A stretch of DNA of 64,000 nt from an uncultured Verrucomicrobiae bacterium (GTDB lineage: Bacteria; Verrucomicrobiota; Verrucomicrobiia; Limisphaerales; UBA11358): positions 43,663 to 107,662 of the forward strand of contig CAWHAH010000016.1 of NCBI GenBank assembly GCA_963827205.1, written 5' to 3'. The notes beneath the pieces were generated by a model. It was not told the origin of the DNA, did not search any database, and worked only from the letters and a program-made list of their open reading frames with translations. The number at the start of each line of letters is the position of its first letter. The first letter of the stretch is position 1. The position numbers were made by a program, and so were the translations under genes. This document shows, one piece after another, positions 1 through 64,000 of this stretch.

Positions 1-1
1 G

Positions 2-208
2 AAGGGCAAAGCGGTAACCGTGTTCCGGCAAATGAATTACTCGGTCATCGCCGCCGGCGATTCATTCAATGACATCGCCATGCTGCTCGCCGCCAACGTC
101 GGCATTTTCTTCCGCGCGCCGGATGCCGTGAAGCAAGAATTTCCGGAGTTCCAAGCCGTGGAAAGCTACGCCGATTTAATGAATTTGATAAAACCGGCTA
201 TGGCCTGA
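2..208 (+). CDS. thrH: C-terminal fragment of a ThrH-like HAD-family phosphoserine phosphatase/homoserine phosphotransferase; the 5' end lies outside the window
   Basis: The frame is open from the window edge. The VIAAGDSFNDIAML HAD motif and the FPEFQAV tail match my recollection of the Pseudomonas ThrH C-terminus. Confidence 0.6.
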   Translation, partial: KGKAVTVFRQMNYSVIAAGDSFNDIAMLLAANVGIFFRAPDAVKQEFPEFQAVESYADLMNLIKPAMA

Positions 209-260
209 GCCAACGGATGGGTGGCTTGATTTGTGTTTTGAAGCGTGGTAGAGTTTAAGT

Positions 261-325
261 GGCAATGGAATTTGCCTCCTCCGAAGCCGTTCGGAGGGAA
301 GTGCCTCGCGGCTAATAATTCCTAC
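261..325 (+). promoter_or_regulatory. Candidate fluoride (crcB-motif) riboswitch aptamer with an extra internal hairpin
   Basis: GGCAAUGGAAUUUGCC ... GCC-UCGC-GGC-UAAUAAUUCCUAC parallels the published crcB aptamers (GGCGAUGGAGUUCGCC ... GCUAAUGACUCCUAC). P1 (GGCA/UGCC) and the pseudoknot (GGAAUU/AAUUCC) pairings are both preserved. An additional hairpin at 275-297 is atypical. Confidence 0.35.
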
Positions 326-478
326 CGAAAAGACAACGTCTGTCGTGTAGCGAGTTATGAAGATACTCACGGTATCGAAGCGTCGCGGTGCAATTCTTTC
401 AGACGAAGAATTCGCAGTCGCGTTTTCAACATCCCTTCAAGCGCGCATCGGCTCAACCGTCCCGGAAAGGAGAGCCGC

Positions 479-1273
479 ATGAAATGCCTCATCCTTTCCG
501 ACATTCACGGCAATTGGCCCGCGCTCCAAGCGGTGTTGGCCGCTGAACGCGATGCCGATCAGGTTCTGTGTCTCGGCGATCTGGTCAATTACGGCCCGCA
601 ACCCGCCGAGTGCGTCGCTTGGGCAATGAGGTTGAGTTCGTCGAGTCGAGTCATCCAAGGCAACCATGACCGGGCTTTCGCTTTGAAAACCGCCCCTCGC
701 TGTGCCCCAGCCAATCAGCGATTGGCTGAAGCGATGCAATCGGCCACGAACCACCTGCTGCCCCCGGAGATGAAGCGCTTCCTGGGAGCACTCCAACCAC
801 TGCAACAGTTTCGTTGCGACGAAGCCACCTGTGTCGCTTGCCACAGCCATACCACGGCTAAAAATGGGGAACGGCTTGATTCTCATTTTGGCGACCAGAA
901 CGCCCAATGGCCTTGGGAATCGGACATCGTTTTGCTTGGCCACCCCGACAAGCTGTTCGTCATGGTTGGGCATCCAGACATGCTGTTCCGTGCCCATACG
1001 CACATGCCGATGAAACGGCATTGGGGGAACACCTTGGCCGTCAACCCTGGGAGCGTCGGTCTGCCCACGGATGGCGATCCCCGCGCCGCTTACGCGCTCT
1101 GGCAGGATGGCGAGGTCACGCTACATCGGGTGGCGTATGACGTTGAGGAAACCGTGCGAGCTTTTGAACCGTTGGATTTGGACGAGCACATCAAACAACG
1201 GCTGATCGAGGGTCTGCGCACCGGAACGTGTTTGTCAACACCCGGGGCTGCGGAACCGGCAACCGCGAGGTGA
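479..1273 (+). CDS. Metallophosphoesterase (calcineurin-like/ApaH-PrpE-type phosphoesterase family)
   Basis: ATG at 479 is preceded by GGAAAGGAG. Motifs seen: LSDIHGN, CLGDLVNYGP, GNHD and the GSVG region. The upstream part of the track ORF (245-478) has no support. Confidence 0.8.
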   Translation: MKCLILSDIHGNWPALQAVLAAERDADQVLCLGDLVNYGPQPAECVAWAMRLSSSSRVIQGNHDRAFALKTAPRCAPANQRLAEAMQSATNHLLPPEMKRFLGALQPLQQFRCDEATCVACHSHTTAKNGERLDSHFGDQNAQWPWESDIVLLGHPDKLFVMVGHPDMLFRAHTHMPMKRHWGNTLAVNPGSVGLPTDGDPRAAYALWQDGEVTLHRVAYDVEETVRAFEPLDLDEHIKQRLIEGLRTGTCLSTPGAAEPATAR

Positions 1274-1275
1274 TT

Positions 1276-2223
1276 ATGGCGCATTTGAACGACATTCTGA
1301 AGCGGAGACGCCATCGTGACGCGGCCACGCAAGACTACAATCACGCGGCGGCACCAGACGCGCACAATTCGCAGCGATCCGGGTCCTGGCCGGAGACGTT
1401 CATCAATCCGAGCGACGGTTCAACGATGCGCCTCATTCCAGCGGGCGAATTCACGATGGGTTCGACGCCGGAAGACATCGAAAATGCCCGCAACCTGGAC
1501 AAGGATGGGCCGAGCTTCGCGCTGCACGAGACGCCGCAGTTTGATTTATTTGTGCCGTCCTTTTACATGAGCGTATTCACGGTGACGAATGAACAGTTCG
1601 CCCGGTTTCTTTCGGAAAGGCAGCCAAGTCCTGCGCTCTTTGACCTTTGGGTTTATTCGATGGCCCACATTCTCAAGCCCGATGGAAACAGCCGGGATTA
1701 TCGCGTTGACATGGGGTTTGAACGGCATCCCGCCGTCCACGTGACGTGGTTCGGCGCCGACGCGTATTGCCGCTGGGCCAAATTGCGTTTGCCCACCGAA
1801 GTCGAATGGGAAAAAGCGGCGCGCGGGACGGACGCCCGGCTGTTTCCCTGGGGGAACGAATGGCACGACGACTACCTGCGGTGGAATCGCGGCAGTCGCC
1901 CTGAGAATGAGCCGACTGCTCCTGTGGATGCGTATCCGGAAGGCCGTTCGCCCTACGGCATTTTTCAAATGGCGGGTAATGTCGCGGAATGGTGTGAAGA
2001 TTGGTATCAGCCGAATGCCTACACCGAGCACGCGTTCGGCAACCGGCGTTCGCCGCCTTCCGGCGATGAACGGGTGCTGCGCGGCGGAACGTGCGTGCAA
2101 TGGCACGGGTTGAAATTCCGTTGTGCCATGCGCCAGGCGAGCACCCCGGCTTTTACCAATGTGGATTTCACCGGCATCCGCTGCGCGTGCGATCTGCCGG
2201 CGACGCATCGTGAAAGTGACTGA
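1276..2223 (+). CDS. FGE/SUMF1-type (formylglycine-generating enzyme family) domain protein, apparently cytoplasmic
   Basis: Motifs seen: RLIPAGEFTMGS, HPAVHVTWFGADAYCRWA, LPTEVEWEKAARG, GNVAEWCEDW and RVLRGG. No signal peptide. Starts 2 nt after the upstream stop. Confidence 0.85.
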   Translation: MAHLNDILKRRRHRDAATQDYNHAAAPDAHNSQRSGSWPETFINPSDGSTMRLIPAGEFTMGSTPEDIENARNLDKDGPSFALHETPQFDLFVPSFYMSVFTVTNEQFARFLSERQPSPALFDLWVYSMAHILKPDGNSRDYRVDMGFERHPAVHVTWFGADAYCRWAKLRLPTEVEWEKAARGTDARLFPWGNEWHDDYLRWNRGSRPENEPTAPVDAYPEGRSPYGIFQMAGNVAEWCEDWYQPNAYTEHAFGNRRSPPSGDERVLRGGTCVQWHGLKFRCAMRQASTPAFTNVDFTGIRCACDLPATHRESD

Positions 2224-2224
2224 T

Positions 2225-2431
2225 ATGAACACGCCACTCAATGACCTTATTGAGCTGCACGAATTGGCGCAGCGACACGAAAACGAGAACTGTGCAATCA
2301 GCCTGCACAGGAAAATTGCTGGCTCAACGGCTGCGCCGCGCATGCCAGCGGTCATCACAGAACCCACAAAAAGCATGTCAATCCTGAACAAATCTGTCCA
2401 CGCGGTTGACGCAAAAACGAGGAGAATATGA
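2225..2431 (+). CDS. Small hypothetical protein (68 aa), a paralogue of the N-terminus of the 2726-3232 Zn-ribbon protein
   Basis: ATG lies 1 nt after the FGE gene stop. MNTPLNDLIELHELAQRHEN aligns with MNKTLTSLIQLQELMCRYEN. Confidence 0.4.
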   Translation: MNTPLNDLIELHELAQRHENENCAISLHRKIAGSTAAPRMPAVITEPTKSMSILNKSVHAVDAKTRRI

Positions 2432-2679
2432 GCAATTATGACATACCAAGACGGGAACGTTTGGCAGCGGAGGTGCGCGCGCGTCTGGAAGCGGACCTCG
2501 GGCCGTACACTCGGACCTTTTTTGAAGGCGCGCTGGAGTCGATTCCGATCGAGCAAACAGTTTTGTTCTTTGAAACTTTAGAGGAGTATCTGGCGAGGGC
2601 ACCCGAACGATTGGAAAGAGAATTGAGGAATTCTCATATGAATACGGGCGTGAGTTGGACAAGGCCTGAGAAGGGCTAA
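2428..2679 (+). CDS. Small acidic helical hypothetical protein (83 aa)
   Basis: ATGA stop/start overlap with the upstream ORF. GGAGA sits 3 nt upstream of the ATG. Confidence 0.45.
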   Translation: MSNYDIPRRERLAAEVRARLEADLGPYTRTFFEGALESIPIEQTVLFFETLEEYLARAPERLERELRNSHMNTGVSWTRPEKG

Positions 2680-2725
2680 CTTTGGAGCAGGTCCTGAACA
2701 TGGATGCCGAGGAACCGTGAAGCGA

Positions 2726-3232
2726 ATGGTTATGAACAAGACATTGACAAGCCTGATTCAATTGCAGGAACTGATGTGCCGTTACGAAAATGCAGGGCAT
2801 CCAGCCAGTCTGCGCAGGCAAGCTGACCGTCTGCGAACCAAACTGCCAGAAACCATCCTGCGACAGTTCGACCGTCTCGCAGAGCATGGGCGATTGCCGG
2901 TAGCGCATGTGTCGGCGTCCGGCGCGTGCGGAAGTTGTCATCTTCAACTGACAGCCAGCGATGTGTTGCGATTGCGTCATGCACTGGAGTCGAACGAGGA
3001 AAACTTTTCCCTCTGTCCTTTCTGTGGCGGCTTTTTATATTCGCCAGTCGCGTTGAGTGGCGTGGCGCAGACTTCCAAGTCTGCTGTATCGCAGGTTTCT
3101 CAACCTGCGAGCCGCGCCCGCGACCGCCGCTCTGCCGATTTGGGAATCGGCGATACAGCGGGTTTGGAAACCCGCGCTACCAAGTCCTCGGTGGTTGCAA
3201 ACGGGAAAGCGACAACCACAATTTCGTCATGA
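2726..3232 (+). CDS. Zn-ribbon (CxxC...CxxC) coiled-coil protein; its C-terminal tail is encoded by a REP-like hairpin cluster
   Basis: Contains GACGSCHLQL ... LCPFCGGFLY. The start is ambiguous (GTG 2717, ATG 2726, ATG 2732). The last ~55 codons run through the 3067-3180 repeats. Confidence 0.6.
   Translation: MVMNKTLTSLIQLQELMCRYENAGHPASLRRQADRLRTKLPETILRQFDRLAEHGRLPVAHVSASGACGSCHLQLTASDVLRLRHALESNEENFSLCPFCGGFLYSPVALSGVAQTSKSAVSQVSQPASRARDRRSADLGIGDTAGLETRATKSSVVANGKATTTISS
3067..3180. repeat. Cluster of four short REP-like hairpins
   Basis: Perfect 7-8-bp stems joined by TGTATC / GATACAG / GCTAC linkers: gcagact-tcca-agtctgc, gcaggtt-tctc-aacctgc, gccgatt-tggg-aatcggc, gcgggttt-gg-aaacccgc. 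This is the same style as the units inside the 220-bp repeats at 34657 and 38638. Confidence 0.8.
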
Positions 3233-5802
3233 CAGAAGCTCAGACAATTGCTCCACCGGGCGTGAATCATAACGCCGACCCGGAATCGCTTCGCCTCTAC
3301 ACGAAACGCAAGCTGGCGCTGGCCGCGCAGTTGCGCGCGTTGCGCGATGTTGTCCAGCGACGCGGCGATAAAACACGCCTCGAACAATGTGACGACCTGA
3401 TTGTGAAACTCGCTGAAGACCGTTTCACGCTCGCCGTAGTCGGACAATTCAAGCGCGGCAAAAGTTCGTTGATGAACGCCATCATCGGGCGCGAACTGCT
3501 GCCCGTCGGTGTTTTGCCGCTGACTTCCGCCATCACGATTTTGCGTTACGGCCCGAAGGAACGGCTGCTCATCCGCCGCGACAACGTGGCCTTGCCCTTT
3601 CCAGAGGAATTTCCCGTTCAACGGCTGGCCGAATTCGTCACGGAAAAAGAAAATCCGGGCAATTGCAAACGGATCAAGACGGCCACGATTGAAGTGCCGT
3701 TGCCGTTCCTGCGGCGCGGGTTGGAATTTGTGGATACGCCGGGCATCGGTTCGGCCATTGCAGCAAACACGGCCACGACGCTGAATTTCCTGCCGGAATG
3801 CGACGCGGTGTTGTTCGTCACGAGCGTGGATTCGCCGTTCACCCGCGTTGAACTGGAATTCCTGAAAAACATCCGCCAGCATGTCCGCAAAATTTTCTTC
3901 GTCGTCAATAAAACCGATTTACTGGACGCGAACGAGCGAAGCGACGTGTTGGATTACGTTCGCAACGCTATCCGTGAGCGAATGGGAACCGAGGAAGTGA
4001 ACGTCTTCCCGGTTTCCGCGCGGCTTGGCCTGGCGGCGAAATTAAACGGCGGCTGGTCGGAGTGCCTGGAGAGCGGATTGACCGAATTGGAAGATTCGCT
4101 CGCCCGTTTTCTGTCCGGTGAAAAGGCATCGGTCTTTCTCGTGGCGGTCATCAACCGGGCACTTTGGTTGTGCGGGCAGGAATCGGTCGAAATCGGTTTG
4201 CGTGAGCGGGCGAATGAGCTTCCCGAAAAAGTTTTGATCGAACGGCTGGGAACGGTGACGGCGCAATGGGAAGATCGAAAAGAAGAACGGCGGCAGATTT
4301 TTGAACGGCTGCAGCAGCGAATCCTCTCCGAAGTTCGCGTGGCGTTAATGCCGGAATTGCTCCCGTTCATCCGTTCGGAAACGGATGCGTTCGCCGTCGC
4401 CGTGGAACGCCTGTCTGTTCAAGCAGCGTGGTGGCCCTTGTGGGACAGGTGGGAGAAAATCGAACAAACTGCGTTGAATCAAACCAACAAAAATGTCTTG
4501 GACTGGCTTTCGGAACGCGCAGCGCGGTTCAGTTTCGCTGCCGATGAAGCGGCGCGCTGCGACTGGCAAAGGATTCAATCTAACCTGGCCGGTTTGCCGG
4601 CCATTGCCGCCGACGTTTTTGGTTTGCGCCACGTCGCAAAAGCGGACGAAGCCATGCTTCCGCCGTGGCGTTTGAATGTGAAATTCGAGCCGCCGCTTGT
4701 CTTCAATTTTCGACGCCGGGTTCATTTGCCTTTGTGGCCGGCCATATTGCCAGCGTTCCTGACACGAAAATGGCTGAAGAAGCATTTGCGGAAGGAAAGT
4801 GATCGGATGGCGGGTGGATGGCAGGACGCCGTGATAACGTATGCAGCGGACAATGTGCGAAAGGCGTTGGATCATCTGGCAAATGATGTGGAAATGCGCG
4901 CCCATGAAATCGGCCTGCGCGTGATGGCGTCGCTTCGGAGCGGCGAATCTTTCCCCCGAAATTTAGCGGACTGCACTGAAACGCTGGATGCGGTACGCCG
5001 CCAACTGTTGGCGTTGCGCAATGAGATTTCCCCGGTCGCTTCGCCAACCCAGGCGGTGGGTGAATCCGTCGAAATGCCAACTCTCCCGACGCCTTCATCT
5101 TCGATAAGCCTGCCTGCCGTCGAACCGCCCAAACCTGACCCGGCTGGCGACCTCAAAACGCGCAGTTGCCCTGCATGCAATTATCTGGCCGCCTTGTTGT
5201 TTCATTTCCTTTCCCAATTCCAATACGACCTCGCGTATGACGATGCCGCGCAAGAAGACTTCGCCGAAACGCTGGGCTTCTGCGCATTGCACACGTGGCA
5301 ACTCGAAGCGGTGTCGTCCCCGGTCGGCGCGTCCATCGGTTTCGCAAAGCTGGTGGAACGCGTTTCAAATATTCTCGCGGCAAGAGCAAAATCACCGGCC
5401 AACGGGCACAATGCGGTGAAACTGGTTCGTGATTCATCGGAATGTCACGTCTGCCGATTGTTGCGCGAGGCGGAGCGGGATTATTTGCGGCAGTTGGCTG
5501 AATTTATCACGCCGCCGGATGGCCGCGCGGCTTATGCCGGTTCACAAGGTGTCTGCCTGCGGCATCTTGGTTTGTGGCTTCCGATGCTGGCGGATGAGGG
5601 AATTGCCCGCTTCGTGCTGGAGGAAGCCGCGTGTCATTTTGAGCAACTGGCCGAAGACATGCAGCATTTCAGCCTGAAAACGCAGGCGTTGCGTCGCAAT
5701 TTGCGCAACCAGGATGAAGAGGATGCATGTTTGCGCGCCATCACTCATCTCGTCGGCACCAAGGGCTATTGCGTGCCGATGAGCCGGGAGGTGGAAATAT
5801 GA
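3229..5802 (+). CDS. Dynamin-family (bacterial dynamin-like) GTPase with a C-terminal tandem CxxC...GxCxxH module
   Basis: P-loop GQFKRGKSS, DTPG and NKTD motifs. The ATG at 3229 overlaps the upstream stop (ATGA). The track ORF start at 2926 is an out-of-frame overlap with the Zn-ribbon gene. Confidence 0.85.
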   Translation: MTEAQTIAPPGVNHNADPESLRLYTKRKLALAAQLRALRDVVQRRGDKTRLEQCDDLIVKLAEDRFTLAVVGQFKRGKSSLMNAIIGRELLPVGVLPLTSAITILRYGPKERLLIRRDNVALPFPEEFPVQRLAEFVTEKENPGNCKRIKTATIEVPLPFLRRGLEFVDTPGIGSAIAANTATTLNFLPECDAVLFVTSVDSPFTRVELEFLKNIRQHVRKIFFVVNKTDLLDANERSDVLDYVRNAIRERMGTEEVNVFPVSARLGLAAKLNGGWSECLESGLTELEDSLARFLSGEKASVFLVAVINRALWLCGQESVEIGLRERANELPEKVLIERLGTVTAQWEDRKEERRQIFERLQQRILSEVRVALMPELLPFIRSETDAFAVAVERLSVQAAWWPLWDRWEKIEQTALNQTNKNVLDWLSERAARFSFAADEAARCDWQRIQSNLAGLPAIAADVFGLRHVAKADEAMLPPWRLNVKFEPPLVFNFRRRVHLPLWPAILPAFLTRKWLKKHLRKESDRMAGGWQDAVITYAADNVRKALDHLANDVEMRAHEIGLRVMASLRSGESFPRNLADCTETLDAVRRQLLALRNEISPVASPTQAVGESVEMPTLPTPSSSISLPAVEPPKPDPAGDLKTRSCPACNYLAALLFHFLSQFQYDLAYDDAAQEDFAETLGFCALHTWQLEAVSSPVGASIGFAKLVERVSNILAARAKSPANGHNAVKLVRDSSECHVCRLLREAERDYLRQLAEFITPPDGRAAYAGSQGVCLRHLGLWLPMLADEGIARFVLEEAACHFEQLAEDMQHFSLKTQALRRNLRNQDEEDACLRAITHLVGTKGYCVPMSREVEI

Positions 5803-5830
5803 AACGCGACCTTTGGGATCACCCAAGTAA

Positions 5831-7039
5831 TCAGAGCAGTGCCGGCAGCAGGGCGTAAAACTCCGTCGCACGAACCAGGTCGGCCAGCGGCACTTGGTCA
5901 AGCACACCGTGAGCGGTGGTTTCGTCCCCGGCCGCAAAGATGATGGTCGGGATGTTGGCCTTGCCCATCCAATAAATTCCGTTGGTCGAAAAGTTGAGCT
6001 TGCCGGCCTTCGGCGTTCCGCCCCAAAGCATCTGCGCCGCCTTCAGGCCGGCCTGCACCAAAGGATGGTCTTCGCCAAGTGCCCAGGCGGGGAAGTATTT
6101 TTCCACCGGAAAGACAAAGCCGGTGTAGCTCGGCGTGTCGTAGTGAAGCATTTCCACCCGGATGTGGTTGCGCTGTTTCTCCGGGACCAGCGCTTCTACC
6201 TGCGCGATGGCCTGCTCCTTCGTCTCGCCGAAGGTCAACCGGCGGTCAATGTAGATCGTGCATTCGTCCGGGACGGCGTTGATCGAAGGGGTCTGGCACT
6301 CGATCTTGCTCACCGTGATTCGGCCTTGGCCCAAGAAGGCATCGGTATGAAGACGGTCATTGAGTTGCTCGATGCCGGCGATAATTGGCAGCATTTTGTA
6401 AATCGCATTGTCGCCGAGTTGATTTGAAGCGGCATGAATCGAGCGCCCCTTGGCGGTCACTTTCAGTTCCACCCGCCCCTTGTGGCCGCGATATACGTTC
6501 ATCTCGGTCGGTTCGCCGACAACGACATAGTCTGGCCGGAGGCCCTCGCGCTCGACCAACGCCTGACAGGCCAGCCCATCGCAGTCCTCTTCCATGTTGC
6601 CGAAGTAATACACCGTGAAGCCGTCCAGCAGACCGAGTTCCTTGGCCAAGGCGATACCGTAAAGCATGCCCGGCGTTGATTGCTTCTCATCCCCGGCCCC
6701 GCGAGCAAATAGAATCCCGTTCTCGACCTTGCCCTGGAACGGGTCCCAGCCCCAAGCTGACCGGTCGCCGACATCCACCGTGTCTATGTGCGAATCATAC
6801 AGCAAAATTCTCTTTCCTCGCCCCATCCGGCCGAGGACGTTGCCCATGCGATCAAAGTGAACGTCCTCGAAGCCCAGCCGTGCCATTTCTTCCATGATGC
6901 GTTTGCCAACCTCGCCAATCCGGCCCATCACACTGGGGATCGCGCAAATTTCCCGCATGAAGCGGATGATCGAGTCCCGCTGCCTGGCGACGCGAGCTTG
7001 AATGCGCGGGACAATTTCGGTTTTGAGGTTTGTTTTCAT
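5831..7039 (-). CDS. M20-family metallohydrolase, YgeY-like
   Basis: Motifs seen: SHIDTVDVGD, ARGAGDEKQS and the overall M20 pattern. Full-length ORF. Confidence 0.8.
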   Translation of the reverse strand: MKTNLKTEIVPRIQARVARQRDSIIRFMREICAIPSVMGRIGEVGKRIMEEMARLGFEDVHFDRMGNVLGRMGRGKRILLYDSHIDTVDVGDRSAWGWDPFQGKVENGILFARGAGDEKQSTPGMLYGIALAKELGLLDGFTVYYFGNMEEDCDGLACQALVEREGLRPDYVVVGEPTEMNVYRGHKGRVELKVTAKGRSIHAASNQLGDNAIYKMLPIIAGIEQLNDRLHTDAFLGQGRITVSKIECQTPSINAVPDECTIYIDRRLTFGETKEQAIAQVEALVPEKQRNHIRVEMLHYDTPSYTGFVFPVEKYFPAWALGEDHPLVQAGLKAAQMLWGGTPKAGKLNFSTNGIYWMGKANIPTIIFAAGDETTAHGVLDQVPLADLVRATEFYALLPALL

Positions 7040-7288
7040 GTTCGTTCAGTAAAGAATGCAAAATCCCGAATGTGAAACCGGCAGGGCGCGGAGCAAGGGA
7101 AAGCCGATGCCCATTCACAAGCGTGAGCCGAGTGTATGGAGCGAGCTTAGGATCGTCAAGTGCGGCACGATTGACTGGCTGACAGGCGCGACAATGATGC
7201 GCAGTTTTGGCAGTGGACTTTCCCGTGTCGAAAGGGAAAAATGCCGGAAACTTTTAGAACCGAGCAAAAACCTACCGAAGGCGAGACT

Positions 7289-8164
7289 ATGGCACGCATT
7301 ATACGAAGCGGACTCATTCAGGCGACGAATCCCGAACCCGGCACTTCGCCGGTCAAGAAGATAAAGCAGGCGATGATTGAGAAGCATGTGAAGCTGATCA
7401 ACCAGGCGGCAAGAAAGGGCGTGCAGGTGTTGTGCTTGCAGGAAATCTTCTACGGCCCCTACTTCTGCTGCGAGCAGGAGATCAAATGGTATGAGGCAGC
7501 GGAGCGCGTGCCCAATGGCCCGACCACGCAACTAATGCAGCGGCTGGCGAAGAAGCACGGCATAGTGATGGTCGTTCCCGTTTATGAAGAGGAAGGCACT
7601 GGAACTTACTACAACACGGCTGCGGTCATTGACGCGGACGGCAAATTCCTCGGCAAGTATCGGAAGAATCACATCCCGCATTGCAAGCCCGGCTTCTGGG
7701 AAAAATTCTATTTCAAGCCCGGCAACCTGGGCTATCCCGTCTTTGAAACCGCCGTCGGAAAAGTGGGCGTCTATATCTGCTACGACCGGCATTTCCCCGA
7801 AGGCTGGCGTTTGCTCGGGCTCAATGGCGCAGAAATCGTGTTCAACCCCAGCGCGACGGTGGCGGGTTTGAGCGAGTATTTGTGGAAGTTGGAGCAGCCT
7901 GCCGCTGCGGTGGCCAACGTATTTTATGTGGGCGCGATCAACCGCGTGGGCTGCGAAAAACCCTGGCGCTTCGGCGAGTTCTATGGACAAAGTTACTTCT
8001 GCAACCCGCGCGGGCAGTTGCTGGCGGAAGGGCCGCGAGACAAGGACGCGGTGATTGCGGCGGACTTGGATCTCGAAATGATCCGTGAGGTTCGCAACGT
8101 CTGGCAGTTCTACCGCGACCGACGCCCCGAAACCTACGGAGAGATGAGCCAGTTATTGCCGTGA
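7289..8164 (+). CDS. Carbon-nitrogen hydrolase (nitrilase superfamily), beta-ureidopropionase-like
   Basis: Motifs seen: CLQEIF, RKNHIP, VYICYDRHFPE (catalytic Cys context) and NPSATV. Resembles animal-type beta-alanine synthase. Confidence 0.8.
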   Translation: MARIIRSGLIQATNPEPGTSPVKKIKQAMIEKHVKLINQAARKGVQVLCLQEIFYGPYFCCEQEIKWYEAAERVPNGPTTQLMQRLAKKHGIVMVVPVYEEEGTGTYYNTAAVIDADGKFLGKYRKNHIPHCKPGFWEKFYFKPGNLGYPVFETAVGKVGVYICYDRHFPEGWRLLGLNGAEIVFNPSATVAGLSEYLWKLEQPAAAVANVFYVGAINRVGCEKPWRFGEFYGQSYFCNPRGQLLAEGPRDKDAVIAADLDLEMIREVRNVWQFYRDRRPETYGEMSQLLP

Positions 8165-8286
8165 TCCGGCAAGTTTGTGCCACGGATCCGCCCCAAGGTG
8201 ACGGCAACGAATGATTCTTTTGGGGGCTATGTCAGCAACCTCACCGACCGGGCAGATTTGAATCGTCAGTCCAAACCCAATTCCCC

Positions 8287-8541
8287 ATGAACGACGCTCC
8301 CGCTGCCAACAACTTACGTCGGCGCTGGCTCAACCGCACGGTGCTCGGCACCGGGCTGGCCTCGTTGTTCAGCGACTGGTCGCACGAAATCGCCACGGCA
8401 GTTTTGCCGACATTTTTGGCGACGATGGGGGTGGCTGCGCTCGAACAAATGCTGGCGCAAACACAATCCAACGCGCCACGATTGCGTCAAATCATTGCGG
8501 ACTTGGAAAACGGCGCGCCCGCGGCCATCATCTCGCCGTGA
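8287..8541 (+). CDS. Short ORF whose first ~50 aa resemble an MFS-transporter N-terminus; possibly a gene remnant
   Basis: NRTVLGTGLASLFSDWSHEIATAVLPTFLATMGVAA looks like MFS TM1-TM2, after which the similarity stops. GTGA overlap with the next gene. Confidence 0.3.
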   Translation: MNDAPAANNLRRRWLNRTVLGTGLASLFSDWSHEIATAVLPTFLATMGVAALEQMLAQTQSNAPRLRQIIADLENGAPAAIISP

Positions 8542-9033
8542 ACGAGTTGTTCAATCAAATCACGTCGCTGCTGAATGGCGGCGAAAACCAGGAAGTTGTT
8601 TTGGAACAGGCGCTTCGCATGGTACTTGAACATTTTCATTCGGAAACCGGTACGATTCATCTGCTCGACCGCGAGAAACAATTGCTGCATCTGGCAGCAC
8701 AAGTTGGTTTGCCACCGCAAATGCTCGAGGTCGTCAAAACCATTCCCGTTGGCAAAGGCATCGCCGGACAAGTCATTGCGCAAGGCCGGCCCGTAACGAT
8801 TTGCAATTTGCAGACAGACACCAGCGGCGTGGCCAGGCCCGGCGCGAAGCAAACCGGCGTCGGCGGTGCGCTTTGCGTGCCGGTGCGCAGTGGCGACACA
8901 ATTGTCGGCGACCATCGGCGTCGGTACCACTCGTCCGTACGAATACACACCGGACGAAACACGGCAGTTGGAGGAGATTGGCCGAATCATTGGCACGCGC
9001 TTGAGCGGAATCCGCCCGGCCACTTCATCATAA
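8538..9033 (+). CDS. GAF-domain protein with an apparent 1-nt frameshift near 8910
   Basis: The GAF-like sequence runs to ...SGDTIVG. The typical continuation TIGVGTTRPYEYTPDETRQLEEIGRIIGTRL then appears in the +1 frame and ends at the TAA at 9031-9033. Confidence 0.6.
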
Positions 9034-9109
9034 TTTTTCGCAGCAGGCATCAGCGGGCGGTAAAATTAAATTGTCCCCTGCTCTCTTTCACGGCAATCTG
9101 TGCGTTGCT

Positions 9110-10435
9110 ATGCAGCAGGTGAACCTCGGAATGATTGGCGGCGGCACCGTGGGCAGCGGCGTGTTTCACGCCCTTCAGCTCAACGGTGAGCTCATGGCTT
9201 CCCGCATCGGCGTCAAGGTCGCCATCCGCAAAGTTGCGGCGAAGGCGTTCGACGAACCGCGTCCGTATCCCATTCCGCGTTCCCTGCTGACGACCGACTG
9301 GCAAAGTGTCGTCAACGATCCAAACATGCACATCGTCGCCGAACTGGTCGGCGGCACCACCATTGCCCGGACGATGATTCTCACCGCGCTCAAGCTGGGC
9401 AAGCCGGTCATCACGGCAAACAAGGCCCTGCTTTCGGCGCACGGCGAGGAGTTGTTCGCCGCGGCCAAAAAATACGGCACGAACCTTTATTACGAGGCCA
9501 GCGTTTGCGGCGGCATTCCCATCATCAAATCGCTGCGCGAAGGTTTTGTCGGCAACCGCATCAACGCCCTTTACGGCATCGTCAACGGCACCTGCAATTA
9601 CATCCTCACCCGGATGAAGCTTGAAGGCGCGGATTTTGCCGCCGTGCTCGCCGACGCGCAAAAGCACGGCTACGCCGAAACGCCGCCGGATCTCGACATT
9701 GACGGCTTCGATTCGCAACACAAAATCGGCATCCTGGCCTCGCTCGCGCACGGTTTCTGGGTGAACCCGAAGGAAATTCACGTCGAAGGCATCCGCCACA
9801 TTTCGGCAATGGACATCAAATTCGCCAGCGAACTTGGTTACACGATTAAACTGTTGGGCATTGTTAAAAAGGCGGAAGGCGAAAAGCGGAAAGCGGAAAA
9901 CTGTCGCGTTCAGGTGTCGGTTTATCCGACGCTGATTCCGAATGCGCACGTCCTGGCCAGCGTGAACCACGTTTACAACGCCATGTTTGTGCGTGGTGAC
10001 ATCGTCGGCGACACGCTCTTTTATGGACGCGGCGCGGGCAAGGACGCCACCGCCAGCGCCGTCCTGAGCGATCTGGCGGACGCGGCGCTTGATTTGAAAT
10101 TCAACACGAAACATCGCGTGCCGCCGTTTGTGCCGCACGAATGCGCCGGCGCGGTTGTGCCGATTGAAGATGTGGTTTCCCAGTATTTTGTCCGGCTCAA
10201 CGTGGTTGACCGTCCGGGCGTTCTGGCAAAAATCGCGGCCATTTTCGGGCAATCAAAAATCGGCATTTCGTCCGTCATCCAGCCCGAAGGCCACGAAGGC
10301 GCGAGTGTGCCGCTGATTTTCATGCTGCACTATGCCACCAACGGCGCGGTGGCCGGCGCGTTGAAGAAAATCGGCAAACTGCCGGTCGTCAAAGGCAAGC
10401 CGGTGATGATTCGCGTGGAAAATTTTGAAGGCTAA
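9110..10435 (+). CDS. hom: Homoserine dehydrogenase
   Basis: N-terminal NAD-binding motif GMIGGGTVGSGV, a conserved catalytic region, and a C-terminal ACT domain. Confidence 0.9.
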   Translation: MQQVNLGMIGGGTVGSGVFHALQLNGELMASRIGVKVAIRKVAAKAFDEPRPYPIPRSLLTTDWQSVVNDPNMHIVAELVGGTTIARTMILTALKLGKPVITANKALLSAHGEELFAAAKKYGTNLYYEASVCGGIPIIKSLREGFVGNRINALYGIVNGTCNYILTRMKLEGADFAAVLADAQKHGYAETPPDLDIDGFDSQHKIGILASLAHGFWVNPKEIHVEGIRHISAMDIKFASELGYTIKLLGIVKKAEGEKRKAENCRVQVSVYPTLIPNAHVLASVNHVYNAMFVRGDIVGDTLFYGRGAGKDATASAVLSDLADAALDLKFNTKHRVPPFVPHECAGAVVPIEDVVSQYFVRLNVVDRPGVLAKIAAIFGQSKIGISSVIQPEGHEGASVPLIFMLHYATNGAVAGALKKIGKLPVVKGKPVMIRVENFEG

Positions 10436-10474
10436 TACCCACGTGGCGGCGTAATTTCCAATGGCTTTAAATAA

Positions 10475-10503
10475 TTGACAAGCCGCATTAAAGGCGCTAT
10501 AAA
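10475..10503 (+). promoter_or_regulatory. Sigma70-like promoter for the toxin-antitoxin pair; the transcript may be leaderless
   Basis: TTGACA (10475-10480), a 17-nt spacer, then TATAAA (10498-10503). The ATG at 10510 lies 7 nt after the -10 element. Confidence 0.4.
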
Positions 10504-10509
10504 GCCGAT

Positions 10510-10788
10510 ATGACGACGCTAACCATTACCAAAGCACGGGCCAACCTTTCCAAATTGCTGGAAAAAGCCAAGCGGGGCGAGGACATCGGCATTGTGGCCG
10601 GCGACCAGATTGTGGCGCTGCGTCCCGTGGCGGTGTCGTCCGATGATTACGCGTGGCGCGAATACGGCGCGACGCCGGCGGAACTGGCGCGTTTTGCGAA
10701 ACGGATGGAACAACAAATTTCAGCGGAGCGGAAGCGCGGAAAAATCAAACGCTTTTCCGGCAATCTGGAAAAGGACCTGGCTGATTGA
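10510..10788 (+). CDS. Type II antitoxin (Phd/YefM-like)
   Basis: N-terminus TITKARANLSKLLEKA is typical of Phd/YefM. 4-nt overlap with the downstream toxin gene. Confidence 0.7.
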   Translation: MTTLTITKARANLSKLLEKAKRGEDIGIVAGDQIVALRPVAVSSDDYAWREYGATPAELARFAKRMEQQISAERKRGKIKRFSGNLEKDLAD

Positions 10789-11063
10789 AACCGCTGGATT
10801 TAAGCGGGCCGTTCCGCGCACGCGTCCGGGATTATCCCAAGGAGACGCGTGGGAAAATCGGGCTGGCATTGCAACATTTGGAACGGGATTTCGGCCATCC
10901 GCACCGTCATCGGGGTTTGGGCATTCGCAAGCTGACGGGGAATTTTTTTGAAATCCGGCTGGGGCTGGACATCCGGCTGCTTTTCCAAAATCGCGCCGAG
11001 TGCCTTTGGTTTGTGATGGCCGGTAATCACGACGAAGTGCAAAAGTTTCTGCGCGGACTTTGA
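10785..11063 (+). CDS. Type II toxin, RelE/ParE superfamily
   Basis: 92 aa. The TTG start overlaps the antitoxin stop (TTGA). Contains the RelE-like motif ...FEIRLGLDIRLLF... Confidence 0.65.
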   Translation: MKPLDLSGPFRARVRDYPKETRGKIGLALQHLERDFGHPHRHRGLGIRKLTGNFFEIRLGLDIRLLFQNRAECLWFVMAGNHDEVQKFLRGL

Positions 11064-11339
11064 ATCGTTGCGGCATTGGAAGAAGTTGAACGTCTCTCTC
11101 TCCCTTTCAGGGCTTGAATTGTTTTTGCTTTTACCCAGGGCGTCGCTCTTGCTCCCGCCTTCGCACGCTACGGCGCGGCCAGCGCTTTGCCTTGGGCTAT
11201 TTTCTGTCAGCCTTACCGGCTTTCAATTTGTGTGAATTCGTGAAATTCGTGTCAAAACTTTCGCAGCTTTCGCCCGGAATCAATTCCGTCTTTTCAAACT
11301 CCGGCAATCTGACTATGCTCTGGTTCCCGAAAATTTAAC

Positions 11340-12557
11340 ATGGCTTTAATTGTTCAAAAATACGGCGGCACTTCGGTGGGCAACACTGAGCGCATTAAAA
11401 ACGTCGCGGCGCGCGTGGCCCAATATCGCGCCAAGGGCGACCAGATCGTCGTCGTCGTCTCGGCCATGAGCGGGGTGACGGATGGTTTGATCAAGCTGGC
11501 CAAGGAAATCATGCCGCTGCCGAACGAACGCGAAATGGACGTGCTCCTGGCCACCGGCGAACAGCAAACCATCGCGCTTACGGCGATTGCCCTGCACGCG
11601 CGCAACGTTTCCGCGGTTTCGCTGACCGGCGCGCAGGCGGGCATTGTCACCGACGGCGTTCACACCAAGGCGAAGATCCACAACATCACGCCGAAAAAAG
11701 TTCACGAGCTTTTGAAGCTGGGTAACGTTGTCATCGTCGCCGGTTTCCAGGGCGAAACGCCCGAAGGCCAGATCACGACGCTGGGCCGCGGCGGTTCGGA
11801 TTTGACCGCCATCGCGCTGGCCGCCGCGCTCAAGGCCGACCTTTGCCAGATTTACACGGACGTGGACGGCGTCTATACGGCTGACCCGCGCATCGTGCCG
11901 GACGCGAAGAAGCTTCCGGAAATTTCCTACGATGAAATGCTCGAACTCGCGAGCCTCGGCGCCAAAGTGATGCAGAGCCGTTCGGTTGAATTTGCCAAAA
12001 AATTTGGAGTCGTTTTTGAAGTCCGCTCAAGCTTGAATGACAACCCCGGAACCATTGTGAAAGAAGAAACCAAAAGCATGGAAGACGTCGTCGTGCGCGG
12101 CGTTTCGCTCGACAAAAACCAGGCCAAAATCACGCTCGTCGGTGTCCCCGACAAGCCCGGCGTGGCCGCGAAAATTTTCAAGGCGCTCGGCGACGCGACC
12201 GTGAACGTGGACATGATCGTTCAAAACATCAGCCATGGCAGCGGCGCGCCCGCGACCGACCTTTCGTTCACCACCGACAAACCGGATTTGCTCAAGGCGC
12301 AAAAGGTTATTGACGGTTTGAAAAAGGAACTCGGTTTCCGCAACGTCATTGCCACGGAAAAAATCGGGAAGCTGTCCATCGTCGGTGTCGGCATGAAAAG
12401 CCACACGGGCGTGGCCGGGAAATTGTTTGAAACGCTGGCCAGGGAAGGCGTGAACATTGACATGATTTCGACCAGCGAAATCAAAATCTCCGTCGTGATT
12501 GATCTGGCCAAAGGCGAAGCGGCGATGAAAGCCGTCCACGCGGCGTTCATTGGCTGA
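11340..12557 (+). CDS. lysC: Aspartate kinase
   Basis: MALIVQKYGGTSVG N-terminus, with two ACT domains at the C-terminus. Confidence 0.95.
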   Translation: MALIVQKYGGTSVGNTERIKNVAARVAQYRAKGDQIVVVVSAMSGVTDGLIKLAKEIMPLPNEREMDVLLATGEQQTIALTAIALHARNVSAVSLTGAQAGIVTDGVHTKAKIHNITPKKVHELLKLGNVVIVAGFQGETPEGQITTLGRGGSDLTAIALAAALKADLCQIYTDVDGVYTADPRIVPDAKKLPEISYDEMLELASLGAKVMQSRSVEFAKKFGVVFEVRSSLNDNPGTIVKEETKSMEDVVVRGVSLDKNQAKITLVGVPDKPGVAAKIFKALGDATVNVDMIVQNISHGSGAPATDLSFTTDKPDLLKAQKVIDGLKKELGFRNVIATEKIGKLSIVGVGMKSHTGVAGKLFETLAREGVNIDMISTSEIKISVVIDLAKGEAAMKAVHAAFIG

Positions 12558-12599
12558 TGCCGCCGCATTCGGCCCTCCCGCCAGCCGCCGTGAGGAGAC

Positions 12600-13118
12600 A
12601 TGAAAAGATGCGAATACTGCGGAAAGCGATATGCCGACGATGTCGTGGTTTGTCCGGTTGACGGGCAGCCGGTCACAAATCAGGAGGAAAAACAAAGAAA
12701 GTTCGCGGCCCAATCTGAAGCCACCGGAACCGCATTCAATGTCAAACTGGTTTCTCCCATCTCGTCCGCCGGCAAATACCGGATTTTTGTTGAGCGGAGC
12801 GACCTGCTTTTCATCCAGATTGAGGGCGGATCAAGATCCATTTTGGCAGCGGCAGCTCCGTTCCTCGGTCCGGTAGGCAATCTAATTCCGCTGACCCTGT
12901 GGCTGTTTGGCAAAAGAAAAACCAAAGCGAAACTTCAACGTCTTGAAACCGGTAACCCGGAGGAATTGCTTCGCGAAGGCGAAAACAATTTCAAGTTGAA
13001 CCTGGCTGAAATTCGCGACGCCACAATCGAAGCTCCGGCCATGTTTCATGGCCAGTGGCAAAGCCGGGCGGCTGAATCTTTTGGTGCGGCACGGAGAGAA
13101 AATCAAGTGCGAGTTTGA
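12600..13118 (+). CDS. N-terminal Zn-ribbon protein; probably continues into the 13048-13239 ORF after a frameshift
   Basis: CEYCGKRYADDVVVCPVDG zinc ribbon. The ORF tail after ...IEAPAMF looks non-native. Confidence 0.5.
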   Translation: MKRCEYCGKRYADDVVVCPVDGQPVTNQEEKQRKFAAQSEATGTAFNVKLVSPISSAGKYRIFVERSDLLFIQIEGGSRSILAAAAPFLGPVGNLIPLTLWLFGKRKTKAKLQRLETGNPEELLREGENNFKLNLAEIRDATIEAPAMFHGQWQSRAAESFGAARRENQVRV

Positions 13119-13239
13119 TGATGTCGCAGAAATGGCCAAGGCCATTCATCTGCTCGCCCCGTTGTTGAATTCGACTCTGAAAGTGAATGTGGAATGGAAT
13201 GAAGAAAAGCGGCGATACGAAAAGAAAAAAACCGTTTGA
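13048..13239 (+). CDS. Probable C-terminal part of the 12600 gene, in a different frame
   Basis: GKAGRLNLLVRHGEKIKCEFDDVAEMAKAIHLL reads as a natural continuation of ...DATIEAPAMF. The two ORFs overlap by 71 nt. Confidence 0.45.
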   Translation: MASGKAGRLNLLVRHGEKIKCEFDDVAEMAKAIHLLAPLLNSTLKVNVEWNEEKRRYEKKKTV

Positions 13240-13350
13240 CCCTCCGAAGATGACTCACTGCTTGGGCACGTGAACCGCAACTTGAACCTCATACTGATGT
13301 GCAATCAAACTGCGACTAAAGCCCGGGCCGACATCAAATATTCTGGTAAC

Positions 13351-13420
13351 GCGCCCCCTCGCCCCATCCCTCTCCCCCGTTGGCAACGGGGGGAGGGTGC
13401 CCACAGGGCGGGTGAGGAGG
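13351..13420. repeat. REP-like GC-rich hairpin element
   Basis: ccctctcccccg-ttggcaa-cggggggaggg plus flanking gggtgaggagg. The same family appears in the miaB insert at 49397-49503. Confidence 0.6.
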
Positions 13421-13560
13421 TGCGTTTGTTGGTTTGTAGTATTTTGAACGCAATTCAGGATCAATCGGCTGCCGAACAACGCGCGGCTGCGGGGCCGCGC
13501 GGCGTTTGTCGTTTGAGTCGAGCGCCAGGGAATTACTCGCCGCTTCGTCAGATTGAGTTT

Positions 13561-15897
13561 TTAATCGGAAAGCGCAACGCCTTCCATGCCGGTTCCCTTG
13601 GCTTGCCCTTTCCGCCGGTTGCGGTACCAGGCGAAGAGGCACCCTGCAAAGGTTGTTGCCGAAATCACCGCGCCCATCCCAAAAGCGGCGTCTTGATACA
13701 CCACGGTAACCTGATGCCGTCCTTCCGGCACTGCGAGGGCCTGGAAGGCATAGTTAGCCCGCCACAACGGCACGCGCGTCCCGTCCACGTACGCGTGCCA
13801 GCAATGATAATACGATTGGGCCACAACCACCATGGCCGGCTGGTCGGACTCGCTTTCAAATTCAATCCGTTGCGCGGTGAACCGGTGCACCTCGAGTCTC
13901 GCGTGTGCTGGCTCCGCCATATTGATTTTGGATTTCGCTTCCGGCGGGAGGTAAACCATGCGCCGCGAATCAAAATCCGGCGCGAACACTGCCCGCAGAG
14001 CTTCGTCGTCGCTGGCGAATACCGGCCGCTGGCCCGCGGTTATCAGCGGGAGATAATTCGTGCGCGTTTCCCAGTTCAGGACATTGGTCGAAGCATTGAC
14101 GTGTGAGACGCCGAGGAACGCTTCCACCTGTGGATACGCGCCGCTGTCCACGGCGTAGAGCACCGAGTTGAACCGGTTGGCCTCGTGCAGGTGCAGCGGG
14201 AAGTAGCCGGTGACCTTCGGGATGCCGTCAATCAGATTGCATTCGCAGTAAAGCCCTCGGCGGCGGGACAAGACATCTTCGATGGCGTTCGTCGGGGCAA
14301 ACTCGTGCAACGCCAATTCGGCGGCCGGGCTGGTCATCGCGCGGGTGGCACCGATTTTGGGTTGCGGCGATAATTGCAGCAGCCCCGGCCGGTAAACCCA
14401 GCGCGGCACTGTCGGGTTCTGGCGCGGCACCTGCGTCAGCAAATCGAGCCAGACGGCCAGCAGCAATCCCAATCGTAGCAGCCCCTGCCGGCGGACCGGT
14501 GCGGTATTTCCGGCCCACCAGAGCAAGCCGCCGGCGAGGACGAGAAATCCCAGCCGGCTCAAACCGTTTTCCAGTGTTTCCGGCCACCGATTGAACGGAT
14601 AATTGTACTGCGGGTAACGTTGGGCAAACCACAAAATCAAACCGATCAGCCCCGCCAGAAAAACCCATAACATCGCCAGCCGCCGCCAATGCCCCGACCG
14701 CTCCACCGCCGTGGCCGACAGCGTGCGAGCCACGCCGAACCCGGCCAACAGCGGCAGCAGAAACGTGGGGAGCAGCACAAACTTTACTGGATAGCGCATG
14801 AATCCGAAAACCGGAAACGCTTCGCGCGCCCAGCGGTACAAGCAGTTGTGTTCCCCCATCGCAAACATCAGGCTCACCAAACACACCGCGCCCAGAAACC
14901 AGATTCGAAGTCGCCGTCCGAGCCAGACCGCCGCGACGGCCAGCGCCAGCACGCCGATGCCGGGGTAATACGAGGAAGTACAGTACTGGTCGTATTGAAA
15001 GAAAACGCCATGCGTCCATTCAAAACTGAAAAAGAGCGGCACCAGCAGGTTCGCCCAGCCCGTGCCTGGCATGCTCCACTGTTCACCCTGGCCGAACCCG
15101 GTGTCGCGCTGCGAGTGTTTCAGAAAATCCAGGAACGGCAGCAGTTGGATTGCAGCCAAAGCGCCGATCAAAACGGCAATTGCCGCAAACCGCAGGAGGC
15201 CTCGCATCCGCGGCATACTGCCCCGAACCCATTGTCCCAAGTGGAGAGCGATCAGCAACAGCCACGTCAACAGGATCAACTCCGGCACGCCGGCCAGCAT
15301 CTGTAACGTTCCCACCAGGACTGCCGCGAAAATGTTTCGCAGGCCGCCATCACGCCAGGCGCGCTCCGCCAGCAGGACCACCCACGGCATCCAGCCCAAG
15401 GTTGCGCAATAGTTGGGCCATTGAATGTCGTTGATCGTCATTCCATTGAAGGCAAGCGCCACGCCGGCCAGGGCGCCTGCAAACCGGCTGCCCGTCCATC
15501 GCCGGGCGAGAAAATACATTCCGAGGCCGGCAATGAAAATGTGCCCCAGGCAAAACACTCCCAGCGACCAGGACAATGGAAAGAGCAGATAGAACAACGA
15601 CAATGGATACAGTGTGATCGTGGACCATTCGGCGAGAAAAGGGTTGCCACAGTTGTTCAGCGGATTCCAAAGCGGCAATTGGCCATGCCAGAAACAATCA
15701 CGCTGATATTGTGCCCAGGGATAACCCAGGATGGCGAAGTCCCGGTAAAAAAAAGTGCTCAGACCGGTGATCACCTCCGGGTAGGCGGCGAAGAGCAGAA
15801 GGAACAAAATCAGAGCGAACCGCCCTGGCCCGAACCAGGAATCCGCGGTTTCCGGTGCGAGCAACCGCGGCTTCGCTGCGGGAGCGTTGCCAATCAC
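13561..15897 (-). CDS. Large polytopic membrane protein, YfhO-like glycosylation-associated family
   Basis: 778 aa with many TM segments and an N-terminal motif resembling YfhO (YPWAQYQRDCFWHGQLPLWNP). Divergent from a GtrB/CsbB-like GT2 gene. Confidence 0.6.
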   Translation of the reverse strand: MIGNAPAAKPRLLAPETADSWFGPGRFALILFLLLFAAYPEVITGLSTFFYRDFAILGYPWAQYQRDCFWHGQLPLWNPLNNCGNPFLAEWSTITLYPLSLFYLLFPLSWSLGVFCLGHIFIAGLGMYFLARRWTGSRFAGALAGVALAFNGMTINDIQWPNYCATLGWMPWVVLLAERAWRDGGLRNIFAAVLVGTLQMLAGVPELILLTWLLLIALHLGQWVRGSMPRMRGLLRFAAIAVLIGALAAIQLLPFLDFLKHSQRDTGFGQGEQWSMPGTGWANLLVPLFFSFEWTHGVFFQYDQYCTSSYYPGIGVLALAVAAVWLGRRLRIWFLGAVCLVSLMFAMGEHNCLYRWAREAFPVFGFMRYPVKFVLLPTFLLPLLAGFGVARTLSATAVERSGHWRRLAMLWVFLAGLIGLILWFAQRYPQYNYPFNRWPETLENGLSRLGFLVLAGGLLWWAGNTAPVRRQGLLRLGLLLAVWLDLLTQVPRQNPTVPRWVYRPGLLQLSPQPKIGATRAMTSPAAELALHEFAPTNAIEDVLSRRRGLYCECNLIDGIPKVTGYFPLHLHEANRFNSVLYAVDSGAYPQVEAFLGVSHVNASTNVLNWETRTNYLPLITAGQRPVFASDDEALRAVFAPDFDSRRMVYLPPEAKSKINMAEPAHARLEVHRFTAQRIEFESESDQPAMVVVAQSYYHCWHAYVDGTRVPLWRANYAFQALAVPEGRHQVTVVYQDAAFGMGAVISATTFAGCLFAWYRNRRKGQAKGTGMEGVALSD

Positions 15898-16010
15898 GGG
15901 TGTGGTTTATCAAAAGCTGCGGTCCAACCAAGCCAAAATTGCGAACGACCCGTGCAACCGCGCGCCTTTTTCCTTGTCCACGGTAGATCGTCCTTTTATA
16001 AAACGGCTCC

Positions 16011-16988
16011 ATGGCGAGCGCAAACCAACTACTCTGCATCGTGACCCCCTGTTATAACGAAGCGGAGATGATCGAGCTTTTCTATCAGACGATCAAACCC
16101 GTGTTGAACGGTTTGCCGGACCTGGACCACCAGATCATTTTCGTGGACGACGGCAGCAACGACGGCTCGCTCAAGTTGCTCAATCAATTGGCGCAACGCG
16201 ATCCCTGCGTGCGGGTTTATGCGTTGTCGCGGAATTTCGGCCATCAAACCGCCCTGACTGCCGGGTTGGACGCGGTGCAGGGCGACGCCGTGATCATGAT
16301 GGATCTCGACCTGCAGCATCCGCCGGCGTTGATTCCGGAGATGACGGGCCTGTGGCGGCAGGGCAATGACATCGTTTCAGCCGTTCGTACGCACACGACC
16401 GATGCGGCGTGGTTGAAGCGCGTCGCCTCGGATGGCTTCTATCGCCTGGTCAATCTGCTTAGTGACACGCAAATCATCCCGGGCGCGGCCGATTTTTGCC
16501 TGCTCTCCCGTCCCGCTTACGAGGCACTGCGCCAGTTCCCGGAGCGCCATCGCTTTTTGCGGGGATTGGTGTCCTGGATCGGTTTTCAACGCGCCTTCGT
16601 GCAGTACAAAGCTCCGCGCCGGGCGGCGGGTCATACGAAGTACACCCTCGCCAGGATGTTCAAGCTCGCGGTCAATGCCACACTGTCGTTTTCGAGCACA
16701 CCCGTCCGGCTGGCCGTCAAATTCGGTCTCGCCACGATCTTTATCAGCCTGCTCTATCTGGTTTACATCGTGATCTGTCTCTTTACCAACAAAGAACTGG
16801 TGCCGGGCTGGACTTCCATCATTTTCCTCACGACGTTTCTGGGCGGAGTGCAACTGGCGTTCATCGGCTTGCTCGGCGAATATATCGCGCGCATTTTTGA
16901 AGAGGTGAAACGCCGCCCGCTTTACGTGCTGAAACAAAAGCCGCCGCCGGCCGGACCTGGAGCGCCTGCCGCGGCGCGCAGCCGTTGA
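16011..16988 (+). CDS. Family 2 glycosyltransferase, GtrB/CsbB-like polyprenol-phosphate sugar transferase
   Basis: Motifs seen: CIVTPCYNE, FVDDGSNDGS and DLDLQHPP, with two C-terminal TM helices. Confidence 0.85.
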   Translation: MASANQLLCIVTPCYNEAEMIELFYQTIKPVLNGLPDLDHQIIFVDDGSNDGSLKLLNQLAQRDPCVRVYALSRNFGHQTALTAGLDAVQGDAVIMMDLDLQHPPALIPEMTGLWRQGNDIVSAVRTHTTDAAWLKRVASDGFYRLVNLLSDTQIIPGAADFCLLSRPAYEALRQFPERHRFLRGLVSWIGFQRAFVQYKAPRRAAGHTKYTLARMFKLAVNATLSFSSTPVRLAVKFGLATIFISLLYLVYIVICLFTNKELVPGWTSIIFLTTFLGGVQLAFIGLLGEYIARIFEEVKRRPLYVLKQKPPPAGPGAPAAARSR

Positions 16989-16989
16989 A

Positions 16990-17856
16990 ATGAACTCCGC
17001 CTGCCCGTGTTGTGAAGGCCGTGAATGGAATACCCGCTGGCCCGGCTTCGTAATTTGCCGGAGTTGCGGCTTGATGACCGTCGCGCAGGACTTCGATCTG
17101 GCGACGCTCAAATCGTATTATGGCGCGGACTACTTCCTGGGTGCGGAATACGCCGATTATCTCGGCGACCGGGCCGTGCACGAGAAAACGCTCGCCGGCC
17201 ATTTGCGTCGGCTGAGGCGTTACGTGGCTACGGGCGGCCGGGTTTTGGAGATTGGTTGCGCCCACGGATTTTTTCTGGAGATGATTCAACCCATTTACCC
17301 CGGATCAATGGGCATTGACATCTCCGAAGCCGCAGTGGCCCATGCCCGGTTGCGCGGAATGGATGTTCGCGCCGGCGATTTACTGGAAACCGAGTTCAAC
17401 ACATCCTTTGACGCCGTTTGCCTGTGGGATACCATCGAGCACTTGTCCCGACCGTACGAAGTCATGCGCCGCGCGGCCACCTTGCTCAAACCGGGCGGGT
17501 TCCTGTTCCTGACGACAGGCGATTTCGGAGCTTGGTTGCCACGCTGGCAGGGATTGAAATGGCGACAAATCCATCCGCCGACTCATCTTTTTTATTTCAC
17601 CCGACCATCACTGAGAAAATTGTGCAACCGTGCCGGTCTTGAGCCTGTTCGCTTTGACACCGTGACGGTCCACCGCCGGCTGCGTTCCGCATTGCAGGCA
17701 TTGGAACGGCTTCAGGGCGGCTCCCCCAGTGGCCGCCTGGCACGAGTGGGACTTGGTCTGCTCCCGGCAGCCGTGTTGGGTTGGGGCATCCCGCTGAACC
17801 TGCTCGACACACTTTGTCTGGTGGCGCGCAAGCCAACGCGTGAAAAAACGGATTGA
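16990..17856 (+). CDS. Class I SAM-dependent methyltransferase with an N-terminal Zn-ribbon
   Basis: CPCC...CRSC, then the VLEIGCAHGFF SAM motif and the LKPGGFLFL motif. Starts 1 nt after the GT2 stop. Confidence 0.8.
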   Translation: MNSACPCCEGREWNTRWPGFVICRSCGLMTVAQDFDLATLKSYYGADYFLGAEYADYLGDRAVHEKTLAGHLRRLRRYVATGGRVLEIGCAHGFFLEMIQPIYPGSMGIDISEAAVAHARLRGMDVRAGDLLETEFNTSFDAVCLWDTIEHLSRPYEVMRRAATLLKPGGFLFLTTGDFGAWLPRWQGLKWRQIHPPTHLFYFTRPSLRKLCNRAGLEPVRFDTVTVHRRLRSALQALERLQGGSPSGRLARVGLGLLPAAVLGWGIPLNLLDTLCLVARKPTREKTD

Positions 17857-17887
17857 CGTCCCCGCGCGCCGCTGCTAGGTTAATGCC

Positions 17888-17959
17888 GTGAATCGTAATC
17901 TGAACCTGTTGCTTACCAGCGCGCTGTTGCTGCTGCGCCGCGCGGCGGTCGGGTTCTGA
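17888..17959 (+). promoter_or_regulatory. Candidate Leu-rich leader peptide (23 aa) of a leuA attenuator
   Basis: The GTG-initiated ORF reads MNRNLNLLLTSALLLLRRAAVGF, with 8 Leu codons including runs of 3 and 4. It lies between the upstream gene and the terminator at 17982. Confidence 0.4.
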
Positions 17960-17981
17960 TTGCATCACAAGATTTATCGAA

Positions 17982-18017
17982 CCCCACTGCCAACCGGCGG
18001 TGGGGTTTTTGTTTTTT
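17982..18017 (+). terminator. Intrinsic terminator/attenuator hairpin upstream of leuA
   Basis: ccccactgcc-aacc-ggcggtgggg (10-bp stem with one G-U pair) followed by TTTTTGTTTTTT. It sits 80 nt before the leuA ATG. Confidence 0.65.
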
Positions 18018-18096
18018 ACAATCGTCAGCTTAATCGTAATCCTGCTCTTAATCCGGCAGGCGATTAAGGTTGCGATTACGAGCAAGATTAAGATTT

Positions 18097-19752
18097 ATGC
18101 AAAAAAATCCGTCGAAAAAATACCGTCCGTTCCCGGCGGTCGCCTTGCCCGACCGGCAGTGGCCCAACCGCGTCCTCACTCGCGCACCGATCTGGTGCAG
18201 CGTGGATTTGCGCGACGGGAACCAAGCGCTCGCCGTGCCGATGAATGTCAGTCAGAAGCTCGAACTTTTCCAGACGCTCGTGAAAATGGGTTTCAAGGAA
18301 ATCGAAGTCGGCTTCCCGTCCGCGTCGAACACCGAGTTCGCCTTCAACCGCCGGCTCATCGAGGAAAACCGCGCGCCCGGCGACGTGTGGTTGCAGGTGC
18401 TTGTCCAAGCGCGTGAAGATTTGATTGAAAAGACCGTTCAGTCGCTCGCCGGCGCGAAGAAGGCGATCATCCACCTTTACAATTCCACTTCACCCGCCCA
18501 ACGCCGTGTCGTGTTCGGCATGTCAAAGGAGCAAATCGTCCAGGTGGCCGTGCGCGGCGCGAAATGGATCAAAGAGCGTTTGCCCCGGCTCAAAGGCACG
18601 GAAATCATGCTCCAGTATTCGCCGGAAAGTTTCAGCGGCACGGAAGTCGAGTTCGCCAGGGAAATTTCCGAAGCGGTCATGGATGTCTGGCAGCCGACGC
18701 CAAAACGGAAAATGATTTTGAATTTGCCTGACACCGTCGAGGTGGCGATGCCAAATGTCTATGCCGACCAGATTGAATGGGTCTGCCGGAACATCAAAAA
18801 CCGCGACTCACTCATCATCAGCGTGCACACGCACAACGACCGCAACACCGGCGTGGCGGCGACGGAACTCGGTTTGCTCGCAGGCGCAGATCGCGTCGAA
18901 GGCACGCTTTTTGGCAACGGCGAGCGCACCGGCAATCTCGATATCGTCACCGTCGCATTGAATCTTTATCAGCATGGCGTTGATCCCAAACTCGACCTCA
19001 GTAATCTGAATTCAATCATTGAGGTTTATGAACGTTGCACCGGCATGACCGTGCCGCCGCGCCAGCCGTATGCGGGCGAATTGGTTTTCACCGCCTTCAG
19101 CGGTTCGCACCAGGACGCAATCCGAAAGGGCTTGAAGGAGTGGAAAAATGACCGCCGGAAAAATTGGGACGTGCCGTATCTCACGATTGATCCCACCGAC
19201 ATCGGACGCGAATACCGCGAGGTCATCCGCGTCAACAGCCAGTCCGGCAAGGGCGGTGTGGCGTATCTGCTCGAAAGCCAGTTCGGCATCGAACTGCCCA
19301 AGGAAATGCAGCGCGAGTTCGGGCCGATCGCGAACGACGAGGTGGACAAGCTCGGCCGCGAAGTCACCGCCGCCGAACTCAAGGCCATGTTCTGGCACGA
19401 ATACATCGAGCGCGTCGCGCCATGGCAGCTCAAGAAATTTGAAACCGAAAGCAAAAACGGGGTCGTGCGCTGCCGCGCGAAATTGTTGCGCAGCGGAAAA
19501 ATGATCGAGCTTTCCGGCGAGGGCAACGGTCCGCTCGCCGCATTGGTTCACGGATTTGGAAAAATCGGCGGGCCGCGTTTTGAAATCACGGCTTACAGCG
19601 AACACGCCTTGAGCTCCGGCGAGGAAGCCACGGCCATCGCGTACATCCAAATCAAGCACGCGAACGGCAAAATCCGCTGGGGCGCGGGCGTGGACACGAA
19701 CATTGAGCTGGCGTCTGTGCGCGCCGTCTTGAGTGCGTTGAACCGGTCCTGA
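18097..19752 (+). CDS. leuA: 2-isopropylmalate synthase (long, LeuA type 2 form)
   Basis: Motifs seen: WCSVDLRDGNQA and HTHNDRNTG, plus a C-terminal regulatory domain. Confidence 0.95.
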   Translation: MQKNPSKKYRPFPAVALPDRQWPNRVLTRAPIWCSVDLRDGNQALAVPMNVSQKLELFQTLVKMGFKEIEVGFPSASNTEFAFNRRLIEENRAPGDVWLQVLVQAREDLIEKTVQSLAGAKKAIIHLYNSTSPAQRRVVFGMSKEQIVQVAVRGAKWIKERLPRLKGTEIMLQYSPESFSGTEVEFAREISEAVMDVWQPTPKRKMILNLPDTVEVAMPNVYADQIEWVCRNIKNRDSLIISVHTHNDRNTGVAATELGLLAGADRVEGTLFGNGERTGNLDIVTVALNLYQHGVDPKLDLSNLNSIIEVYERCTGMTVPPRQPYAGELVFTAFSGSHQDAIRKGLKEWKNDRRKNWDVPYLTIDPTDIGREYREVIRVNSQSGKGGVAYLLESQFGIELPKEMQREFGPIANDEVDKLGREVTAAELKAMFWHEYIERVAPWQLKKFETESKNGVVRCRAKLLRSGKMIELSGEGNGPLAALVHGFGKIGGPRFEITAYSEHALSSGEEATAIAYIQIKHANGKIRWGAGVDTNIELASVRAVLSALNRS

Positions 19753-19819
19753 CTCGGTCTTAAAGGCGAAAAATCCCGCTCGCCAAAAGCAGGTGAATTA
19801 TTTAACATTCCCGGACTTT

Positions 19820-20668
19820 ATGAGAGCGAAGCGGACAATTTTTTTTGCGGCGGCAGGATTGTTTCTGATCGGTACGATCGTTCTTGCCGCCGGACCGCCG
19901 CCCACCACCAACCCGGTCGTGACCACGCCGCCGGTTTATGTGCCCAACCTCTCGCATGTCAATGACCCGTTGCCGGACGGCGTCCTTGCGTGGGATGATC
20001 TCTCGAAAGCAACCGACGCCGCCGCTGACCAACAACTTGCGCGTTTCATTTTTAGCTTTACGAACGTTGCATCGGGTAATGTCGTTATTTTGAGCGTTCA
20101 TCCTTCGTGCGGCTGCACCACGGCGGAGTTGCCGCCTACGCCGTGGACGATTGCGCCTGGTACCAACGGCCAGATTCGTCTCACCGTGGATCTCCGAGGA
20201 AAGAGCGGCACGCTTTTCAAAACTGTCAACGTGTCCACGGACAAGGGAAGCAAAACCCTTATGCTGCGCATCAACATTCTGCCACCTGTGATACCCAAAA
20301 TGACCGACGAGGAACGCGCCCGTGACATGGCGGCAGCAAAAATTGACCGGCAAGCAGTCTTTCGCGGCGATTGCGCCAAGTGCCATCTGAACAATATCGA
20401 GGGCAAGTACGGCAAGCCGCTGTATGATGCGATTTGCGGCATTTGCCATGATGCCGAGCAACGTGCCGCCGTGGTGCCGGATTTGCACAATCTCAAAACT
20501 CCGACCAGCCATGAATTCTGGCGCACTTGGATCGCTCACGGCAAACCTGGCTCGCTCATGCCCGCGTTTGCCACCAGTGATGGCGGTCCGCTCACGGACA
20601 TCCAAATCGCCTCGCTCGCCGCTTATTTGAACGTGGTTATCAAACCACAAGTCCCTGTTAATAAGTAA
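19820..20668 (+). CDS. Secreted DUF1573-domain protein fused to a di-haem cytochrome c region
   Basis: Signal/TM segment, HPSCGCT (DUF1573 signature), and two CxxCH motifs (CAKCH, CGICH). Confidence 0.7.
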   Translation: MRAKRTIFFAAAGLFLIGTIVLAAGPPPTTNPVVTTPPVYVPNLSHVNDPLPDGVLAWDDLSKATDAAADQQLARFIFSFTNVASGNVVILSVHPSCGCTTAELPPTPWTIAPGTNGQIRLTVDLRGKSGTLFKTVNVSTDKGSKTLMLRINILPPVIPKMTDEERARDMAAAKIDRQAVFRGDCAKCHLNNIEGKYGKPLYDAICGICHDAEQRAAVVPDLHNLKTPTSHEFWRTWIAHGKPGSLMPAFATSDGGPLTDIQIASLAAYLNVVIKPQVPVNK

Positions 20669-20703
20669 CTTCTGCTTTTATTGCTGAACCTTCCATTTTT
20701 CTG

Positions 20704-20732
20704 TTGCCAAATGGGACACAACTGTCTATAAT
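20704..20732 (+). promoter_or_regulatory. Sigma70-like promoter upstream of lepB
   Basis: TTGCCA, a 17-nt spacer, then TATAAT (20727-20732). Confidence 0.45.
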
Positions 20733-20767
20733 TTGGGCAGAGAGAAAGAAGTATTGGTATCGTTGAC

Positions 20768-21376
20768 GTGAATAGCCGTAAAATAGTTGTAAATAGGGGA
20801 GTTGTGGCAATTTTAACGCCCTTCAGAACGTGTGCAAATTCCGTTTCCTATTTTCTTAAAGATTGCCGCTTGTGGTTGTCGTGGTCATGGTTTTTCCAAC
20901 AATGCCGGGTTTTGGCGGTTTTGGCGGTTACGGGGACATTGAGTTATTTGGTGATTAGCCATTTTGCCTTCCAAGCCGTTCGCGTGGAGGGTCCCAGCAT
21001 GTATCCCACATTGGCAAACTCGGGATATTATTGGTTGAACCGATTTGCTTACCTCGTGAGCGAACCAAAGCAGGATGACGTCGTGGCACTCAGAGACCCG
21101 CAGGACAATACACCGGTGGTTAAACGCATTATCGCCACACCCGGACAATCCATTTACCTCAAAAGCGGCAAGGTTTACGTTGATGGCCAATTGTTGCGCG
21201 AACCCTACCTATTGAACGGGATGCCAACCTACGCCTACGAAAAGAGTGAAGACGAATTTATTTGCATTGGCAAAGACGAGTTCTTTGTCATGGGTGATAA
21301 TCGCAACAACAGCATGGACAGCCGCACCTTCGGAGCTGTCCCGCGTCAAAACATCCTTGGCAAAGTGATCGAATAG
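20768..21376 (+). CDS. lepB: Signal peptidase I
   Basis: Motifs seen: GPSMYPTL (catalytic Ser), VVKRIIATPG (Lys box) and FVMGDNRNNSMDSR. The start codon is uncertain. Confidence 0.85.
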   Translation: MNSRKIVVNRGVVAILTPFRTCANSVSYFLKDCRLWLSWSWFFQQCRVLAVLAVTGTLSYLVISHFAFQAVRVEGPSMYPTLANSGYYWLNRFAYLVSEPKQDDVVALRDPQDNTPVVKRIIATPGQSIYLKSGKVYVDGQLLREPYLLNGMPTYAYEKSEDEFICIGKDEFFVMGDNRNNSMDSRTFGAVPRQNILGKVIE

Positions 21377-21459
21377 CCTTGCCGCCCCCGCGTTGGATTC
21401 GGAACGGAAACTGGCAGTCGTGTCTTGCATCAAATGCCGATGGCGTTAAGCTGTCAAGC

Positions 21460-22545
21460 ATGACGTTGAAACTGGTTGACGCCACAAGCCATACTCGCAT
21501 TGCCGGACTTGGCGAACGCACTTTGAACGGCGGTTCCATCGCGCGCGATGAGGCACTGTGGCTCTTCCATCTTGAAGATTCTGCCGACATTTTTGATTTG
21601 CTCTCGTGGGCCAATCGCATCCGCGAGAAATTCAAGGGCAACAAAATCCATCTCTGCTCCATCGTCAACGCCAAGGCCGGGGCGTGCTCGGAAAATTGCC
21701 GATTCTGCGCGCAATCGTCATTTTATCAGACCGGTTCGCCGAAATACGGTTTCGTTGATCCCGAACCCGTTGCCGAAGCCGCCGAGGAAGCGAACCGAAA
21801 TGGCGTCACCGCCGTCGGCCTCGTCGCCGCGTGGAAAGGGCTGAACGAAGGCCCGATGCTCGACGAGGTTTGCGAGCGTGTCCGTGAATTGAAAGCGGGT
21901 GGCAAGACGCGGCCTGATGTCTCGCTCGGCATCATCAAGAGCCAGCGGGTGGCCGACCGGCTCAAGGAAACTGGCGTCGAGTGCTACGGCCACAACCTCG
22001 AAAGCTCGCGCCGTTTTTTTCCGCAGACCTGCACCACGCACACCTACGACGACCGCCTCGAAACCATCGGCTATTTGAAGAAGGCCGGCATCAAGATTTG
22101 TTCCGGCGGCATCATTGGCATGGGCGAGACGCGCGAGGACCGCTGCGATCTCGCGTTTGCGCTCAAGGAAATCGGCGCGAACGTCGTACCGATCAACATT
22201 CTCAACCCGATTCCCGGCACGCCGTTTGAGAAGAACGTTCCCCTGCCCGTCCTGGAAATCCTGAAGACCATTGCGTGTTTCCGGTTCATTTTGCCGCGGC
22301 AGGAAATCATGATCGCCGGCGGGCGCACGGTGAATCTGCGAGACGCGCAAAGTATGATTTTCCTGGCCGGTGCCAGCGCGCTCATGGTCGGCAATTACCT
22401 GACCACGCTGAACCAGCCGGTGGAAAAGGATTTGCAGATGCTTCAAGACCTCGGCCTTGATCCGAACTGGGACAGACATGGGTTTAGCGATCAGGAGGCA
22501 TGCAGTTGCCATCAAAATGAGGAACTGGCCTGCGCGGCTTCATAG
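21460..22545 (+). CDS. bioB: Biotin synthase
   Basis: CSENCRFCAQS radical-SAM motif plus the remaining conserved BioB regions. Confidence 0.9.
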   Translation: MTLKLVDATSHTRIAGLGERTLNGGSIARDEALWLFHLEDSADIFDLLSWANRIREKFKGNKIHLCSIVNAKAGACSENCRFCAQSSFYQTGSPKYGFVDPEPVAEAAEEANRNGVTAVGLVAAWKGLNEGPMLDEVCERVRELKAGGKTRPDVSLGIIKSQRVADRLKETGVECYGHNLESSRRFFPQTCTTHTYDDRLETIGYLKKAGIKICSGGIIGMGETREDRCDLAFALKEIGANVVPINILNPIPGTPFEKNVPLPVLEILKTIACFRFILPRQEIMIAGGRTVNLRDAQSMIFLAGASALMVGNYLTTLNQPVEKDLQMLQDLGLDPNWDRHGFSDQEACSCHQNEELACAAS

Positions 22546-22556
22546 CCCACCGGTGA

Positions 22557-22632
22557 ATTTACGATTTGCGATTTACGATGGACGAGGCGATTTGTGTTTG
22601 TTGCGTAAATCGTAAATCGAACATCGTAAATC
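22557..22632. repeat. Inverted repeat of the TTTACGAT/ATCGTAAA family in the bioB-M14 spacer
   Basis: gaatttacgatttgcgatttacgat ... cgtaaatcgtaaatcgaacatcgtaaat. A related copy sits at ~37510-37545. Confidence 0.7.
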
Positions 22633-22633
22633 C

Positions 22634-23404
22634 ATGGAGCGACTGGGTAAAAATCACGGCGGTTACCATGGCGAGACGATTGACATCCGCGCCGTCCTGC
22701 GCGATGTCGAAACCGCCGCCCAAACGCACGGCTGGACTTCCGAAACGTTTGGTCAGCAAGGCGAATTCAACTTGTTCGCACTTCAACGCACTTGCCGCGA
22801 CGAAGCGAAGCGAAGGCGGGTTTACCTTTCCACCGGCATTCACGGGGACGAGCCGGCCGGCCCGCTCGCCGGGCTGCGTTTGCTTCAGGAAAACAAATGG
22901 CCGGAAAACGCGGAACTTTGGTTCTGTCCTTGTTTGAACCCGATGGGCTTCGTTTCGAACCGGCGCGAAAATCCCGGCGGCAAGGATTTGAACCGTGATT
23001 ACCGGCATTTGGAAACCGCCGAAGTCCGCGCCCACGTCGCGTGGCTGGAGCGTCAGCCGCAATTCGACCTCTATCTTTGCCTCCACGAAGACTGGGAGTC
23101 ACGCGGTTTTTACCTCTACGAACAGAATCCCGACGGCAAACCCGCCCTAGCGGAAACCATTGTCAGCGCCGTCCAGAAAGTCTGCCCGATTGACCCTTCG
23201 GAAACCATCGAAGACCGTCCGGCAAAAAATGGCATCATTCGCCCGAACCTCAATCCGCGCACGCGCCCACAGTGGGCCGAGGCGTTTTATCTCATCATGC
23301 ACAAATCGCGGCTCGGCTGCACCCTCGAAGCCCCTTCGGATTTTCCGATGTCAACCCGCGTCCATGCGCTCGTTGCCGGCGTGAAGGCGGCGCTGGCAAC
23401 GTAG
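22634..23404 (+). CDS. M14-family zinc carboxypeptidase/succinylglutamate-desuccinylase-like protein
   Basis: Motifs seen: GIHGDEPAG (Zn ligands), NPMGF and DLNRDY. Confidence 0.7.
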   Translation: MERLGKNHGGYHGETIDIRAVLRDVETAAQTHGWTSETFGQQGEFNLFALQRTCRDEAKRRRVYLSTGIHGDEPAGPLAGLRLLQENKWPENAELWFCPCLNPMGFVSNRRENPGGKDLNRDYRHLETAEVRAHVAWLERQPQFDLYLCLHEDWESRGFYLYEQNPDGKPALAETIVSAVQKVCPIDPSETIEDRPAKNGIIRPNLNPRTRPQWAEAFYLIMHKSRLGCTLEAPSDFPMSTRVHALVAGVKAALAT

Positions 23405-23488
23405 GATGGGCATCTTGCCTGCCTCAAATATCGGATCATGCCCGAGCAATCGGAGTTTTGAATCCAGAGACAGGCTGGAAGCGCTGTC

Positions 23489-23932
23489 CTACTTCAATGC
23501 GGTATTTCGTCGTTTCATCCATTCGACACCCAGGCTGGAAAGTGTCTTGGCCTTCAAGAGCCGCTCCGCGAGCGGGAAAACAATGCGCTCTTCCTTGTCG
23601 AAATGCTCGCGCGAGCGCAACACGGCCCGCAACAGCAGATCGCGCGCCTGTTTCGGCCCTCGCGCCTTTTGCACCTCGGCCAGTTCAGCATCAATCTCCT
23701 CGTGCTCCTCGTGGAAGAGTTCGCTCTGGCCGATCTGTTCCAGACAATGTTCCAGCGGCCCCATGAGCAGGTCGTCCTCGGTGTTGGCATGGGGACGCAT
23801 GAGCGCGTCCAGCGTGGTAGCCAGCGATTTAACCTCTGCCAGCGTCTTGAGCCGCGGCAGGGTCTTTTCGATGTGATCGAACAAATTATGGAACACCACG
23901 TGTTCCGCCACCAAAATTTCCGTGATTTTCAT
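23489..23932 (-). CDS. Hemerythrin (HHE cation-binding) domain protein
   Basis: Motifs seen: AEHVVFHNLFDHIE, HEEHEEIDAEL and HFDKEERIVFP. Confidence 0.7.
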   Translation of the reverse strand: MKITEILVAEHVVFHNLFDHIEKTLPRLKTLAEVKSLATTLDALMRPHANTEDDLLMGPLEHCLEQIGQSELFHEEHEEIDAELAEVQKARGPKQARDLLLRAVLRSREHFDKEERIVFPLAERLLKAKTLSSLGVEWMKRRNTALK

Positions 23933-24063
23933 GACATGGACCCGTTCCGATGTCTCGTTATGAGATAACAGCACTTGCAGAATTCCGCCAGCGGTTTTTT
24001 CTGCCGGGCTTCAAATTCCTTGAACTCTCCATTTTCCCAAAGTTATCCTGCGGCACTTTGAAC

Positions 24064-25581
24064 GTGGACAAACCGCAAGATTCCTTGCCTGCCAACTCGT
24101 CCCCATCTCTTTCCACCAACGCCGGCTTGGTTCCCACGCTGGGCCTGTTCAGCACGGTGATGATGGTGGTGGGCAGCGTGATCGGTTCGGGCATTTTCAA
24201 AAAATCGGGCATCATGGCCGCGCAAGTCGGCTCGCCGGAACTGCTGCTCGTCGTCTGGCTGCTGGCCGGCGTCATCACGCTGTTTGGCGCGCTCACCAAC
24301 GCCGAGGTTGCCGGCATTGTTCCCGAAACGGGCGGGCAATACGCTTATTTCGACCGCATGTTCGAGCCATTTTTTGCCTATCTTTACGGCTGGGCGGTGT
24401 TTGCTGTCATCCAAACCGGTTCGATTGCAGCAGTGGCCTATATTTTCGCGGAATACGCCACGAAATTTGTGCCGTTGCCGGAACTGTCCCCTTCGCTCGC
24501 TTCGCTTTCGTTTCACGTGCCGTTCATCGCGGACATCACCCCGTTTGCGGACATCGGCACGAAAGGCCTTGCCGCATTGCTGGTTGTCGGATTGACGGCG
24601 GTGAACTACCTCGGCGTGCGGTTTGGCGGCGTGGTGCAGAACATTTTTACCATTGCCAAGGTGGCGGCAATGGCGCTGCTGATGCTCGCGGCATTTCTGT
24701 TGCCGACGGGAGGGAGTGTAACGAACCTTACCGCCTCCAGCGCAATCATTCACCCAACCGGACTGGCGTTGTTCGCGGCAATGGTGGCGGCAATGCAGGG
24801 CGCATTTTGGGCCTATGACGGCTGGAACACGATCAGTTACATCGGAGGCGAGGTAAAACAACCGCGGCGCAACATCCCGCTTGGCCTCGCCATTGGGATG
24901 GGAGTTGTAATAGTGATCTACCTGCTGGTCAATCTCGCCTACGCCTATGTGTTGCCGGTGGATGTGATGGCACACTCAAAATTGGTCGCCGCGGATGTCG
25001 CGGAAAAATGTTTTTCCGGCGGCGGCCGCTGGATTGCCGCCGCCGTGATGGTTTCCACATTCGGGACCGCCAATGGAATGATCCTCGCCAGCGCGCGCGT
25101 TTACTTTTCCATGTCGCGGCGGAACGTGTTTCCCGGATTCCTCGGCCGCACGCATCCACGCTTTCACACTCCGGCGGCATCGCTCGTCGTGCAGGGCGTA
25201 TGGAGCGCATTGCTGCTGTTGAGCGGCACCTTCGACACGCTCACGGACATGCTCATTTTCGTGAGTTGGATTTTTTACGCGGCGGGCGCTTACGGGGTTT
25301 TTGTGTTGCGGCGCAAAATGCCAGACACGCCGCGTCCTTACAAAGTTCCCGGTTACCCGTTTGTGCCGTGGATTTTCATCAGCTTCGCCGCGATTTACCT
25401 CGCGTTCACGGTTTACAATGACATCACCGGCTACCGCGCGGCCATCGCCGCCGGAACGCCGGCGCGGATGAATTCTGTTTTCGGCGTCGTGCTGGTTTTG
25501 GCGGGAGCGCCGATTTATTGGTTTTACCGGAGCAAACCAAAAACTTCATCGGCGCAGCGCGAAACTTCCAGTTCCCCGTGA
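24064..25581 (+). CDS. APC-family amino acid permease
   Basis: About 12 TM segments and the GSVIGSGIF motif. The GTG start at 24064 was chosen because the track start at 23950 overlaps the divergent hemerythrin gene. Confidence 0.8.
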   Translation: MDKPQDSLPANSSPSLSTNAGLVPTLGLFSTVMMVVGSVIGSGIFKKSGIMAAQVGSPELLLVVWLLAGVITLFGALTNAEVAGIVPETGGQYAYFDRMFEPFFAYLYGWAVFAVIQTGSIAAVAYIFAEYATKFVPLPELSPSLASLSFHVPFIADITPFADIGTKGLAALLVVGLTAVNYLGVRFGGVVQNIFTIAKVAAMALLMLAAFLLPTGGSVTNLTASSAIIHPTGLALFAAMVAAMQGAFWAYDGWNTISYIGGEVKQPRRNIPLGLAIGMGVVIVIYLLVNLAYAYVLPVDVMAHSKLVAADVAEKCFSGGGRWIAAAVMVSTFGTANGMILASARVYFSMSRRNVFPGFLGRTHPRFHTPAASLVVQGVWSALLLLSGTFDTLTDMLIFVSWIFYAAGAYGVFVLRRKMPDTPRPYKVPGYPFVPWIFISFAAIYLAFTVYNDITGYRAAIAAGTPARMNSVFGVVLVLAGAPIYWFYRSKPKTSSAQRETSSSP

Positions 25582-25602
25582 CGATTGGATAAAACAACCG
25601 CC

Positions 25603-25866
25603 ATGCGCGCGATGAACGATGATTTGCTCCGGGCGATTGAACTGGCTCTGGCCAGCGAGTGGGACGCCGCGCACCAACTGGTCCAGCAACACGAAGACGA
25701 CGCCACGGCAGCGTGGATTCATGCCGTGCTGCACAAGATCGAGGGCGACCCGGCCAACAGCCGCTATTGGTATCGCCGCGCTGGCCGGATGGAGCGCGTT
25801 GCCGAGGAACCGCGCGCGGAATTGGCCGCCATTCAGGCCGAGCTTGTCTCACGCTGCGGCCAATGA
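25603..25866 (+). CDS. Small conserved-looking hypothetical protein (87 aa)
   Basis: ORF with ATG at 25603. Its last ~15 codons are duplicated downstream at 26317-26357. Confidence 0.45.
   Translation: MRAMNDDLLRAIELALASEWDAAHQLVQQHEDDATAAWIHAVLHKIEGDPANSRYWYRRAGRMERVAEEPRAELAAIQAELVSRCGQ
25804..25844 (+). repeat. Direct repeat, copy 1 (3' end of the 25603 gene)
   Basis: The 41-nt sequence gaggaaccgcgcgcggaattggccgccattcaggccgagct recurs at 26317-26357 with 3 mismatches. Confidence 0.85.
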
Positions 25867-25887
25867 AACAATCAAACCAAGACAAAT

Positions 25888-26301
25888 ATGAATACTGAAA
25901 TCATCAGCCAAGCTGCCCGCGCGACGTTGGATGGAACCATGCCATTTCCCGAAGTCGTCGGGCAATTGATCGCAGCCGGGGTGGAATATTACCACGTGGA
26001 CTACGTCGGACTGCGTAAAACCTTTTACAGCCCCAGCGGCGACGCCGTGGTGACCGCCATCAATTACGAAGGCCTGCCACCGGTGGCTGCGGATTTTGAC
26101 GCGGCTGCGCTGCGTGCGGACATTTTGGATAGCCAGCGCAATGGGCAGAAATACCGCGACTTCACCCGGCGCGCGATGGAGGCCGGTGTCCAAGGCTACT
26201 TTGCTTTCCTGCGCGGGAAGCGCGTCACCTATTTCGGCCGTCAGGGCGACCAGCGCACCGAATGGTTTCCCGGCGCTGGCCCGGCTAAAACGACGGATTA
26301 A
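25888..26301 (+). CDS. DUF1398-family protein
   Basis: 137 aa. Features seen: PFPEVVGQLIAAGVEYYHVDY and the YRDF...GV..Y pattern typical of DUF1398. Confidence 0.65.
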   Translation: MNTEIISQAARATLDGTMPFPEVVGQLIAAGVEYYHVDYVGLRKTFYSPSGDAVVTAINYEGLPPVAADFDAAALRADILDSQRNGQKYRDFTRRAMEAGVQGYFAFLRGKRVTYFGRQGDQRTEWFPGAGPAKTTD

Positions 26302-26316
26302 CCCGACCGCGTCGCC

Positions 26317-26357
26317 GGGGAACCGCGCGCGGAATTGGCCGCCATCCAGGCCGAACT
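26317..26357 (+). repeat. Direct repeat, copy 2
   Basis: 38 of 41 nt match 25804-25844. It reads GEPRAELAAIQAELRQ-stop in one frame, which would be an alternative C-terminus for the 25603 gene. Confidence 0.85.
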
Positions 26358-26493
26358 CCGCCAATAATTCGGAGGGACGAGTCCCACGAGTCCCAAATTT
26401 TAACCACGGCTTGTCGCGCCGGAGCAAGGCGAAGGCGGAATTCAATTCAACGCGGAGAATTTTGAACCGCAGAGACGCAAAGATATAGGGAAT

Positions 26494-26619
26494 TTACCTG
26501 CCAACTTCTGGAACATGGCAGCATTTGATACCAGCAAAGCTTGCCATCTGGGAAAGCTTTCGGTCTTTCGTCATTATTTTAGCTCCAAGGTAGATTGCAG
26601 TCTGCGCAATATACATATC
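26494..26619 (-). pseudogene. Displaced 3' end (41 codons plus stop) of the IS-interrupted orphan gene
   Basis: After removing the IS and one ATATC copy, the frame continues ...FGD-MYIAQTAIYLGAKIMTKDRKLSQMASFAGIKCCHVPEVGR-stop. Confidence 0.7.
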
Positions 26620-27776
26620 GAGACCTCTGAAAAAGGCCATGTTGGTTGTTTGATTTGATGTCATTGCCCCTGATCAACGGAATATTTGTTCGGCGAGACT
26701 CCGCCATCGGCGGTTCCATCCCCCACGATCGGCGGTTTTGTCCGCTGGACTGCCGTTCTGAGTTGTTTGATTCATGTTCCGGTCAAAGTCGCCAGCCGTT
26801 TGAGGTTCCAACAGACGCATTTAAACTCCAGTTCCAACCGGTTGGGGTCCCGCCCTACATACCGCACCCGCCGGTAACCCGTGCAGCGTTTCCACCAGCC
26901 AAAGATTCTTTCGATCCCGCACCGCAGTCGGCTCAACAGCTGGTTGACCCGCACCGTCGCGTCCCGCAGTTTTTCCCCACGGCTGGGCTTGCGCAAAATC
27001 CCGTTGGCGATGCCGTGCTCACCGCACCATTGGCTGCGGGCTTCACTCCAGTAAGCCTTGTCCGCCACCACCATTTCCTCGTCGCCTTGGACCACCGTTT
27101 CAAACTCCCGGCTGTCATGCACGTTGGCGGCCGTCAGCGTGACCTGTCGGATCAGTGTGTGCGTTTCATCCGCCGCGACATGTGCTTTGTAGCCATAGTG
27201 CGGCTGGCCTCGCTTCACGGTGTAGCCCGCATCGCTATCACCGCCAGCTTTGTCCTCCTTGGTCGGGGCGCGACGAGCCGCCTGCAACAGCGTCGCGTCC
27301 ACCAGCGTGCAGGTTTTGAGGAGGAAGCCCTTTTGTTCCAGTTGCCGGTTGACCAGCACCAGCAGCTCTTCCTGCAAGCCATGTTCGACCAGCCGTTGCC
27401 GGAAGCGGACCAGCGTTGTTTCGTCGGGCACCTTGTCCTGCAAACCCAAACCCACAAACCGCCGCCAACTCAACCGGTCGGCCACCAGTTCCTCGCACTG
27501 CGGGTCCGAGAGGCCATAGCAATGTTGCAGCAAACTCATTTTGAAGAGGGCCAGCGGCGGACAGGGTGGGCGTCCGGTCGTCGCCGGATACATCGCCTGC
27601 AATGCCTTTTCGATGGGCTGCCAATCCAGCGTGCGGTCGAGCCGTTCGAGAAAATCGTTGCCAGGAGTCGTGATCATCAAGCTGTCCAGCAGCCCCATTT
27701 GTGCGTTGGTCGTCGTTTGCATATTCCTCTGACGCACAGTCAAATCGTCCGTTCAAAAGAGTTTTGCAGAGGTCTC
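26620..27776 (-). mobile_element. IS5-family insertion sequence (1157 bp)
   Basis: Terminal inverted repeats GAGACCTCTGAAAAAGG / GAGACCTCTGCAAAACT, a flanking 5-bp direct repeat ATATC (26615-26619 and 27777-27781), and a single DDE transposase ORF. Confidence 0.85.
26772..27743 (-). CDS. IS5-family DDE transposase
   Basis: 323 aa. Motifs seen: the N-terminal LALFKMSLLQHCYGLSD region, DATLL, ADKAY and RCGIERIFGWWK. Confidence 0.9.
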   Translation of the reverse strand: MTVRQRNMQTTTNAQMGLLDSLMITTPGNDFLERLDRTLDWQPIEKALQAMYPATTGRPPCPPLALFKMSLLQHCYGLSDPQCEELVADRLSWRRFVGLGLQDKVPDETTLVRFRQRLVEHGLQEELLVLVNRQLEQKGFLLKTCTLVDATLLQAARRAPTKEDKAGGDSDAGYTVKRGQPHYGYKAHVAADETHTLIRQVTLTAANVHDSREFETVVQGDEEMVVADKAYWSEARSQWCGEHGIANGILRKPSRGEKLRDATVRVNQLLSRLRCGIERIFGWWKRCTGYRRVRYVGRDPNRLELEFKCVCWNLKRLATLTGT

Positions 27777-28594
27777 ATATCACCAAAAACATGCTCGTAG
27801 CCCGGCTCGTCAAATTCCCAGCGTATGCCTTTAGGCTCCGTATCTTCGACAAGAAGTGTTGCGTAGCACAACTCGACGACACGCTTTGACTTTTTGATGT
27901 TGTATTTACATTCTGGAAGCCGTCGCTGTATGTGAGCTTTTAATTTGCTTACGACATTGGGCATTTCTTGAGGCATTGGCAGGTCAGAAGCCTTTCCTGA
28001 CATTCCAAAGGCAAGGCTAATCGGGGTTCGGTCGAGTGAAACCGCAAAGAAAAGTTCGTTGCCTATGTGCGCGCGAATCAACTCCTTTTCAATTTCTATA
28101 CTTTTGCGATTCTCCGCTTTTTGTTTCGCGAATGTTTCCCCTTTTTCCCGTGAAGCTTCTGACAGCTTTGGGATGTCAAATTCGTATTGAAAATACTCGT
28201 CAATTCTTTCTATAAGAACACAGTTAAGCCGTGCATCTATCCCGACGCTGAATACGTTCCCAAGTTTGGAACGAGTTGCTTCGAGTATCAAATCTCTTGT
28301 GTTCGGATTCTCACGAGCAAGCGCAGGCGATACGATAAACGCCTTATCAAGATGTTCTTTGCATTCCCTTTTCCAATCTGAATTGCTGTCAACCACATAC
28401 GTATCTCGCTGGCTGATTACGTCCCGCAGGTTTTCCTTTTCAAATTCGTGTGGTATGTGTTTGCCGCACAAATCAAATAGGGTGCGAGAATGCTCAAGTC
28501 CCTTTTCGATCCGTTCGCGGTCTTGTGGCGATACCTTGGCAAGAATTTCTTGAACCTGCTTTTTGGGCATCGCAAAGAATGGTGGCACTGCCAT
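27740..28594 (-). pseudogene. Low-GC orphan gene (5' part) truncated by the IS5 element; the reconstructed C-terminus is PIN-like
   Basis: The region is visibly AT-richer than its surroundings. The last 13 codons (MRPLQNSFERTI) are IS-derived. I recognise no domain in the N-terminal ~270 aa. Confidence 0.6.
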
Positions 28595-28651
28595 AAAAGG
28601 GATATTGTCATGCTTGGCGATGCTTCATGAACCAAATCATTGTTTCTGCGG

Positions 28652-31563
28652 TTACGAATAATTTTCCATCCCCACGCAGGTGCAAACCGGATTGCGGTCG
28701 CCGAAGACGTTGTCCACGCGGCTGACGTGCGGCCAGAATTTGTAGTCGCGCAAACCTTGCGCCGGAAACGCTGCCTGCTCGCGCGAGTAAGGATGATTCC
28801 AATTGTCCGCTCGTAACCATGATCCGCCGTGTGCGGCGCATTTTTGAGCAGGTTGTTTTGCGGGTCCGCCTTGCCGGATTCGATCGCGCTGATTTCGCCA
28901 TGAATGGCAATCATCGCGTCGCAGAAACGATCCAGTTCCGCTTTCGATTCGCTCTCGGTCGGCTCAACCATCATCGTGCCGGGGACAGGCCACGAAATTG
29001 TCGGCGCGTGAAAACCATAATCCATCAGCCGCTTCGCCACGTCCTCAACGGTGACGCTCTTGAACTGGCGCAAATCGAGGATGCACTCGTGTGCAACGAG
29101 GCCGTTGCTGCGGTAAAGTGTCGGGAAATAATTTTCCAGCCGCCTGGCGATGTAGTTCGCATTGAGGATGGCGAACCGGGTCGCTTCGGCCAGGCCGTCC
29201 GCGCCCATCATGGCGATGTACATCCAGGAAATCGGCAGAATGCCCGCGCTGCCCCACGGCGCGGCGGCTACGGCGCCAATCGGATTTTCACCGCCAAGGT
29301 TCACGACCGGATGGCCCGGTAAAAATTCAAGGAGATGTTCCGCCACACCAATTGGTCCGATGCCCGGTCCGCCGCCACCGTGCGGGATGCAAAATGTTTT
29401 GTGCAAATTCAGATGGCCGACGTCCGCGCCGATGTCCGCCGGGCGGCAGAGACCGACTTGCGCGTTCAGGTTCGCGCCGTCCATATAAACCTGCCCGCCG
29501 TTGGCGTGAACGATTTCGCAAATTTCCCGGATCGTTTCCTCAAACACACCGTGCGTGGATGGATACGTAACCATCAGGCCTGCCAAGTCTTGCTTGTGCG
29601 CCTCGGCTTTGGCGCGCAGGTCGGCCACGTCAATGTTGCCTTCCTTGTCGCACGCGATGGCAACGACTTTCAGTCCGGCCATGACGGCGCTGGCAGGATT
29701 CGTGCCGTGCGCGGAAGTTGGAATCAGGCAGATGTTGCGATGCCCTTCGCCACGACTTTCATGCCAAGCCCGGATGACGAGCAGGCCGGTGTATTCGCCC
29801 TGGGCGCCGGCATTCGGCTGCAACGAAATTCCCGCGAAACCGGTGATTTCCGCCAGCCAGTCTTCAAGTTGCTGAAACAGCACTTGGTAGCCGCGCGTCT
29901 GTTTCAACGGCGCGAACGGATGAATTTTCGCGAACTCCGGCCAGGAAATGGGAAACAATTCCGCCGCGGCATTCAGTTTCATGGTGCAGGAACCGAGCGG
30001 GATCATGGAAGCGGTGAGCGACAGATCGCGCGATTCGAGCCGCTTGAGGTAGCGGAGCATTTCGGTTTCGCTGTGATACGAATTGAAAACCTTGTGCTTC
30101 AAAAAGCCCGAAGTCCTCAGTCCGCTGTCCACAGTCTTTTGCGCCAAATCGCCGATGTTAAAAGCGGGCGCTTTGTCGTCGTTAAAAACCTGAAGGATTT
30201 CGGTCACGTCGGATTCGCCCACGGTTTCATCGAGCGAGATGCCGAGCGTGTGGTCGTCAATCAGCCGGAAATTCATCCGGTGCGACTCGGCGATCTTGAG
30301 GATGTCGGTGGCGCGCCTGTCGCCGAGGGCGATCGGGAACGTGTCGAAAAAGTAGCGCAGGCGTCCCGCCTGCTCGTTCAGCTTTTCATTTTGCATTTGC
30401 CCACGCAGCCGGGGCGACTGCGCTATGGTAAAGCCAAGCTTCTCCAATCCTGCCGCCAGAATGCTCGTCAGTTTGTGGATTCGTGAAGCAATGGCTTTTA
30501 ACCCTTCCGGCCCGTGATAAACGGCATACATGGAAGCCATGTTCGCGAGCAGCGCTTGGGCCGTGCAGATATTGCTGGTGGCCTTCTCGCGGCGGATGTG
30601 TTGCTCGCGGGTTTGGAGGGCGAGTCGCAACGCCGGTTTGCCGCGCGAATCTTTCGACACGCCGACGATACGGCCGGGCATGTGGCGTTTGAACTCGTCG
30701 CGCGTGGCGAAAAATGCCGCGTGCGGGCCGCCATAGCCCAGTGGCACGCCAAAGCGCTGCGCGCTGCCGACGGCAACGTCCGCGCCGAACTCACCCGGCG
30801 GCTTCAGCAACGTCAGCGCGAGCAGATCGGTGGCCGCGGTGACGAGGGCGCCGGCCGCGTGCGCCTGCTCGACCAACCCGGTGTAATCATGAATGGCGCC
30901 GAAGGTATCGGGATACTGCACCAGCGCGCCGAACACGTTTTCATTGAACTGAAATTTTTCGTGCCCACCGACGACGATTTCGATGCCGAGCGCCTTGGCG
31001 CGAGTGCGAACGACTTCAATCGTCTGTGGGTGGCAATTCTCCGAAACCAGGAAAACGTTTCGATCATCCTTGAGCGAGTGGCTCATGGTCATCGCCTCCG
31101 CGGCGGCCGTCGCTTCGTCGAGCAACGAGGCGTTGGCGATGTCGAGACCGGTAAGGTCGGTGACCATCGTCTGGAAATTCAGGAGCGCTTCGAGCCGGCC
31201 CTGCGAAATCTCGGCCTGGTAGGGCGTGTAGGGCGTGTACCAGCCGGGATTTTCCAGAACATTGCGCTGGATGACGGCGGGCGTGATGCAATCGTAATAG
31301 CCCATGCCGAGGTAGGAGCGGAAAACCTGGTTCTGCGCTGCGATTTTTTTCAAATCGGCGAGGGCTCCAAATTCGCTGCGCGCGGCGGGAAGATTGAGCG
31401 GTTTGGCCAGCCGGATCGCTTTCGGCACGGCGGCGTCAATCAAAGCGTCCAGGCTTTTGAAACCGATTTGCGCGAGCAGGTCGCGGGTTTCAGCGGCATT
31501 CGGGCCAACGTGGCGGCGGACAAATTGTTCGGAAGAAACGTTCGGATTTTCAGTCAAAGCCAT
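28652..31563 (-). CDS. gcvP: Glycine dehydrogenase (decarboxylating), single-chain GcvP, with an apparent frameshift near 28805-28824
   Basis: Conserved throughout to ...KNAPHTAD. The conserved C-terminus [15 protein letters not shown]...[16 protein letters not shown]-stop lies in another frame and ends at 28652. The track ORF extension to 28417 is a frameshift artefact. Confidence 0.9.
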
Positions 31564-31676
31564 CCGGGGAAATTAAAGTTCGTGCCGTTAAAAAGCGAGT
31601 TGGATTTGGTGACTTGAACAGAAGCAAACAAAGGGAACAAAGATTTAACACCTTCGTTTTGTTTGTTGCTTTCTGT

Positions 31677-33941
31677 TCATTTCAATTGCATCGCGGCGCG
31701 GACGATGCGGCATTCGCCATAGCCGTATTTGCCGCCGAGCGCCGCCACCACGCCGCCAAGACCGTTAAAACCGTGTTTGGCAAACGCGGCGGCAATGTCG
31801 CGCTGCGCTTCGACCGTGAGCAATGACTTAACGTCAATCACTTCACCCGCGAGCATCGCTTCTTCGAGGTGGCTGTAAATCGTCCCGTCCTTCACCCCGC
31901 GAACGCGCGCAATTTCCGGAACCGTTTTGCCCTGCCGGAAAAAGTGCAGCGTTTCGCGCACCGTGTCCGTGCGCCGCGACCGGCGAGGCATCAAAGCGGC
32001 GGGTTCGGCAAACGAATCATCCGCAAAAAACTGTCGCGGGTTCGATCGCAAATGCGCTGCAATCTCGCGCAGGAACACTTCGCCGAATTCGCGCAGCTTC
32101 CGGTCACCCACGCCGCTGACGCGCGACAACTCCCGTCCGGTCGCCGGATAAAAGCGCGCCATCTGCCGCAACGATACGTCGGAAAAAACGATGTACGGCG
32201 GCACACCTCGTTCATCGGCCAGTTGTTTGCGCAACCCGCGCAGTTTCTCAAACAATGCCTCGTCGCACGCGATTTCGCCGATGCGATGCTCTGCCGGCTC
32301 GGTCGGAGCGACCGGCCGCGTGAGTGTGACCTTTTGCCGCGATTTGAGCGCCGCGCGGCCCCGGTTCGTGAGTTCGACGATGTTGAACCTGTCCGCGTTT
32401 TGAAAAAGGAAACCCAGCCGCACGAGTTCACGGCCAATGGCGCCCCATTCGGCACGGGTATGTTCGCCACCGATGTTGTAGGTGGAAAGTGATTGATGGC
32501 CGAACTTGCGGACCTTTTCCGTGTCCGCCCCGCACAGCACCTCGATGACGTGCTGAACGCCGACGCCGAAACCGCTCCTCTCGCGGATGCGATAGACGCA
32601 CGAGAGGAATTTCTGCGCGGCAACGGTCCCGTCCCACGTCTGTCGCGGCGCGAGGCAATTGTCGCATCCACCGCAATTTATCCCTTCCGTAGCAGCCGAC
32701 GTAAGGAGGCTCTGATCCATTCGGGAACTTGAAGTTGGAGCCTCCTCACGTCGGCTGCTACGAAGTTGAGAGGGTTGAAACTTCTCCCCGAAATATCCCA
32801 GCAGAAACTCGCGCCGGCAGGTTGCGACCTCGGCGTAATGAATCATCTGTTCGAGTTGCGCGCGGGCGATGTCACGCTCCTTCGGATCGGATTTTTCGTC
32901 AATGAACCGCATCTGCTTCACGCGGTCGCCGGGACTGAACAGCAGCAGACATTCGCTCGGCAGACCGTCGCGGCCCGCGCGGCCGGTTTCCTGGTAATAA
33001 CCCTCGATATTTTTCGGCAAATCGTAGTGTATCACAAAACGCACGTTCGGTTTGTTGATGCCCATGCCGAACGCGATGGTCGCGCAGATCACGCGCGCTT
33101 CGTCGCGGAGAAACGCCTCCTGATTTTTTGTCCGGTCGCCGGCGGTCATGCCCGCGTGATACGGCAACGCCTGCACGCCATCGGCGGACAGTTTGGCGGC
33201 CATGCTCTCCGCCGTCTTGCGCGCCTGGACGTAAATAATCCCGCATTCATTCGGCCGCGCGCGGACATAGGAAAGAATCTGCTCGTAAGCGCCGGACTTG
33301 GCCGCGACGCGGTAAGTCAGGTTTGGGCGGTTGAAACTGGCGACGTAACACGCCGGCGAGCGCAGGTGGAGTTGTTTAACGATGTCCACGCGCACGCGTT
33401 CGGTGGCCGTGGCGGTGAGCGCCATCATCGGCACGTCCGGGAACAGGTCGCGCAGCGCCAAGAGCTGCCGGTATTCCGGACGGAAGTCGTGGCCCCACTC
33501 GCTGATGCAGTGCGCTTCGTCAATCGCGAACAGGTTCACCTGCCACTTTTTCAAATCGTCGAGAAACCCGGACAACATCAATCGTTCCGGCGCGACGTAG
33601 AGCAACCGGAATTCACCGGCGTGCAACCCGCGCAACCGCGGACGCGACCCGCCGGCACCGAGCGAAGAATTCAGGAACGTCGCCGCCACGCCCGCCGCCT
33701 GGAGCGCGTCCACCTGGTCTTTCATCAGCGCGATGAGCGGCGAGACGACGACCGTGAGTCCGGGCCGCACGAGTGCGGGAAGCTGGAAGCACAGCGACTT
33801 GCCGCCGCCGGTAGGCAGCACGGCAAAGACATCCCGGCCCGCGAGCGAGTCGCGGATGATTTCCTCCTGCAACGGACGAAACGAACTGAAGCCGAAGAAT
33901 TGTTTCAGCGGCGCGAAGAGCTGGTCGCGGCGAAGATTCAT
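31677..33941 (-). CDS. recQ: ATP-dependent DNA helicase RecQ with HRDC and C-terminal HTH extension
   Basis: Motifs seen: FRPLQEEII, PTGGGKSLCFQLPA and DEAHCISEWGHDFRPEY, plus the Zn-binding Cys cluster. ATG at 33941; the upstream track extension runs through repeats. Confidence 0.9.
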   Translation of the reverse strand: MNLRRDQLFAPLKQFFGFSSFRPLQEEIIRDSLAGRDVFAVLPTGGGKSLCFQLPALVRPGLTVVVSPLIALMKDQVDALQAAGVAATFLNSSLGAGGSRPRLRGLHAGEFRLLYVAPERLMLSGFLDDLKKWQVNLFAIDEAHCISEWGHDFRPEYRQLLALRDLFPDVPMMALTATATERVRVDIVKQLHLRSPACYVASFNRPNLTYRVAAKSGAYEQILSYVRARPNECGIIYVQARKTAESMAAKLSADGVQALPYHAGMTAGDRTKNQEAFLRDEARVICATIAFGMGINKPNVRFVIHYDLPKNIEGYYQETGRAGRDGLPSECLLLFSPGDRVKQMRFIDEKSDPKERDIARAQLEQMIHYAEVATCRREFLLGYFGEKFQPSQLRSSRREEAPTSSSRMDQSLLTSAATEGINCGGCDNCLAPRQTWDGTVAAQKFLSCVYRIRERSGFGVGVQHVIEVLCGADTEKVRKFGHQSLSTYNIGGEHTRAEWGAIGRELVRLGFLFQNADRFNIVELTNRGRAALKSRQKVTLTRPVAPTEPAEHRIGEIACDEALFEKLRGLRKQLADERGVPPYIVFSDVSLRQMARFYPATGRELSRVSGVGDRKLREFGEVFLREIAAHLRSNPRQFFADDSFAEPAALMPRRSRRTDTVRETLHFFRQGKTVPEIARVRGVKDGTIYSHLEEAMLAGEVIDVKSLLTVEAQRDIAAAFAKHGFNGLGGVVAALGGKYGYGECRIVRAAMQLK
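32689..32761. repeat. 73-bp near-perfect palindromic element inside the recQ coding sequence
   Basis: 24-nt arms gtagcagccgacgtaaggaggctc / gagcctcctcacgtcggctgctac (1 mismatch) with a 25-nt loop. Translated in frame as ...RREEAPTSSSRMDQSLLTSAAT... Confidence 0.85.
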
Positions 33942-34021
33942 GAACGGAGAATAAAATGGAAGGCAGGGCGTGGCAAAATGAATCGCCGCGAAAGAACACA
34001 GCGCGGCGGGGCCGCAACCCA

Positions 34022-34096
34022 AGGAGCGCGGACAGCCTTGTCCGCGTGTTCCTGGTGTGCTTTTCGGGACTCGCGGACAAGGCTGTCCGCGCTCCG
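34022..34096. repeat. REPIN-like doublet of the GCGGACAG...CTGTCCGC family
   Basis: ggagcgcggacagccttgtccgcg and its exact reverse complement are separated by ~25 nt. Related copies sit at 37603-37665. Confidence 0.8.
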
Positions 34097-34172
34097 GGAA
34101 AATCTTCGCAAGCGGCGACGATCCTGGAATATAGCACCGTGGTGAACGCCGGCGCTCGCGAGGAAAATTTTC

Positions 34173-34460
34173 TTTGCGCTCAAGCCATTGGGTTTTGCGC
34201 GAGCCAATTCCGGTTTGCGCGAGCGGATTTCGCTTTGCGGAGACAAAATTCACTTGGTACAGGCCATTTCACGGTTTGCGCGGGGCAACTTCCATTTTGC
34301 GCGAGCAATTTTCGATTTGCGCGGGCGTTTTTTTCACCTTGCGCGGACGAAATCTGCTTTGCGCGGGCCATTTCCCAGCCTAGGCGGGGCATTTCGACTT
34401 CTGCGCGGGCAAAAACCGGTTTACGCGGCCATTTTTCAGTTTGCGCGAGTGTGGCAGCAG
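34173..34460 (+). repeat. Tandem array of ~14 degenerate 20-21-bp units with core TTTGCGCG(A/G)GC
   Basis: Unit starts read at 34173, 34194, 34214, 34234, (34254), 34275, 34296, 34316, 34338, 34358, (34380), 34400, 34420 and 34440. The spacing is 20-23 bp throughout. Confidence 0.85.
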
Positions 34461-34656
34461 GCACGCGCCGCCAAACCGAAGCATTTTGACGACATGACTC
34501 CGGTGGAAACGGATACCTTCAAGAAGAAACTCGACCGCAAGTTTAATCCATTCCGGGCGATTGTCGCCAAAGCCGCCCGAGCATGGTCATAAATTAAAAC
34601 GGCGGCGGATGAGCGCACGCCGCACTCCGTCCACCCTCCGTAGCAGAGCTACTGCG

Positions 34657-34876
34657 GAGATTGTGTTTTCCTGCGCAACGTTGAGGCGGCGCAATGCTTT
34701 CTCGTGGCGCAGGTTGGCAACCTGCCGTATCGCCGACTGGCAGTCGGCCGGGCGTCCGCAGCGGGTGGGCCGGCGGATTACCAATCCGCGATACAGCAGA
34801 CAGACTGTCTGCGCTACTTGGGTTGCGGCTGGCCGTGCCAGGAACATCTGTATTTATCTGCCGCCTGAACAGCCTT
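34657..34876 (-). repeat. 220-bp composite repeat, copy A1 (inverted relative to 38638-38857)
   Basis: ~94% identical by manual count (~13 mismatches in 220) to the reverse complement of 38638-38857. Contains palindromes gccgactggcagtcggc and gcagacagnctgtctgc. Abuts the TPR gene stop codon. Confidence 0.9.
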
Positions 34877-36276
34877 CACTGCCCGGCGTAGAAGGCTTCC
34901 ACCTTGGCCGAGACGTCCTTGTAGCCGGCGTCCATTTCGTAAATCTGCTTGAATTGCTCGATGGCCTCCTCTTTTTTGCCCATGCCTTCGAGCACGCAGC
35001 CGAGGTTGTAGATGAGGTCCTTCTTCTCATCGTCGAACACCGGTTTTTCCTTGATGGCGTTCTGGAGCGTGCGGGCGGCGAGGTCGAACATCTTGCGTTT
35101 GCCAAAGCATTGGGCGAGGTAGCTCATGGACGGGAGGCGCTTGTGCGGATTGCCCTGTGCCTTCTGAAATTCCGGAATGGCTTCGCCGATTTTGCCCGCC
35201 TGAAAATACAGCACCCCCATCTCAAACCGGATCGCCAGGTCGGTGGGATACTTTTCGACGCGTTTCTGGCATTCGGAGATTTGGAAATCCAGTCTTTCGG
35301 CCTGGATTTTCGCCGACTGTTCGGCGTGGTCCGGCGCGGAGGCATCGAGCTGTTCTACCTGATGATCGAACCGACGCACGACGGTTTCGGCGATGGCGCG
35401 TTCGAGCGACGGGTCGTTGCCCATCTCGGAATTTCTGATGCGATCATAAAGCGCCAGGGCGCGGTCGAACTGTTTTTTCTGCGTGTAAAGCTCCGCGAGC
35501 GAGCGGACGAGCTTGAGGTTTTTTGGTTCGGTTTCCAGGCGCGCCTCGTATTCGCCGATGAGCCGTCCGGCCACGTCCTCGGCCTTCACGACGCGCTTTT
35601 CCTGTTCGAGCGAAATGGCTTCCTGTTTGTTCTTCAGAATGTCGCGATACGAACCCTGCCCGCCCTCCAGCGAGCTGTAGCCGCCCTTGTCCATGGTCTT
35701 GCGCGCCGACAGGTTTTTCAACGCTTTCGACAGTTCGCCATCGCCGGGGCGCGCGCGCAGGAGGTCGCTGAGGATTTGTTCTCCGCGGCTGGCATCGCCG
35801 CCGCTGGCGGCGAGCGCCTCGGCAAATTCGATCGCCAGACCTTTGTCCTTGGGCGAATTTTTCAACAGGGTTTCGAGCGACAGCACGCCCGTCTGCGGCA
35901 GATCCAGCGCCTGGGCCGCCTCGACAATGAGGTGGTGCGCGGCGGAACTGTTCGGGTCGCCGTTCAAAATCTGCTCGGCGATGACGAGCGCCTCGGCCGG
36001 ATTTTTGCTCATGGCCATCTTGGCCTTGGCGACCTGCGGCGAGGAACCCGCGCCGCTCAACATCCTCTTAAAAAATCCGCTGCCGCCGTCGCCGGCCTTC
36101 CGGAATTGCGCGTCGCGCAAGGCCTTGCGGCACTCGAAAAAGCCCGGTTCCTTCTCCAACACCTGATTGAACAGCGCGATGGCGTAATCAAAATTCTCCC
36201 GTTGCGCGGCTTCGTTGCCCTTGGTGAAAAGCACGCGCAGGTCGCGCGAAATTTCGTTGATGCTCTTTTCTGCCAT
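34876..36276 (-). CDS. TPR-repeat protein
   Basis: 466 aa with multiple TPR-like helical repeats (e.g. AIALFNQVLEKEP, ALALYDRI, AIEQFKQIYEMD). ATG at 36276. Confidence 0.75.
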   Translation of the reverse strand: MAEKSINEISRDLRVLFTKGNEAAQRENFDYAIALFNQVLEKEPGFFECRKALRDAQFRKAGDGGSGFFKRMLSGAGSSPQVAKAKMAMSKNPAEALVIAEQILNGDPNSSAAHHLIVEAAQALDLPQTGVLSLETLLKNSPKDKGLAIEFAEALAASGGDASRGEQILSDLLRARPGDGELSKALKNLSARKTMDKGGYSSLEGGQGSYRDILKNKQEAISLEQEKRVVKAEDVAGRLIGEYEARLETEPKNLKLVRSLAELYTQKKQFDRALALYDRIRNSEMGNDPSLERAIAETVVRRFDHQVEQLDASAPDHAEQSAKIQAERLDFQISECQKRVEKYPTDLAIRFEMGVLYFQAGKIGEAIPEFQKAQGNPHKRLPSMSYLAQCFGKRKMFDLAARTLQNAIKEKPVFDDEKKDLIYNLGCVLEGMGKKEEAIEQFKQIYEMDAGYKDVSAKVEAFYAGQ

Positions 36277-36345
36277 AAAGTTTGCTTTTGATTGAACCAG
36301 CATCGCGCCGGAGACGCCAAAAATCAATCCCGAATGCCTTCAAAA

Positions 36346-37425
36346 TCAGCCGCATTGTGCCTTGTGCCGTAACGCGTGGTCCACCAGCACCAACGCTGTC
36401 ATGGCTTCCACCATCGGCACGGCGCGCGGCAACACGCAGGGATCATGGCGTCCGCGGCCCTTGAGTGTGGTGTTGTGAAATTGCACGTCCACCGTGTCCT
36501 GCGCGTGCATGACCGTGGCGACGGGTTTGAAGGCGACCCGGAAGAAAATCGTCTGGCCGTTGGAAATGCCGCCTTGAATCCCGCCGGAAAAGTTCTTGGT
36601 CGTGACCACCTTTCCGTGCTTCGCGCGGAACGGGTCGTTGTGCTCGCGTCCGGTGAGCACGATGCCGCCGAAGCCGGAGCCGATTTCAAACGCCTTGGAC
36701 GCGGGCAGACTCAGCATGGCCTTGGCCAGGTCCGCTTCGAGTTTGTCAAACACCGGCTCGCCCCAGCCGGCGGGCACGCCGCGCGCGACGCCTTCGACGA
36801 TGCCGCCGACGGTGTCGCCGGCCTGACGCATCTTTTCGATGAGCCGGATCATTTTTTCCGCCGTTTGCCTGTCGGGGCAGCGGACGATGTTGGATTCGAT
36901 GTTCTGGAACTTCACCTTGTCCGGATTCACGTCCGCGACGAGGCGCTGGACTTGTTTGACGTAGGCCAGGATTTCGACGCCGTGCCGTTCGCGCAGAATC
37001 TTTTTGGCGATGGCGCCGGCGGCGACGCGCCCAACGGTTTCGCGCGCGCTGGCGCGACCGCCACCCTGCCAGTTGCGGATGCCGTATTTGGCGAAGTACG
37101 TGAAGTCCGCGTGCGACGGGCGGAACTTGGTTTTCATTTCCGCGTAGGCTTCGGGCCGGGCGTCCTCGTTTTTGACCCACAGACAAATCGGCGTGCCGAG
37201 CGTTTTGCCACCGAACGTGCCGGAAAGAATTTGCACCGTATCGGACTCCTTGCGCGGTGAGACGATTTTGGACTGGCCGGGACGGCGGCGGTCCAAATCG
37301 GGCTGGATGTCGGCCTCGGAGAGCTTGAGGCGCGGCGGGCAGCCGTCCACGACCACGCCCACGCCGCCGCCGTGGGATTCGCCCCACGTCGTAATGCGGA
37401 ACAGTTGCCCGAAGGTGCTCGCCAT
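36346..37425 (-). CDS. aroC: Chorismate synthase
   Basis: [32 protein letters not shown]-terminus, conserved throughout. Confidence 0.95.
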
Positions 37426-37709
37426 GCTGGGATGATGCGAAAAAAGCCCTGCGCGGTCAAATCTATCGAAGGGACGCGTCGGAGGGACGAGTTACACGAG
37501 TCCTTGACTAAATTTACGATATGCGATTTACGATTTACGCGTCCTTCACCGATTTCTGCTCACCGCGTAAGCCGTCTATCGAGACCTCTGCAAAACCGGA
37601 GTGCGGACAGCTTTGTCCGCCAATTCGGGTGCCGTGTAGCCTGCGGACATGGCTGTCCGCGCTCCGCCATGCTGGAATAATGCGAAAAAACCGGGGCGGG
37701 GTCAAATCT
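37417..37709. other. ~48-bp direct duplication of the aroC start region (37417-37464 and 37661-37709) bracketing a ~195-bp mosaic of short repeats
   Basis: gctcgccatgctgggatgatgcgaaaaaagccctgcgcggtcaaatct versus gctccgccatgctggaataatgcgaaaaaaccggggcggggtcaaatct. The interior holds members of at least three repeat families and a solo IS end. Confidence 0.75.
37581..37596 (+). mobile_element. Solo copy of the IS5-element terminal inverted repeat
   Basis: GAGACCTCTGCAAAAC is identical to the first 16 nt of the right end of the IS at 27776. It is preceded by TATC, as at the IS junction. Confidence 0.55.
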
Positions 37710-37810
37710 GGTGCATCTTAATCTTAATCCGGCTCTTAATCGTAATCGCCCCGGTGAACAAGATTATGATTACGATGATGATTAAGATTAAGACTTGAGA
37801 CAAATCCCGC

Positions 37811-37838
37811 TTGAAACTTGAAACTTGAAACTCGAAAC
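37811..37838 (+). repeat. Heptamer tandem repeat (TTGAAAC x3 plus TCGAAAC) 10 nt upstream of the trpA start
   Basis: Read directly: ttgaaacttgaaacttgaaactcgaaac. Confidence 0.85.
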
Positions 37839-37848
37839 TCTCCAGCGC

Positions 37849-38700
37849 ATGAACCGCATCGTCGAAAAGTTTGTCCAGCTCAAACAGGCCGGCACAAAGG
37901 GTTTCATCGTTTATATCGGCGCGGGCGATCCCAATCTGGAGGCCACGCGCGATCTGGCTGTGGCCTTTGACCAGGCGGGCGTGGATATTTTGGAACTGGG
38001 CGTGCCGTTCAGCGACCCGCTGGCCGACGGTTTGGTGAATCAACTTGCTGCGCAACGCGGTTTGGAATCGGGCACCACGCCGCCAAAAGTTTTGGAAACC
38101 GTCGCCGCCATCCGGAAGCACTCCGAAATTCCAATTATTCTCTACATTTACTTCAATCTGATTCACCGAGTGGGTTTGGAGCGATTCATCCACGACGCGG
38201 CGAAGGCGGGCGTGGATGGGTTGCTTGTGCTCGATTTGCCGCCGGAAGAATCGGATAATTACGAGGCACTGATGAAAAAAGCCGGCCTGTGCCACATTTA
38301 CCTCGTTGCGCCGACGACGTCGGAGGACCGCATGGAATTTATCGTCAAACGCGGCAGCGGGTTTATTTACTATGTTTCGCGCGAAGGCGTGACCGGGATG
38401 CAAAAACAGGTGGCGGCCAATCTCGCGCAGCAAGTCGCCAGAATCCGCGCGCACACAAAATCGCCCGTCGCCGTCGGATTCGGCATCTCGACGCCCGAAC
38501 AGGCGAAGGCGGTCGCGTCCGTCGCGGACGCCGTGGTCGTTGGGAGCGCCGTGGTGAATCAAATTGCGAAACACGGGGAATCGAAGGACCTGGTGAAGCG
38601 CGTGAGTGAATTTGTGGAATCGTTGGCCTGTGCAGTAAAGGCTGTTCAGGTAGCAGATAAACACAGATGTTCCTGGCGCGGCCAGCCGCAACCCAAGTAG
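37849..38700 (+). CDS. trpA: Tryptophan synthase alpha chain; its last ~20 codons lie in the 220-bp repeat
   Basis: Motifs seen: ELGVPFSDPLADG and YYVSREGVTG. ATG at 37849. The C-terminal tail ...AVKAVQVADKHRCSWRGQPQPK is repeat-encoded. Confidence 0.9.
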   Translation: MNRIVEKFVQLKQAGTKGFIVYIGAGDPNLEATRDLAVAFDQAGVDILELGVPFSDPLADGLVNQLAAQRGLESGTTPPKVLETVAAIRKHSEIPIILYIYFNLIHRVGLERFIHDAAKAGVDGLLVLDLPPEESDNYEALMKKAGLCHIYLVAPTTSEDRMEFIVKRGSGFIYYVSREGVTGMQKQVAANLAQQVARIRAHTKSPVAVGFGISTPEQAKAVASVADAVVVGSAVVNQIAKHGESKDLVKRVSEFVESLACAVKAVQVADKHRCSWRGQPQPK

Positions 38701-38857
38701 CGCAGACAGTATGTCTGCTGTATCGCGGATTGGTCATCCGCCGGCCCACCCGCTTCGGACGCCCGGCCGACTGCCAGTCGGCGATACGGCAGGTTGCCAG
38801 CCTGCGCTACGAGCAAGCATTGCGCCGCCTCAAAGTTGCGCAGGAAAACAAAATCTC
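38638..38857 (+). repeat. 220-bp composite repeat, copy A2
   Basis: See 34657-34876. The two copies form an inverted pair 3761 bp apart. Confidence 0.9.
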
Positions 38858-39250
38858 TCGAGATAGTAGTACAGACAAAAAATCCGCGTTCCGTCAGTGA
38901 AAATCCGTGGCTCAAAAACTATGACAGGCAAACCGACACCAAATAGACCGCCCCGTCGGTGAACCCCGGATTTGCATCGTCACAAGTGTCTAATTACTAA
39001 CAGGTTGTTGGCTTTTGTTGATTTTTATCCAGACTGTTTTTTCCTTGTTTTTCGTCAAAAAACTCCTTGACAGGCGCTCCAAGTTTCTCTAAACTCGGCA
39101 TATCAGCAGCAGTAACTGTAGGAACAGGCAGATTAAAAAAGAATAGTAATAACGTTGTAAAATTCGCAGGATTATCCATTCCCAAAAGACGGAAATGTGT
39201 TAATATTTGGTCGCAGTCAGCCTGAAACGCACTTAAAGACTTAAAAGCTT

Positions 39251-39955
39251 ATGAAAATAACATCTATTAGTAACAAAACGAAGATCACCAGTTTGGCCGC
39301 AGCGGTTGCCCTTCTTGGGCTTGGAGCGATTCAAGCGCAAGGTCAGTCGGTTATTTACAATTTCTCTGATGGCACGAGTGATGGATGGGCTAATGCAGGA
39401 TTCAGCGGCAGCCCGGCCGCTACAGTCTCAAGCATCGGCGGCCAAAACTACATTTACCTTCCCTATGTCGGTTTCCAGTCAGGAAATGTTGCATCGGACT
39501 CTGCAGGCAATCTCGCCGGTTTCAACGCGGCGATGTATGCCGCCCTTAACAACCCATCCGGCTACCAGCTCAGCTACAATTGGTACGTCAATACGGCCGC
39601 TTGGATAGGTCCTCCGACTTACTTGCAGGTTGGAGCGTTTGTCAACACGGGCAGCGGCTACTATGCGCAGGACTATGGCAGCCCTAATGAAGTCCAGTTG
39701 AATGGCACCCAGATGGCTAGCGGCAGCGTGTTCTCAGGCACCGTGACGGTTCCCTTCACTGTGTTCGGTACCGACGCGAACGCAGCAACAGAAACCTATT
39801 TCCGACTGGGAATCGTTGAGAATAGCAATGCCACTGGCACTGGTGGGGTGTATTTTACCGATATCAGCGTCTCTCCTGTTCCTGAACCGGCCTCGTTGGC
39901 GCTGGTCAGTTTGGGTATGGCCGGATTGATCATGATTCGTCGTCGGAATTCATAA
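39251..39955 (+). CDS. PEP-CTERM sorting-domain secreted protein
   Basis: Signal peptide, then a C-terminal VPEPASLALVSLGMAGLIMIRRR (PEP motif, TM helix, basic tail). Preceded by an AT-rich ~350-bp spacer. Confidence 0.85.
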   Translation: MKITSISNKTKITSLAAAVALLGLGAIQAQGQSVIYNFSDGTSDGWANAGFSGSPAATVSSIGGQNYIYLPYVGFQSGNVASDSAGNLAGFNAAMYAALNNPSGYQLSYNWYVNTAAWIGPPTYLQVGAFVNTGSGYYAQDYGSPNEVQLNGTQMASGSVFSGTVTVPFTVFGTDANAATETYFRLGIVENSNATGTGGVYFTDISVSPVPEPASLALVSLGMAGLIMIRRRNS

Positions 39956-39976
39956 CTCGTTTGTTTGCTTTGAGCG

Positions 39977-40007
39977 CCGACCCCGGCAACGGCTGGGGTC
40001 GGTTTTT
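39977..40007 (+). terminator. Intrinsic terminator after the PEP-CTERM gene
   Basis: ccgacccc-ggcaacggct-ggggtcgg followed by TTTTT. Confidence 0.6.
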
Positions 40008-40058
40008 CATTTCTCTTTTCAAAAACAGATTTTGCGTTTCTCATTTTATCCGTGTTGA

Positions 40059-41198
40059 ATGGGTGAGATGAAATCGCCAACCTACAACAAAGACCGCTTC
40101 GTCATCATTATGGCGGGCGGGCGCGGTGAACGGTTCTGGCCAGTGAGCCGCGAGAACATGCCCAAGCAACTGCTCACGCTGCTCGGCAAACGCTCGTTTT
40201 TGCAGGAGACCGTAGATCGTGTGCTGCCGCTCGTGCCGGTCAAAAACATCTTTATCATCACCAACGAGGCGCAACTGCCGGAAGTCCGCAGACAACTTCC
40301 GAAAATCCCCAAAGCCAATCTCATCGCCGAGCCGGTAGGCCGCGATACCACCGCCGCCGTCACGCTCGGCGCGGCGCTCGTCGGCGCGCGTTCCACGACG
40401 GGCGTCATGGCCGTATTGCCCGCCGACCACGTCATTCCCGAGGAGAAAAAATTTCAGCAGGTGTTGAGCGACGCGTTCGATGTGGCCGGTCGCGGGCAGG
40501 CCATCATTACCATTGGCATCAAGCCGACCGGTCCGGACACGGGCTACGGTTACATTCACGTCGGCCCGGAATTGCCGCCGGCGCAGGGCGCAAAAAAGAC
40601 CAGGACGGCCTTCTTCAAGGCGGAACGATTTGTCGAGAAACCGCATTTTGAGAAGGCGTTGGAATACGTCAACAGCGGTCAGTACCGCTGGAATGCCGGT
40701 ATGTTCGTCTGGTCGTTCGTGACCATCACCGAAGGCTTGCAGAAGCATCAGCCGGAAATGTATGCCGCCTGCCAGCGCTGGTTCAAGGTGGCCAACCAGC
40801 CGGCCAAACTTGGGAAGATGCTGGCGAAAGACTATCCCGGCATCAAAAGGGTCTCAATTGACTTTGCGTTGATGGAGCACGCGCAGAACGTGATTGTGGC
40901 CGACGGCGCGTTTGCCTGGGACGATCTCGGTTCGTGGACGGCGCTGGCACGGCATCTCAAGGCGGACCCGGAAGGCAACTGCGCCGTGGCGGATTTCATC
41001 CACGTGGACGGCGCGCGGAATATCATCTACGACGCGCGCGTAAAAAATCGCACCCCAATCGCGGTAGTGGGTTTGCGCGATTCGATTCTGGTGCAGACCG
41101 ACGACGCGGTGTTGCTCGCACACAAAAGCCAGGCGCAGAAGGTCAAGGAATTGGTCCGGAAACTCGGCGAGGACGCGAGGTTAAAGAAACTCGTGTAG
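40059..41198 (+). CDS. Mannose-1-phosphate guanylyltransferase-type nucleotidyltransferase
   Basis: IIMAGGRGERFWPVSR signature, with no C-terminal isomerase domain. Confidence 0.8.
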   Translation: MGEMKSPTYNKDRFVIIMAGGRGERFWPVSRENMPKQLLTLLGKRSFLQETVDRVLPLVPVKNIFIITNEAQLPEVRRQLPKIPKANLIAEPVGRDTTAAVTLGAALVGARSTTGVMAVLPADHVIPEEKKFQQVLSDAFDVAGRGQAIITIGIKPTGPDTGYGYIHVGPELPPAQGAKKTRTAFFKAERFVEKPHFEKALEYVNSGQYRWNAGMFVWSFVTITEGLQKHQPEMYAACQRWFKVANQPAKLGKMLAKDYPGIKRVSIDFALMEHAQNVIVADGAFAWDDLGSWTALARHLKADPEGNCAVADFIHVDGARNIIYDARVKNRTPIAVVGLRDSILVQTDDAVLLAHKSQAQKVKELVRKLGEDARLKKLV

Positions 41199-41265
41199 CC
41201 GCGCTTGTGAAAGCGCGGTCGGGATTAACGGATGAAAAACTCCGCGTTTTCACAAACGCGGCTAC
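41195..41265 (+). repeat. REP doublet (REPIN-like), left flank of the RAYT gene
   Basis: gtagccgcgcttgtgaaagcgcgg ... cgttttcacaaacgcggctac. The 71-bp sequence recurs at 41855-41925 with 2 mismatches. It overlaps the upstream stop codon. Confidence 0.85.
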
Positions 41266-41266
41266 G

Positions 41267-41851
41267 ATGAAAATGAACAGGCCGGTTGAACAAAAGGACA
41301 ATCTGCCACGGCTGCTGTGCCATCATTACCAAGGCCATGCGGCGACCCTGTGGACGCTGACCGTGGAACATCGCTCGACCGGCTGGTTGAACGACCCTTT
41401 TCATGCCCGTTTTCGAGAACTCATACTGCACGCGGCGGTTCGTGAAGACGTTTGGTGTCCGACTTATTGTCTGATGCCTGACCACGTACATCTCGTCTGG
41501 ATGGGAATGCGACGCGAAAGTGACCAACTCAATGCCATGAGATTTCTCCGCCGCCAGTTGGCGCCCATGCTCGGGCCGCACAGGTTCCAACACCAGGCCC
41601 ACGACCATGTGTTGCGTGAGGATGAGCGGAAACGCGGTGCCTTTGCACGGGTTTGTTTCTACGTGCTGGCCAATCCGGTCCGCGCAAAACTGGTGGCGGA
41701 AGGCGAGGGTTGGCCGTTCAGCGGCGCGATGGTGCCCGGTTATCCCGCGCTGCATCCGACGAAGGAGGATTTCTGGGAACGGTTTTGGAAACTTTACGCG
41801 GCCGAACGGGAATCTGAACCGCCCGCGCCATCGATTCCGCCGTTGCGCTGA
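41267..41851 (+). CDS. REP-associated tyrosine transposase (RAYT; IS200/IS605-like Y1 HUH enzyme)
   Basis: HUH motif in CLMPDHVHLVW and a Tyr motif in FYVLANPVRAKLV. Flanked on both sides by REP doublets. Confidence 0.8.
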   Translation: MKMNRPVEQKDNLPRLLCHHYQGHAATLWTLTVEHRSTGWLNDPFHARFRELILHAAVREDVWCPTYCLMPDHVHLVWMGMRRESDQLNAMRFLRRQLAPMLGPHRFQHQAHDHVLREDERKRGAFARVCFYVLANPVRAKLVAEGEGWPFSGAMVPGYPALHPTKEDFWERFWKLYAAERESEPPAPSIPPLR

Positions 41852-41854
41852 AGC

Positions 41855-41925
41855 GTAGCCGCGCTTGTGAAAGCGCGGTCGGGATTGACGGATGAAAAAC
41901 TCCACGTTTTCACAAACGCGGCTAC
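41855..41925 (+). repeat. REP doublet, right flank of the RAYT gene
   Basis: Direct copy of 41195-41265. Confidence 0.85.
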
Positions 41926-42030
41926 AAACTATGGCGTGCGTTCCATCGCTATGTGACTATCTAAACTTTCCCAACGCGCTTCTTGACCTTTTTCATCCGC
42001 AAGGCAGACTATCCAACTCGGTTTTAAATT

Positions 42031-43866
42031 ATGCAGCACATCCGGAACATCGCCATCATCGCGCACGTTGACCACGGCAAGACGACGCTCGTGGATTGCC
42101 TGCTCAAGCAGTCCGGGACGTTCCGCGCCAACGAGGCCAAGGCCAGCGAGGAGCGCATCATGGATTCGATGGACCTCGAACGCGAAAAGGGCATCACCAT
42201 CCGCGCCAAAAATGCCGCGTTCCAATACAAGGAATACCACATCAACATCGTGGACACGCCCGGTCACGCTGATTTCGGCGGCGAGGTCGAGCGCATCATG
42301 AACATGATTGACGGCGTATTGCTGGTGGTGGATGCCGCTGAAGGCCCGCAGGCGCAGACGCGCTTTGTCCTGCGCAAGGCGCTGGAAGCGGGCGCGAAGC
42401 CGATCGTGGTCATCAACAAGATTGACCGCGAAAATGCGAACCCGAAAAAGGTGCTCGACCAGGTGTTCGAGTTGTTCATTTCGCTCAACGCCACCGATGA
42501 GCAACTGGATTTTCCGTTTGTCTATTGTTCGGCCAAGGCCGGTTACGCGAAGCTCGATCTCAAAGACGCGAGTGACTCGATGGTTCCGTTGTTCGACGCT
42601 ATCGTGAAGCACATCCCGCCGCCGCGCGCGAAGGCGGGGGACGGGTTCCAGGTTCTGGTGGCCAACCTCGATTACAGTGATTACCTGGGCCGTATTGCCT
42701 TCGGCAAGATCATGGCCGGCAAATTGAAGGTGGGCGAGGCGGCGTGCTGTCTGCACGGCCATGGGAAAATCACGCAAGGCAAAATCACGATGATCTACCA
42801 CTTCGAGGGCCTGAAACGCATCGAAGTGCCGGAGGCGCACGCCGGCGACATCGTCGGCATCACCGGGTTCGAGGACGTATTCATCGGCGAAACCATTGCC
42901 GACAAGCCGGAACGCGGCGCGCTGCCCTACATTCCGATTGACCCGCCGACCATCCAGATGGAATTTGCCGTCAACGACGGTCCGCTCGGCGGCCAGGACG
43001 GCAAACTCGTCACCGCGCGGCATATCTGGGAGCGGCTGCAAAAGGAAACCCGCACGAATGTCGCGTTGCGCATCAAGCAGAGCGATGACCCGAAAATTTT
43101 CGAGGTCGAAGGACGCGGTGAAATGCAGATCGCCATTCTCGTCGAGCAAATGCGGCGCGAAGGCTACGAGGTCTTGGTCAGCCGCCCGGAAGTGCTCTAC
43201 AAAAAGGACGCCCAGGGCAACCTGCTGGAGCCGATTGAAAAATTGTTCCTTGAAATCCCGCAGGAATTCATGGGCGCCGTCATGGAAAACCTGTCTGGAC
43301 GCAAAGCCGAAATCACCAGCATGAACCATCATGGCGACCAGGTGACCATCGAGGCGCTGATTCCCATGCGCGGCCTGATTGGGTTCGAGACCGACCTGGT
43401 GAACCAGACGCGCGGCCTGGGAGTGATGAGCCACCTGTTTCACGAATACGGCTCCGACCGCGGGGAAATCGCCGCGCGCAAGAACGGCTCGCTCGTCAGC
43501 ATGGAAAACGGTCAGGCCATGGCCTACGCCCTGAACATGATTCAGGAACGCGGCCGGCTGATGGTCGAGCCGGGCGAAGCCATTTACGCCGGCATGATTG
43601 TGGGCGAGAATGCGCGTGACAACGACATCCCGGTAAACCCCTGCAAGGCGAAAAAGCTGACCAATATGCGGAGCCAGGGCGATGGCAAGGGCATCCAGCT
43701 CAATCCGCCGCTCAAGCTCTCGCTGGAGCGCGCGTTGGAATACATCGGTTCAGACGAATACGTGGAAGCCACGCCGAAAAATCTGCGGCTCCGCAAAAAA
43801 ATCCTCGATGAGACGAAGCGCAAACGCGCCGAAAAATCCCGCGTGATAAAAATTCTGGCGGAATAG
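42031..43866 (+). CDS. typA: Translational GTPase TypA/BipA
   Basis: [20 protein letters not shown]-terminus and full-length conservation. Confidence 0.95.
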
Positions 43867-43901
43867 GGTTTGCGCGAATTCAAGAAATCCGCGTCAGCTT
43901 G

Positions 43902-45902
43902 TCAAGCGGGCTTTCCGGTGTATTCGATGCCGACCAGGCAAACGTCGTCGGCGAATTCGTGGTCCACGGAGAAGGCGCGGATGGCGTCCAGCAGCGCATC
44001 GAACAATTCCCCGGCGGATTTGGGCAACAGGTTTGCCACGTCCAACATCATCCGTTCCTGCGAATACAATTCCTCGTTTGGCCCCAGCACTTCGTACAGG
44101 CCATCAGTGAACAGCATCAAAAGGTCGCCGGGCTGGATATGGGTTTCGGTGGTTTGATATGGCGTGTCCTCGAACAGGCCGAGCGCAGGCTCGCTGTGGC
44201 CGGAGGCGTTGATGAGCGGTTCAACGTGTTTGGCGGAACGATGAACCAGCAACGGTTTGGGATGGCCGGCGTTGGCGAAGCGCAGGATGCCGGTCTGACA
44301 GTCAGCCACGAGGTAAAACGCGGTGGTGAGCATTGGCGAGCCGGTGGTTTTGAGGATGATGCATAAATCAGAGTTGAGCTTGCGCAAGAACATGCCGGGG
44401 TCGGGCGCGAGCGGCTTCAGTTCCTCCACCAGCGCGCGAATCATGGCCGTAACCAGCGCTGCGCGAATGCCGTGGCCCGTCACGTCGCAGATGAAAACGG
44501 CGACTTGCGTGTCGGAAAGCGCGGAGACACTGAAAAAATCGCCGCTGACCGTTTCGGCGGGCTGATAGCGATGGACAAACTGAAAAGCGCTTTGTTCCGC
44601 CGGGACGGTGCGCGGGAAAGAGGGATATTGCTGCGGCAACATGGCGGACTGGATTTCGCGCGCCATGTGGAGGTTTTCCTCCATCAGCAGGTTTTTGGCG
44701 TGCAACTCCCCGCGGCTGCGGGCCAGTTCGGCATTGGCCCGGCGGATTTGTTCCTCGGCGAGTTTTTGCGCGGTGATGTCCCAGAAAATGCCCTGCAAAC
44801 CGATGATGCTGCCGTCCGCGCCGTAGAGCGGCGTTTTGACGACCTGAACGATGGTTCGCTCCTGTCCCAACGGTTGATGTTCCTCGATGATTTCGTAGGT
44901 CTGGCCGGTTTCCATCACGCGGCGGTCGTCCTTCTGGTATTTTTCGGCCAGTTCCTTCGGAAAAAAATCGAAATCCGTTTTGCCGAGGATGTCCTCCAGC
45001 GTGCATTTGTAATGTTTGCAGTATTGTTGGTTGGCGAACGTGAACCGCCCCTGCAGGTCCTTTCGGAAAACGTTTTGCGGCATCGTCTCCACCAGGGAAT
45101 GATAAAGAGATTCCGAATTCCGCAGTTCCTGCTCCATGTGCCGGCGTTGCGTGATGTCCACCACCGTGCCTTCGTAGTAAAGCAATTTGCCCTGCGCATC
45201 GCGCACGGCGCGGCAATTTTCCGAAATCCAGATGACGAGCCCGTCTTTGCGGTAAATGAGGGACTCGAATCCCTTCAGCGTGTCGTGTTCCCGCATCAAC
45301 CGGACGAATTCCTCGCGTCGGCCTGGTTCCACGTACAACCGTTTCCCGATGTCCTGGATGCTCGCCATCATTTCCATCGGCGAGTGATAACCATAAATGT
45401 GCGCCAGCGCCACGTTTGCCAGCAGGTAGTGGCCGTCCGGAGTCGTGCGGAAAATACCCTCGACCAAATGGTCAAAAATGCCGTGGTAGTTGTCCTTTTC
45501 CTCGATCAACGCGAGCCGTTCGAGCTGGCGCGCAATCGCGCAACGGATGGCGTGTCGCAAGGCGAGGCCGCCGAGATGTTCTTTAACGAGATAATCCTGC
45601 GCGCCGTTGTAGATGCCTTCGGCGAAGACGGTTTCGTCATTTGCCGCGCCCAGCACCAGAACCGGCAAGCGCGGGGCCTTGGTGGTGAGCGTGGTGATCT
45701 GCGAGAAACCGGGCGCGTCGGCGGCGGGCAATTCGAACAGGATCGCATCAAATGAATTGCCCGGCAGGAGGGCCAACCCGGCATCAACCGTGGGTGCAGG
45801 CTTCACCTCGGTTACCCCGCCAGTTTGCAGCAGATCGGTGACGGTGCGCGCAAGACGCCCGTCATTCCCGATAAACAAAATTTTCAACGGTTCGAATCCC
45901 AT
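43902..45902 (-). CDS. Response-regulator receiver, two PAS domains and a PP2C/SpoIIE phosphatase
   Basis: An N-terminal REC-like domain, PAS-type segments (e.g. FRTTPDGHYLLAN, VFRKDLQGRFTFAN), and a C-terminal SGDFF...DG...E SpoIIE pattern. Confidence 0.8.
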   Translation of the reverse strand: MGFEPLKILFIGNDGRLARTVTDLLQTGGVTEVKPAPTVDAGLALLPGNSFDAILFELPAADAPGFSQITTLTTKAPRLPVLVLGAANDETVFAEGIYNGAQDYLVKEHLGGLALRHAIRCAIARQLERLALIEEKDNYHGIFDHLVEGIFRTTPDGHYLLANVALAHIYGYHSPMEMMASIQDIGKRLYVEPGRREEFVRLMREHDTLKGFESLIYRKDGLVIWISENCRAVRDAQGKLLYYEGTVVDITQRRHMEQELRNSESLYHSLVETMPQNVFRKDLQGRFTFANQQYCKHYKCTLEDILGKTDFDFFPKELAEKYQKDDRRVMETGQTYEIIEEHQPLGQERTIVQVVKTPLYGADGSIIGLQGIFWDITAQKLAEEQIRRANAELARSRGELHAKNLLMEENLHMAREIQSAMLPQQYPSFPRTVPAEQSAFQFVHRYQPAETVSGDFFSVSALSDTQVAVFICDVTGHGIRAALVTAMIRALVEELKPLAPDPGMFLRKLNSDLCIILKTTGSPMLTTAFYLVADCQTGILRFANAGHPKPLLVHRSAKHVEPLINASGHSEPALGLFEDTPYQTTETHIQPGDLLMLFTDGLYEVLGPNEELYSQERMMLDVANLLPKSAGELFDALLDAIRAFSVDHEFADDVCLVGIEYTGKPA

Positions 45903-46135
45903 AACGTAATCCGGCCTTACTCTGCTGGCGGAGGCCTGAATCACCTCGCGGTTGTCCCATCAGCATACAAGGTTGGTGCGCGCTCGCAAGTGGGTTGCGT
46001 TCGCCACGGATTTTTGCTTATCATCCGGCGGATGAAATGGCGTGCCAACAGTCGCGGGATTCGTTTCCTCGATTTTTCTGTTCTCCGGCTTGAGATGCCC
46101 GCTGTTACGACCGGCGCCTTTTGCCAGATTTAATT

Positions 46136-48226
46136 ATGAAAACCTATCAGCCAGCGGGAATTCGGAACTTTGCCATTGTCGGTCACGCTTCGTCGGGCAA
46201 AACGATGTTAAGCGAGGCGATGCTCATGTGTGGCGGCGTCATCTCGCGCATGGGGCGCATCGCCGACGGCTCCACGGCGTCGGATTACCACGTCAGCGAA
46301 AAGAACCGGCAGATTTCGGTTTCGGCGTCGTTGTTGCACACCGAGTGGATGGGAAAAAAATTCAACATCATTGACACGCCGGGTTACCTCGACTTCATCA
46401 GCGAGGGCCTGGGCGCGTTGCGCGTCGGCGATTTCGCGCTGGTGGTGGTTCATGCCCAGCACGGCCTCGGCGTTGGCACCGAGCGGGTGTGGAATTCAGC
46501 GACCGGCTACGGCATTCCCAAAATGATCGTCGTGAACGCGCTGGACAAGGAGAACGTGGATTTCGACGCCGTGGTCCGGCAGTTGCGGGAACGGTTCGGC
46601 CGGCACGTATTTCCGTTGAGCGTGCCGATCAATCCCGGTCCCGGTTTCAACCGCGTGCTGGACGTGCTGCGCAGCGAAATTGTGACCTACACGACCGATT
46701 ACAGCGGCAAATACAAGGAGGAACCGGCCGCCGGCGAGTGGGAGGCAAAGGCCAGGGAACTGCACGGACAGCTCATCGAGCACATCGCCGAGTCGGACGA
46801 CGAATTGATGAACAAGTTTTTCGAGCAGGGCAGCCTCTCGGAAGAGGAATTCCGCGCCGGCATCCACTCTGCGGTCCAGAAGCAATTATTCATCCCGCTG
46901 TTCTGCACGTCGGCGGAAAACAATATTGGTGTGGCGCGGCTGATGGATTTCATCGCCAAATACGGCTCGTCGCCGGTGGACCGCAAGAAGGTCAAAGCGG
47001 TCAACGCCAATGACGCGGAGGTGGAGATCGGCTTGGACGATTCCGAGCCGGTGCTTTACATTTTCAAGACGATGTCCGAGGCGCATTTCGGCGAGTTGTC
47101 ATTCTTCCGCGTTTACGCAGGCTCGGTGTCCACGGGCATGGATTTATACAACAGTGACCGCAAGGTGAATGAGCGCATCGGACAGATTTATCTGCTCAAC
47201 GGTCAGAACCGCGAAGCGGCCAACACGCTCGGCCCCGGCGACATCGGCGCGACCGTCAAACTCAAGGCCACGCACACCGGCAACACGCTTTGCAGCGCGA
47301 AGAAGGCCGTGACGTTGCCAAAAGTGGCTTATCCCAAACCCAACATCCACGCGTCGCTCGTCGCCAAGGTCAAGGGCGAGGAGGACAAAATTGCTTCCGG
47401 CCTCGCCGCGTTGCACCAGGAAGACCCGACATTCCTTTATGTGGTGGACGCGGAACTGCATCAGACAATCATCTCCGCCCAGGGCGAATTGCACCTGGAA
47501 GTAGTGGCCGACCGTTTGCGCCGGCGGCACAATGTTCACGTCGAATTGGGCGAGCCGCGCGTGCGCTATCGTGAGACCATCAAGGGCAAGGGCGATTCAA
47601 AGTATCGCCACAAAAAACAGACTGGTGGCGCCGGGCAATTCGCCGAAGTCTGGATGCGCATCGAGCCGAAGCCGCGCGACAGCGGCGTCGAGTTCACCCA
47701 CTCGCTCGTCGGGCAGAATGTGGACCGCGTGTACGTGCCTTCCGTCGAAAAGGGTGTCAACCAGGCTTGCACCGAGGGCATCCTCGCCGGCTGCCGCGTG
47801 ACGGACGTGATGATTGATTTTTACGACGGCAAGATGCATCCGGTGGACTCGAAGGACATTGCGTTTCAGATTGCCGGTTACTTTGCGTTCAAGGAGGCGT
47901 TCCTGGCCGCCAAGCCGTGCCTGCTAGAGCCGATTGAAACGGTCGAGATTCGCATCCCGGAGGATTGCATGGGCAAGGTGATGGGCGACTTGTCGTCCCG
48001 GCGCGGAAAAATCATCGGCATGGATACCGACGGCGCGTTTCAAGTCATCAAGGCCAGTGTGCCGACGAAGGAACTTTACCATTATTCCAGCACGCTGCGT
48101 TCGCTGACCGGCGGGCGCGGCGTCCACGCGGAGGAATTCAGCCACTACGAGGAAATGCCGCGCGACGCGGCGGAAAAGGTGATCGAAGAGGCAAAGAAAC
48201 GGAAAGCCAGCCCCGAGCCGCATTGA
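46136..48226 (+). CDS. Elongation factor G paralogue (EF-G2-like)
   Basis: IRNFAIVGHASSGKT replaces the canonical AHIDAGKT. All five EF-G domains are recognisable. Confidence 0.85.
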   Translation: MKTYQPAGIRNFAIVGHASSGKTMLSEAMLMCGGVISRMGRIADGSTASDYHVSEKNRQISVSASLLHTEWMGKKFNIIDTPGYLDFISEGLGALRVGDFALVVVHAQHGLGVGTERVWNSATGYGIPKMIVVNALDKENVDFDAVVRQLRERFGRHVFPLSVPINPGPGFNRVLDVLRSEIVTYTTDYSGKYKEEPAAGEWEAKARELHGQLIEHIAESDDELMNKFFEQGSLSEEEFRAGIHSAVQKQLFIPLFCTSAENNIGVARLMDFIAKYGSSPVDRKKVKAVNANDAEVEIGLDDSEPVLYIFKTMSEAHFGELSFFRVYAGSVSTGMDLYNSDRKVNERIGQIYLLNGQNREAANTLGPGDIGATVKLKATHTGNTLCSAKKAVTLPKVAYPKPNIHASLVAKVKGEEDKIASGLAALHQEDPTFLYVVDAELHQTIISAQGELHLEVVADRLRRRHNVHVELGEPRVRYRETIKGKGDSKYRHKKQTGGAGQFAEVWMRIEPKPRDSGVEFTHSLVGQNVDRVYVPSVEKGVNQACTEGILAGCRVTDVMIDFYDGKMHPVDSKDIAFQIAGYFAFKEAFLAAKPCLLEPIETVEIRIPEDCMGKVMGDLSSRRGKIIGMDTDGAFQVIKASVPTKELYHYSSTLRSLTGGRGVHAEEFSHYEEMPRDAAEKVIEEAKKRKASPEPH

Positions 48227-48256
48227 GGCGGCTGGAGCGGTTTGAAGACGGGGCGC

Positions 48257-48511
48257 TCAGTGAACGAGCGCGGCTTCGCTTCTGCGGACGGCGGCGTAGA
48301 GCGCGTCCTTCAATTTGGCGCGCTTGAACTTGAGTTCGTCAATCTGCTGGTCGGTGGCGTATTCAATGTCCTCTTCGATGCGGCAGATTTCGTCGTCAAG
48401 TTGGTGATATTCCTCGAACATCGCGCGGAACTTGGCATCCGCCAGCTTGAGCGAGCGGATGGTTTCGCGATGTTCGGGGAATTCCGTCACGAATGGATGA
48501 TGGATGTCCAT
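48257..48511 (-). CDS. DUF465 (YdcH-like) small protein
   Basis: 84 aa with the FEEYHQLDDEI...LK..R..LKD pattern. Confidence 0.65.
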   Translation of the reverse strand: MDIHHPFVTEFPEHRETIRSLKLADAKFRAMFEEYHQLDDEICRIEEDIEYATDQQIDELKFKRAKLKDALYAAVRRSEAALVH

Positions 48512-48749
48512 GGGAGTGTCTCCGGTTGAAGGTTTGCCTGCCGCGCCGAAACGAAGCGGAGGCGGTCGGTCGTTGAACTGTGCCTCTTACTCATGACCCG
48601 AATATTATTCAAATAAACCTCAAATTGCCTCGTTTGGCCAGCCGAATTTTGAAAAAATTCAAAAAAATTTGCCTGCGTGCCGGATAACCGCCGCCTTTCA
48701 GCCTTTTCAAGACCGCGCCAATGGCTTAATTTGACGCTATTCTCGTCCC

Positions 48750-50198
48750 ATGCCGAGCGTTTACATCAAAACCTACGGTTGTCAGATGAACGAGCGCGAC
48801 AGCGAGGCCGTCGCCGCGCAACTCGTGGCCAAGGGCTACACCCTCGCGCCATCCGAAACGGTGGCGGATGTGATTCTGCTCAACACGTGCAGTGTGCGCG
48901 ATTTCGCGGAACAAAAGGCCTTGAACAAAATGGTGAACGTCATCGCGGAAACGCGCCGCGGCCGCCCGGACGTCGTGCTCGGGTTCATGGGTTGCATGGC
49001 GCAAAGCCGCGGACAGGAACTGATTGACCGGTTGCCGGACGTGGACCTCGTGCTCGGCACGCAGAAATTTCATCGCGCGGCGGATTACCTCGGCGAACTT
49101 CTTGCCGGTCGGCGTGATAAAATTGTGGACGTCGCGGCGGAGCAGGGCAGCGAAGCGACCATCCGCGAACATTTACTTAACGGCAGCGCGAAAAAATCCG
49201 TCACTGCGTTTGTCAGCATCATGCAGGGCTGCAACCAGTATTGCACCTTCTGCATCGTGCCTTACACGCGCGGCGAAGAGCGCAGCCGCAGCATCCCCGA
49301 CGTTGTGGCCGAATGCCGCCAGCTTGTGTCGCAGGGCGTGAAGGAAATCACCCTGCTCGGCCAGATTGTCACGAGTTATGGGAAACGCGGGAATATCTCC
49401 CTCGCCCCGCGAGGAACGAGCGGGGCGAGGGGCGGGGTGAGGGGAAATTTAGAAAACGGACTCCTCACCCCAGCCCTCTCCTCGTTTGGCGAAGAGAGGG
49501 AGAAGTCTCCCTTCGTCCAGCTCCTTGACGCGGTCCACGAAATCGAAGGATTGGAACGCATCCGGTTCACCTCGTCGCACCCGAAGGGCTACGGCGACGA
49601 TTTGATTGAGGCTTACGCGCGATTGCCCAAGCTCGTCGAGAGCGCTCATCTGCCCGTTCAAAGCGGCAGCGACCGCGTCCTGAAATTGATGCACCGCGGC
49701 TACACGCGCGCCCGTTACGTCGGCATTATAGAAAAATTGCGCCGCGCCCGGCCGGAAATCGGTATCAGTACCGACATCATCGTCGGTTTTCCCGGCGAAA
49801 CGGAGGACGATTTTGAGCAGACCCTTTCGCTCGCACGCGAGGTTGAATTCGACCAGGCGTACATTTTCAAATACTCGCAGCGCCGGGACACACCCGCCGC
49901 CGAAATGCCCGGACAAGTGCCGCAAAAAATCCGCGAGGAACGCAATCAGCGCCTGCTCGGAGTCATCAACGAAATCGCCAAACGGAAATACGGCGCATTT
50001 GTCGGGCGGCAGACGCAGATTCTCGTCGAAGGGCCGAGCAAAAAGAATCCGGCGCGGATGACCGGTCGGACGCGCTGCAACAAGATTGTGGTGTTCGACG
50101 GCTCGGAACGGCATCGCGGCCAGCTCTTGGACGTGAAAATCACCCGCGCCGGCTCCTTCACGCTCTACGGCGACCCGGCGATTCTGGTCGAAGATTGA
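48750..50198 (+). CDS. miaB: tRNA-2-methylthio-N6-dimethylallyladenosine synthase with an in-frame repeat-derived insert
   Basis: Motifs seen: YIKTYGCQMNERDSE and the CNQYCTFCIVP radical-SAM motif, plus a TRAM domain. Confidence 0.9.
   Translation: MPSVYIKTYGCQMNERDSEAVAAQLVAKGYTLAPSETVADVILLNTCSVRDFAEQKALNKMVNVIAETRRGRPDVVLGFMGCMAQSRGQELIDRLPDVDLVLGTQKFHRAADYLGELLAGRRDKIVDVAAEQGSEATIREHLLNGSAKKSVTAFVSIMQGCNQYCTFCIVPYTRGEERSRSIPDVVAECRQLVSQGVKEITLLGQIVTSYGKRGNISLAPRGTSGARGGVRGNLENGLLTPALSSFGEEREKSPFVQLLDAVHEIEGLERIRFTSSHPKGYGDDLIEAYARLPKLVESAHLPVQSGSDRVLKLMHRGYTRARYVGIIEKLRRARPEIGISTDIIVGFPGETEDDFEQTLSLAREVEFDQAYIFKYSQRRDTPAAEMPGQVPQKIREERNQRLLGVINEIAKRKYGAFVGRQTQILVEGPSKKNPARMTGRTRCNKIVVFDGSERHRGQLLDVKITRAGSFTLYGDPAILVED
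49397..49503. repeat. REP-like triple-hairpin element inside the miaB coding sequence
   Basis: Three hairpins: ccctcgccccgc/gcggggcgaggg, ggggtgagg/cctcacccc and ccctctc/gagaggg. Translated as ...LAPRGTSGARGGVRGNLENGLLTPALSSFGEEREK... Confidence 0.8.
50142..50186 (+). repeat. Direct repeat, copy 1 (miaB 3' end)
   Basis: The 45 nt recur at 50404-50448 with 4 mismatches. Confidence 0.85.
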
Positions 50199-50403
50199 GG
50201 ATGGAAAATCGCGGCAAAGCGTCCGAATCGTTTCCGCAAGCCCGTCAGGGCTGACATCTCTGTAGCTTGGCGATTACAAAAATGGATGAAGCTCCGTAGG
50301 AGCGGCATCTTCAGAGTAATGGACAGAATATGCCGCCCCGACGGGGCTGGAATTTATTTTGATTCACGGTGCTACAAAGATGTCGCGCCTACGGCGCTAA
50401 ATT

Positions 50404-50448
50404 ACCCGCGCCAGTTCCTTCACGCTCTACGGCGACCCGGTGATTGTG
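50404..50448 (+). repeat. Direct repeat, copy 2 (displaced copy of the miaB 3' end)
   Basis: acccgcgccagttccttcacgctctacggcgacccggtgattgtg. The intervening 50199-50403 consists of short hairpin repeats (e.g. gccccgacggggc, gcgcctacggcgc). Confidence 0.85.
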
Positions 50449-50468
50449 AATTTGCAGCGGCAGAACAG

Positions 50469-51056
50469 TTACAGCCTTTCCGAAACCTGTTCTTTCATCA
50501 GCAGGTCAACTGCCTTCTCTAATTTTTCACCCCTAACATTTTTCTCCCGAATCACACCTTTGCCATCAAGAACGTAAATGGTTGGCCAACCTCGAACATT
50601 CCAAGCATGACTAATCGATCCTGCTGGGCCGTTCGTTCCATTCCAAAACGAACGCCAAATCATTGACTCCTTGGCGACTGCCCGTTTTGCATCGTTCAAT
50701 CTTGGATCTCCGTTCACTCCAATCAAAACAAACGGCTGATTCTTCATCCGTTCAACGAGCCTGCGCTCATCCGGCACCATCGCCATGCACGGCCCGCACC
50801 AACTCGCCCAAAATACGAGCACAGTCACTCGCCCACGATAGTCGCTTAGTTTGAAGTTAACTCCGTCCAAATCCTTGGCCTCAATGTCGGGTGCCATCTG
50901 GCCAATCCGTAAGTTCCGCAGCTCAAATAATTCCTGCTCCGCTTCTTGGCCGAGGGTTAGTTGGCCGCTGAGGGCATTCCTCAAACGTGGACAGTCGGCA
51001 TAATCTCTAACAACCAAGTCAAAGGCTTTTTCAGCTTCGATGGCGAGTGAATCCAC
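50469..51056 (-). CDS. TlpA-like thioredoxin-fold thiol:disulfide oxidoreductase domain, with no signal peptide of its own
   Basis: FWASWCGPC active site. It is in frame with the 51072-51644 ORF, separated by one TAG. Confidence 0.7.
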   Translation of the reverse strand: MDSLAIEAEKAFDLVVRDYADCPRLRNALSGQLTLGQEAEQELFELRNLRIGQMAPDIEAKDLDGVNFKLSDYRGRVTVLVFWASWCGPCMAMVPDERRLVERMKNQPFVLIGVNGDPRLNDAKRAVAKESMIWRSFWNGTNGPAGSISHAWNVRGWPTIYVLDGKGVIREKNVRGEKLEKAVDLLMKEQVSERL

Positions 51057-51071
51057 ATCGGATGTTTTCTT

Positions 51072-51644
51072 CTATTCGGCTTCAGCGAATTTCCGTTTTG
51101 CCTGCCAAGCCAGCGCAATCATTGCCTGTCCCCGAGCTGTTCGGTCTGGGTTTTTCTCAGCCACGTTCTGGATTAGGTTAATCGCTGCGGAGTAAGAATC
51201 GGCTTTTGCGTCCGGTGGATAATAGCCAACCCATGCTATGATTTTGCCAACTTTCGGATCGGCGGCATAATACTGCGTTGCCAGTTCCATGGCTGGCTTT
51301 CCTGCCGGCAGATAATAGGCCCGCGGAATGGTCAGTACCCATTCCAAAGCAGTAAACCCAGAGTCCGACTTGGGATCAAGTTTGGCCAGCGCAACTGCTT
51401 CCGACAAAAGATCGGACTGTTTTTTATCGAATTCTTTCCAAAGTTCGTCCCTTTTCTTCCTCCCTTCGGCTGTGTCAGGCAAGGTTTCCGCTGTTTTGAA
51501 AAACGCAGACTCAGCCTCCGCATTTTCCCTCTGAATCGAAGCCAATCGGTTGGTGGGTTGAACCAAAGCATTTGCATTCTCGTCGGCTGCCCGCGTTGCT
51601 GACAAAAAAACAAAAAATAGAAAGAGGAGAAAAATGGCTTTCAT
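51072..51644 (-). CDS. Secreted N-terminal domain protein; probably the N-terminal half of the TlpA-like protein
   Basis: Signal peptide MKAIFLLFLFFVFLSATRA. Ends at the TAG at 51072-51074, in the same frame as the downstream Trx-domain ORF. The region is lower in GC. Confidence 0.55.
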   Translation of the reverse strand: MKAIFLLFLFFVFLSATRAADENANALVQPTNRLASIQRENAEAESAFFKTAETLPDTAEGRKKRDELWKEFDKKQSDLLSEAVALAKLDPKSDSGFTALEWVLTIPRAYYLPAGKPAMELATQYYAADPKVGKIIAWVGYYPPDAKADSYSAAINLIQNVAEKNPDRTARGQAMIALAWQAKRKFAEAE

Positions 51645-51749
51645 CGTTTGTGGATCATTTTTCCGAAGGTCACGCTAGTGGAGAACTGGAAATTGTCCAG
51701 TTTGAATTTTTCGTGTCCTTTGGTGTCCATTCGTGGTTAACTCTTCAAA

Positions 51750-52304
51750 ATGAAATTGTCTTTGTTGTCCATCCTGCTCGGCGCGGGGATGAGTGTGCCG
51801 CAGATTTACGGTCTGACCAAACCGGTGCAATTTGCCGCCACCGCGCGCAAGTTTCCGCGCAACCTGCCCGTCGGCGTCGTGTTGATGCTGCTCGGCACGG
51901 CGTGGTTTTTGTGGAACGTCAACAACGAGCCGATTGCCGATTTCTCGGCCTACAAACAGCCGATGATGGCGGGGTTTGCGGCGGTGGGGATTTTAGCGTG
52001 CTTCTTCGTCCAGGACTTCCTGGCCGTGCGCGGGCTGGCCGTTTTGATGTTGTTGCTGGCGAAATTGATGGTGGACACGGGGCGTCCGCATCTGGGCGAG
52101 ACGCCGTGGGTGTATGTGATTCAAATCTGGGCCTACGGGCTCGTCATTGCGGGCATCTGGTTCACGATCACGCCGTGGCGATTACGCGACCTGATCAATT
52201 TCGCCACGGCGAATGAAACCCTCGTGCGGATCGGCAGCGCCATCCGGTTGGCGTTCGCGCTGTTCGTAATAATTCTTGGCCTGACCGCTTTTCGGGCGAT
52301 GTGA
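51750..52304 (+). CDS. Hypothetical integral membrane protein (~5 TM)
   Basis: Hydrophobic segments throughout. The stop overlaps the downstream GTG start. Confidence 0.5.
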   Translation: MKLSLLSILLGAGMSVPQIYGLTKPVQFAATARKFPRNLPVGVVLMLLGTAWFLWNVNNEPIADFSAYKQPMMAGFAAVGILACFFVQDFLAVRGLAVLMLLLAKLMVDTGRPHLGETPWVYVIQIWAYGLVIAGIWFTITPWRLRDLINFATANETLVRIGSAIRLAFALFVIILGLTAFRAM

Positions 52305-53275
52305 GCGCCGTCAAACCCAAGATTCTGGTCATTCGCGGCGGGGCCATCGGCGATTTCATTCTCACGTTGCCGGCCATCGCCGCTTTGCGACGCCAGTTTC
52401 CCCAGGCGCATCTGGAGGTGCTCGGCTATCCGCACATTGCCCAGCTCGCGGTGGCGGGCGGCCTGGTGGACCGGGTGCAGCCGATTGAGGCGCGCGGCCT
52501 GGCGGGCTTTTTCGCGCGCCGCGGCACACTCGAACAAGACCTGATGGATTACTTCTCCGAGTTCGACCTGGTGGTTTCGTATCTCTATGACCCGGACGGA
52601 ATTTTCAAATCCAACTTGCGCCGCTGCCTGTTCGGGCAATTTATCGCCGGGCCGCATCGTCCGAATGAGGCGGAATTCATCCACGCCACGCAGGTTTATC
52701 TCAAACCACTGGAACGGCTCGCCATCTTCGATGCGGACCCGGTGCCGCGATTGGCTCTCCACCAAATTTCCAATGCTGCTGTTGCTCATTCCGGTAAGGC
52801 CGACCGGCCGCTCGGCCCGGACGCGCGGCAGCACGTCCCTACCATTGCCCTTCATCCCGGCAGCGGCAGCGAAAGGAAAAACTGGCCGGAAAGCAAATGG
52901 GCGGAATTCATCACGCAATTGACGGCTTCAACAAAGCTGAATCTGCTGTTCGTGGGCGGCGAAGCCGAAGGCGGGCGGCTTGAGCGGCTGGCGACGGCAG
53001 TGTCGCGGGAGCGGCGTCAAATAGCGCAAAGCCTGCCACTCCCGGAATTGGCGTGGCGACTCCAGTCGTGTGCCGCCTTTGTCGGACACGATTCAGGCAT
53101 ATCCCACCTGGCCGCCGCACTCGGCCTGCCTTGCGTGGTTTTATGGGCTGATGCGCTTGAAGAAATCTGGCGGCCACAGGGCGAGCGCGTGGTCATTTTG
53201 CGGGAACTGACCGGGGTGGGAGCAATCCGTGTGGAAAAGGTGTTGGCCGAATTGCACAAGCTGGTCGGCGGATGA
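52301..53275 (+). CDS. Family 9 glycosyltransferase (heptosyltransferase-like)
   Basis: KILVIRGGAIGDFILTLPAIAALR N-terminus and the C-terminal GHDSGISHLAAALG motif. Confidence 0.8.
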   Translation: MSAVKPKILVIRGGAIGDFILTLPAIAALRRQFPQAHLEVLGYPHIAQLAVAGGLVDRVQPIEARGLAGFFARRGTLEQDLMDYFSEFDLVVSYLYDPDGIFKSNLRRCLFGQFIAGPHRPNEAEFIHATQVYLKPLERLAIFDADPVPRLALHQISNAAVAHSGKADRPLGPDARQHVPTIALHPGSGSERKNWPESKWAEFITQLTASTKLNLLFVGGEAEGGRLERLATAVSRERRQIAQSLPLPELAWRLQSCAAFVGHDSGISHLAAALGLPCVVLWADALEEIWRPQGERVVILRELTGVGAIRVEKVLAELHKLVGG

Positions 53276-53314
53276 TCAGTCGTGCGTCCTGCCGCTGATG
53301 GCGAATCGCCGCGC

Positions 53315-54409
53315 TTATTGAATCCAGCCGCCAGCCTGGGCCAGCTTGACCAGCAGGTACGCGATGACGCCGCTCGCGGGCAATGTCATGATCCACGCCC
53401 AGATGATGCGTTCAACCACTTCCAGCTTGAGATGATTCAAACCTTTCGCGCAACCCACACCCATGATGGACGTGGTGACAGCGTGGGTGGTGGACACGGG
53501 CATGCCAAAATACGCGGCAGTGACCAACACGGTGGCGCCGGTGGTCTCGGCGGCGAAACCATGCACCGGATGGAGCCGGACCATTTTGTGTCCGAGGGTT
53601 TTTATGATGCGCCAGCCGCCCACGGCGGTGCCGGCGCACATCGTCAGGGCGCAAAGGACTTTTATCCACGCAGCGATGGCGAGCGGCTGGTTTGCTTCCG
53701 GGGGAGCGGTGCGCAAAAACGACAGCCAGCCGGGCAGGTGATCGAACAAACCGCTGCTGGTGCCGGTCAGCAGCGACAGCGCAATAATGCCCATGGTTTT
53801 CTGCGCATCGTTGGTGCCGTGGCTGAAACCCATGTAGGCTGAACTGAACAGTTGCAGTTTCCCGAAGGTTTTGTTGACGGTGGCCGGGCGCCAGTTGCGC
53901 AACAGAAAATACAGCAGACCCATCAGCAGAAAACCGAACACCAATCCGCAGACGGGCGAGGAAATCATCGGCACGACGACTTTCCACAACAGGCCCTTGC
54001 TCAACCACCAGTGTTTGGGATTGGGGATGGACCACACCAAAACGTTCCAGTTATTGTGCGCGGCGGCCAAGCACGCACCACACAAACCCCCGACGAGCGC
54101 ATGGGACGAACTGGCCGGCATCCCGAACCACCACGTCAGCAGATTCCAGGCAATGCCGGCAACCAGCGCACAAATCAGGACTTCGGATGTGGCGACCTGG
54201 GGATCCACCAGGCCGGACGCAATGGTGGTGGCGACCGCCGTGCCCGCAAAAGCGCCGACCAGATTGGTGACGGCCGCCAGCATGACGGCCTGCCGCGGCG
54301 TCAACACCTTGGTGGCAACCACGGTGGCGATGGAATTGGCCGTGTCATGAAAACCGTTGATGTAGGTGAACACCAACGCCACCAGGATGACGAGAAGGAT
54401 AAGAGTCAT
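53315..54409 (-). CDS. PiT-family inorganic phosphate transporter
   Basis: GFHDTANSIATVV signature at the N-terminus, repeated in the C-terminal half (GTNDAQKTMG). Confidence 0.9.
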   Translation of the reverse strand: MTLILLVILVALVFTYINGFHDTANSIATVVATKVLTPRQAVMLAAVTNLVGAFAGTAVATTIASGLVDPQVATSEVLICALVAGIAWNLLTWWFGMPASSSHALVGGLCGACLAAAHNNWNVLVWSIPNPKHWWLSKGLLWKVVVPMISSPVCGLVFGFLLMGLLYFLLRNWRPATVNKTFGKLQLFSSAYMGFSHGTNDAQKTMGIIALSLLTGTSSGLFDHLPGWLSFLRTAPPEANQPLAIAAWIKVLCALTMCAGTAVGGWRIIKTLGHKMVRLHPVHGFAAETTGATVLVTAAYFGMPVSTTHAVTTSIMGVGCAKGLNHLKLEVVERIIWAWIMTLPASGVIAYLLVKLAQAGGWIQ

Positions 54410-54417
54410 CGCGCCGG

Positions 54418-55047
54418 TCAGGAGTTTTTCAGCACGATGTGCATCACCACGTTGCCGGCGTCGCGGCAACGGTCAATGACCTTTTCCATCAATTCATAAA
54501 GATCGCGGATGACGATGGCGCGCAGGGCGTCGTAGCGGCCGCTGTAAAGGTCTTTCAACAGTTCCATCATCAGCCGATCGGCCTCGTTTTCGAGATACTG
54601 GAGCTTGGTGTTCAACTCGTGGATTTTCTCCAGATGTTTCATGTCGCGAAGCTGCCGGACCATGGCCAGCACCACGTCGGTGGCCTGTTCCATGATTTCG
54701 ACCTGCCGGTTGAAGTCCACGCCCTGGAGGTGCTGGTGACCGAGGTTGATGCGTTCCGCCATCTTCTCGACCGTTTTAGGGATTTTGCGAAGCGCCAAGG
54801 CCAGCGCTTCGATGTCCTCGCGCTCCAGCCCGGTCACGAACGTTTTCACCAGTTCGGCGGTGATTTGCTCGCCGATCTTTTTCTCCTTGCGCCGCGAGAG
54901 CATGAGATCGTCAAGATTTTTGGTGGAAGCGGGCGCCTTGATCATTTCGATGACCAGCCGGACACTTTCGTGGGCTTCGCTGGCGGCGTCTTCCAGCAAC
55001 TGATAAAACCGGTCGGCCTTTCCGAAGAGCATTTGAAGCGAGAACAT
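54418..55047 (-). CDS. DUF47/PhoU-like phosphate-transport accessory protein
   Basis: 209 aa, helical, with the LENEADRL motif. It lies immediately upstream of the PiT gene, which is the usual pairing. Confidence 0.8.
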   Translation of the reverse strand: MFSLQMLFGKADRFYQLLEDAASEAHESVRLVIEMIKAPASTKNLDDLMLSRRKEKKIGEQITAELVKTFVTGLEREDIEALALALRKIPKTVEKMAERINLGHQHLQGVDFNRQVEIMEQATDVVLAMVRQLRDMKHLEKIHELNTKLQYLENEADRLMMELLKDLYSGRYDALRAIVIRDLYELMEKVIDRCRDAGNVVMHIVLKNS

Positions 55048-55199
55048 GACGTGAACAGAGTCGCGGAAACGTGCCAAAAGTCCATGAAATTTTATGACGG
55101 GGAGTAATTGTCGGTAGTGCGCAAACAGCAGTCCTCTGGGCTGGGTCTGCCAAAATTGATTCGCTGAAACGCTTTTGCCGTTGTAAGGTTCGCGCAATT

Positions 55200-55895
55200 A
55201 TGGCACTGGCGGACATCAGACGGGAATACTCGCTCGGCGGCCTGAAACGCGCGGAACTGGACGCGAATCCAGTTGCGCAATTCAAGCAATGGTTCGCGCA
55301 GGCGTCGGGCGGCAGCCGCTGGCGGAAAGTCGGCATCGCCCTCTACAAACTCTGGCACGCCATCCTCGGCCATGTGCCGATTGACGTGAACGCGATGGTG
55401 CTGGCAACGGTGGACCAGGCTGGACGCCCTTCCACCCGCGCCGTGTTGCTCAAAGGCGTGGATGAGCGCGGCTTCGTTTTTTACACGAATTACGACAGCC
55501 GCAAGGGGCTTGAACTGGCCGAAAATCCCAATGCGGCCCTGACATTTTACTGGCCGGATTTGGAACGGCAGATCTGCGTCGCTGGCACGGCGAGCAGAAT
55601 TTCCAGCGAAGAAACCGAGGCGTATTTCAAAAGCCGTCCGCGGGGCAGCCGTCTGGCGACGTGGGCGTCGAACCAGCGCGACGTGGTGGCCGACCGCGCG
55701 GCGCTTGATGCGAAGTGGAACGAGATGGCGAGGAGATTTCCCGGCGACGTGCCATTGCCGCCGGATTGGGGCGGTTACGTGTTGAAACCGGAACGCATCG
55801 AATTCTGGCAGGGGCGGCCAAACCGGTTGCACGACCGTTTTTGTTATACGCGGCAACCGGACTATTCGTGGAAACTGGAACGGCTCGCGCCGTAG
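55200..55895 (+). CDS. pdxH: Pyridoxamine 5'-phosphate oxidase
   Basis: Motifs seen: RREY, LATVD..GRPS.R.VLLKG, FYTNY.SRKG, IEFWQGRPNRLHDR and a terminal RLAP. Confidence 0.9.
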   Translation: MALADIRREYSLGGLKRAELDANPVAQFKQWFAQASGGSRWRKVGIALYKLWHAILGHVPIDVNAMVLATVDQAGRPSTRAVLLKGVDERGFVFYTNYDSRKGLELAENPNAALTFYWPDLERQICVAGTASRISSEETEAYFKSRPRGSRLATWASNQRDVVADRAALDAKWNEMARRFPGDVPLPPDWGGYVLKPERIEFWQGRPNRLHDRFCYTRQPDYSWKLERLAP

Positions 55896-55977
55896 CGGCG
55901 TCTCGGCAAAGCGCCGGAAATCCGGGAAAATAATGCGGCTTTCTCCCGAAGCCACCACGCCTGTTTCACGGAGGCGC

Positions 55978-56814
55978 CTAAAATTTGTAGGCCAAGCCGC
56001 TGATCAGTTTCACATCGTTGTCCTTGCGGCCGGGCGCGGGGTCATTGGCAAAGTTGTCCTGCACCACCGTCCGCAGGCTGAGTCGCTTGGTGAGCGCGGC
56101 TTCGGCGCCCACTTCGGCATTGACGAGAAAATTGTCGGGCTGGTCCGCCTGCGGCAGGAATTCCACATTCTGCCAGAAGCGCGTGTGTTCGTCCGTTTTG
56201 TGTTCGAAGCGTTCGGCCAGGCGCAGCGTGGGATAAGTGTGGTATTCGTCGTCCAGTTTTTCATACAAGACGGCCGGGCCGAATTCGCCCGCCAGCGACG
56301 TTTGCTTGTTCTTGACGAAGTAATAGCCGGCGCCGGGGCTGAACGTGAACCGATAAGTCACGTCCGCGATGCCGTCATGCAACGCGTCGGCGCGCGCGTA
56401 CCCGTACCAGCGTTCGCCAAACAGACGGTTGTATTGGCCAAAACCATGCAAGGTTTCGTTGTTTTCCACCGCATTGTTTTCGCCATAAGAACCTTCGAGG
56501 CCCAGGGTCCATTCGTTGGTCGGGTTGTTCCGATGGGTCCTGAAACTGCCGGAGGCCAGCACGCTTTCGCTGTTGCCGCTGGTCAACGTCAGGCCAAAGG
56601 CCACAGTGCTTTCCCACGCCGGCTTGTTCGTGGGGATTACGGTGCCCGCGGTGGCAGGCGCGGCGTTGGTCGCCGCTGCCAAAAGCGCCAGGGCGCCGTT
56701 GCTGTCGCTGGCCGGTTTGTTGGTTGACACCGTGATGGTTTGATTGGTGTCGCCAGCGCGACCGCACACGGTCAAAACGGCCAGAACAAACAAGATCAGA
56801 ATATATTTTTTCAT
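55978..56814 (-). CDS. DUF481 (YdiY-like) outer-membrane beta-barrel protein
   Basis: Signal peptide, alternating beta-strand pattern, and a C-terminal ...SGLAYKF. Confidence 0.65.
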   Translation of the reverse strand: MKKYILILFVLAVLTVCGRAGDTNQTITVSTNKPASDSNGALALLAAATNAAPATAGTVIPTNKPAWESTVAFGLTLTSGNSESVLASGSFRTHRNNPTNEWTLGLEGSYGENNAVENNETLHGFGQYNRLFGERWYGYARADALHDGIADVTYRFTFSPGAGYYFVKNKQTSLAGEFGPAVLYEKLDDEYHTYPTLRLAERFEHKTDEHTRFWQNVEFLPQADQPDNFLVNAEVGAEAALTKRLSLRTVVQDNFANDPAPGRKDNDVKLISGLAYKF

Positions 56815-56954
56815 TTTTCTTTCACGCCGACAAATTGAATTCCGACCGGGGAAACCGATGCAGCGGAAATCCTGACAGCAAACAGCCCGGAAACAACTCG
56901 AGCGCGGCCATTCTAACCCAAACCATCAAGCGGGCAAGTAAACGTTCTTGAAAA

Positions 56955-57086
56955 TTATTTCTCCGGCTCGCCTTTGTCGGTGGTGTCTTCCTTGTCTCCG
57001 CCAATGACCGAGGCCACGGCCTGAAGTTGGTCGCCGGCTTCCAACTCAATCGGCTTCACGCCCCGCGCATTGCGGACGGTTATTTC
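56955..57086 (-). pseudogene. Orphan copy of the gyrA 3' end (43 codons plus stop)
   Basis: Translates as EITVRNARGVKPIELEAGDQLQAVASVIGGDKEDTTDKGEPEK-stop, against the genuine GyrA end ...TGRNTQGVKLIELESGDKLQAIAPVIGEDKEDAAGEAEPAK-stop. Similarity also covers ~15 nt past the stop. Confidence 0.7.
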
Positions 57087-58417
57087 TTTGGGTTATCGGA
57101 TGGCTGCCCTTTGCTCTCCCGGCTGGAAACGAAGATAGTATCGGCCCCCACCATTTCTTCCAGCGTGATAAAATCCATGCCTGACGTAGCCGGTCGGATT
57201 TTGGGTTCAGGCGGTTCGGCTTGGACCGCCTTGGGCGGGGAAGCGCCTGGCGGGGGTGGCGGAGGCGGAATGGGGGTTGATTTCTTCGCCGCCAGATTGT
57301 TTGTGACCAGAATGGTTCCATCATCATCGGTCAAATAACTTTCCTCCGTCCGCACGCGGGTGGCTTCCGCGAGCAACGATTCCCACTGGCGTTGCACGGT
57401 GCGTTTGGGAGGCGCCCGGAAGGGGATCAGGCGGAATTCGCCAGCGGTCAGGGACAGCAATTGATGAAAAGCCTTTTCTCCGACCAGCTTTCCGGTCGAG
57501 GCGTGAATGATGGCGCCGCCTTCAATGTAAATCTCGCCGGCGATCTGGTGATTCCGGATTTCAAGGACCAGGGAGTTGCCGCCCAGGCATTCCAGTTGGA
57601 TGACATCGAGCAAGCCTGTCTCGCTCAAGCTGCTGATAAAATCGTTGCTGTCCGACCACCGCAGGACGTTGGTCAACATGTTGAAAACGAGCTTCCACCC
57701 ATCCTCGTCGCCTGGTTTTAAGAGGAAAAGCTCCGCTCCATTGGCCAGACAGGTGGCCCGCCGGCTTTCGTCGCTTTGTGCGGTCAGGATGACTTTTTTG
57801 ATGTTGGGATATTGCTGATGAATAATGCCCAGCAACTGGACACCGTCCAGCAGCGGCATGCCGATGTCCAGTACGACCAGATGAATCAGCTTTTGTTGCA
57901 GGATGGATAGCGCCATGTCTGCGGATGAGGCCGTGTAGATTTCCCAGTCTTTGTCCACTTGGGCGGCAGACAGATCGGTGATCATCTCGAGAAAGGCCAG
58001 GCTGTCATCCACGAAGAGCACGCGATAGGCTTTCCGACTGTCTGTGGATTCAGATTTTTGTGCCGGGGCGGGGGATGAAACACCAGCCGATGGCGGCGCG
58101 GCTAACTGGGGTGCCGCCGCCGGGGCGGGTTCGGAAATCTCCAAGCGCAATTCCACCAGACCCAGGCGCATCGTTTGCCCGGGCTGCAAGACCGCTTCGG
58201 AAATCGCGTTCCCGCCGATGACCGTGCCATTGGTTGAGCGCAAATCGCGAACGACCAGTTCATTGCCGCGCAACATCACCTCGCAGTGCTGGTTGGAAAT
58301 CGACTTTTCAACGATTTGAAACGCATTCTTTTCGCCGCGCCCAATCGTGACCCAGCGCCCGCCCAATTCATGCGACAAGCCAGCCAATCCATCACTGATG
58401 ACTACAAGCCTCGACAT
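57080..58417 (-). CDS. FHA domain, response-regulator receiver and DUF4388 (PatA-like) signalling protein
   Basis: N-terminal FHA (GRGEKNAFQI...ISNQHCEV...DLRSTNGT), REC (VLFVDDS...VVLDIGMP) and C-terminal LLDVIQLECLGG (DUF4388). Confidence 0.8.
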   Translation of the reverse strand: MSRLVVISDGLAGLSHELGGRWVTIGRGEKNAFQIVEKSISNQHCEVMLRGNELVVRDLRSTNGTVIGGNAISEAVLQPGQTMRLGLVELRLEISEPAPAAAPQLAAPPSAGVSSPAPAQKSESTDSRKAYRVLFVDDSLAFLEMITDLSAAQVDKDWEIYTASSADMALSILQQKLIHLVVLDIGMPLLDGVQLLGIIHQQYPNIKKVILTAQSDESRRATCLANGAELFLLKPGDEDGWKLVFNMLTNVLRWSDSNDFISSLSETGLLDVIQLECLGGNSLVLEIRNHQIAGEIYIEGGAIIHASTGKLVGEKAFHQLLSLTAGEFRLIPFRAPPKRTVQRQWESLLAEATRVRTEESYLTDDDGTILVTNNLAAKKSTPIPPPPPPPGASPPKAVQAEPPEPKIRPATSGMDFITLEEMVGADTIFVSSRESKGQPSDNPKK

Positions 58418-58638
58418 GCAAATCTCCGAGATTCTCCGACAGCGTTATTGCTGTGCGTTCCCCATCAAACCAAAAGTTGCTCTCAACCAAACGGTTATAA
58501 AAGTTATTTCCGATAATGCAACCTGCTATTGTAAAACCGGCACCAGAACTTTTATGCCCCAGCGGCGGCAACACGTAAGCAGTGTCCATGCCGCCGGCGG
58601 TCGGAATACCGGGCTGGGAGCGGCGGAACGTTTGAGAA

Positions 58639-61281
58639 TTATTTTGCCGGCTCGGCTTCGCCGGCAGCATCTTCCTTATCCTCGCCGATGACCGGCGCGA
58701 TGGCCTGAAGTTTGTCGCCGGATTCCAATTCAATCAGTTTCACGCCCTGCGTGTTGCGGCCGGTTTCGCGGATGTCCTTCACGGATGTGCGCACCATCTG
58801 GCCTTTGACGGTGATGAGCATGATTTCGTCTGCGTCGCGTACGGTCAGCGCGCCCACTACGCCGCCGGTCTTTTCGGTGGTTTTCATCGTGATGATGCCC
58901 TTGCCGCCGCGGGATTGGACGCGGTATTCCTCGAAGTCCGTCCGTTTGCCGATGCCGTTTTCGCCGGCGACCAGCAGTTTCGCGTCCGGCACGACGATCG
59001 CCAGCGCGACCACTTCGTCGCCTTTCGACAAGTTAATACCGCGCACGCCCGTGGCGGGCCGGCCCATCGGACGGGCATCCTCCTCGTTGAAGCGGATGCT
59101 CATGCCGTCGCGGGTGATGAGGACGACTTCGTTCTGGCCGGTCGTCAGCTTCACTTCGATCAAAAGGTCGCCCGGATCAATGCCAATGGCGATGATGCCG
59201 CCCTTGCGAACGTTGGCGAAATCAGCCAACGCGGTCTTCTTAACTGTGCCTTGTTTGGTCGCGAAGAAGACAAAGCCCGGTTGTTCCCACGTCACGTCTT
59301 CCTTGTTCGCGTTGGTTTTGGACAACACGCGAATCAGCGCGGCGATGGTCTCACCCGCCTTCAATTCGAGCAGATTGGCAATGCTGCGGCCCTTGGCGGC
59401 GCGGCCCATGTCGGGAATTTCATGCACGCGCTCGACATAGACGCGGCCGGTGTTCGTGAAAAACATCAAATAATCGTGCGTGCTGGCGGTGAAGAGGTGC
59501 TCGATGAAATCCTTGTCCTCGTCAGTTGCACCTTCCCTGGTCGTCATGCCGATGACGCCCTTGCCGCCGCGGCGTTGAGCGCGATAGCTGGAGATGTTTG
59601 TGCGTTTGATGAGGCCGTTGTGCGTGAGCGTGATGATGACCCCTTCGTTGGCGATAAGGTCTTCGATGTTGATTTCGCCTTCGTCAGGCACGAGGTCGGT
59701 CAGGCGCGGCGTGGCGTATTTTTCCTTGATGGCTTTCAGTTCGGTTTTGATGATGGCCAGCACGCGCGCTTCCTTGGCCAGGATGTCCATCAAATCCTTG
59801 ATGCGCGCGAGCAGTTCCTTGTATTCGGTTTCGACCTTGTCAATTTCCAGGCCGGTCAACTGGTAGAGGCGCAATTCCAGAATCGCGTCCACCTGCCGTT
59901 CGGTCAGCGCGTAGCGGCCCTTGGTCAGGCGCTCCTCGTTGCGAATCAAAATGCCCCAGCGCTCAACCTGCTTTTGCGTCCACTCGAACGCCAGCAGCTT
60001 GACCCGCGCTTCCTCGCGCGTCTTGCTGCCGCGGATGATTTTGATGAATTCGTCGAGATTGGCCAGCGCGCAGAGATAGCCTTCCAGAATTTCCGCGCGT
60101 TCCTCGGCCTTCTTCAACTGGAACCGCGTGCGGCGCAGCACGACTTCGCGCCGGTGCTCGATGTAGCAATTGATGAGTTCCTTCAGCCCGAGCGTCTTGG
60201 GCCGGCCATGATCAATGGCCAGCATGTTGACCGCAAAACTCGTTTCCAGCGCCGTCTGCTTGTACAAATTGTTGATGACAACCTTGGCGATGGCGTCGCG
60301 TTTGAGTTCGACGACGACCCGCGTATTTTCATCCGATTCGTCGCGGATGGCGGTAATGTCGGTGAAGCCCTGGACCTTCTCGTTCACCAGTTCGGCGACG
60401 CGCTCGACGAGCACCGCGCGATTGACGTTGTAGGGGATTTCCGTGATGACGATTTGTTCCTTGCCGCCCTTGTGCTGTTCCACGCCCACCTTGCCCCGGA
60501 CCTTGACGCTGCCGTGGTCGGTGGTGAAATATTCCTTGATGACTTCCAGTCCGCACACCATGCAGCCGGTCGGGAAATCCGGGCCTTTGACGAATTTCAT
60601 CAGCCCCTTGACCGAGATATTCGGGTCGTCAATCTGCGCGCAGATGCCGTCAATGATTTCACCGAGATTGTGCGGCGGAATGTTCGTGGCCATGCCGACG
60701 GCGATGCCGGTGCCGCCATTGACGAGCAGATTGGGAAACGCGGCCGGGAAAACGGTCGGCTCGGTGCGGGTCTCGTCGTAATTGGGGACGAAATCCACCG
60801 TGTCCTGGTCCATGTCCTCCATCAGTGCGGCGCCGAGGTGTGTCATGCGCGCCTCGGTATAACGCATGGCAGCGGGCGGATCGCCTTCCACGGAGCCAAA
60901 ATTGCCCTGGCCGTCCACGAGCCGTTCGCGCATGGCCCACGGCTGGGCCATGTGCACGAGCGTCGGATAAATCACCGCCTCGCCGTGCGGATGATAGTTG
61001 CCGCTGGTGTCGCCGCAAATCTTGGCGCACTTGCGATGCTGGCGGTTCGGAAACAGCGAGAGATCGTGCATCGCCAGCAGGATGCGCCGTTGCGAAGGTT
61101 TGAGGCCGTCGCGCGCGTCGGGCAGGGCGCGCGAAATGATCACGGACATCGAGTAATCAAGAAAGGAGTTCTTGATTTCCTCGGCCACGTTGACCTTGGC
61201 AATTTTTTCACCCGAAGCGAACAGCGGCGTGTTGCTCACCGGCAAATCGTTTGAATCTTTGGGTTTTGTTTCGTCGGGCAT
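58639..61281 (-). CDS. gyrA: DNA gyrase subunit A
   Basis: Full-length conservation including AMRYTE (catalytic Tyr) and the C-terminal beta-pinwheel repeats. Confidence 0.95.
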   Translation of the reverse strand: MPDETKPKDSNDLPVSNTPLFASGEKIAKVNVAEEIKNSFLDYSMSVIISRALPDARDGLKPSQRRILLAMHDLSLFPNRQHRKCAKICGDTSGNYHPHGEAVIYPTLVHMAQPWAMRERLVDGQGNFGSVEGDPPAAMRYTEARMTHLGAALMEDMDQDTVDFVPNYDETRTEPTVFPAAFPNLLVNGGTGIAVGMATNIPPHNLGEIIDGICAQIDDPNISVKGLMKFVKGPDFPTGCMVCGLEVIKEYFTTDHGSVKVRGKVGVEQHKGGKEQIVITEIPYNVNRAVLVERVAELVNEKVQGFTDITAIRDESDENTRVVVELKRDAIAKVVINNLYKQTALETSFAVNMLAIDHGRPKTLGLKELINCYIEHRREVVLRRTRFQLKKAEERAEILEGYLCALANLDEFIKIIRGSKTREEARVKLLAFEWTQKQVERWGILIRNEERLTKGRYALTERQVDAILELRLYQLTGLEIDKVETEYKELLARIKDLMDILAKEARVLAIIKTELKAIKEKYATPRLTDLVPDEGEINIEDLIANEGVIITLTHNGLIKRTNISSYRAQRRGGKGVIGMTTREGATDEDKDFIEHLFTASTHDYLMFFTNTGRVYVERVHEIPDMGRAAKGRSIANLLELKAGETIAALIRVLSKTNANKEDVTWEQPGFVFFATKQGTVKKTALADFANVRKGGIIAIGIDPGDLLIEVKLTTGQNEVVLITRDGMSIRFNEEDARPMGRPATGVRGINLSKGDEVVALAIVVPDAKLLVAGENGIGKRTDFEEYRVQSRGGKGIITMKTTEKTGGVVGALTVRDADEIMLITVKGQMVRTSVKDIRETGRNTQGVKLIELESGDKLQAIAPVIGEDKEDAAGEAEPAK

Positions 61282-61287
61282 AAAAAA

Positions 61288-61737
61288 TTATTCAGCTGTG
61301 GCAATGTCCTCGATTTCTTTTGGCGTCAACGCAATGCCCAATTGTTTGCAGGCGGCGCGGATGCGTTTGTCCGTGGCTGCCATCGTGCCGCTGCGATGCC
61401 AATCGCAAGTCGCCACGTGCAGGGCGTCGAGTGTCCGCAACGGAATGTGCGGATGGCACGCCAGTTGAATCGCCTGGGCGCGGTCAAGCACCGTGCGTTC
61501 GATCGGCAACAACAGAATTGATTCATTTTCGAGCATCGAAAAAAAAATTTCCGCGCCGCGGAGGCGTTCCCGCGGCACGATTTCACGGTTGCGTTCTTTG
61601 AAAAGCAACGCGCCGCAGACTTCCACCACGGACAGTTCCGACGATTCGAAACTTTGCCCTGACAGATTTTCCTCGAACCACTCGCTGTCGGCTTCGCGCA
61701 CGAGCAGTTTGACGATGATGGCCGAGTCCAGATACAT
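61288..61737 (-). CDS. vapC: PIN-domain toxin (VapC-like)
   Basis: MYLDSAIIVKLL (first Asp), SELSVVE, DALHVAT and ATDKR motifs. The stop lies 6 nt before the gyrA ATG. Confidence 0.75.
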   Translation of the reverse strand: MYLDSAIIVKLLVREADSEWFEENLSGQSFESSELSVVEVCGALLFKERNREIVPRERLRGAEIFFSMLENESILLLPIERTVLDRAQAIQLACHPHIPLRTLDALHVATCDWHRSGTMAATDKRIRAACKQLGIALTPKEIEDIATAE

Positions 61738-62057
61738 CACCACTCGCCTCGGGTCCAATTCACGGCTTCATCCGCTGACCCTCCATGAATCGGCTGCTTC
61801 ATCAGGTAATCGCCCATGCCCTGAAAAACTTTTCGCGGTTTGGTTTCTTCCACCCGGATCAATTTCGCCTTGGGCTTGCCGTCGCTGGTGATGGTGATTT
61901 CCTGTCCGCCCGCCACCAAATCCAACAACGCTGACAAATGCGCCTTGGCTGCCCTGATACTGACAACAGATCCAACCCCCGGCATCGCCGTGACTTCGCG
62001 AAGTACCGTCGGCTCCGATTTGAGCGGCGGATATTTTTTGGTCGTATTCGCTTTCAT
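61737..62057 (-). CDS. Phd/YefM- or VapB-type antitoxin
   Basis: VSIRAAKAHLSALLDLV motif. The stop overlaps the vapC start (TGATG). An alternative start at 61985 would give 82 aa. Confidence 0.6.
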   Translation of the reverse strand: MKANTTKKYPPLKSEPTVLREVTAMPGVGSVVSIRAAKAHLSALLDLVAGGQEITITSDGKPKAKLIRVEETKPRKVFQGMGDYLMKQPIHGGSADEAVNWTRGEW

Positions 62058-62103
62058 GCCACCAATGTAGTCACGCGTGACTACATTCGCAAGCTTTTCT
62101 TTT

Positions 62104-64000
<1,897 letters not shown>

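Follow-up and report, generated by a model that had tools for sequence, protein, structure and literature searches.

Duplicated gene ends beside flexible islets of an uncultured Verrucomicrobiae bacterium: probable scars of recombination with DNA of diverged relatives

Duplicated gene ends in the window

Within the window, the 64,000-nucleotide stretch of DNA from a soil bacterium analysed here, four direct-repeat pairs listed in a preliminary description were all confirmed in place by repeat comparison (53, 45-49, 50 and 134-141 nt; 79-92% identity) (Table 1). Each pair consists of an intact gene end (p87, aroC, miaB or gyrA) and a truncated second copy 245-1684 nt away. A scan of the whole window for direct repeats of at least 35 nt with copies within 4 kb returned only seven families, four of which were these pairs, the other three being a tandem array, an internal GyrA protein repeat and a 71-nt palindromic element. 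A blastn-based scan yielded five pairs in the window but none in any of 20 Markov-1 shuffles. The source is a metagenome assembly of a strain-variable population, in which strain mixtures could produce chimeric contigs with repeated ends, but the same structures were found in independent assemblies (ENA, NCBI and Logan; differing samples and assemblers) and other species carry orthologous joints. We therefore treat the duplications as real and the chance of an assembly artefact as negligible.

Table 1. Genes, repeat copies and neighbouring features at the four duplicated gene ends
Feature	Position	Strand	Details
Case 1 repeat (p87)	25792-25844 / 26305-26357		53 nt, 91%, spacing 513
p87, small conserved gene	25585..25866	+	3' end 25792-25866 is the proximal, functional copy of case 1
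DUF1398 gene, between both p87-end copies	25888..26301	+	Pfam PF07166
Distal remnant of p87 3' end (DRVAGEPRAELAAIQAELRQ*)	26305..26367	+	Tail replaced in window strain
Strain-variable islet	26362..28650	.	Begins within last codons of p87 remnant
IS5-type DDE transposase gene within case 1 islet	26772-27743	-	Pfam DDE_Tnp_1/DUF772
Case 2 repeat (aroC)	37420-37464 / 37665-37709		45 nt, 84% (49 nt with one indel), spacing 245
aroC with 39-nt upstream leader	36346..37464	-	Pfam Chorismate_synt
Proximal, functional copy of case 2 (aroC 5' end)	37389-37464	-	Repeat comparison
REP-like hairpin module mosaic between two aroC 5'-end copies	37465..37660	.	Modules recur elsewhere
Distal copy of aroC leader and start codon	37661..37709	-	Runs on into native trpA-side spacer
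Palindromic MITE-like element, inverted repeat I8	37710..37800	.	Inserted at GATTTG in trpA-aroC spacer
Case 3 repeat (miaB)	50137-50186 / 50399-50448		50 nt, 90%, spacing 262
miaB	48750..50198	+	Pfam UPF0004, Radical_SAM, TRAM; tail type ...ILVED*
Proximal, functional copy of case 3 (miaB 3' end)	50137-50186	+	Repeat comparison
Dispersed REP/MITE-like element, ~160 nt	50237..50398	+	Right end (...CGCGCCTACGGCGCT) adjoins miaB remnant
Distal remnant of miaB 3' end	50399..50453	+	Allele type ...IVNL*
Strain-variable islet: AhpC/TSA-like gene and 190-aa ORF, both minus strand	50454..51700	.	Starts where miaB remnant ends
Case 4 repeat (gyrA)	56948-57081 / 58632-58765		134 nt, 80%, spacing 1684
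gyrA	58632..61281	-	58632-58765 is the proximal, functional 3' end copy; tail ...EAEPAK*
gyrA-RR445 spacer	58418-58638	-	Collinear with gyrA-RR445-p288 species without remnant
RR445, FHA/response-regulator gene	57080-58417	-	Pfam FHA, Response_reg, DUF4388
Novel joint of case 4	57074..57082	-	RR445 stop TAA (57080-57082), then CCGTCC (57074-57079)
Distal remnant of gyrA 3' end	56955..57081	-	125 nt, in frame, TAA kept, tail ...GEPEK*
Remnant-DUF481 spacer	56815-56954	-	Homologous to and collinear with gyrA-DUF481 spacer of L044, L022
DUF481 gene	55978-56814	-	Pfam DUF481
p288	55092-55958	-	Probable homologous anchor

The p87 ORF has 3180 homologues with a usual C-terminus of ...AELRSRxxx*, and its remnant lies 3 nt beyond the stop of a DUF1398 gene whose homologues (82-87% identity) occupy three unrelated genomic contexts, marking it as an accessory gene. 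The joint of this remnant (GGATTAA-CCC-GACCGC) is also present in the more distant L095. At aroC, the REP-like modules of the mosaic reappear at 22556-22631 and other loci; in sister strain L011 the distal copy measures 76 nt and includes the first 12 aroC codons, the window strain having since lost 64 nt of it. The MITE-like element of the trpA-aroC spacer is flanked by GATTTG, and in L154-L159 it has been amplified in tandem along with part of the spacer. A phage-type integrase gene was observed downstream of the TPR gene adjoining aroC in the relatives L154-L156. The 'cargo' at miaB is one copy of the dispersed ~160-nt element, also found in L001, L031, L045, L062, L050, L131 and L097, and its end shares GAAAAT(C) with miaB, which is suggestive only. 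Empty sites in relatives hold a single copy, namely miaB in L044 and L056 and a compact 80-nt trpA-aroC spacer in L153.

That the repeats always include a start or stop codon holds in part. The distal gyrA copy, which has no indel, retains its TAA, and the distal copies of p87 in sister strain L001 (...AELRSRRAA*) and of miaB in sister strain L013 (...IVNL*) reach their own in-frame stops, whereas in the window strain the case 1 and case 3 repeats end 22 and 12 nt short of the functional stop because the tails of the two copies differ.

In cases 2 and 3, as in L023, the joint coincides exactly with REP-like modules, and such modules have repeatedly replaced the p87 tail directly after ...AEL, giving '...TTDEHR*' tails. 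Together with the amplified spacer MITE, this would fit a process in which REP/MITE-like hairpins, or an unlinked enzyme acting on them (a RAYT-like transposase), cause breaks or template switches at gene ends that lead to long duplications. We regard such a process as very unlikely, as no REP module is found at the joint in cases 1 and 4 or in most p87 events, no RAYT or Y1 transposase was seen in the window, and REP modules fill most intergenic DNA, so that adjacency is expected by chance.

A mosaic joint at gyrA

Both parental sequences can be read at one joint only, that of gyrA. In a survey of 80 related species, gyrA was followed by DUF481-p288 in 24, by p288 in 17 and by RR445-p288 in nine, with gyrA-DUF481-RR445-p288 in eight and gyrA-RR445-DUF481-p288 in two. 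The window combines the orders gyrA-RR445-p288 and gyrA-DUF481-p288, each of which occurs alone in other species; the block 55092..56954 (minus strand) is collinear with gyrA-DUF481-p288 genomes and, since both window spacers are collinear with native ones, two native junction types are joined here. The proximal tail fits gyrA-RR445 genomes and the remnant tail fits the ...GPEK* of gyrA-DUF481 genomes. Seven synonymous versus 23 non-synonymous codon differences separate the gyrA copies, a divergence that looks like neutral decay, and an orthologous remnant is present in L030.

The only novel joint of the locus sits on an 8-nt microhomology, CCGGCCGC, present in both parental sequences and read in the window as minus-strand CCGTCCGC (57072-57079). 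The RR445-side parent, seen in at least nine species with gyrA-RR445-p288 genomes, reads ...AAATAA-(C/T)CGGCCGCC... after the RR445 stop, and the gyrA-side parent reads GAA(G/A)CCGGCCGCAAC at gyrA -125, while the recombinant joint of the window and L030 reads ...AAATAA-(C/T)CG(G/T)CCGC-AA(C/T)... (hyphens mark boundaries). The locus is better read with the distal remnant and the DUF481 gene beyond it as the incoming piece, and what lies between the copies is not necessarily inserted DNA.

Remnants and islets in related Verrucomicrobiia

Gene-end remnants of the same type were found in related uncultured Verrucomicrobiia at p87, miaB, gyrA, gcvP and p288, where unrelated DNA separates the two copies, bearing out the earlier suggestions that the four cases reflect one recurrent process and that this process is not IS transposition. 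Those at the gcvP 3' end were found in L098, L100/L105/L142, L139 and L143, and in L033 a remnant of the p288 3' region follows a PhoU-PHO4 block that is absent in L023 and L039. All remnants are short (about 50-250 nt), and their borders vary at a single gene: p87 remnants start at varying positions (from residue 15/36 to about residue 70 of 87) and are preceded by any of six neighbours (DUF1398, PpoB2, BRO-N, PQQ dehydrogenase, peptidase C1 and a PD40 protein), with no integrase at these loci, and miaB remnants, also present in L023, L061 and L064, range from 47 to at least 110 nt. The intact and remnant C-terminal allele types of miaB differ, in combinations that are reciprocal between species (intact/remnant: ILVED*/IVNL* in the window, IVE*/IVNL* in L023, IVNL*/ILE* in L061 and IVNL*/IMNL* in L064), and each tail type is also seen elsewhere as a functional end. 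Such differences could also come about through later replacement of the functional copy by ordinary allelic recombination. Variable borders at p87 and miaB, the 8-nt microhomology at gyrA, copies of differing allele types and the failure to find a recombinase or tRNA gene among the sequences scanned speak against the proposed insertion mechanism aimed at gene boundaries.

Phages and ICEs that integrate into protein-gene 3' ends and duplicate the gene end are well known, and att-flanked remnants (CIMEs; phage 21/e14 at icd) likewise duplicate the 3' end while the target gene is kept intact, with small recombinase-less derivatives among them. Remnants of this type depend on a cognate integrase acting at a fixed crossover core, whereas here the borders vary, there is no integrase and one joint is plain microhomology. 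Integration into protein-gene 3' ends is also discussed in PMC2853133. Repeated integration of tyrosine- or serine-recombinase elements with a replacement gene end in attP, their recombinases later lost to leave CIME-like remnants, would agree with the two cases in which the between-copy gene is co-oriented with the target and stops 0-3 nt from the remnant, as well as with the integrase gene near aroC noted above. We consider this origin, also raised in the preliminary description, highly improbable and already largely refuted: no integrase was detected among the scanned ORFs of any insert or elsewhere in the window, no transfer-RNA or tmRNA gene and no known RNA is involved in the duplications, the four targets have no sequence in common, independent events at one gene have differing borders, two of the 'cargoes' consist only of about 200 bp of REP-like DNA, and the gyrA joint lies where two native chromosomal sequences share a microhomology.

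An origin in situ would comprise either true long target duplication, with staggered breaks filled in, or microhomology-mediated tandem duplication in one genome, the copies then diverging and redundant parts being lost or replaced. The repeats exceed 30 bp, the inserts are below 20 kb and lack mobility genes, and empty sites hold a single copy, as in the operational definition of 'insertion with long target duplication'; CCGGCCGC could equally mediate an intragenomic tandem duplication of gyrA(-125..end)-RR445; and REP-like hairpins adjoin the joints in cases 2 and 3, REP sequences being reported join points of tandem duplications (Shyamala et al. 1990). The events are also old, cases 1 and 4 being common to another species (L095 and L030, respectively), so the 8-21% divergence between copies is uninformative and would have had time to build up. 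Cases 1-3 were fixed in every strain seen, and no locus proved polymorphic for filled and empty states at near-100% identity. Duplication in situ nevertheless appears unlikely to us: a tandem event alone at gyrA would give gyrA-RR445-remnant-RR445 and require a second event to swap the second RR445 for DUF481 and the native gyrA-DUF481 spacer, the reciprocal miaB tails in four species would require an extra allelic replacement per lineage, and none of about 20 repeat pairs in 1.2 Mb exceeded 97% identity.

Sister strains differ by entire islets that begin at the last codons of the remnants, with mismatches bunched at both borders. In case 1, homology with sister strains ends at 26361 and returns at 28651; in case 3, homology with L013/L014 ends at 50453 and returns at 51701, again with bunched mismatches at either border. 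These borders are the ends of recombination tracts.

Described systems and proposed origin

The pattern is best read as new examples of an already described kind, the 'insertion with long target duplication' of restriction-modification genes (Nobusato et al. 2000; Furuta et al. 2010, PMC2853133), in which direct repeats of 46-423 bp surround inserts that carry no mobility genes, a number of these repeats reach into gene 3' ends (15 bp of HI0105 in one instance) and the empty site holds a single copy (PMC2853133). Here too, repeats flank inserts without mobility genes, overlap gene ends and are single at empty sites. However, restriction-modification systems are absent from our inserts, which consist of DUF1398, a response regulator, REP DNA, PhoU-PHO4 and others, and our repeats have diverged further (79-95% versus mostly 93-100%). 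The evidence here fits allelic copies of two lineages better than a duplicated target. Orphan 3'-end/immunity arrays at Rhs, CDI and T6SS loci, where each displacement in a series leaves behind, downstream of the active copy, a truncated 3' end of the upstream gene (Kirchberger et al. 2017, PMC5361080), resemble our loci in that truncated gene ends remain beside an intact copy, but those arrays concern polymorphic toxins under diversifying selection, whereas gyrA, miaB, aroC and gcvP are housekeeping genes with no toxin/immunity logic. An integrase-less pattern of this behaviour, believed at first to be undescribed, therefore has precedents in both systems.

The orphan arrays have been ascribed to homology-facilitated illegitimate recombination (HFIR) anchored in the conserved upstream region (PMC5361080). 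HFIR combines a homologous anchor with an illegitimate joint and integrates about 1 kb of foreign DNA beside the anchor (de Vries & Wackernagel 2002; Prudhomme et al. 2002; summarised in PMC3240628); its joints typically show 3-10 bp of microhomology, and experimentally it is 10^2 to 10^6 times rarer than homologous recombination (PMC3240628). The gyrA locus likewise presents a probable anchor (p288), a foreign block (DUF481 plus the gyrA fragment) and an 8-nt microhomology, although HFIR was shown experimentally and our case is read from natural genomes of uncultured Verrucomicrobiia. The 'foreign' DNA is here homologous to the resident gene, and the product is therefore a gene-end duplication, not a simple insertion-deletion. 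Circularisation of a fragment followed by a single crossover (Campbell-type integration), the main outcome in E. coli conjugation (PMC3240628), also leaves a direct duplication of the homologous segment around the insert and one illegitimate closure joint, but it would have to act here on only 50-130 nt of diverged homology.

We think it probable that the duplicated gene ends are scars of recombination with DNA of diverged relatives, rather than footprints of a cassette-insertion machine, the parents of each joint presumably being different lineages and not one genome. Incoming DNA bearing the same conserved gene with different neighbouring DNA would recombine homologously at one end within a shared flanking gene, while its other end, inside the conserved gene, would be attached by an illegitimate joint where a few bases happen to match. 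The chromosome would retain its own intact gene end and gain a truncated allelic copy with donor DNA beyond, so that a flexible islet would come to be bordered by part of an allelic gene end; the mechanism read at gyrA may extend to cases 1-3. Two routes could lead to this product, HFIR or closure of the fragment into a circle at the microhomology and then one crossover within the gene end, and the end product alone is the same for both. Short, diverged remnants would persist because longer ones would recombine out, such that survivorship may explain their shortness, and the remnants would afterwards decay neutrally. DNA beside conserved genes differs between lineages of this clade in the form of flexible islets, and the remnants would mark, and could anchor, the borders at which these islets are swapped by ordinary homologous recombination.

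Duplicated gene ends in the window and its relatives

The preliminary description of this DNA claimed four direct repeats at gene ends, and all four were found in place, at the 3' ends of p87 (a small gene without a Pfam family, with 3180 homologues), miaB and gyrA and at the 5' end of aroC (table). Across the whole window, direct repeats of at least 35 nt lying no more than 4 kb apart fell into only seven families, comprising these four duplicated ends, an irregular tandem array, a repeat within the GyrA protein and a palindromic element of 71 nt. A chance or low-complexity origin of the repeats was rejected, with none of 20 Markov-1 shuffles giving any pair compared to five in the window. 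The repeats measure 45-141 nt and enclose inserts of 0.2-1.6 kb, with no transposase or integrase detected by Pfam between the copies and no terminal inverted repeats or transposase seen in the inserts. As also claimed, they are longer than transposase target duplications, such as the 6-nt GATTTG at a palindromic MITE (a dispersed hairpin element) in the spacer between trpA and aroC. Pfam identified chorismate synthase, MiaB, DUF1398 and an FHA/response-regulator/DUF4388 protein in the window, and detected no integrase or recombinase in the inserts, the scanned window ORFs or the loci around p87. Neither tRNA nor tmRNA was found in the window, nor any Rfam family at the repeats, and the sole mobility gene found was an IS5-type transposase inside an islet, a strain-variable block of DNA. 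A diversity-generating retroelement was rejected by eye, as mismatches were not adenine-specific, the genes affected were housekeeping ones and a reverse transcriptase was not observed.

Coordinates of duplicated gene ends and accompanying features (window positions unless a comparison locus is named)
Feature	Sequence	Copy 1 or extent	Copy 2	Length, identity
p87 3' end	window	25792-25844	26305-26357	53 nt, 91%
aroC 5' end	window	37420-37464	37665-37709	45 nt, 84% (49 nt with one indel)
miaB 3' end	window	50137-50186	50399-50448	50 nt, 90%
gyrA 3' end	window	56948-57081	58632-58765	134 nt, 80%
trpA inverted repeat	window	34657-34882	38632-38857	226 nt, 94%
TPR gene, minus strand	window	34876-36327		
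Palindromic REP-like element	window	41195-41265	41855-41925	71 nt, 97%
226-aa ORF, minus strand	window	41225-41905		
Palindromic MITE	window	37710-37800		
Irregular tandem array	window	34193-34436		
177-aa ORF	window	33956-34489		
IS5-type transposase	window	26772-27743		
Fluoride riboswitch, plus strand	window	252-331		
Calcineurin-like phosphoesterase ORF	window	245-1273		
Homology gap at p87, window vs sister strains	window	last match 26361	next match 28651	
Homology gap at miaB, window vs sister strains	window	last match 50453	next match 51701	
Substitution at BioB-like gene	window and L001	22498-22646 (window)	5780-6759 (L001)	
p288 3'-region remnant	L033	7867-7943	9827-9903	78 nt, 83%
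Direct repeat around DUF481	L053	1788-1849	2806-2867	62 nt, 92%
Direct repeat around DUF1398 homologue	L160	~2459-2473	2966-2980	15 nt
290-aa ORF with p87-like segment	L139	4284-5156		

Among other features of the window, a fluoride riboswitch, scoring 37.2 bits against Rfam RF01734 and thus exceeding the gathering score, lies at the 5' end of an ORF for a calcineurin-like phosphoesterase. The tandem array, with a 20-nt unit of the type TTTGCGCG(A/G)GC and spacings of 20, 42 and 62 nt, overlaps a 177-aa ORF in its 3' part, and the two copies of the palindromic REP-like element (GTAGCCGCG...CGCGGCTAC) bracket a 226-aa ORF, both ORFs being without a Pfam match. A module related to the palindromic element is located 5' of aroC in one comparison locus (L157).

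The closest records come from metagenome-assembled genomes of Verrucomicrobiia (Limisphaerales/Pedosphaera-like) living in soil, peat and lakes. Comparisons covered sister strains of ~99-100% identity (L001-L014 and L146-L152), 80 species-level loci surrounding gyrA (L015-L094), 51 metagenome loci surrounding p87 (L095-L145) and seven loci surrounding aroC (L153-L159), and the interval between miaB and p184 was recovered in nine genomes. The duplication structures were seen in independent assemblies from several samples, which, together with orthologous joints in other species, led us to reject an assembly artefact, a reading to which we give next to no weight. Related genomes also provided the empty sites that the preliminary description had proposed looking for, single-copy sites being found for all four genes (miaB in L044 and L056, aroC in L153, gyrA in 78 of 80 species and p87 in most loci).

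Between the window and its sister strains, homology breaks exactly where the distal copies, the truncated second copies, end. Mismatches were few and concentrated at these borders; at miaB, of the four mismatches over 5.7 kb, three lie within the final 90 nt before the break and three within the first 220 nt past it, indicating that whole islets were exchanged by homologous recombination with tract ends in or beside the remnants. The sister-strain distal copies are fuller than those of the window: that of p87 in L001 has a complete tail and its own stop (...AELRSRRAA-stop), that of miaB in L013 retains the ...IVNL-stop tail, and that of aroC in L011 comprises 76 nt, the leader and 12 codons, 64 nt of which are lost in the window. 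The distal copies are therefore decaying remnants of formerly complete gene ends. All duplication events are old, and the shortness of all the remnants is explained only by survivorship; since the p87 and gyrA duplications predate a species split, divergence between copies is uninformative.

A wholesale substitution between the window and sister strain L001 begins within the last codons of a gene for a BioB-like radical-SAM protein, with differing C-terminal tails and intergenic DNA of 150 nt in the window and 980 nt in L001, the latter including a copy of a 160-nt REP/MITE element. This site, at which there is no duplication, is a 'clean' outcome of islet exchange.

Self-comparison of 1.21 Mb, consisting of the window and the species-level loci, yielded ~20 distinct non-intragenic repeat pairs, none more than 97% identical and most with one member at a conserved-gene terminus, frequencies that are biased because the loci were picked around p87 and gyrA. 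Repeats of the gcvP 3' end were found in L098, L100/L105/L142, L139 and L143, and a remnant of the p288 3' region lies in L033 after a PhoU-PHO4 phosphate-transporter pair, which varies among species in its presence 3' of p288 and is missing in L023 and L039. A repeat around DUF481 in L053 is non-coding on both sides and was not found in other loci. The duplicated gene ends first noticed in the window are confirmed and appear to be a general feature of the clade, involving p87, aroC, miaB and gyrA and further gcvP and p288.

Parental arrangements at gyrA and tail alleles at miaB

Gene order downstream of gyrA varies, with gyrA-DUF481-p288 found in 24 species, gyrA-p288 in 17, gyrA-RR445-p288 in nine (RR445 being the FHA/response-regulator gene), gyrA-DUF481-RR445-p288 in eight and gyrA-RR445-DUF481-p288, the order of the window, in two; DUF481 is missing from at least 26 species. 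The window's gyrA remnant sits between RR445 and DUF481 and is shared, among the 80 species, with L030 alone, which has the same joint directly at the RR445 stop codon. The 221-nt gyrA-RR445 spacer of the window is collinear with remnant-free species (L026, L049, L045, L073 and L015), and its 140-nt spacer between remnant and DUF481 matches the gyrA-DUF481 spacer of L044 and L022. The window therefore concatenates two junction types, each existing alone elsewhere, and gyrA-DUF481-p288 genomes are collinear with its block of remnant, spacer, DUF481 and p288. Only one joint is novel; its sequence is ...AAATAA/CCGTCCGC/AAT in the window and, in L030, ...AAATAA/TCGGCCGC/AAC. Behind the RR445 stop, gyrA-RR445-p288 genomes have (C/T)CGGCCGCC, which is the p288 start region, and at -125 gyrA reads GAA(G/A)CCGGCCGCAAC in most species; CCGGCCGC is found at both places, so that the joint lies on an 8-nt microhomology common to both parents. 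The functional gyrA tail (...EAEPAK-stop) is like that of gyrA-RR445 genomes, and the remnant tail (...GEPEK-stop) is like the ...GPEK-stop ends of gyrA-DUF481 genomes. Over 125 nt, identities of the gyrA remnants were all 72-82%, with no donor clade distinguishable, and the synonymous to non-synonymous differences between copies (7:23 for gyrA and 4:2 for p87, counted by eye) represent too few sites to separate models. Divergence between the gyrA copies looks like neutral decay.

The simplest history of this locus is a transfer anchored in p288. A gyrA-RR445-p288 chromosome would have received a piece running from gyrA (-125 to its end) through the spacer and DUF481 to p288 from a gyrA-DUF481-p288 lineage, with a homologous anchor in p288 and an illegitimate join at CCGGCCGC. 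The anatomy is that defining homology-facilitated illegitimate recombination (HFIR), the joints of which usually involve 3-10 bp of microhomology (PMC3240628): as in the known product, the gyrA joint falls on short microhomology between parental sequences, the p288-side flank is collinear with the donor arrangement, and the integrated block is absent elsewhere. Alternatively, a circularised fragment integrating by single crossover would give the same product, and duplications through this route have been described (PMC3240628). Under the p288-anchored transfer, RR445, between the repeats, would be resident, and the remnant and DUF481 would be incoming. For annotation, this serves as a warning that inter-repeat DNA is not necessarily the incoming DNA.

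At the empty miaB sites of L044 and L056, the p184 upstream region directly follows the miaB stop, and in L039 and L076 an islet follows miaB without a remnant. Remnants measure 47-50 nt in the window and L013, 57 nt in L023, at least 110 nt in L061 and 63 nt in L064, and their left borders vary. Intact and remnant tail alleles differ, in combinations that are reciprocal between species: ILVED-stop (intact) and IVNL-stop (remnant) in the window, IVE-stop and IVNL-stop in L023, IVNL-stop and ILE-stop in L061, and IVNL-stop and IMNL-stop in L064. Each tail type serves as the functional end in some species, and a single step, recombination between lineages, accounts for these combinations; the 50-nt core is too conserved for donor clades to be assigned by identity. 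The window's miaB 'cargo' is one copy of a dispersed ~160-nt REP/MITE-like element, the right terminus of which adjoins the remnant in both the window and L023. The motif GAAAAT(C) is found both in miaB (TTGAAAATCACC) and at the REP end (...GCGCTGGGAAAATCC in other copies), which is only suggestive of a microhomology at this joint. Exact-protein look-up of the AhpC islet for a donor returned the same species only, with the duplication always present.

We consider it probable that the duplications are scars of one-ended homologous recombination, completed by a microhomology joint, between diverged lineages. Tail alleles differ between the two copies at gyrA and miaB, reciprocally among species at miaB, a result that favours different lineages as donor and recipient and that later allelic replacement or a two-step intragenomic route would also fit, and gyrA is the sole joint of the four with both parental sequences visible. 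Islets after the p87 and miaB remnants resemble that at gyrA in having one flank collinear and a block absent in alternative genomes. Duplication in situ followed by divergence and replacement appears unlikely; it satisfies 'insertion with long target duplication' as operationally defined (PMC2853133) but requires extra steps at gyrA and at miaB, where tails identical at the start would need later allelic replacement in each lineage.

Remnants at p87, aroC and trpA

The p87 family usually ends in ...AELRSRxxx-stop, and both window copies are normal family ends. Another, partial p87 3' end is repeatedly found in the metagenome loci, 3' of differing neighbours: after DUF1398 in the window and L095, the common joint of which is one old event, after a PpoB2 copper chaperone in L122, a BRO-N protein in L130 and a 514-aa ORF in L101, after a PD40 protein with a 290-aa ORF in L117, where the second p87 copy is nearly full length, and fused to another ORF in L139. 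Only a remnant is present after a PQQ dehydrogenase (L140 and L141) and a C1 peptidase (L145). Remnants start at positions ranging from residue 15/36 to ~70 of 87, and the p87 inserts of these loci encode no integrase. Site-specific integration by integrases since lost, as raised in the preliminary description, is highly improbable, since remnant borders vary, the targets are unrelated to one another, the REP 'cargoes' measure 200 bp and the gyrA joint lies on microhomology. The accompanying proposal of a cassette system, either targeting gene boundaries or based on a recombinase, is not supported, given these borders, the gyrA joint, the differing allele types of the copies and the absence of a recombinase among the scanned ORFs.

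Homologues of DUF1398 with 82-87% identity occur in three unrelated contexts with unrelated flanks and DUF1398 is therefore an accessory gene, the native 3' flank of which, relevant to microhomology at the p87 joint, was not recoverable from these three contexts. In one of these contexts (L160), a DUF1398 homologue located after a sigma-70 gene lies between 15-nt direct repeats (GAAGCCCGCAAACG), which may be due to chance, and a ~22-nt leader 5' of the DUF1398 ATG (AACAAT.AACCAA.GACAAT) is conserved between L160 and the window. Many p87 homologues (P0005, P0012, P0020, P0032 and others, and those of L101 and L117) end in ...AELTTDEHR-stop; the ...TTDEHR-stop tail is a translated dispersed repeat module (ACCACGGATGAACACCGATGAAC) joined directly after the AEL codons, indicating recurrent replacement of gene tails by REP-like DNA. 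In L139, a 290-aa ORF without a Pfam match has a C-terminal p87-like segment in frame (p87 residues 45-86), a possible gene fusion from the same kind of joint, and on the same contig miaB lies 0.6 kb upstream.

In L153, a spacer of 80 nt with one leader copy (GATTTGACC...CCAGC-ATG) separates the divergent genes trpA and aroC. In the window species, the distal aroC copy, including 12 aroC codons in L011, is continuous with the native trpA-side spacer and is followed by REP-like modules and then by another copy of the leader with aroC proper. The proximal aroC copy starts at GATTTG, the target duplication of the palindromic MITE, which has the ends TCTTAATCTTAATC...GATTAAGATTAAGA. The spacer is enlarged in L154-L159 by MITE and REP insertions with two- to three-fold tandem amplification, the tandem unit consisting of the MITE and ~30 nt of spacer (GTTTCAAGTTTCAAGCGGGATTTG). 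By analogy only, the explanation for gyrA and miaB might be extended to aroC. An active REP-driven process would be compatible with the aroC and miaB sites but gives no account of p87 and gyrA, and we consider it very unlikely.

The trpA region also contributes to a 226-nt inverted repeat, the right-hand arm of which is the last 69 nt of trpA with 157 nt downstream, and the left-hand arm, its reverse complement, lies directly after the stop of a TPR gene. It represents a fifth remnant of a gene end, in this case inverted and at a distance of 3.7 kb, that is confined to the window species and missing in L153-L159, and may have arisen through inversion-linked duplication or an inverted incoming fragment.

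Relation to described systems and implications

Descriptions of 'insertion with long target duplication' concern restriction-modification (RM) systems and include, in Haemophilus influenzae, repeats of 46 bp that overlap the 3' ends of genes (PMC2853133). Such cases have been catalogued since 2000 without a mechanism, mostly for RM genes. The window cases are like the Furuta/Nobusato insertions in having a direct repeat of >30 bp, an insert of <20 kb, no mobility gene and single-copy empty sites in related genomes, but contain DUF1398, the FHA/response regulator and REP-like DNA rather than RM genes; the differing allele types argue, tentatively in view of the age of the events, against both repeats stemming from a duplicated resident target. 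Orphan 3'-end arrays of Rhs/CDI/T6SS systems (PMC5361080) show a resemblance in how duplications arise. Site-specific elements and CIMEs have an integrase in or beside the element and a constant att core, whereas no integrase was detected in the inserts, the scanned window ORFs or the p87 loci and the p87 and miaB remnant borders vary. Integron cassettes rely on attC, IntI and attI, in contrast to the repeats here, which consist of neighbouring-gene coding sequence and vary by case, and transposon target-site duplications are short and of fixed length, unlike these long and variable repeats. The window duplications belong to none of these three classes, whose defining features were looked for and not found.

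A dedicated process in these Verrucomicrobiia, by which REP/MITE-like hairpins or an unlinked, undescribed enzyme would break DNA preferentially at gene termini and build long duplications, seems to us most unlikely; if true, conserved gene ends would be programmed docking sites for accessory genes, forming an integrase-less analogue of the integron. Overall, the 'insertion with long target duplication' pattern now extends to housekeeping genes of uncultured soil and peat Verrucomicrobiia, with gyrA being one unusually clear natural HFIR-type joint in which both parental arrangements are preserved. From the gyrA parents and the reciprocal miaB alleles together, it seems that 'target duplications' of this type can be scars left by one-ended homologous recombination between diverged lineages. 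If this is general, gene-end remnants would offer a cheap marker for flexible islets in metagenome-assembled genomes, allow illegitimate recombination events to be counted, and let the uptake and recombination of foreign DNA be inferred for uncultured bacteria.

Follow-up and report, generated by a model that had tools for sequence, protein, structure and literature searches.

A second gyrA terminus between gyrA and pdxH in Limisphaerales, a possible trace of local duplication

The window, the whole 64,000-nucleotide stretch analysed here, carries a second, diverged copy of the gyrA terminus downstream of its intact gyrA gene and beyond an intervening signalling gene. Our best reading of this relic is that it derives from an old local duplication, brought about either by tandem duplication with reciprocal loss or by illegitimate re-insertion, and followed by recombination and deletions. 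The more specific proposal, on which we are evenly divided, places the relic at the joint left by an old duplication between gyrA and pdxH in a Limisphaerales lineage, whereby tandem duplication and reciprocal loss would have made the DUF481 and FHA genes exchange places. The evidence comprises the repeat itself, its shared ancestry across lineages, the lack of coding constraint, collinearity with both ancestral spacers and, in some lineages, a pdxH-end relic.

The repeated terminus and its decay

The features of the interval are listed in Table 1. A repeat search of the window returned the two gyrA ends as a direct repeat of 134 nt with 80% identity at a spacing of 1684, and a recount found 107 of the 134 positions identical in an ungapped alignment, with no exact run longer than 11 nt. 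The similarity survives alignment statistics: blastn gives 79.4% identity over 141 nt with E-values of about 1e-29 (3e-29 to 5e-31), and tblastn with the GyrA C-terminus detects the second copy within the window (E 2e-9). This copy retains the gyrA reading frame, TVRNARGVKPIELEAGDQLQAVASVIGGDKEDTTDKGEPEK, ending in a stop codon at the equivalent place, and the shared 3' flank extends some 7-15 nt past the stop, its first nucleotides being TAATTTTCAAGAACG versus TAATTCTCAAACG. An earlier note on this DNA had proposed such a repeat downstream of a genuine gyrA end at 58639, with a 445-aa FHA/receiver/DUF4388 gene between the two ends, and in all these respects it was correct. Of its bounds for the repeat, 56940-57100, the upper one has to be moved, the homology starting at the FHA stop codon at ~57081; the FHA C-terminus (...PKK, then stop) is native to FHA, because it is conserved where pdxH follows FHA.

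Table 1. Genes and segments of the gyrA-pdxH interval in the window
Feature	Position	Strand	Basis
gyrA, intact, 880 aa	58639..61281	-	ORF list; Pfam DNA_topoisoIV and six DNA_gyraseA_C repeats (blades)
In-gene repeat copy: last 42 gyrA codons, stop, 7 nt flank	58632..58765	-	Repeat search
gyrA-FHA spacer	58418..58638	-	Alignment with relatives
FHA/receiver/DUF4388 (PatA_N) response-regulator gene, 445 aa	57080..58417	-	Pfam: FHA 2.8e-14, Response_reg 4.5e-17, DUF4388 4.9e-14
gyrA 3'-end relic: 42 codon equivalents, stop (56955-56957), 7 nt flank; pseudogene fragment	56948..57081	-	107/134 match to 58632-58765
Ancestral gyrA-DUF481 spacer, now relic-to-DUF481, 140 nt	56815..56954	-	Collinearity with relatives
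DUF481 (YdiY-like) outer-membrane protein gene, 278 aa	55978..56814	-	Pfam DUF481 1.8e-42
pdxH (pyridoxamine 5'-phosphate oxidase), convergent	55200..55895	+	Pfam PNPOx_N, PNP_phzG_C

A single clade, lying among this clade's gyrA ends, unites the relics of the window, L090 and L094. At diagnostic sites relics side with this clade's gyrA against that of L007/L009 or L096 by 6:1, 4:2 and 8:0 and by 10:1, 8:3 and 10:0. Both repeat copies thus descend from the clade's own gyrA, so that neither is a foreign surrogate; the phylogeny proposed in the earlier note for telling which end is native yields no foreign copy. The relics of the window and L104 have derived changes in common (S to A, K to Q, AA to TT).

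Differences in the relic are spread flatly over the codon positions (8/7/11). Those among orthologous gyrA ends are concentrated at the third (2-6 / 1-2 / 9-16), which indicates purifying selection on the in-gene copy. The relic frame is open in the window and, apart from its terminal stop, in L094; elsewhere orthologous relics are broken: L090 has an internal stop, L104 a premature one and L092 frameshifts, and those of L095 and L099 are half deleted. As judged from these comparisons, the second gyrA end is free of coding constraint, non-functional and slowly decaying. The region has clear recombination breakpoints: between the window's genome and L090, identity is ~62% in the 5' half of the relic and ~95% across its final 49 nt and on through the spacer and DUF481.

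Gene orders and spacers among relatives

About 100 loci were examined for intermediates, and 94 were tested for the relic. In most of the closer relatives pdxH forms the right-hand border of a variable interval, whatever lies between it and gyrA. The gene orders include gyrA-DUF481-FHA-pdxH (L006, L008, L015, L016); gyrA-FHA-relic-DUF481-pdxH (the window, L087, L090/91, L092/93, L094, L095, L098/99, L104); gyrA-FHA-pdxH (L005, L100-L103); and gyrA-DUF481-pdxH (L007, L009, L096/97). The swapped order with relic is common to at least seven species-level lineages besides the window, counting L087, which is of the window's own species, and among the 94 loci tested the relic is present exclusively in genomes where DUF481 follows FHA. 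More distant relatives, L024 and L025, have FHA directly after gyrA without a relic, so the deep polarity is uncertain. The last 350 aa of the window's gyrA product are 93-97% identical to those of close relatives, orthologues of the FHA gene in the same interval show 60-82% amino-acid identity, and DUF481 homologues in the same FHA-relic-DUF481 context show 98, 92, 80, 79, 74 and 71%. The FHA-REC-DUF4388 gene has long resided in this interval in Limisphaerales relatives.

The spacers show what belongs with what. The relic, the 140-nt spacer and DUF481 align end to end with the gyrA end, spacer and DUF481 of relatives, the spacer length comparing with 137-139 nt between gyrA and DUF481 in L007, L008 and L009; structurally, the gyrA relic belongs with the DUF481 unit. 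This spacer contains a promoter-like site found by promoter scan (TTGCCC-16-TAGAAT at 56937..56910) and a conserved leader whose consensus fold is weak; next to the DUF481 gene (55978..56814), a terminator-like hairpin lies at 55955..55935. The gyrA-FHA spacer of the window is homologous to the DUF481-FHA spacer of the DUF481-first relatives, starting from inside the DUF481 3' end: window positions 58554..58465 align with L015 7892..7983, beginning 11 nt within DUF481, and the multiple alignment sets aaagttcTGGtgccggttttacaa against aagttcTAGtgccggtttcacaa of the DUF481-first genomes. In order, it consists of ~15 nt from the start of the ancestral gyrA 3' flank, a possible short DUF481 3'-end relic and the ancestral spacer between DUF481 and FHA, the FHA upstream region. 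A 25-nt piece at ~58607-58583 is similar to DUF481 positions -65..-41 (z up to 7.1 in sister genomes), which is weak evidence. As a relic of the lost upstream DUF481 copy it is short and of weak significance, a point against duplication.

Origin of the rearrangement

For tandem duplication with reciprocal loss, we infer a tandem, intrachromosomal event as well as the order of the losses. The ancestor would have been gyrA-DUF481-FHA-pdxH, with pdxH convergent. Duplication would have extended from at least ~134 nt before the gyrA stop, via DUF481 and FHA, to just inside the pdxH 3' end; loss of DUF481 from the upstream unit and of FHA from the downstream one would then have swapped the two genes, leaving gyrA, FHA, a pdxH-end relic, a gyrA-end relic, a spacer with the DUF481 promoter, DUF481 and pdxH. 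In L092, L095 and L099 the FHA stop is followed directly by an FHA-pdxH junction relic that takes in the final pdxH codons and their stop (z 8-13, 0/300 shuffles) and then by a shorter gyrA relic, the very junction predicted by a duplication spanning gyrA end to pdxH end. In the window's sub-lineage the pdxH-end relic would later have been deleted, so that the gyrA relic abuts the FHA stop codon. The deletion may have run between two copies of a short direct repeat, CCGG(C/T)CGC, one following the FHA stop and the other within the gyrA relic. The arrangement would then have been passed on, with homologous recombination shuffling it between related lineages; residual direct repeats can account for derivatives without DUF481 (gyrA-FHA-pdxH) or without FHA.

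No intermediate combining the relic with two DUF481 or two FHA copies was found in the approximately 100 loci, and the stretch from DUF481 to pdxH showed no relic of a second, lost FHA copy. The two junction forms, one having the pdxH-end relic and the other lacking it, are not in step with the gene trees, which calls for additional deletions or recombination. The swapped-order DUF481 groups nearer that of gyrA-DUF481-pdxH genomes, such as L096, than that of the DUF481-first genomes, which fits re-acquisition as well as duplication.

Such re-acquisition, which we hold to be the less probable course though a serious possibility, would have begun with loss of DUF481, giving gyrA-FHA-pdxH. A fragment comprising the gyrA 3' end, spacer, DUF481 and the 3' part of pdxH would then have been regained from a gyrA-DUF481-pdxH sister cell or very close relative, through a homologous anchor in pdxH and an illegitimate microhomology joint after the FHA stop, the gyrA relic being the ragged fragment end. 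Genomes without DUF481 are common in the same clade and interleaved with relic bearers in the FHA and pdxH trees, which also counts against the duplication, and the window differs from one of them, L005, only by the extra 57071..55892. The pdxH-end relic after FHA in L092, L095 and L099 suits a joint inside the recipient's pdxH end; also in favour are the motif CCGG(C/T)CGC, which occurs both past the FHA stop and where the repeat starts in gyrA, and the recombination breakpoints against L090. Published work documents homology-facilitated illegitimate recombination (PMC3240628) and has called on it to explain displaced gene ends at T6SS and Rhs loci (PMC5361080), but it is rare where measured (PMC5361080, PMC3240628). 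Against a separate donor, the relic matches this clade's gyrA at diagnostic sites and not the sampled gyrA-DUF481-pdxH genomes; any donor would therefore be of essentially the same lineage, and hard to tell from intrachromosomal duplication. The derived changes common to relics also argue for a single origin over repeated captures.

The earlier note had seen in the FHA-REC-DUF4388 gene a mobile cassette integrated site-specifically into the gyrA 3' end, supplying a surrogate terminus and pushing the native one downstream, and this we consider very improbable. A gene, an insert and a diverged gene end with stop and flank do reproduce the architecture of icd-e14-icdC (PMC13626634). The rearrangement junction is real, and relative to gyrA-DUF481-pdxH genomes the window has extra DNA (gyrA end, spacer and FHA), L007, L009 and L096 resembling empty sites. 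The data nevertheless already contradict the model in what defines it: in close relatives FHA and its upstream spacer sit elsewhere in the same interval, after DUF481, and the window spacer upstream of FHA starts inside the DUF481 3' end. The note had itself remarked that the cassette has no integrase; no recombinase of any kind lies in the 1.7-kb segment or less than 10 kb away. The attL/attR-like comparison is not supported: both copies come from this clade's gyrA and share no identical core; composition is not anomalous, and neither a paralogue nor a second cassette was found within the window. At least seven other lineages share the arrangement, which is old, with both copies diverging and the relic decaying, an outcome of the kind that the note had itself named as refuting its model.

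Least probable of all is a functional second end, for example one translated onto the C-terminus of the FHA protein through -1 frameshifting at CCA AAG AAA TAA, or kept as a regulatory RNA or terminator. The relic is open in the window and lies in the -1 frame as counted from the FHA stop, but it is broken in orthologues and flat in its substitutions; there is no canonical slippery heptamer and no Rfam match, and the coding strand of the relic forms no terminator-like hairpin.

Comparison with known systems

The gyrA-end relic belongs among the ordinary pseudogene fragments of bacterial segmental duplications, from which nothing essential separates it: coding constraint is lost, orthologous copies have stops and frameshifts, and divergence is consistent with neutral decay. 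It is an ordinary evolutionary scar, here unusually well documented. Duplication-random loss is an established model for mitochondrial genomes, and in animal mitochondria it likewise swaps adjacent blocks, leaves a partial boundary copy at the junction and lets non-coding leftovers persist as spacers (PMC5745709, PMC4223735). Here, by contrast, the setting is a bacterial chromosome, no two-copy intermediate was found in the loci examined, only one of the two lost copies has left a (weakly) detectable relic, and inter-lineage homologous recombination has since shuffled the pieces.

Natural transformation (PMC3240628) and C-terminal displacement in T6SS effector-immunity and Rhs loci (PMC5361080) similarly add a fragment beside a conserved gene through one homologous anchor and one microhomology joint, and leave an orphan or displaced gene-end piece. 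There, what comes in takes the place of a variable toxin tip and serves diversification, whereas here the duplicated end is that of an essential housekeeping gene, the relic is apparently unexpressed and the lineage itself seems to have been the donor.

Hill et al. reportedly described icd and icdC flanking prophage e14 in 1989. There too, as with phage 21, an intact gene in E. coli K-12 has its 3' end duplicated as a diverged pseudo-terminus beyond an insert (PMC13626634). The e14 insert is a 15-kb element which has its own site-specific recombinase and excises, in contrast to the single resident signalling gene found here, lacking a recombinase, between repeats without an identical core and in an arrangement fixed in the whole clade.

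A second gyrA terminus behind the FHA gene

Downstream of gyrA, and on the same strand, lies a 445-aa gene with FHA, receiver and DUF4388 domains (the FHA gene), followed by a second copy of the gyrA terminus (the relic), a gene for a YdiY-like outer-membrane protein of family DUF481, and the convergent pdxH.

Features of the gyrA-pdxH region in the window
Feature	Position	Strand	Remarks
gyrB	to 62104	-	
Phd/PIN toxin-antitoxin pair	62057-61288	-	
gyrA	61281-58639	-	
gyrA-end repeat, copy in gyrA	58632-58765	-	
FHA/receiver/DUF4388 gene	58417-57080	-	445 aa; sole gene of segment; FHA, Response_reg and DUF4388 domains (Pfam)
gyrA-end repeat, relic	56948-57081	-	
Stop codon equivalent of relic	56955-56957	-	
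Promoter-like site	56937..56910		TTGCCC-16-TAGAAT
DUF481 leader	56815-56910		
DUF481 outer-membrane gene	56814-55978	-	
pdxH	55200-55895	+	convergent

The two termini form the single long direct repeat reported for the region by a repeat search: 134 nt without gaps, 80% identical (107/134 on recount, with a longest exact run of 11 nt) and 1684 nt apart. Comparison by blastn gave 79.4% identity over 141 nt with E values of 3e-29 to 5e-31. The relic keeps the gyrA reading frame over 42 codon equivalents, an equivalent of the stop codon and the first bases of the 3' flank. The repeat is real and statistically secure, and an earlier note made from the sequence alone had described its structure correctly. 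Chance similarity is ruled out by an E value of about 1e-29, the common frame and stop, and the presence of orthologous copies in other genomes. The start which that note gave, at 57100, needs correction, the homology beginning at about 57081, at the FHA stop codon. Since the last FHA codons (...PKK*) are conserved in relatives where pdxH follows the FHA gene, they are the FHA gene's own. Contigs of one MAG (GCA_049589755.1) and matching contigs from metagenomes encode the identical FHA protein.

Gene order in relatives and the ancestry of the relic

One genome per species was scanned with the last 350 aa of GyrA, yielding 80 loci with GyrA identities from 96% downwards, mostly titled Limisphaerales, Verrucomicrobiia or Pedosphaera, and the gene content of each gyrA-pdxH interval was established by tblastn comparison with the window's proteins. 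Loci are referred to by handles, L001 being the window's genome. The content of the interval varies among these relatives. The order gyrA-DUF481-FHA-pdxH (DUF481-first) is found in L006, L008, L015 and L016; gyrA-DUF481-pdxH in L007, L009, L011 and many more distant loci; gyrA-FHA-pdxH in L005 and in further genomes, L100-L103; and gyrA-pdxH in L010, L012 and L013. None of the loci of the 80-locus scan listed under these orders has a second gyrA end and, when 94 loci were each searched with their own gyrA end, every genome in which a second one was present had the window's gene order.

That order was found by examining the contigs of DUF481 homologues from a large protein collection. The FHA gene directly follows gyrA, and 250-277 nt separate it from DUF481 and then pdxH, in L087 (the same species as the window), L090/91, L092/93, L094, L095 and L098/99; DUF481 proteins of these swapped-order lineages are 98, 92, 80, 79, 74 and 71% identical to the window's. 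A further such lineage, L104, was found through FHA homologues, and a metagenome scan with the DUF481 protein produced two loci only, one of them truncated at the decisive side. In all swapped-order lineages the stretch from the FHA stop to the DUF481 start can be aligned with what, in the other genome types, is the gyrA end together with the gyrA-DUF481 spacer. The difference between gyrA-DUF481-FHA-pdxH and gyrA-FHA-DUF481-pdxH is a swap of adjacent blocks between sister groups of one clade. The swapped arrangement is shared and not recent: at least seven further lineages in the set have inherited it, with the relic in varied states of decay. By the refuting observation that the earlier note had named for itself, this speaks against a recent integration.

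Judged by its sequence, the relic is a gyrA pseudogene fragment. Its frame is open in the window and L094, interrupted by an internal stop in L090, by a premature stop in L104 and by frameshifts in L092, and about half of it is deleted in L095 and L099. The window's relic differs from the gyrA end at 26 sites in the coding part, distributed 8/7/11 over codon positions 1/2/3; the gyrA end itself differs from its orthologues by 2-6, 1-2 and 9-16, respectively. From this difference in pattern it follows that purifying selection acts on the end within the gene but not on the relic. A functional second ORF is excluded by the even spread over codon positions and by the broken state of the orthologous relics, and a programmed frameshift extending the FHA gene into the relic frame was rejected on the same grounds. 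The second copy matches no known RNA family either.

When 13 gyrA ends were aligned with three full-length relics, the relics grouped together, and their group fell among the gyrA ends of the clade in which they occur. At columns where gyrA of the clade differs from gyrA of L007/L009, the relics agree with the clade by 6:1, 4:2 and 8:0, and where it differs from gyrA of L096 by 10:1, 8:3 and 10:0; derived changes (S to A, K to Q, AA to TT) are common to the relics of the window and L104. Over the gyrA-end stretch relics are 64-75% identical to one another and 70-78% identical to gyrA (82% in L104), and gyrA ends are 82-90% identical among themselves. These figures fit a single duplication of the gyrA end that the lineage itself carried, with neutral decay thereafter, and we read the relics in this way. 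A foreign donor was rejected, none of the gyrA ends of 13 relatives being closer to the relic than the clade's own.

Further variation was seen in the same interval. Two tandem DUF481 genes, 140 nt apart, follow gyrA and precede pdxH in L068 (1619-3179), where a search with its own gyrA end detected no relic; this may be an independent tandem duplication. L094, alone among the lineages, has an extra outer-membrane gene (OMP_b-brl/PagL families, 6843-7466) between DUF481 and pdxH, a case of further gene flux. In L024 and L025, more distant relatives with the FHA gene directly after gyrA, a conserved ORF of 178-199 aa (8428-9027 and 8388-8924 (-), respectively) lies downstream of the FHA gene on the opposite strand, in the place held by DUF481 in the window's clade.

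Junctions and the origin of the swapped order

The window's relic, spacer and DUF481 gene (57074..55978) align as a single block with the gyrA end, spacer and DUF481 gene of L007, L009 and L008, the relic lying 140 nt from DUF481 where in those genomes gyrA lies 137-139 nt from DUF481. The spacer contains the promoter-like site, within a stretch conserved across all genome types. This collinearity makes the relic part of a DUF481 unit that has kept its own upstream region. On the other side of the FHA gene, the window's 221-nt gyrA-FHA spacer, like that of every clade genome with the FHA gene directly after gyrA, is homologous to the DUF481-FHA spacer of DUF481-first genomes, the homology starting inside the DUF481 3' end (window 58554..58465 vs L015 7892..7983; aaagttcTGG vs aagttcTAG in the alignment). 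This starting point suggests that DUF481 once preceded the FHA gene in this lineage and that this copy was later deleted. A 25-nt piece upstream of the FHA gene resembles DUF481 and, though the match is weak, is nearer to the clade's own DUF481 than to that of DUF481-first genomes. For a lost FHA copy between DUF481 and pdxH, no relic was detected beyond the near-identical L090.

Two kinds of junction follow the FHA gene. In L092, L095 and L099 the FHA stop is followed by 35-70 nt of sequence homologous to the junction of FHA and pdxH in genomes with pdxH after the FHA gene. This sequence takes in the pdxH stop and final codons, which lie on the opposite strand (z 8-13, 0/300 shuffles); a shorter gyrA relic comes next. 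In the window, L090, L094 and L104 the gyrA relic directly follows the FHA stop, and in the first three of these no pdxH-end relic was found (z about 0-1). The longer junction, FHA followed by pdxH-end relic and gyrA-end relic, is the expected product of duplicating a block that runs from the gyrA end to the pdxH end. The motif CCGG(C/T)CGC occurs after the FHA stop in relic-free genomes and also in gyrA, exactly at the start of the repeat; a deletion between two copies of it would have turned the long junction into the window's short one.

The best-supported origin is a local duplication that would have placed a second unit of gyrA end, spacer and DUF481 after the FHA gene, with loss of the original DUF481, so that the two genes exchanged places between gyrA and pdxH. 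If tandem and intrachromosomal, the event would be an instance of duplication-random loss, a route described for mitochondrial genomes (PMC5745709, PMC4223735). The tandem route is favoured by a relic of the clade's own type, by its single origin and by the clade-like character of the weak DUF481 piece upstream of the FHA gene; against it, no genome carrying both copies was seen among about 100 loci.

The data do not separate tandem duplication from a course in which DUF481 was first lost and then regained from a sister cell, the incoming DNA being anchored by homology in pdxH and joined illegitimately after the FHA gene. Such a gain with one anchor is homology-facilitated illegitimate recombination (PMC3240628), which has been invoked for the displacement of gene ends (PMC5361080). 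It is consistent with the missing doubled-gene intermediate and with the nature of the joints: short CCGG(C/T)CGC microhomology on one side, and unbroken homology from the relic through DUF481, then pdxH, on the other. Genomes of the gyrA-FHA-pdxH type are moreover frequent in the clade and are interleaved with relic-bearing ones in bootstrapped trees, L005 grouping with L095 (100%) and with L104 (95%) in the FHA tree and L094 with L103 (91%) in the pdxH tree. This interleaving is also compatible with recombination between pdxH and its relic having removed the relic-DUF481 unit repeatedly. The diagnostic sites speak against a distinguishable donor, since the relic there agrees with gyrA of its own clade rather than with that of the sampled gyrA-DUF481-pdxH genomes; the DNA may still have come from within the same population.

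The reading of the earlier note, in which an FHA cassette integrated site-specifically at the gyrA 3' end, lacks each of its defining features: recombinase, identical core, foreignness and behaviour as a unit. No integrase, transposase or resolvase Pfam family occurs in the segment or in called genes within 10 kb on either side. The repeats show no identical crossover core, their longest exact run being 11 nt; this is weak evidence alone, since a core could have decayed over a long divergence. The composition of the FHA segment resembles its surroundings, and the window holds no other copy of the gene. The FHA gene with its upstream spacer is also found downstream of DUF481 in the same interval of L006, L008, L015 and L016, and its position there with the ancestral spacer marks it as a resident gene and not a mobile insert. 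The locus has an architecture in common with e14/icd-icdC, an integrating cassette of the site-specific type (PMC13626634), but that type needs a recombinase, an identical core and a unit-like foreign insert, none of which is present here.

The locus neatly exemplifies a phenomenon of a kind already known and carries little weight for biology at large; it is a worked case of gene-order change in an uncultured lineage of Verrucomicrobia (Limisphaerales) where several junction relics survive. A short duplicated gene end can here be taken for the dated scar that a local rearrangement left, rather than for the footprint of a mobile element; in genome scanning, where a gene end is duplicated and no recombinase is present, a duplication scar is a likelier explanation than an att site. 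For annotation, 56955-57080 is best marked as a gyrA pseudogene fragment, the FHA gene treated as a resident chromosomal gene, and the DUF481 gene credited with its own spacer and promoter-like site.

The last 35 nt of the FHA gene resemble gyrA -144..-115, just upstream of the repeat, in L016, where GTGAAGGGCATCCGC matches GTGAAGGACATCCGC in gyrA (3/500 shuffles), and in L006, over 28 nt (2/500 shuffles). Both cases are borderline and nothing similar was seen in six other genomes, so that the resemblance was set aside as a recombination substrate; it is either chance or the trace of an older event. The DUF481 leader is conserved, and present also in L007, L008, L009, L090-L099 and L104. It occurs in two variants (window, L090, L094, L095, L096, L104 and L008; L092, L099, L007 and L009) that track neither gene-order type nor gene trees. 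A structured RNA or riboswitch was rejected, there being no Rfam match and just -2.7 kcal/mol for a weak consensus fold.

Later exchange and other variation around gyrA

Sequence comparison makes exchange between lineages after the duplication evident. Between L001 and L090 the FHA genes are 83% identical and the 5' halves of the relics about 62%, while identity reaches about 95% over the final 49 nt of the relic, the spacer and DUF481. The step lies inside the relic (L001 11338-11480 vs L090 5735-5875), and so sharp a change points to a recent homologous exchange with its breakpoint there. L104 combines the FHA gene of one subgroup with the DUF481 of another. The swapped locus is still being shuffled by recombination.

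A more speculative reading, which we think rather unlikely, is that a clean bacterial tandem duplication with reciprocal loss left repeats acting as a recombination toggle that repeatedly yields FHA-less or DUF481-less derivatives. The repeats concerned would be the gyrA end and gyrA relic around the FHA gene and the pdxH relic and pdxH end around DUF481. If true, this would explain the coexistence of all four gene contents (both genes, either, neither) among close relatives.

Limisphaerales-type gyrA with the same neighbourhood was met on contigs titled Akkermansia muciniphila, Bifidobacterium, Klebsiella, Sulfopaludibacter, Methylomirabilota, Acidoferrum and Bacteroidetes (L024, L025, L026, L027, L058, L064, L007, L013, L017, L073); these are probably mis-binned or mislabelled MAG contigs. 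Frameshifts split gyrA or the FHA gene into several ORFs in L002, L087, L095 and L098, whereas contigs assembled from short reads keep the same sequence intact (L099 vs L098); long-read assembly errors are the likely cause. The 488-aa FHA protein of L095 was likewise rejected as a fusion and attributed to a frameshift in a long-read assembly.

Between gyrB and gyrA the window has a Phd/YefM antitoxin and PIN toxin pair, present in some relatives only (e.g. L006, L011, L014, L017, L087) and absent from L090, L096 and L100-L104, where the gyrB-gyrA gap is a few to about 60 nt. The pair is a second presence/absence polymorphism adjoining gyrA.
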